A DNA stretch of 20,000 bases, from the IMG/VR virus record IMGVR_UViG_2713897279_000003; one strand, written 5' to 3'. Shown here piece by piece: positions 1-20,000 of the stretch (within the stretch, counting starts at the first letter, position 1; every line of letters begins with the position of its first letter). The notes beneath the pieces were generated by a model. That model was not told the DNA's origin. It made no database searches and saw only the letters and a list, made by a program, of their open reading frames with translations. This DNA comes from an uncultured virus (IMG/VR IMGVR_UViG_2713897279_000003). Lineage: Duplodnaviria; Heunggongvirae; Uroviricota; Caudoviricetes. The position numbers were made by a program, and so were the translations under genes.

Positions 1-2016
1 AATAGCACCAATTGTAGTGTTAGCAAATGCATCACATAGCCAAATAAGATCAACCGAATAGTTTTCTAATTTACTATATATTCCTTGTTCTACTAGATCA
101 TATTCATCTAAAGTAGCTGGAACCAACTCATATTTTCCGCCTAGAGAATCATATAATTCTTTCATAGCCATTAAATTAGTAGTATCATAAAAACCATCTC
201 CACCTAACCACTGGAAACGTCCTGCATCATTTTCGGCTTTATTATCATCTACATATAACGAATATTTCCCTTCATCTTCGTTATATTTTTCACCTAAGTT
301 AATTGGACGATAATCATAACGTCCATCAATTGGACTTACATTGTAATCCGTAACCATTAAACCCGTTATCGCTACATCACCAGTGTTCACAGGAACTTCC
401 AATCGAACAATGTTATTTTGTGGCAAGCTATTAATATAATTCGCAAACTCACGAATTGTGCGAATACCACGCATTTCTTTTGTTCTAAAGCGGATTTCAG
501 TATCATTTGATGTTAATTTTTTATCTGAAGGTTTGATAAAGCGCACTACACGATTGTCCATATCAAGTGTACCATTTTCATTTACTTCATATTCAACAGT
601 GTATTTAACACCATAAAGGCTTTCAAAATCACGAATATCCTGAATACCACCGTACACTTTACCACCGTGTTTACCTAAAATACTAATTTTTGCACCTTGG
701 GTAGCACCTTCACCTGTTTTATAATGTGCAAACAATTTAGCACCCACAGGAGCAACACCAGCTTTAATCATTACTTTTATTCTTTCTTTTCCATCTGGAT
801 AAATAACAGTAAAATGATCATTTGGCTTTAATGTGATACGTTTTCCGTTTAACTCGTAATATACTTCAAGAGAATCACTTACTGGTGTATGTTTTAATAC
901 TGACTCTTTTTCAGCGCCTGGTACTACATACTCATCAGATTTTTGTATCTCTAAGTCGTTGTAATAGAAGTAATCTGCCACTACTAATAAAGCCGCTGTT
1001 AGTGCTGGGTATATACCCTTAGCTACTTCTTGTTGATATGCTTCAGTAAAACGAATACCGCCTTGTTTATATTCTTCTGCTGTAATGATATCAGTAAGAT
1101 CGTTTTTCACCGCTGAATCGCCTTTACCAATACGCCATAAGCGTTCTCCAGATGTATTAACCATTGGAATAGCATTGACTCTACCTTCAGCATCTTTTGT
1201 ATAAACATTTACTTGATGAATAGGCTCATCTGACCAATTTCCTACTTCTGAAGAAAAGTAATTTGTCATTGTAGGATTTTGAGTTAATAATCCTAAAGTT
1301 GATGAATTAGTTTTACCATCCATGTTTCGTGTTACTTCTGAATAATTGCGTTTTTTAGCTTTGTAAATAACCTTAATAGTATTTTTAGGGCGAAACTTAT
1401 CTTTTGTAAAATAAATTGTTTCGGATCCAGGTGTAATATCTACATTTTGATAGCCAGTGGAGTCTGGAAATGTTTTAACTGGATCCACTGCTGTATCAGT
1501 TCCTTCAAACTCTTCAATTTTTTCAATTTTTACTAATCGTTGATCTTTTTCAATGTTTAATCGTTTCGTAAAAGCAATATTACCTGGAATTAAATTATTA
1601 CCCAACATATCAGCTAACGGCTCTGTAACTTCACTATTTTCATCCTTAGCAAGGATCTCTGACATTGCTGTTTTACCAGAGATACGAAGTAAACGGATAT
1701 CTTCGTTACCAGCACGTATTGCTTCCCACATTGCACGTATTAGTGTGCCCTGATGAGGAACACGAACTGTTTTTTCTACACCATTTTCAACTATAGTCTT
1801 TTTCTCTAGTAAACCACCAAACATTTTTTCAGCAGCTTTAGGGCCACCAATTTGATTAACTGATACTGGCTCTCCAACCGGACCGTCAATGGCAGTACCC
1901 ATAATTAAAATAGCCTGTGTTCTTGAGTCTTCTACCTGTTTACCAGTATAAAGATTGCCATCTTCATAGGATACTTTTACACCCGGTAAGTTTTCATACT
2001 GTTCAAAGTTTGACAT
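1..2016 (-). CDS. Large contractile tail sheath protein (3' end beyond the window, at least 672 aa)
   Basis: Not in the ORF track because it has no stop in the window. ATG at 2016 with RBS AAGGAGGAA at 2022-2030; hand translation is open to base 1. N-terminus MSNFEQYENLPGVKVSYEDG...AILIMGTAIDGPVGEPVSV...AEKMFG...LIRAMWEAIRAGNEDIRLLRISG matches the sheath N-terminal pattern (LPGV; G-x-A-x-x-GP-x-x-x-P). Near the edge, YSKLENYSVDLIWL resembles the start of the sheath core. It lies downstream of neck and terminator-like genes. Confidence 0.85.
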   Translation of the reverse strand, partial: MSNFEQYENLPGVKVSYEDGNLYTGKQVEDSRTQAILIMGTAIDGPVGEPVSVNQIGGPKAAEKMFGGLLEKKTIVENGVEKTVRVPHQGTLIRAMWEAIRAGNEDIRLLRISGKTAMSEILAKDENSEVTEPLADMLGNNLIPGNIAFTKRLNIEKDQRLVKIEKIEEFEGTDTAVDPVKTFPDSTGYQNVDITPGSETIYFTKDKFRPKNTIKVIYKAKKRNYSEVTRNMDGKTNSSTLGLLTQNPTMTNYFSSEVGNWSDEPIHQVNVYTKDAEGRVNAIPMVNTSGERLWRIGKGDSAVKNDLTDIITAEEYKQGGIRFTEAYQQEVAKGIYPALTAALLVVADYFYYNDLEIQKSDEYVVPGAEKESVLKHTPVSDSLEVYYELNGKRITLKPNDHFTVIYPDGKERIKVMIKAGVAPVGAKLFAHYKTGEGATQGAKISILGKHGGKVYGGIQDIRDFESLYGVKYTVEYEVNENGTLDMDNRVVRFIKPSDKKLTSNDTEIRFRTKEMRGIRTIREFANYINSLPQNNIVRLEVPVNTGDVAITGLMVTDYNVSPIDGRYDYRPINLGEKYNEDEGKYSLYVDDNKAENDAGRFQWLGGDGFYDTTNLMAMKELYDSLGGKYELVPATLDEYDLVEQGIYSKLENYSVDLIWLCDAFANTTIGAI

Positions 2017-2047
2017 TAGGGTTCCTCCTTTTAAATTAACCTCTTAA

Positions 2048-2734
2048 CTAAAGAGAATTATTAATCTTTGAAACAACTTGAACTTTTTGAATTTCATTAA
2101 GAAATTTAACTGTAATTTTTTCAAATCGCATTTTGTAATACATAGGTCTTTTAGCCAAGTTAATACCTTGATTTTGAATCACTTCATCAGTTCCTTGTGA
2201 ATCAAATAGAATTTCTTGAACTCCATTCCTTTTAAAGAAACCAGTATAAGTTTGAATAAATTCCTCTAGGTCCAAAACTATTTCGTCTGCTTCTTCTGCA
2301 CTTTTAGAAAAGATTACAAATTCAACTATTAAATCAAAAATCTGACCATAGAGTTCTACATATTCACCATCTCTATAAGGATGCCTAATTGTACCCCTAT
2401 GTCTTGGTTTGATATCCTTAAAATCTTTACTAACTTCCCTTTTCATGACTCGATAAGTTATACGAGGAAAATCAGCTTCCTCTTTCAGTGGAGAGTGACG
2501 TATAAACTCACCAGGTTGACCAGCATTGCTCCAAAGCTGCTGTAATTCATCCACAAAACTTAGAAAAGTAATAGGCTTATTTGAACGTAATCGATTATCA
2601 ATATATGGATCTTCTTCTGGAAGAATTTCATTATTTTTTCGAAGGCTACTCTCGTAACTTTCTAATTCCTCCTTTATGTAAGAAGGCATACTTTGTGCCT
2701 GTTGTATAGCTAAATATGGATCTATATTACTCAA
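2048..2734 (-). CDS. Putative tail terminator / tail completion protein (228 aa)
   Basis: TTG start with RBS AAGGAG. Contains FPRITYRV and FDLIVEFVIFSKSAEEADEIVLDLEEFI, a strand-strand-helix pattern typical of tail completion proteins. Sits immediately upstream of the sheath. Confidence 0.55.
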   Translation of the reverse strand: MSNIDPYLAIQQAQSMPSYIKEELESYESSLRKNNEILPEEDPYIDNRLRSNKPITFLSFVDELQQLWSNAGQPGEFIRHSPLKEEADFPRITYRVMKREVSKDFKDIKPRHRGTIRHPYRDGEYVELYGQIFDLIVEFVIFSKSAEEADEIVLDLEEFIQTYTGFFKRNGVQEILFDSQGTDEVIQNQGINLAKRPMYYKMRFEKITVKFLNEIQKVQVVSKINNSL

Positions 2735-2749
2735 GACACATTTCTCCTT

Positions 2750-3802
2750 TTATTTATAAATACGAACAATTGAATGACCTGTTATCTTATGAACAGAAAA
2801 TATCGGAACTACTTCAATATTTACTTCAATAATTCCATATAGTTCGCTTATTTTTATAGAATAATCATAATCTCTAATCTTCCTATCTAATATTCGCCTT
2901 AAACATAACGCCTCAATTATTTCTTCAATGTTAGAAGCTTGATATGTAATATTAGGTTTTCCAATAAATACTTCTAAACTTCTAGCTATTTCATTTATAA
3001 TTTCTTGTGCTATTCTAAAATTAGAGATATGTTTGTGGACACTGTCAGAAGTACTTACCGCACAACTAGAAGAAGAACACACAATACCCTTTTTAAAAGT
3101 ATTTTTAAAACAGACTATCCCTACTTCTCTTAATTTAAGAATTTGTTCTTTTGTAAATTCAGCCTCTAATTTCACGTTAGGTATAGTTTTATTTATTGGA
3201 CTTATTTCTGGATTGATTGCTGCTAATACTCCAGCATACACAGCGCTTGCTTTATTAAACTCCATTTGATTGATAACTAACGATAAGTATTTCCCATTTT
3301 CTTCCAAATCATCACCAGAAAGCTCTTTTGTTAGATTATTAATTTTATTGAAATGCTTTTCAATATCAGAAAATTTATTTTGAAGAGATAAAGACATAAT
3401 ACAATGAACCAAGTTTCCTTTATCTTCTTTTATTTTTGCAAATCTAATATAATTATCAATTAACTCGGAATGCTTATCAAACTGTACTTCATCAAGGTAA
3501 AGCAGGTCAAAATCGAAAGTCTCTAACACTGTAAATACTATATCAAACCTATTAGGCTCCATTCTCATAAGAAATACATTCAAATTCTCATCTATTGAAG
3601 TGGCATCTTCATAACATTGGACAATTGGACCAGAGTCAAATATATCTATAACCATTTCTTTCCCATAAACAAGTGTTGGTTCGTAATATTGACCTTTATT
3701 TGATTCGGCGACAATAATTAATCTTTTGCCTATCTCAACTTGTCTTTCTACGTATATTAATGGATGCTGTATAAAATCAACGCTTGGTGAGGGCCCATTC
3801 AT
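2750..3802 (-). CDS. Short tail-sheath paralog (core domains only, ~350 aa)
   Basis: Start moved from 3823 to ATG 3802 (RBS AAGGGGGA at 3808-3815). N-terminal IIVAESNKGQYYEPTLV...IFDSGPIV parallels the large sheath. C-terminus has sheath hallmarks: EQILKLREVGIVCF, HISNFRIAQEIINEI, FIGKPN, IEVNIEVVPIFSVHKI. Confidence 0.7.
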   Translation of the reverse strand: MNGPSPSVDFIQHPLIYVERQVEIGKRLIIVAESNKGQYYEPTLVYGKEMVIDIFDSGPIVQCYEDATSIDENLNVFLMRMEPNRFDIVFTVLETFDFDLLYLDEVQFDKHSELIDNYIRFAKIKEDKGNLVHCIMSLSLQNKFSDIEKHFNKINNLTKELSGDDLEENGKYLSLVINQMEFNKASAVYAGVLAAINPEISPINKTIPNVKLEAEFTKEQILKLREVGIVCFKNTFKKGIVCSSSSCAVSTSDSVHKHISNFRIAQEIINEIARSLEVFIGKPNITYQASNIEEIIEALCLRRILDRKIRDYDYSIKISELYGIIEVNIEVVPIFSVHKITGHSIVRIYK

Positions 3803-4265
3803 CACAATCCCCCTTAAAGTCATATCGACTATATACTTGATAAAATTCTGTTCTTCCTTTTACTCCAAATTTAGGTTCAACAGCACTAATTAATAACTTC
3901 TCTTTTATCTTGATTGGCATTTCTTTTTCATCCCAAACAACTTCTAATATTAGATCATTCTTTTCTGGTTTAGATCCATAGTCTAAATAATACGTATAAG
4001 CCTTAGGTGCATATGTACCATATGGTTGTAATTGATTTACTTCAACTAATGTTTCAGAATCATAAGCTTCTTTTCTTCTTGCTAACTTCTTTTCAATCAC
4101 CACTTCATATCCTGTTCCAAAACATCTAGAGCAATTTAATTTAGCTTCACCACTTCGTTCTATATAACATTTACACCGAAAATGGAGGTTTCTTCTTACA
4201 TAGATAATTGAATGACCATATTTAGCAAGAACTTGCGCAAACTCTTTACGAATATCAATCATCAA
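3777..4265 (-). CDS. Putative neck / head-closure protein with CxC...CxxC Zn motif (162 aa)
   Basis: RCKC-x11-CSRCFGTGY near the N-terminus, then a beta-rich region with PEKNDLILEV. This arrangement is seen in neck proteins of large Firmicutes myoviruses, and the position fits. Alternative start at ATG 4262. Confidence 0.55.
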   Translation of the reverse strand: MMIDIRKEFAQVLAKYGHSIIYVRRNLHFRCKCYIERSGEAKLNCSRCFGTGYEVVIEKKLARRKEAYDSETLVEVNQLQPYGTYAPKAYTYYLDYGSKPEKNDLILEVVWDEKEMPIKIKEKLLISAVEPKFGVKGRTEFYQVYSRYDFKGDCDEWALTKR

Positions 4266-4269
4266 ACCC

Positions 4270-5349
4270 TCACCCTTCTAGTAAGCTTGTTGCTGCACCA
4301 AATGAGCCTGAAACAGATTCGTTATGATTTTGTTTATTTTGCTCCATCATTACATCTAACCAAAATTTAATTTCTTTTTGATTAGACGCAATCATAATTT
4401 GCAGCTTTTTAAAAAGAGATTCTTCTTGAATACCATTTGGACTATCACTGGATTCATTGGCAGAGTTTAAATTATCTTGAATCATAAAATCCCCCAATTG
4501 GATAGTACCACTTAATCCACCTTCATCTTCTTGCTTATATGAATTATTTAAAACTCGAAACATTAAACCTTGAAGTAAGAGCCTTACAGCCTCACGTACC
4601 ACATATTTTGTTATTGCAAAATATGTATCATCCTGCTCTGTAGGGGGGCTATAACGACTATTGTTAGCATCTGGTATTTCCCCTATGTATTGTAAAGCCT
4701 TTTGCCCAGCATCCCTTAATGCACAATATACTTCATTTAGAGAAAAATATTTAAATAAACTTCCAATTATATTTTTCACTTCTAAAGGTGTTGCAAAAAT
4801 CGGCTCATATTTAGAGGTAAAAGTTAAAGTTTTTATTCCCCCTAAAGTTAATCCAGATTTTGATTTAATTTCATCACCTAGGACCACTTGATACGTATAA
4901 TTATATTTTACTTTTTCTTCAAATAAGATTTCTACTTTTTTTCCCTCAACAGAAATGCTAGTAGGTATTTGAAATTCTGAACTGAACATATAATTATCCC
5001 CATCTAACACAACTACATCCCTATTATTTTCAAAACTAGGCGCACATTCAGATATAACAGTAAATTGTTCTTTTCTCTTATATTCTTTGCCCTTAATAGT
5101 AGCTATATAGGTTAAAACATATTCACCACTCTCCAAAATTTCAGGAATGGTATACTCACCACTATACGAGAAGTGGTTATCCAATGCTTCAAGTTTAACA
5201 CTTTCTATGGCTTCTAATCCATATTGATCAAAACGCTCAATACTCACTGTTGGTGGAAAATCAACTGCAATATGTTTACTATCCTGCCCTAAAGTTAATA
5301 ATTCTAAAAAAACCTTTGTTTTTTTAGAAAATTCCCCTATATGATCCAT
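4270..5349 (-). CDS. Putative head-tail adaptor with N-terminal Ig-like segments (359 aa)
   Basis: Beta-rich N-terminal half, then PIFATPLEVK followed by a helical bundle and TIQLGDFMI, as in head-tail connector proteins. Directly precedes the head-closure-like gene. RBS AAGGTGA. Confidence 0.45.
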   Translation of the reverse strand: MDHIGEFSKKTKVFLELLTLGQDSKHIAVDFPPTVSIERFDQYGLEAIESVKLEALDNHFSYSGEYTIPEILESGEYVLTYIATIKGKEYKRKEQFTVISECAPSFENNRDVVVLDGDNYMFSSEFQIPTSISVEGKKVEILFEEKVKYNYTYQVVLGDEIKSKSGLTLGGIKTLTFTSKYEPIFATPLEVKNIIGSLFKYFSLNEVYCALRDAGQKALQYIGEIPDANNSRYSPPTEQDDTYFAITKYVVREAVRLLLQGLMFRVLNNSYKQEDEGGLSGTIQLGDFMIQDNLNSANESSDSPNGIQEESLFKKLQIMIASNQKEIKFWLDVMMEQNKQNHNESVSGSFGAATSLLEG

Positions 5350-5408
5350 ATCATCACCTTCTTTTAAACGTATCTTCTAACTCTATAAGCTGATAATATA
5401 TTTTTCTA

Positions 5409-6347
5409 CTAAGTTCTTTCCACCAAAATGTAACACGAGGCAGTATTAACAGTATTAGTGTCTAATTCTTCAGAAAATTTAATTGTAACTTTCTGAAAGG
5501 AATCTAGTGGATTATTGACAGACTTATTTTTAGGAAATACTTCTGTCACACTCAGTTTAGGTGAAAATTTGTTATCTGAATCCCATAAAGCTTCTTGTAA
5601 ATTTTTTAATTGCTCCTGATTAACAGCTCTCGTAAAAGTTTGTAATATTACATCTTCTTTATCATCCATACCCCTAAATTCTTCTTTCTTTGAGGTTTGT
5701 ATATTTGAGTCTATTTCTCCATCAAAATAAAAGCTAATTGGTTTTGACCAAGAACTACATATCCCTTTACAATCTACACTTCTTGCTCTTACATAATATT
5801 GTGCCTGCTTATATGAGATATCTAATTTAACACTTGTTTCATCTTCTAATAAATAAACTTTTTCACTATTTTGCGGCCACACTAAATTATTGAATGTATT
5901 GCTCATAGAGATTTGCAATTCATAATAAAGAGCTTCTTCTATCTTTGTTAGGTGATATTCGGGTTTTTTCGTAATGATAGAAAGATCTTTGGGTTTCAGA
6001 ATAATAGGCGGTTTAACAGAAACCATGTTTTTTGTATAAAATTCTAATTCATATGTTTCAGCCATAATTCTACCAGTTATATCCTTAATTCCATTTTCTC
6101 CTCCAATGAGTTGTAGTTGATAATGACTATCAGGATTTAATATATTTAAGGATTTAACCTTTAAAACTTTGCGATTATATGTAAATGTAACTGGTTCTAC
6201 CTTGTTTTCCTTTAAATTTATCAATATAATATTTTCTTGCCGAAGGCTATTCACATTAATATCCAACATAAATATTATCTCTATTTCTTGATCTAAGTGA
6301 ACTTCATCTTGCATATGATGTGGAAGTGTTTTATAAATCATACTCAT
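5409..6347 (-). CDS. Ig-like domain protein (SbsA/Big_5-type domain, FN3-like domain and partial second Big_5; 312 aa)
   Basis: TLP...EVHLDQEIEIIF...YQLQLIGGENGIKDITG...LEFYT is a Big_5 pattern. YELQIS...YYVRARSVD...SSWS is an FN3 pattern. C-terminal VTEVFPKNKSVN...VTIKFSEELDTNTV is the first half of another Big_5. Confidence 0.7.
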   Translation of the reverse strand: MSMIYKTLPHHMQDEVHLDQEIEIIFMLDINVNSLRQENIILINLKENKVEPVTFTYNRKVLKVKSLNILNPDSHYQLQLIGGENGIKDITGRIMAETYELEFYTKNMVSVKPPIILKPKDLSIITKKPEYHLTKIEEALYYELQISMSNTFNNLVWPQNSEKVYLLEDETSVKLDISYKQAQYYVRARSVDCKGICSSWSKPISFYFDGEIDSNIQTSKKEEFRGMDDKEDVILQTFTRAVNQEQLKNLQEALWDSDNKFSPKLSVTEVFPKNKSVNNPLDSFQKVTIKFSEELDTNTVNTASCYILVERT

Positions 6348-6350
6348 ACT

Positions 6351-6686
6351 TTATAACTCACTTGTATACTTATAATCAACAGCAATAACACATGTAGGCT
6401 GTGGCACTTGTTTAGAAGAAAATAATATTTCTCCGGTAAAATAATTAATGTAATAATCACCATCTAGAGTACCTTCGTTTGAAGCTCTTTTCATTCTCAT
6501 TCCATTTTTATATATCTTTTCACTATTTCTTAAAGGCACGTGCACAAAGCGGAAATTTCGATTCACACCATCCTGTGCTCCTATTAATTGTTCTTGATCG
6601 GCTAGTTTAGAACCAGAAAAGTCGGGCATTACTCCGACCTTTTTTCTGAACTTAGGATAATCAGGGTGTTGTCTAACAAAAGCCAT
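6351..6686 (-). CDS. Small virion structural protein, single DUF2460-like beta module (111 aa)
   Basis: GAQDGVNRNFRF...KIYKNG...DYYINYFTGEILF...VIAVDYKY; RBS AGGGGGAG. The same module recurs in the 605 and 708 aa proteins. Confidence 0.55.
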   Translation of the reverse strand: MAFVRQHPDYPKFRKKVGVMPDFSGSKLADQEQLIGAQDGVNRNFRFVHVPLRNSEKIYKNGMRMKRASNEGTLDGDYYINYFTGEILFSSKQVPQPTCVIAVDYKYTSEL

Positions 6687-6700
6687 TTATTACTCCCCCT

Positions 6701-7228
6701 TTATCTCCACATCAAAGCAAAATCATACACATTTGGGCGTACGGTACCAGTATAAGTACATTCTACTTTGACTTGAATATATTTTCTTGGTGTTTCTAAT
6801 AAAGTAGGCTGATCTACTCTTATTTCTTGCCAATCTGCTGATTTAGATGATCTAAAATAGAATTTAACGTAAGCCCCTTTATTAGGGTAATCTTCAAAAT
6901 TAGAGACAAGATTGATCTCCTCTGTTGGAAGTGGAAGCTCTAATAATGAACTTTCCCACGCTCCTGAATTGATAGAAAAACTTAATGTATTTAATGCAGC
7001 TGTACTATTTTCATCTCGATCAGTATTATTTATAAAAGGTTCACAAAAATACATGTCATAAGGAGACACGAGGAGATACATATCATATCTCTCTCGTGTT
7101 GTTTTTAACTTAATTGCTTCTGCAATATTCTTTTGCATCATATTTAAGTGAAAATCATGTAATACTTGACCATCCAAAAAGGCGATTCGCTTCATATAGT
7201 CAGTTGCATAAGAAGGTACTGTTGCCAT
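6701..7228 (-). CDS. Putative virion structural protein (175 aa)
   Basis: RBS AGGGGGA. N-terminal KRIAFLDGQVLHDFHLNMMQ resembles the R-x-x-F-x-x-G-x-x-L-x4-LN-x-x-Q anchor motif of phage fibre/baseplate proteins; the C-terminus is beta-sandwich-like. Confidence 0.5.
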   Translation of the reverse strand: MATVPSYATDYMKRIAFLDGQVLHDFHLNMMQKNIAEAIKLKTTRERYDMYLLVSPYDMYFCEPFINNTDRDENSTAALNTLSFSINSGAWESSLLELPLPTEEINLVSNFEDYPNKGAYVKFYFRSSKSADWQEIRVDQPTLLETPRKYIQVKVECTYTGTVRPNVYDFALMWR

Positions 7229-7243
7229 TTTACATCCCCCTTA

Positions 7244-9061
7244 TTAGAATGTTACAGACCAAGTAATACGCATTCCTGTATTTTTATCTTTTGTTACTGG
7301 GCCGATACCAGAGATATTGAACATTTTCCCGTCAATTTTCTCATCGAACATAGCAACTTGGTATACATCATGAGTTGTTTTTTCATAGCTATGATTAATC
7401 GTTACAATGTCACCTGTACTAATGCTATTTGGAGTAATTGTTTTTCCGTCTAAGGAAATTGTATATTCATTAGATTCCAATGTTTTTGTAGTGCCGGAAT
7501 GATTGACGATTACCTCTGGAACTATGAAAGCACCATTTTCTTCTTTTGCAATTGCAGCATCTAAGATAATAGATGTTTGTCCCGCACCAACTGTAACTAC
7601 TTTTTTCGTTTTTTCAATTGATGGGGCTGGTGTACCTTTCGGGAAATCCGCAATAAACTTAACAGTTGTGCCTGAATTCACCATATATTCGACTTGAATT
7701 TGACCTGGTGTATGTACTTTTGGACCACCTGTTGGTTCAGAACTGAATGTAATATGCCCAGTATTCGGATTTGAAACCCAAACATCACCTTGGCTAGGAC
7801 GTAATCCATCTTGAACGATATTATATTCACGGACATTTGTACTATCAATTGCATCAATATGACGAACAGCTACAAGTTTTACCACTGGTGCTTGTCCTAA
7901 TTGATAAATTAAATGACGATTATCTAATTTTAAACGATACTCTACTTGAACCGTGTGACCAATAGTTATGTCACTATCAGCAAATCGAATAGATACTCCA
8001 GAAGTTTCATTTGTAACCACTGATACATTCGCTTTAATATCTGTGTTTGCTGTTACATTTCGCACAGAAATAATTTCTAGCAATTTACGCCCTGTTAAGC
8101 CTGAACCACTATCATGTAAGTTCTGAAGGTTATAAACTACTTTTTTAGTAGATCCATCACCATTATCAGTAATCGCAATTGTATTTGTTTTTGATACATT
8201 AGCAATTGGTTGAGTTGGGATAGCTGGCTCAATTTCAGTAGCGCCGTTAGAAATGGTTGCAGGGTAATAAACTGGCATACGGGATCCAGATAATTCATTT
8301 CGCATAAATGTATCTAATCTATTTGAGTTACCATATTCAACAGGTTGATAGTTAGGATGATTTGCAGTCGGTTTACCACCTAAAGCCATGAATCCTAAGC
8401 AATAACGCATATTATAGTCATAATCTACTTTGACATTCGTTACAGGTGTCTGGAATAGAATTTCACCTGTTAAGTAATCCACTTGATACTTACGAGCTTC
8501 ATGATTCGCCACGCTTGCTCGCTGCCATTCAACACCAGCAACAGTAACTTTTTCTGTACCTGATATAACTTTCATATATGGATTTTTAATTTTTCGGAAC
8601 TTGAATATTACCTTTTCAGTAGGTGCGGTTGCAAATTTAACTTTACCAAGCACTTCATCAGTAACAAATACATGCTCATCAATAACAAGCTCTGTCTCCC
8701 CTACCTTAACAGAACTTAGAGAAACTAAACCTTTTAATGAGTCTAATTGAAATTCTGTTTGTGCATTTGTTGAACCCCAATCCATATCAACCTGTACAAT
8801 CTCTTCATGTTGTACAGAAAGTGCGAATGGATATAAGGCTCTACTGTTTGCAGAAACAGCAGAAGCCCCCTTATCCGATTGTTTTACACGCAGCTGTTTT
8901 GCAGGATCAGCCATCATGTTTGCTACAACTTCGTTTGCAGATTGAACAACAAGGTTTTTCTTTTCTTTTTTATAAAAAACACCTTTGTCATTATAAAGTT
9001 CAAGTTTTACATGTCCTTTTGCTTTTAAAATCGCTTTGTCTTGTGTCATGTTTTCATCCAC
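7244..9061 (-). CDS. Fibre/baseplate-like structural protein, paralog B (605 aa)
   Basis: Long Thr/Val/Gly-rich ORF. Shares N- and C-terminal motifs with 9071..11197 and has repeated Y-x-V-D-x-x-x-G-x-I-x-F modules. GTG start at 9061 or ATG at 9049. Confidence 0.6.
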   Translation of the reverse strand: MDENMTQDKAILKAKGHVKLELYNDKGVFYKKEKKNLVVQSANEVVANMMADPAKQLRVKQSDKGASAVSANSRALYPFALSVQHEEIVQVDMDWGSTNAQTEFQLDSLKGLVSLSSVKVGETELVIDEHVFVTDEVLGKVKFATAPTEKVIFKFRKIKNPYMKVISGTEKVTVAGVEWQRASVANHEARKYQVDYLTGEILFQTPVTNVKVDYDYNMRYCLGFMALGGKPTANHPNYQPVEYGNSNRLDTFMRNELSGSRMPVYYPATISNGATEIEPAIPTQPIANVSKTNTIAITDNGDGSTKKVVYNLQNLHDSGSGLTGRKLLEIISVRNVTANTDIKANVSVVTNETSGVSIRFADSDITIGHTVQVEYRLKLDNRHLIYQLGQAPVVKLVAVRHIDAIDSTNVREYNIVQDGLRPSQGDVWVSNPNTGHITFSSEPTGGPKVHTPGQIQVEYMVNSGTTVKFIADFPKGTPAPSIEKTKKVVTVGAGQTSIILDAAIAKEENGAFIVPEVIVNHSGTTKTLESNEYTISLDGKTITPNSISTGDIVTINHSYEKTTHDVYQVAMFDEKIDGKMFNISGIGPVTKDKNTGMRITWSVTF

Positions 9062-9070
9062 ACCTCTCTA

Positions 9071-11197
9071 TTAGTTTTTTCCACCCATGAATGGTTTTCC
9101 GCCTTCATTAAGAAGCGTAATTGTCCATGTAATACGAATACCTGTATTTACATCTTTTCTTGTGTCACCTACACGTACAAGAGAGAATGCTTTAACTGGA
9201 TACTCACGGAATCCGGCGATTTTATCATCAACACGAGGTCCATCAAATAGTCCCATTTCACGAATTGTAATATTATGCGCTGGCTTGAATTCTGGGAACT
9301 CAGCTACGAATCTTACGGAACCTTTATCTAATTCAAACCAAGGATACTCATTCACTGTCTTTGGTTTTTCAACAATTGCACGAGTATAATTTGTTGGAAC
9401 CCCAGGTCGTTCCGCAGAGCGGTAATTGATTTCAATATAAGAAATCGCTGTACCGTTCGCACTATTTTTGGATAAATTGATGCACTTCTTATCAGCAGCA
9501 TCAAACATGTATTTTCCATCACCAAAGTCTGCAACATCTTCTACTAATTCTAATAAGTTTCCTGATTGATCAATAATACGAACTGTTTCTTTATTGAAAG
9601 CATATTCAGTTTTATATTTATTACATGGAATCTTTACTGTCATTGTCTTACTGTAAGAATAATCTACAATAATTTTTTCATTGTAAGCTGGTGCAACATT
9701 CAAGATAAATGTCCCTTTAGTTAGATCGATACTTTCAAAATCACCTTGAGATAGTGTAGTTCCACCTTTTTTTACAAGCAATGTTCCATCTTGTATTTGC
9801 GTTTGAGATAACTTAAAGTTACGGTTTGAAGAATTAAGAGCACCAGTAGGAACTTCATTTGTAACAGGAAGGATCTTTGTCTCTTCTCTAGATACGTTAT
9901 CATCAATCATAGTAGAAACCATTTCACTATCATAAATTTCACCAGTGATAGAATACGTAACCATTACGCCTGTTAAGGCACGATTAAATTCAACAATACC
10001 TCGCATATGGTCAACTACATATGTTAAATCATTTAATTGATTACGATCTTTTACTTCTGTGAAATCTGTACCTTCATAAGATACCTTAACCGTTCCTTCT
10101 TTTATTGGATGGTTCGGAATTTGTATAGTAAAAGGCCCCATTGGTGTTGTATTATAAGCAGCTGGTGTTACAAACTCAGTTTCAAAGTTAGTAATCTCTT
10201 TAAGTAATCCGTTCATATTTTTTGATAATGCATCAAATCGAACAGCAGCAATGCTCATCTCTGGGTTACTTACACCTGAATCAGCACCAGAATGAACGAT
10301 TTTAATTTCCGTTTCTGATGTATTATCAAATCCATCATATTTAAACTCATGAACAACAGGTTCAGAGAGCTCACTATTTAACGTCTCAATTGTTTCTTTT
10401 AAAACATCATTTACAAAAATGTCGATTTGAGCACCTTTACTAGACTTTTCTACCTCTAAGACAAAGTTACTAATCTTTTGCTTAAATTTAATAGATTCGC
10501 CTTCAAGCGTTGCTTTTGCCTTTTCATTAGAAACTGTAATGCCCTTCGATAAAGTTAATCGATTATCAGTAAATGGAACTTTGTAGTTCTCTCCCTCACC
10601 GATACCAATGAACATATTTGTATATCCTGAATAGATTTCTGCTGATAGTGCAACACGATCTGCAGTTGGCGTTTTTGAAAGAGTAAATGCCTTTTTACCT
10701 AATTCACCAGACACCTCTTCTTTTATATAAAGAGTTACAGGATAGTAACCATATGATATTTCGAAATCTTCATCGTTTACTTCTGCCCATAATAAGTTAG
10801 GCGCATGAAGAAGCTGATTACCATCAAATAAAGGAGCTTTTTTTAATTTTGACTCAGTAATATAAATCTTATTAGTCGTTCCTGTAGATGCCTTAGGAAT
10901 ACGATTTTTATATAATACACGGGTAGGATCCCCTGAAAATGCACGTAACAAAATTTCCTCTGCACCATTTAAAACTAAGTTCTTTTGATCCGCTAACACT
11001 CCAACTACCTTACCAGCTGAATTGATTTCTTCAATTTTTATATGACCTCTTGGTGTTAATTCGAATGAATCACGCAAGCCATCTCCCCCTCGTTGTCTCT
11101 TTTTTGATAAATTACTTTCCAGTTTTCTCTTTAGAGCTTCTTTTTTAGGACCATCTGGAAGTAACCCTAATAACTTCTGAATATTTTTCATACTCAT
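9071..11197 (-). CDS. Fibre/baseplate-like structural protein, paralog A (708 aa)
   Basis: GHIKIE...KNLVLNGAEEIL, FIGIGEG, VRFVAEFP, IREMGLFD and KDVNTGIRITWTITL resemble the tail-fibre anchor/baseplate fold, interrupted by beta modules. ATGA overlap with the upstream gene. Confidence 0.6.
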   Translation of the reverse strand: MSMKNIQKLLGLLPDGPKKEALKRKLESNLSKKRQRGGDGLRDSFELTPRGHIKIEEINSAGKVVGVLADQKNLVLNGAEEILLRAFSGDPTRVLYKNRIPKASTGTTNKIYITESKLKKAPLFDGNQLLHAPNLLWAEVNDEDFEISYGYYPVTLYIKEEVSGELGKKAFTLSKTPTADRVALSAEIYSGYTNMFIGIGEGENYKVPFTDNRLTLSKGITVSNEKAKATLEGESIKFKQKISNFVLEVEKSSKGAQIDIFVNDVLKETIETLNSELSEPVVHEFKYDGFDNTSETEIKIVHSGADSGVSNPEMSIAAVRFDALSKNMNGLLKEITNFETEFVTPAAYNTTPMGPFTIQIPNHPIKEGTVKVSYEGTDFTEVKDRNQLNDLTYVVDHMRGIVEFNRALTGVMVTYSITGEIYDSEMVSTMIDDNVSREETKILPVTNEVPTGALNSSNRNFKLSQTQIQDGTLLVKKGGTTLSQGDFESIDLTKGTFILNVAPAYNEKIIVDYSYSKTMTVKIPCNKYKTEYAFNKETVRIIDQSGNLLELVEDVADFGDGKYMFDAADKKCINLSKNSANGTAISYIEINYRSAERPGVPTNYTRAIVEKPKTVNEYPWFELDKGSVRFVAEFPEFKPAHNITIREMGLFDGPRVDDKIAGFREYPVKAFSLVRVGDTRKDVNTGIRITWTITLLNEGGKPFMGGKN

Positions 11198-13290
11198 GAT
11201 TCGCTCACTTCTCCTTTTAAGGTATTTACGCCCAGTTTAAATACCCCTAAACTCCAGCCATTTTCCATTTCACCTAAAGCATATTGAACAACGTCTGAAC
11301 CATCTATGATAAACACATCTCTTGGATTATGCTGAACTTCAGCATCAAACTTCTCTAAGTACCTATATCTATTAGGATTCCTCAAGTAATGCTTAAATAA
11401 ATTGTAATAAGTATCTTCTTCTGAAAACTGCTTTGCTTCCCTGTAATCAGAATACTTATTGATATCTAAAGCATTTGCAGTATCTTCTAATAACAGTAGA
11501 ACTGGCTCATTGGGATATAAGTCTTGCACTTCATGATTAATAATAGCCATATCTTTAAGAATAATTGGCCATAATTCTATAAGCCTTTTAAAGTAATCTG
11601 ATTGATGTGTAATTTTTTCATTTATGTTTGTTTGGATATGTTGTTTAATTTCGCTTTTAAAAGTTTCGTAGTGTGTCCGAATACTTTCTACTAAGCTTAC
11701 TTTCTGAGATTCTTTTTGAATAAATGGATGACTCGTTGGTTGTATATGTAGCATTTCTTTATAGGCTGATGAAAATGCCTCTTTTAATGAACTAGCAAGT
11801 GTAGATTCAATTTTATAGGAATCAATAGAATGAACAGTTTTACGCTCTTGAACAGTTTTAATATACTTGTTATACTCATGCTCAAAAGATTCACCTACAC
11901 CTAACAGTACAGTTACAATCTCTTCAAAACTATAGTCTACCCACATATTTAATCTATGATCTACACATAACTTAATGATTCTTTCTAAGATTTCCACTTC
12001 GCATAAGTTTTGCAAATCTGTATCATTTCTAATTAGAGATGATACAATGTCATATACGAGTAAGTTGCGAACTTCATAGTCTTTATCATCAATTGTCGTA
12101 AACTCAAGTAGACTACTATGAGAGCTTGATTTATGCAGGTCATCTAGTTCATGATCTAACTCCATTAGTCGAACGTCCATTGCAGTTAACGGAGCGTATA
12201 CTGTACGCAGCGCCATCCTTAAATACCTTGCAACATTTTCATCTTTTTTAGCCACAATATTTTCAAATATAATTGGCTCTGATATTAATTGTACTGCATC
12301 CTGCACTTTAGAGACAAAATGGTCATCCAGCGATAAAGAGCTTACTGCTTTTATTAACTCGCCTTTGATATCCAATTTATACTCACCATTCAGATAAATG
12401 CCCGTTTCTTCCTCGTTCTTCAATATTACTTCAATATCAGTCTTTTCAAATAAATTTTCCATAGAATCTATTAAGAAATACTGAAGAACCATTTCCACAA
12501 AGTCCTTATTTGTATTTTGGTACTGATCAAAAATCTTATAGATTTTCAATAGTTGGGCAAACTCTTCCGGAGAAGACATCAATTCTTCATTAAACTTAGT
12601 TGTTAGGAAATTCGATATCACTGTAAATGATTCGCCTAATTGAGAAACAAATTGCTCCTGAATATGATGCCCTGATTTGCTCCCGATAACGTGAAGGATT
12701 TCTTTCATTGATACTTTCTTTAATTCCCTTGCATCAAGTGTTTTAAATAAGTTAGGATGCATTTCTTTTATGATATTTATAAAGGCGTCATTTGTAATGT
12801 ATTCCATGTATGTTTCAATCTGATTATCATTAGCGGTTAACAATAAATCTATAACATCATGGATCATATTATAAATAATTTCTTTCCCATCTTCGTCTTT
12901 AATATCTGAATAAACCCAATCACTTTTTAGTCCTTTATCCGAAACCCCATGTGCCCTATATTGGTTAAATGAAATGGCATTATCATACTCTGATTGCTTG
13001 TGACTAACCCAATATGACTCATTAACTCCGTTTTTCTCTTTAGATAGCACTGATTTAATTCTATATACATCTTCATTGCTAGATTCTAGTGACATTTGCT
13101 TCTGCACTAATGTATTTACTTTTAATTGACCAATGTGAATCGGTGTTAGACGAAGTGTAATATCAGATTCATCTTCTAAAAAGGTAATATTTTTAAATAA
13201 TCTATCATTTATAGGTTTATGAGCAACAACAGGAAATGGCTTTGCTAAACATGTAATCTCAACGTATTCAGAAAAAAGTGATTCTAACAT
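11194..13290 (-). CDS. Hypothetical protein, probably virion-associated (698 aa)
   Basis: Strong RBS (AGGGGGTGA) and translationally coupled to the 708 aa gene. Acidic. C-terminal WSLGVFKLGVNTL resembles the F-x-LG-x-x-x-L motif seen in some phage tail proteins. Confidence 0.6.
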   Translation of the reverse strand: MLESLFSEYVEITCLAKPFPVVAHKPINDRLFKNITFLEDESDITLRLTPIHIGQLKVNTLVQKQMSLESSNEDVYRIKSVLSKEKNGVNESYWVSHKQSEYDNAISFNQYRAHGVSDKGLKSDWVYSDIKDEDGKEIIYNMIHDVIDLLLTANDNQIETYMEYITNDAFINIIKEMHPNLFKTLDARELKKVSMKEILHVIGSKSGHHIQEQFVSQLGESFTVISNFLTTKFNEELMSSPEEFAQLLKIYKIFDQYQNTNKDFVEMVLQYFLIDSMENLFEKTDIEVILKNEEETGIYLNGEYKLDIKGELIKAVSSLSLDDHFVSKVQDAVQLISEPIIFENIVAKKDENVARYLRMALRTVYAPLTAMDVRLMELDHELDDLHKSSSHSSLLEFTTIDDKDYEVRNLLVYDIVSSLIRNDTDLQNLCEVEILERIIKLCVDHRLNMWVDYSFEEIVTVLLGVGESFEHEYNKYIKTVQERKTVHSIDSYKIESTLASSLKEAFSSAYKEMLHIQPTSHPFIQKESQKVSLVESIRTHYETFKSEIKQHIQTNINEKITHQSDYFKRLIELWPIILKDMAIINHEVQDLYPNEPVLLLLEDTANALDINKYSDYREAKQFSEEDTYYNLFKHYLRNPNRYRYLEKFDAEVQHNPRDVFIIDGSDVVQYALGEMENGWSLGVFKLGVNTLKGEVSES

Positions 13291-13660
13291 ATATTACTCA
13301 CCCCCTTCTTTAATTCTTTTGTTTCCGATACTTTGGTTTATAACCATCTTTCATTACACTCTATATTCTGCCTCTTCTTTAAGAAGCAGAATATAATTTT
13401 CATTTACCTCTTTGAGAAAAGTAAAAGTCCAATTTAACCTTTTTCTTGCCAATAATTAATTATTTCTTAAGATACTTTCCCTTTACTCAAAAACTAAATC
13501 TGGCTCAAACACTCAACAACTGTTTGTACTCCATAAAGTAAGCAATTCTCGCAGAATGAGCTAATATTCCATATGTTTTTAACAAAATAAAAAAATGTTT
13601 TTCATTTGAAACTGAGCCTACTTTTTAATTCAAATATACCTATTTTCTTCGAATTAACTT

Positions 13661-13699
13661 AAAACAATAAGCGGACGAGTATGGTATCGCCCGCCTATT
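13661..13699 (-). terminator. Rho-independent terminator downstream of the 13890..15164 gene
   Basis: Minus strand AATAGGCGGGCGA-TACCATAC-TCGTCCGCTTATT followed by GTTTT. The 13 bp stem closes fully (two G-U pairs) only on the minus strand. Confidence 0.7.
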
Positions 13700-13889
13700 T
13701 AACTTTTAGTATATAAAGAGAAGAATCATACAAGGTTTAGATTTGTATATGGATATTTTTTAGATGCTAGAGTACATATATTTTTTAATATTTTTCATCA
13801 ATAAAAAGACCAATACATTAAAGATATTTAACCTTAATAATTTGATTCAAAACTATTATACATTGTATTGTATTGTATTACACGCTTCT

Positions 13890-15164
13890 TTAAATGCTGT
13901 ATCCTTCCGCCCTTAAATACTCTTCAATCCAAGGTCCTTGAATTTCTTGCACACCTTCTAAATCCTCTAAAATCCTGTAGAACCTCCTGATTTCCTCCTT
14001 GTTTCTTAAAAGGTTTGTTTGTTTCTCATAGAAGTCTGATTCTGATTTATAGAAATTTAGTATATCTGCTATATTTGATTCATAAGTTTTTTTTACATTA
14101 TCAATCGAATTAATCATATAAGTAGCAAATAAATCCATAGATCCACTCATCTGCTCTTCTTGATTGAACAACCAATTTTTTAATGGCTCAGTAGTCTTTA
14201 CTTCTAACTGTTGATGCAAATAATGTTTCTCTGATGCAAATATTTCTTTTTCAACATCTAAAGAAATCATTCTTCCCTTTATACTTAAATGCTGATCTTG
14301 TATATCATTGAAGTTAAGAACTAAATGTGATTTAACTATACTTAAATCACCGAACTCTTTTATACTTAAAATAAAAGCCTTTAAGTTTTTATCAATTAAT
14401 GATTTGGAATCATATACAAGTATCTTTGCCTTTTCTATTACATTGAGAATCATAAAATATCTATTCTTATGAATATAAGATGTATCTGCTAATGTAATAT
14501 GGAACATCTCCTGTTTCCTTTTAATTTGTTCCATTTTAGTTAGAACTTCATAATTTAACTCTCTTATATTAGGAAACAAGTTTTCATCCATTATGGGTTC
14601 TTCATCATCTTCATGGGCTTCTGCTAAAATACTATATCCTTCTAATACTTGTGCTTCTAAAAACTCCCATTCCTCTATTGATTTTAATTCTGCCTTCTCA
14701 ATTTTTTCTAAATCGCTTTCATTGGTAAATTGGACCCTAAATCTACTATCAATAAATTCCCTTTGGGAAGTTATTGATTCTTTTATATTAAATAAGAGGC
14801 TGTATAATTCTAAGTCACCCTTTTGTTTGTAACCACAATATTCTTTTTCTAATAAAGCTGCTTCTTTAACTCGTCTTTGCTTCAAATTCTCTGTTAATTT
14901 ATCAATTAATTGATTATCATTTCTTTCTTTAATATCTTTAAGAATCACATTTACTTCATTAATCAATTCATCATAGTCTAACAAACTCTGAGAAACTGTA
15001 AATTTACGGGATCGTTCTATAATTCCCTTCACTTGGGGCTGTAAGTTTTGTATCGCCATTTCCTTGGTATATCCTATACTAGGTCTATACTCTATTTTCT
15101 CTCTCTCGTAATTTGTATCAATACCTTTGGAACCATATAACTCTTCATAAGCATTTTTCATCAT
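13890..15164 (-). CDS. Hypothetical alpha-helical / coiled-coil protein (424-434 aa)
   Basis: Long E/K/L/I-rich ORF with no catalytic motif recognised. AAGGAG precedes ATG 15164; the ORF track start is 15194. Confidence 0.7.
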   Translation of the reverse strand: MMKNAYEELYGSKGIDTNYEREKIEYRPSIGYTKEMAIQNLQPQVKGIIERSRKFTVSQSLLDYDELINEVNVILKDIKERNDNQLIDKLTENLKQRRVKEAALLEKEYCGYKQKGDLELYSLLFNIKESITSQREFIDSRFRVQFTNESDLEKIEKAELKSIEEWEFLEAQVLEGYSILAEAHEDDEEPIMDENLFPNIRELNYEVLTKMEQIKRKQEMFHITLADTSYIHKNRYFMILNVIEKAKILVYDSKSLIDKNLKAFILSIKEFGDLSIVKSHLVLNFNDIQDQHLSIKGRMISLDVEKEIFASEKHYLHQQLEVKTTEPLKNWLFNQEEQMSGSMDLFATYMINSIDNVKKTYESNIADILNFYKSESDFYEKQTNLLRNKEEIRRFYRILEDLEGVQEIQGPWIEEYLRAEGYSI

Positions 15165-15197
15165 AAATAGATTACAACTCCTTGTTACATACATATA

Positions 15198-15250
15198 GTC
15201 CCTGTAATCATACAGGGACCATTATAAAAAAGCATTGAAAGCTTAGCCAA
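15198..15250 (-). promoter_or_regulatory. Sigma-A-like promoter with a perfect inverted repeat over the predicted start site
   Basis: Minus strand TTGGCT (15250-15245), 18 nt spacer, TATAAT (15226-15221), followed 1 nt later by GTCCCTGTA-TGAT-TACAGGGAC (15219-15198). Confidence 0.55.
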
Positions 15251-15329
15251 ATAAAACAGGATACTGGGTTATTTTATCTTCCACCCAAAAGGGGGCCAAC
15301 GCATTATATCAGGCATTTCAAAATATTTT

Positions 15330-15650
15330 TTACTTAGGTATTTTTACAACCTTCCAATCTTTTGCCAATAATTCTTCTGTCGTTAAAGTGCGATAGGATA
15401 TAACTTTGTTCTCTTGCACTGTAGCAAGATACTTTTCTGGCTTATTTTTTACTAACCGAATTGCGGAACCTAATATTTTCTCTTTTGATTGACGCTGAAT
15501 ATCGCATCCTTCTTCTAACAAACGTAATCCAACACCCATTCCAAATTCGACTTTTTTCTCAAATATTTCTTTAACTGCTAATTCAATAGCACCGGCCTGT
15601 TCAATACTCTTCTGACATTGTTCAAATACATTATTCTTTACTTCGTTCAT
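15330..15650 (-). CDS. Divergent DUF2829 / Tad2-like protein (putative nucleotide-signal sponge, 106 aa)
   Basis: RBS AGGAGGTG. FGMGVGLRLLEEGCDIQR ... AIRLV ... KYLAT ... TTEELLAKDWKVV follows the family pattern as I recall it (F-x-x-AL-x-x-LK-x-G-x-x-V-x-R ... S-x-x-D-x-LA-x-DW-x-x-V). Confidence 0.55.
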   Translation of the reverse strand: MNEVKNNVFEQCQKSIEQAGAIELAVKEIFEKKVEFGMGVGLRLLEEGCDIQRQSKEKILGSAIRLVKNKPEKYLATVQENKVISYRTLTTEELLAKDWKVVKIPK

Positions 15651-15756
15651 AGGTTACACCTCCTAAATTTTTTTCATAAATCCCCTTCACTTTGCAGAAT
15701 TTTTACCTTTAAAATAGATGAACCAACATTTATTCCGCCTTTAATCATATTACTTT

Positions 15757-15790
15757 TATATGTTTTAATTCTTATATACGTCTTAATTCT
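15757..15790. repeat. Imperfect tandem repeat, two copies, 18 bp period
   Basis: TATATGTTTTAATTCT (15757-15772) and TATACGTCTTAATTCT (15775-15790), 14/16 identical. Confidence 0.5.
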
Positions 15791-16328
15791 CACCAAATGC
15801 TTTTTCTCGTATTAATTGATAATTATTATTCTTATTAAGTAATGCCTTTCTTCTGATTGAAACTCATCCAAAATGCAAGTAATATTTAAAATTTCACTAA
15901 AACTGCTACTACAATAAACATAAACTATATTTAGAGTACATATATTCTTATGTATATAGAATTAGCTAAGTGTGAATTTAGCAACTGAGCAATCTATTAA
16001 TTAATTCTATACCATATTAAATTCTATTCATAAATATAATTGTAAAGCATTTCAATCTTATGCCTCATGGTTATATAGCAATAATCCTTACTACATTAGC
16101 GAATATATCCCCAATAAAATCAACGATACAATGAGCTGTAGAAGTGATTTAAATATACTCACACTATTTCACTCTTCTATATCATCCCATTTTCCCATTA
16201 ATACATTTACAATTCCTTTTTTAGTAATGCATTAATTCCTATGTTGACTAATTTATTATTATCTAATCATTGATATGAAAAATCCCTTACTAATCTAATA
16301 TGCATTTTATCCCTTTACTCATATAATT

Positions 16329-16484
16329 TTATTTGAGATTTTTTTCTTTTAGTACTTGATTAATTCTCTCGTTAACTATTGCTGCAGCAACATATCCTAA
16401 TCCTCTTGCATAAGCTAATTCTGCTTGTCTAACAACGTGTTTCCCAATTTTTGTGTCCTTCAGGCTTTTTTTATCTTTATTCAT
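16329..16484 (-). CDS. Small basic hypothetical protein (51 aa), below the ORF-track cutoff
   Basis: RBS AGGAGG overlapping the stop of the upstream gene, ATG 16484, TAA 16329-16331. Sequence MNKDKKSLKDTKIGKHVVRQAELAYARGLGYVAAAIVNERINQVLKEKNLK. Confidence 0.7.
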   Translation of the reverse strand: MNKDKKSLKDTKIGKHVVRQAELAYARGLGYVAAAIVNERINQVLKEKNLK

Positions 16485-16496
16485 CTATGAATCCTC

Positions 16497-17288
16497 CTAT
16501 AGACCGCTTATTTCATTACATACCTTATCTATTAATTGATATGGTACACTACTTTTTAGCTGAGGGGAAGCATTTAATCTTGCCTTAGACAAGGTACTTC
16601 CTACTCTCATTGCATCTAATGCAGCAGGAGATATTAGCATATCAGTCGCAACTTGACCCAACTTAGGTGTCATTTTTCCTTGTAGGCCCTTTTTAAAGCT
16701 ATTTTTCATAAATTTTTTCCCATATGCACTTTGGGCTGTATATTTACGTGCAGCACTAATAGCTGGCTGCATTAAAGCATGTGGTTCTACCATCCCAACC
16801 CCCCCTAATATACCCATGTTTGTGACATGATGTCGAAGCTTTTTCTCTTCTGATTCTGGTATAGATAATTTCATTAAAGCATCCTTTAATTTCCCATCAT
16901 CTTTTCCCTCCGCATAATGTATTAAGGTATTAATATATGGAGTTTTGTCTAATTCTTGCTTCTGAATATCTGTTAAACTTGAAAATTGTTCTTTAACTTG
17001 CTCCCTAAATATCTTTAAAGCTTCTGTCTGTACATGCTCAGGCAGACCTTGTAGTCTATGGCCAACACTCTGTCCCATTTCATACTCAACAAGGCTTTCT
17101 GGACCTATACCATACTCCATAAAATCTTTTACGGTGTGTTGTAACTTCTGGCCTTTACGCCCCATATCAACACCCGCTCCAAACGTTGCTGCTAAAGCCT
17201 TCTGACCAGTTTTTGTACTTTTAACTGCCTTCATCGCTAAATTAGGTGCTATATGAATGGCTGCTGCTGTCCCTAGTAAACTCAACAT
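16497..17288 (-). CDS. Hypothetical Ala/Gly/Lys/Met-rich protein (263 aa)
   Basis: Intact ORF starting 2 nt after the upstream stop. Amphipathic and mildly hydrophobic segments (MLSLLGTAAAIHIAP, MGILGGVGMV). No family recognised. Confidence 0.7.
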   Translation of the reverse strand: MLSLLGTAAAIHIAPNLAMKAVKSTKTGQKALAATFGAGVDMGRKGQKLQHTVKDFMEYGIGPESLVEYEMGQSVGHRLQGLPEHVQTEALKIFREQVKEQFSSLTDIQKQELDKTPYINTLIHYAEGKDDGKLKDALMKLSIPESEEKKLRHHVTNMGILGGVGMVEPHALMQPAISAARKYTAQSAYGKKFMKNSFKKGLQGKMTPKLGQVATDMLISPAALDAMRVGSTLSKARLNASPQLKSSVPYQLIDKVCNEISGL

Positions 17289-17290
17289 AA

Positions 17291-17787
17291 TTATTCACAC
17301 AAAACAGCCGTACTAACACCAAATTTTCCATCCGCTAATACTGATCTTGCTTTTCCTTTCCATCCTCCACCAAAAATTTTTTTATAAATTTTTTCGATAT
17401 AGAACATTATGTCTATAGAATGTACATGTATAGGAATTTGAACATCATGATCTTCTTCTAATAACATGTCTACTTTAGGATTATTAATACTTGTACTATT
17501 CATCATACTAATATAACTACTCTCTAATTTAATAGGACTCTTTCTATGAATCGTATCAATTCTTTTAATTCTATTTTGTCTCCACTTATCGGCAGCACCT
17601 ACGACCATTGATTCGATTATATTTTCATAGACTGTTTCTTTATAAGACTGATTACTCGCTAAATATAGATTTGACAGCTTAGATCTTCCTTTCCATAAAT
17701 TAATCTAGTAAAACAATACCTCTACAACCAATGAAAACTTTTAAAACTATGTATAACATTTTTATTTTTTATCCACTCTTTTTTCAA
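17291..17787 (-). pseudogene. Probably disrupted gene; the 105 aa ORF 17291..17608 is its 3' part
   Basis: ATG 17608 has no RBS. The frame stays open upstream (INLWKGRSKLSNLYLASNQSYKETVYENIIES) until a TAG near 17706. A purine-rich RBS and TTG at 17787 open a different frame (MKKEWIKNKNVIHSFKSFHWL-stop). Confidence 0.4.
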
Positions 17788-17850
17788 AGCCTCCTACCCT
17801 ATTTTTCTACATAATTAATTATTATCTTGGCACAATTCTTTACTAATTTT

Positions 17851-18282
17851 TCAATATACTTTTTGAGCTCCAGCTGCATGGTTTGCCATACTTTTAACCA
17901 AATGATTTCTTGCATTTTGCATGTTTGATAGGTCTACTTGCATCATAGCCACTTGTGATTCAGATTGTTTGAATCCCCCCCCAAATTGACTTTTTTTACT
18001 ATCTATTGCTCCTATCGTTGCATCTAGTTTATTAAATATCTTTGGTACAGTCCTGATAGCCTTGACAGTATTAACTGTTATAGCAGCACCTGGAATAAGA
18101 GATAAAGCCGCTTTCGATAAGATAGTTTTGCCTAAAGCTACAGAGGCAGAGTCCCCAGCTTTCATACGAGAATATGTACCATAAGCAATACCACCTATTC
18201 TTCCTGCCTTTTTAAACTTTCTTACCACCACGTTATTTCGAAGTCCATGATTTGTATCAGAACCTCCTTGAACACTAGACAT
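17851..18282 (-). CDS. Basic Gly/Ala-rich hypothetical protein, possibly virion-internal (143 aa)
   Basis: Start moved to ATG 18282 (RBS GGAGGT). MSSVQGGSD...GRIGGIAYG...QFGGGFKQSESQVAMMQ...NHAAGAQKVY. Confidence 0.7.
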   Translation of the reverse strand: MSSVQGGSDTNHGLRNNVVVRKFKKAGRIGGIAYGTYSRMKAGDSASVALGKTILSKAALSLIPGAAITVNTVKAIRTVPKIFNKLDATIGAIDSKKSQFGGGFKQSESQVAMMQVDLSNMQNARNHLVKSMANHAAGAQKVY

Positions 18283-18486
18283 TTTTATCAACCTCCATAC
18301 CAATCTTTTATGTAAAACAACTACGCTGTTACGCACTATTTAAAAAATTAGAATTGTTCACTCCCCAAATAATAACGATGACTTTTTATACTTTATGGGA
18401 TAGCCTATACTGCCTACAAAACGTACTTTGTCTATCTACGAGGTAGTTCCACACTCCCTAATAATCCTTCTTTATTTAAATAGCAC

Positions 18487-18560
18487 AAAAAGGAGATACT
18501 CAGCTCAATCCTCCTGTCAATACCCAACGGTCCTGTGTGAGGTGGTGCAGTATCTCCACA
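18487..18560 (-). ncRNA. Candidate small structured RNA or extended terminator
   Basis: GC-rich island in an AT-rich spacer. GGAGATACT/AGTATCTCC form a 9 bp closing stem (18557-18549 with 18500-18492), with inner CCTC/GAGG and ACC/GGT pairings, followed by TTTTT on the minus strand. Confidence 0.35.
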
Positions 18561-18611
18561 TTCTAATTGTACTAATTTTCTTCATATATCTACATTCGCA
18601 TACAAGAGCAT

Positions 18612-18644
18612 AAAAAAAAACTGGACGCTATTCAGCATCCAGTT
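18612..18644 (-). terminator. Rho-independent terminator of the partition operon, overlapping the adaptor stop codon
   Basis: Minus strand AACTGGATGCT-GAAT-AGCGTCCAG followed by nine T. Confidence 0.85.
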
Positions 18645-18819
18645 CTAGTTGTTTTTTCACTTTTTCAATTAATTCCTGCTCTTCTTGCTCTATTTTAATC
18701 GCTTTCTCAAGCAATCTTCTAATCTCATATGGATGATCACTTGTTTTAATCTTATCGAAGTGTTCACGTATTAGGTGATCATCTTTTCTGATTCGTGCAA
18801 CTAATTTTTCTGCTGCCAT
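18628..18819 (-). CDS. Putative ParR-like centromere-binding adaptor (63 aa)
   Basis: TAATG stop/start overlap with the actin gene. Strand-helix-helix pattern (KLVARIRKDD...IREHFDKI...YEIRRLLEKAI) compatible with a ribbon-helix-helix fold, plus a charged tail. Confidence 0.6.
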   Translation of the reverse strand: MAAEKLVARIRKDDHLIREHFDKIKTSDHPYEIRRLLEKAIKIEQEEQELIEKVKKQLELDAE

Positions 18820-20000
18820 TATTCTGTCTCCGCAACCTCTTCTTCTCCAAACACAGGTTCTACAAATTCCATGAACACTTCGCTTTGTTCTTTTTCATCA
18901 GTTAAAGCTATGCAACCATACATATAATAACCTAATACGTTGCTAAATTGTGCGACATCAAGTACTTCAAATCCACGCTTCTTACGTTCAGTAAATTCTT
19001 GTTTAAGTGCCTCTGAGAATAATGCCGATCCCCCACCAGAAAGAAGAATAGTTTGTACACGGTTTGTCTCGTTACCCCATGCATCTAGAATATCCTTTGC
19101 AATAATTTTAGCAACTGTTTTTACACACTCTCCAACTTCTTCAGAAACATCATGCGCTTCAACATATTCTACTTTTCCCGTCAATACAGCATTGTCTAAG
19201 TCTTCCTCTTCCGCTTGATATTCAGTGTATCCTAGCTTATCAAACTTAATTGTTAAAACCTTGCGCAGTCGCTTGTACACATCATTCACTGCAACCGTTG
19301 AATTACTTGTAATAGAATCTTCCATAATTACACCATCACGGAATAATGCATAATCTGTTGTAAAATGCCCACAGTCAATAATACCAATAAAGTTTTTTGC
19401 ATTCTCACTTGGAACTAAAAATTCTTCTTGACTAAAAGTAAACTGATTGTATGTAACAGCACCTTCTGGTTGACGCATGATTTCTAAACCAATTACATTA
19501 ATTGTTTTTTTAATTTCATTTCCACCATTTACAGGGAATGTAATTGTGAATGGTTTATTTAAGAATTCTTCTAAATTATCTTTAATTGATAATTCAAAGT
19601 CTTTATTTGGTAACCCTGTTACTAGAAATACATCATATTCTCCTGACTCATGAGGAACAGCCATTCCTAGTCCTGTTTGAAATAATACTTTACTAAATAC
19701 ATCATTTGCTCTATCTCTAACTACTGTACGTTTTGTAGTTGTATTCGGAACTTTTAAAGCTAATTGACCAACAGTAAATGTGCCTTCTTCTGTTACCACT
19801 ACTAGATTTTCAAGATCAACCTCTTTTGAACCTACAATTTTATTGGACGTTTTATATTTTCCAGGTACTACCGCACTTGGAAGCGCTGTTAAGTATGGGT
19901 GTACATTTGATATGTATTTTGTTGCCCCAAACCCTACATCTAAACCAACTAAAACAGGTTGATTTTTCTTTGTCTTCCTACTTACTAATTGAGTTTTCAT
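18819..20000 (-). CDS. parM: ParM/StbA-family actin-like plasmid segregation ATPase (393 aa)
   Basis: Actin-fold motifs: phosphate 1 VGLDVGFGATK, LVTGLP, connect QPEGA, phosphate 2 IIDCGHFTTD, adenosine LLSGGGS, AQFSNVLGY. The start is at the window edge, so the RBS cannot be checked. Confidence 0.92.
   Translation of the reverse strand: MKTQLVSRKTKKNQPVLVGLDVGFGATKYISNVHPYLTALPSAVVPGKYKTSNKIVGSKEVDLENLVVVTEEGTFTVGQLALKVPNTTTKRTVVRDRANDVFSKVLFQTGLGMAVPHESGEYDVFLVTGLPNKDFELSIKDNLEEFLNKPFTITFPVNGGNEIKKTINVIGLEIMRQPEGAVTYNQFTFSQEEFLVPSENAKNFIGIIDCGHFTTDYALFRDGVIMEDSITSNSTVAVNDVYKRLRKVLTIKFDKLGYTEYQAEEEDLDNAVLTGKVEYVEAHDVSEEVGECVKTVAKIIAKDILDAWGNETNRVQTILLSGGGSALFSEALKQEFTERKKRGFEVLDVAQFSNVLGYYMYGCIALTDEKEQSEVFMEFVEPVFGEEEVAETE

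Follow-up and report, generated by a model that had tools for sequence, protein, structure and literature searches.

What becomes of a contractile phage tail whose genes stand beside a plasmid partition gene, with no head genes in sight? The stretch of DNA considered here (hereafter the window, 20,000 nucleotides of the uncultured virus record IMGVR_UViG_2713897279_000003) had been read, from its letters alone, either as a plasmid-prophage with a relocated head module or as a head-less particle derived from a large Bacillus myovirus.

Organization of the virion gene block

The window matches pG9842_140 of Bacillus cereus G9842 (accession CP001188.1; PMC13199646, Table 3) at 99.5% identity, and it is part of a Bacillus cereus/thuringiensis plasmid of ~140-145 kb. 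The plasmid-prophages of the pd type (pd from B. thuringiensis Gxmzu777-1, NZ_CP097261.1, and the IMG/VR proviruses L016-L018) carry ParM and the gene order of the window; pd is 86% identical in nucleotides over 82% of it, and the tail and neck-position proteins are 62-98% identical.

Every window ORF of at least 100 aa lies on the minus strand, and so does the 63-aa ORF. Starting at the high end, ParM is followed by this 63-aa ORF and by small ORFs, and 13290 to 1 is taken up by a run of 11 genes. The predicted ParM replicon was confirmed: the 393-aa actin-like plasmid segregation ATPase (18819..20000) matches PF17989 (ALP_N, 8e-22, 78 bits against a cut-off of 26.3), PF21522 (2e-14, 55 bits) and phrog_691 (1e-60), as well as NF010498 (ParM, 2e-25) under its cut-off. 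The 63-aa ORF directly 3' of parM (18628..18819; 93.7% aa identity to its pd equivalent) is a candidate ParR-like adaptor by position only, and has no family match in PHROGs, Pfam or other profiles. No parC-type repeat array was seen in 13200-18700, and the region upstream of parM falls outside the window.

The ~13 kb of coupled structural genes described in the original prediction is indeed such a run, with intergenic gaps of -47 to +59 nt. It does not end in two sheath genes, but in a single sheath, which runs past the edge of the window, together with a shorter paralog, the arrangement of ORF137/139 in phage 0305phi8-36. At the other end, the first gene past the lost head module encodes a 698-aa virion-module protein (11194..13290; 93.6% aa identity to pd), which has no PDB or atlas match and whose homologs in Priestia and in further species of Bacillus lie on contigs of ~200 kb. 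The 708-aa (9071..11197) and 605-aa (7244..9061; 98% aa identity to pd) virion-module proteins follow, with dN/dS of 0.08-0.12 among headless copies and 0.06-0.10, respectively. Two further ORFs, of 175 aa (6701..7228; 96.6% aa identity to pd, no family match) and 111 aa (6351..6686; a weak DUF2460/TIGR02217 distal-tail-like match at E 0.005, below the cut-off), are neck/connector candidates by position only.

The rest of the run resembles 0305phi8-36, a lytic myovirus of 218.9 kb. Ig-like proteins of the ORF127 type are common to both, represented here by a 312-aa Big_5 virion protein (5409..6347; PF13205 5e-14, blastp to ORF127 6e-20) and a 359-aa weak paralog (4270..5349; PF13205 4e-4, below the cut-off, blastp to ORF127 E 0.005). 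The last four genes keep the order ORF136-137-138-139 (virion protein, sheath paralog, virion protein, sheath). They encode a 162-aa homolog of ORF136 (3777..4265; phrog_38102 1e-91, blastp 8e-22), which a sequence-record note lists as an MS-confirmed virion protein in 0305phi8-36; the 357-aa ORF137-like sheath paralog (2750..3823; phrog_279 6e-14, phrog_16991 7e-11, blastp to ORF137/139); a 228-aa homolog of ORF138 (2048..2734; phrog_20284 1e-98, blastp 3e-14); and the N-terminal 672 of 973 aa of the tail sheath (1..2016; phrog_16991 8e-199, E 0 for the full plasmid gene), which is 33% identical to ORF139. The prophages BtI1/BwK1 share this order, followed by tube paralogs as in 0305phi8-36, although proteins of the window are only 25-35% identical in amino acids to those of the three.

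The virion gene block of a ParM-partitioned plasmid-prophage is represented in the window by its head-proximal end. Virion-gene homology and synteny place this prophage among the very large Bacillus myoviruses of the BtI1/0305phi8-36 lineage. However, 0305phi8-36, which is not a plasmid, and BtI1 have full head modules, whereas the window lacks the head and packaging genes of a complete virion module: none of its 18 ORFs matches terminase, portal, protease or capsid families (PHROGs, Pfam), in agreement with their predicted absence between parM and the sheath.

Deletion scars in place of the head genes

The region between ParM and the virion run is remodelled compared to relatives. In the pd-type prophages there are genes for the large terminase (TerL), portal, protease/scaffold, decoration and major capsid protein (MCP), together with p166 and another four small genes, all of them absent from the window. 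In four head-bearing sisters (pd, L016, L017, which equals G002, and L018), an intact TerL-p106-p424-portal-p456-p407-MCP-p166 series covers the positions of two gaps in the window, with TerL in one and portal-protease/scaffold-decoration-MCP-p166 in the other; these head and packaging genes correspond to ORF117, 122, 123, 124 and 125 of 0305phi8-36. Broken ORF fragments had been reported in both gaps, and they are there, recognisable only by comparison; the second gap, given as ending at 16328, actually runs from 15651 to 16496.

The first scar (13291..13889) is the portal-to-MCP deletion junction. It aligns at 69.5% (E 1e-24) to the last ~130 nt of the pd MCP gene, the MCP-p166 spacer and the start of p166, and keeps the post-MCP terminator with its 13-bp stem (13699-13666); the junction lies near 13825-13845, with TTTGA microhomology. 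The terminator separates the 434-aa gene from the tail genes, and promoter-like sites are not in excess (33 against 30.8 expected). The second scar (15651..16496) is a non-coding remnant of terminase deletion or replacement with a TerL C-terminal scrap at 15758-15863, found by tblastn as residues 507-538 (15768-15863, E 0.007) and by blastn at 15758-15852 (E 9e-7).

Between the scars, two genes were kept. The 434-aa gene (13890..15194; 424 aa in RefSeq) is 80% identical in amino acids to pd p424 and occupies the position of 0305phi8-36 ORF118, without BLAST similarity to ORF118 or to the 451-aa gene of BtI1. The 106-aa ORF (15330..15650; phrog_1048 4e-11) is 60% identical in amino acids to pd p106, the TerL neighbour in relatives. 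On the far side of the second scar, a 263-aa gene (16497..17288; phrog_26650 1e-127) takes the position of the relatives' p136a and TerL. It has no match at the corresponding position of the 48-kb pd locus, and is strongly constrained, with 8 synonymous and 0 non-synonymous polymorphisms; its AF2 model is all-helical (pLDDT 69) and finds no PDB match by Foldseek at E<=0.001. Two leftovers of the small-gene block preceding the terminase come next: a 105-aa ORF (17291..17608), a diverged homolog of pd p136b (tblastn 36% identity, E 6e-21), and a 161-aa ORF (17851..18336), a diverged homolog of p150 (tblastn 56% identity).

Both scars are common to all four sequenced headless copies, gap-free. 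The window is also colinear in four further isolate runs, of which three have contigs spanning it entirely, with 94-186 substitutions and 0 gaps, and the fourth covers it with 3 contigs and one 1-nt gap in non-coding DNA. The portal, protease/scaffold, head decoration and MCP genes were thus lost in one ancestral deletion, and the adjoining p166 is gone too. In a second event, the large terminase and p136a were deleted and the 263-aa gene came to stand where they had been. The window is also missing another three small genes upstream.

Absence of head genes elsewhere in the nearest complete genomes

A complete plasmid-prophage with its head module elsewhere in the same genome would still be conceivable from the kept neck-position genes, and the absence of head genes is established in the window's nearest complete relatives, rather than in its own genome. 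Nevertheless, the scars show head genes deleted in place, which argues against relocation. The whole-replicon profile search (PHROGs, Pfam) found no terminase, portal or capsid family in the 120 ORFs of pG9842_140, and neither did tblastn with the pd head proteins; three matches to phrog_9206, labelled 'major head protein', are tail tube paralogs according to the record notes of 0305phi8-36. The host genomes G001 and G067, both 100% complete, gave 0 matches to the portal and MCP families (phrog_9232, phrog_3922), both of which were found in the positive control, G002. The terminase search of host genomes covered G001, where phrog_2, like TerL, portal and MCP of pd used as protein queries, gave 0 matches as well. 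In PLSDB, 8/8 close head-bearing relatives retain TerL, portal and MCP, which in pd, the locus examined in detail, stand at the canonical place. A relocated head module is therefore rejected for the nearest complete genomes and very improbable for that of the window, and pG9842_140-type plasmids are instead decapitated descendants of a very large tailed phage.

The same has happened more than once. BwK1, on pBWB401 of strain KBAB4, lost the segment from portal to Ig-like genes (8.5 kb) and has a degraded TerL but kept the long tail ORFs, and is a second, independent decapitation of the same design. In a passage on these prophages, Hardies et al. 2007 called BwK1 'a smaller version of BtI1' (PMC2147016).

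Tail, lysis and replication genes of the plasmid

The contractile tail set of pG9842_140 is complete as to sheath, tube, tape measure/hub, baseplate and fibres. It includes the sheath (phrog_16991), three tube paralogs (phrog_9206), a 2141-aa hub/lysozyme protein (phrog_20474, PF13702), baseplate matches (phrog_975, phrog_6, PF04865) and many fibre ORFs. The plasmid has its own lysis cassette, composed of a holin (PF04531, phrog_962) and an amidase endolysin (PF01510 and PF01471, phrog_1493). Regulators and phage-type replication genes are also retained, the latter comprising DnaE, a DnaB-like helicase, a primase and initiator candidates, on what is an autonomous plasmid with ParM.

Selection on the tail genes

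The absence of head genes is already in print. In their passages on CP001188.1, Piligrimova et al. 2021 report that the terminase and capsid components are missing and myovirus tail genes present, and give the plasmid a single sentence of classification, the only published comment on it, in which it is a 'degenerated prophage remnant' (PMC8026635); these passages contain no sister comparison, scars or selection analysis. Such an inert plasmid-prophage would make nothing useful, persisting through ParM, a HEPN/NTP_transf_2 toxin-antitoxin-like pair and its replication genes, all of which are present, and would simply be too young to have decayed. The headless copies do diverge little (backbone synonymous density ~0.018), and accessory decay is visible in a truncated dUTPase, SNF2 helicase fragments, a dnaE split by a 4-bp repeat expansion in strain L1 and a poly-G frameshift in one fibre paralog of pG9842_140.

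Neutral decay, however, predicts a piN/piS near 1 and coding indels. It had been named beforehand as the outcome that would speak against a retained machine, and it was not found. In the backbone of at least 99% identity, 29 structural genes with 11,925 codons hold 133 synonymous polymorphisms against 89 non-synonymous ones, for a piN/piS of 0.17 (binomial p 2.8e-37), and all 41 gap-free structural genes give 0.14, from only 3-4 sequences that are not independent. The scars are polymorphic at 0.017 (first, 10/599 sites) and 0.021 per site (second, 18/846), close to the synonymous density of 0.018 and far from the non-synonymous 0.003. Thus, tail structural genes are under purifying selection in the sequenced copies while the scars drift at the synonymous rate. 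No gap occurs over ~17 kb of coding sequence in three plasmids and four isolate runs, and in 3/3 complete plasmids the structural ORFs stay open over ~90 kb, among them genes of 1669-2435 aa.

Constraint is not uniform. The 434-aa and 106-aa ORFs together have a piN/piS of 0.18 (p 5e-4), and the endolysin differs from that of G001C2 by 7 synonymous and 2 non-synonymous changes, while the 1780-aa putative tape-measure gene reaches a dN/dS of 0.63-0.70. The 161-aa and 105-aa leftovers, with 5 synonymous and 12 non-synonymous polymorphisms (piN/piS 0.65, not significantly below 1), look relaxed, fitting selective loss. Divergence along the plasmid is patchy, indicating recombination, so that head-bearing phages may already have 'pre-filtered' the divergent segments and account for some of their low dN/dS, an effect that bears less on the backbone result. 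The fibre region has been reshuffled between copies, at 75-92% identity against 97-99.7% in the backbone. Purifying selection on the tail genes argues against the remnant reading, as does the double origin of the design, and we consider an inert plasmid unlikely.

A possible need for helpers

Selection on the tail and fibre swapping would also be accounted for if infectious virions formed only when a co-resident pd-type relative supplied terminase, portal and capsid. Head-bearing relatives circulate in the same species group, and those of 200-260 kb, by record length, would have capsid room for 140 kb. The head-proximal 605-, 708- and 698-aa genes have a dS of 0.23-0.32 to relatives (94-98% aa identity), against ~1.1 in the sheath region, suggesting recent exchange and possible head-neck compatibility. 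The element is found in two species-level host lineages; yet plasmid divergence is similar to host divergence (rpoB region 98.9%), so vertical descent suffices and recent transfer is not needed. Moreover, neither of the two complete carrier genomes contains a portal or capsid of the lineage type, most of the small genes by TerL, the expected place of a small terminase or pac site, have been lost or look relaxed, and no packaging signal was identified. Dependence on a helper is accordingly quite improbable.

Such an element would encode tails and parasitise its own kin for the rest, in a mirror image of the satellites which form capsids but borrow their tails.

A proposed plasmid-borne tail-only machine

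R-type tailocins, head-less particles that kill related cells, such as R-pyocins and the diffocins of C. difficile, resemble the pG9842_140-type element in gene content: a phage-derived contractile tail set that comes with a lysis cassette and variable fibres but lacks the capsid, portal and terminase. Known R-type tailocin loci are chromosomal, non-replicating and ~15-40 kb long, whereas the structural genes of the element amount to ~90 kb, and the 140-kb plasmid that carries them is autonomous and encodes a DnaE, a DnaB-like helicase and a primase of its own. A tailocin is usually, not strictly, a domesticated locus no longer replicating as a phage, and in this the autonomous plasmid departs from the pattern. 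A review (PMC10538166) notes that Gram-positive tailocin loci tend to retain capsid genes, which in the element have been cleanly deleted.

Identity as an extracellular contractile injection system (eCIS) was rejected. In systems of the Afp/PVC type, a short tail cluster unrelated to phages is accompanied by an Afp15-type AAA+ ATPase and by genes for toxin cargo. Among 102 plasmid ORFs, the sole AAA-type match, AAA_25, falls in the DnaB-like helicase; the 18 ORFs of the window have none, and head-bearing phage sisters 86% identical to the window exist.

The head-less derivative of a large Bacillus myovirus that was first proposed is thus supported in its origin, by the scars against the sisters, and in its retention under selection; that it is a working 'capsid-less contractile machine' is what we infer. 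We lean modestly towards the pG9842_140-type element being a plasmid-borne giant tailocin-like machine, and plasmids of this type are predicted probably to make head-less contractile tail particles. Upon induction, the plasmid would express the tail operon, whose products would assemble into head-less contractile tails to be released by holin/endolysin lysis. Like R-type tailocins, the particles would bind a neighbour cell through swappable fibre cassettes, contract and puncture it, to the benefit of plasmid-carrying kin, which would explain the selective retention of the tail genes.

In its full extent the proposal is more tentative, at somewhat less than an even chance: a giant plasmid-borne 'tail-only' contractile machine, kept by selection, retargeted by exchange of fibre cassettes and evolved at least twice within one lineage (in the pG9842_140 type and BwK1). 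A bolder variant would make it a tail-encoding satellite borrowing heads from head-bearing kin. If the tail-only proposal is true, a jumbo-phage lineage would have given rise, with ~90 kb of structural genes, to what would be by far the largest tailocin-type locus known.

Gene organization of the window

Every large ORF of the window lies on the minus strand. In the direction of transcription, ParM (18819-20000; PF17989, 8e-22; phrog_691, 1e-60) is followed by a 63-aa ORF, by two small ORFs of 161 and 105 aa, and by a 263-aa gene (16497-17288) located where relatives carry p136a and the large terminase TerL (p-numbers refer to proteins of pd, the head-bearing sister plasmid NZ_CP097261.1). A non-coding stretch of 846 bp (scar 2, 15651-16496) separates this gene from ORFs of 106 and 434 aa, and another of 599 bp (scar 1, 13291-13889) lies between the 434-aa ORF and a run of 11 genes with spacings of -47 to +59 nt. 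These encode, in transcription order, proteins of 698, 708, 605, 175, 111, 312, 359, 162, 357 and 228 aa and, lastly, the start of the sheath, of which the first 672 of 973 aa are inside the window (PHROGs, 8e-199). PHROGs also labels one sheath paralog and two "virion structural proteins" among the window ORFs, to which Pfam adds Ig-like Big_5 domains. In blastp searches, the proteins of 162, 357, 228 and 973 aa correspond to ORF136, 137, 138 and 139, respectively, of the very large Bacillus myovirus 0305phi8-36, and both Ig-like proteins match its ORF127. The original prediction of packed tail genes without head or packaging families is correct for the window, since the gene content is as described and none of its 18 ORFs matches terminase, portal, protease or capsid families in PHROGs or Pfam. 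No tRNA, Rfam family or notable repeat was found in the window.

For the proteins of 698, 708, 605, 434 and 263 aa, PDB sequence searches gave no match below E 0.2, a protein atlas gave no usable match (best score 0.76), and NCBIfam and PADLOC returned nothing. The 263-aa protein is all-helical in its AF2 model (pLDDT 69), which had no Foldseek match in the PDB at E<=0.001; its homologs, of 245-450 aa, are found on other large contigs, and Pfam gave only two weak matches in this family, each in a single member. A locus search for the 434-aa protein produced 30 pattern matches in genome contigs, none of them confirmed, and three loci in viral contigs.

Relatives and the deletion of the head module

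Megablast of the window against phages gave no match. The closest sequences are plasmids: pG9842_140 of Bacillus cereus G9842 (NC_011774.1, 140,001 bp), with 99.5% identity over the full length, and the 141.8-kb plasmid of B. thuringiensis L1, with 98.8% identity. The nearest genome, G001, is complete in two contigs and holds a plasmid version of 145,187 bp, and contig C2 of a second host genome, G067, is identical to pG9842_140 across the 4.3 kb compared. The idea of a recent horizontal transfer from one host species to another was set aside, as the rpoB regions of G001 and G067 share 98.9% identity, similar to the plasmid backbone.

The sister plasmid pd (B. thuringiensis Gxmzu777-1, 259.7 kb) is 86% identical across 82% of the window length, and 28 kb of its sequence correspond to the 20 kb of the window. 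The additional DNA is found in two places, one encoding TerL and p136a, and the other the portal, a 456-aa protease/scaffold candidate, a 407-aa protein, the major capsid protein (MCP) and a 166-aa protein. TerL matches phrog_2 (1e-30) and three Pfam terminase families, the portal phrog_9232 (9e-58), and the MCP phrog_3922 (2e-32) and PF25209; the head proteins of pd align to the TerL, portal, protease/scaffold, head decoration and MCP proteins of 0305phi8-36 (E 1e-34 to 1e-126). Three IMG/VR proviruses (L016, L017, which is also G002, and L018) have an intact head module like that of pd, with 88-100% aa identity to it for all proteins from TerL to p166.

Both losses have left readable traces. 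According to blastn, the portal-to-MCP deletion lies at about 13825-13845, with a TTTGA microhomology, and the remnant in scar 1, 69.5% identical to pd, comprises the 3' end of the MCP gene, the MCP-p166 spacer and the start of p166. A strong terminator-like hairpin with a 13-bp stem (13699-13666, in scar 1) occupies the position of this spacer in relatives; in the window, it separates the 434-aa gene from the tail genes. A promoter scan gave no informative excess, with 33 promoter-like sites against 30.8 expected. TerL is represented only by residues ~507-538, at 15768-15863. Of the small genes that precede TerL in pd, p250, p147, p183 and p136a have no counterpart in the window, and p150 and p136b are kept at 56% and 36% identity. 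Both scars are common to all four headless copies, including the window, with no gaps, and each deletion therefore happened once, before the copies diverged. It is as good as demonstrated that the element arose when its head and packaging genes were deleted in place.

The divergence from pd is mosaic when 7244-13290 is compared with 1-6347. The three large genes adjoining the lost module (7244-13290) have a dS of 0.23-0.32 to pd and 94-98% aa identity, whereas dS is about 1.0-1.1 for the sheath region and the 434-aa gene, which suggests that the head-proximal block was exchanged more recently. Scar divergence (JC 0.36-0.40) was given up as a means of dating the deletions, since the dS of flanking genes to pd ranges from 0.26 to 1.05, indicative of this mosaicism.

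Absence of head genes from the plasmid and its hosts

All ORFs of at least 70 aa in pG9842_140 were scanned against PHROGs and Pfam, 102 outside the window and 18 inside, and none of the 120 matched a terminase, portal or capsid. The head proteins of pd, searched by tblastn against the whole plasmid, recovered only the TerL scrap. Three genes after the sheath match phrog_9206, which is labelled "major head protein"; this label was rejected as an error because, despite the product name, the notes of its 0305phi8-36 members ORF140 and ORF141 read "tail tube" and "tail tube paralog". Such a label could mislead automated screens for head genes.

In the complete genome G001, neither the portal, MCP and TerL proteins of pd nor phrog_9232, phrog_3922 and phrog_2 gave any match, while the positive control, provirus G002, was matched by all three families; G067 had no match to the portal and MCP families. 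These searches show that the nearest complete replicons and the two hosts lack replacement head genes. A head module relocated elsewhere in the genome, one of the options originally put forward, was thus not borne out in these closest relatives and is very improbable.

Relatives of the window's sheath (E<=1e-20) were found on 24 PLSDB plasmids, of which 19 additionally code for relatives of the MCP, portal and TerL of pd. In 10 plasmids the alignment spans 80% or more of the sheath; eight of these have all three proteins and two have none, the latter being pG9842_140 and the L1 plasmid. A distant sheath relative (31-34% identity) and no match to the MCP, portal or TerL of pd at E<=1e-20 characterize the 136-kb NC_020292.1 of Clostridium saccharoperbutylacetonicum N1-4 and the 552-kb CP052064.1 of B. 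thuringiensis, which may be headless or simply too diverged.

Selection and decay

The three complete headless plasmids are colinear and 97-99.7% identical outside the fibre region. Contigs from isolate runs X8, X13 and X18 each cover the whole window in one piece with 94, 184 and 186 substitutions and no gaps, and three contigs of run X9 together cover it, with 90 substitutions and a single 1-nt gap at 18612, in non-coding DNA. Some of these four runs may derive from strains that are also among the plasmid records. A stretch across both scars was represented by 50% or more of its sampled words in 18 runs from 12 studies; no RNA run was among the 24 runs found, which carries no information on expression.

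Polymorphisms were counted with an own script using Nei-Gojobori-style site counts, each site once across only three to four related sequences, and gave, for the 29 structural genes of the backbone with at least 99% identity (11,925 codons), 133 synonymous and 89 non-synonymous changes (piN/piS 0.17, p 2.8e-37). For all 41 gap-free structural genes, the numbers are 923 and 510 (0.14, p 9.7e-283), and for the 263-aa gene eight and zero (0, p 4.2e-6), with the leftovers of 161 and 105 aa showing five and 12 (0.65, p 0.29). Polymorphic sites amount to 10 of 599 in scar 1 (0.017) and 18 of 846 in scar 2 (0.021), which equals the synonymous density (0.018) and exceeds the non-synonymous one (0.003) about sixfold. 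Block by block, the backbone has a pairwise dN/dS of 0.14-0.32 and the divergent segments have one of 0.07-0.14. Neutral decay of the tail genes, which would have spoken against the original prediction, is therefore not what is seen, and purifying selection on them since the deletions is well supported. Against this, divergence among the headless copies is patchy, with some genes of 93-96% identity beside neighbors of 99.9%, so that recombination has imported variation, possibly filtered earlier in head-bearing phages. Another point against it is the putative tape-measure gene (1780 aa), with a dN/dS of 0.63-0.70.

Accessory genes do show damage. The dUTPase is truncated (19725-20018 of the pG9842_140 locus L004; profile positions 50-104 of 129), and an SNF2-type helicase is in fragments (2125-4563 of locus L001) that cover only positions 662-1155 of a 1881-position PHROG profile. 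A 4-bp AGAA repeat expansion interrupts the plasmid dnaE gene of strain L1 (35723-39218 of L031, the locus on NZ_CP132202.1); pG9842_140 has an intact copy, and the G001 copy differs only by a 1-nt change in a T run, seven codons before the end. In one fibre paralog of pG9842_140 the reading frame breaks at a G8 tract, where G001 has GAGGGGG instead. This accessory decay would fit an inert remnant, that is, a dead prophage, a reading nevertheless considered rather unlikely given the contrast between the backbone structural genes (p 2.8e-37) and the scars.

A parallel loss in BwK1

The lineage of BtI1, BwK1 and 0305phi8-36 is defined in the relevant part of Hardies et al. 2007 (PMC2147016). The BwK1 region on plasmid pBWB401 of B. 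mycoides KBAB4 (L036, NC_010180.1 368652-409392, with its key part at 12395-22100 of the locus) was compared with the head-bearing sister BtI1, found on 235-kb plasmids of B. thuringiensis israelensis. A deletion of 8.5 kb starts after the ORF118-position gene and runs through the portal, protease/scaffold, decoration, MCP and Ig-like genes. TerL is recognizable only to residue 456 and fragmentary beyond, and the tail genes are still long ORFs. The tube gene holds a 626-bp insert and is probably not broken, because the insert matches RF00028, the model for group I introns, with E 4.5e-9 and 42 bits, below the gathering score of 50. Both BwK1 and the window-type plasmids have kept the gene that lies between TerL and portal. 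By this comparison BwK1 represents another lineage member that was decapitated, independently of the window-type plasmids, and the two losses have nearly equal outlines.

The retained tail and its possible role

Downstream of the sheath, the plasmid encodes three tube paralogs and genes in the chaperone position, the 1780-aa protein, a 2141-aa hub-like protein bearing a lysozyme, gp25-like and J/gp47-like baseplate proteins, and very large proteins with PA14, vWA and discoidin domains. The fibre region, at ~49.8-73.8 kb of pG9842_140 (the end of L001 and 1-23827 of locus L003), consists of two partly duplicated cassettes (phrog_38581-34867-22575 and onwards) and is rearranged, at ~50-72 kb in the plasmid comparison, with 75-92% identity among the three complete headless plasmids. 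Release genes are represented by a holin and an amidase endolysin, and the other genes include a primase, a DnaB-like helicase, DnaE, a sigma-like regulator, HTH regulators and an SSB. Overlapping HEPN and nucleotidyltransferase (MNT-like) genes (L001 5797-6565) likely form a toxin-antitoxin or addiction module. In its predicted gene content, the plasmid has a complete set for building and releasing a contractile tail and none for building or filling a head.

The plasmid may well encode a giant particle similar to R-type tailocins. Lysis would release the headless tail particles, and exchange of fibre cassettes would retarget them. A helper-dependent element borrowing heads from its kin, such as the head-bearing sisters, is regarded as improbable.

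In the sections of Piligrimova et al. 2021 (PMC8026635) that treat it, CP001188.1, which is pG9842_140 (PMC13199646, Table 3), lacks the small and large terminase and several capsid components, retains tail genes and is classed as a Myoviridae "degenerated prophage remnant". The part of Zheng et al. 2013 (PMC4219350) on this plasmid states that no minireplicon of a known type was found on it. The absence of head genes is thus already published; the comparison with sisters, the scars, the evidence of selection and the BwK1 parallel were not found in print, and no report of tail-only particles or tailocins from the BtI1/0305phi8-36 lineage was found in the literature, supplements aside. The megaplasmid of C. 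saccharoperbutylacetonicum N1-4 was rejected as a precedent for a plasmid tailocin, as the relevant portion of the review PMC10538166 assigns clostocin O not to the megaplasmid but to a ~40-kb prophage genome integrating by a resolvase.

Tailocin loci are mostly small and chromosomal, and the phages from which they descend have usually long disappeared. In this case, by contrast, head-bearing sisters are extant, the deletions can be read from their scars, and several copies without a head are available for comparison. The step from phage to tail-only element can therefore be studied almost as it happens, on a plasmid of a Gram-positive host. Should the particles not be real, the element would still test how long selection-like signals last in a dead prophage. 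If they are, these contractile devices would be of exceptional length and complexity, with receptor-binding cassettes that can be swapped, and would be of interest both for the ecology of competition among B. cereus group strains and as a scaffold on which tailocins could be engineered.
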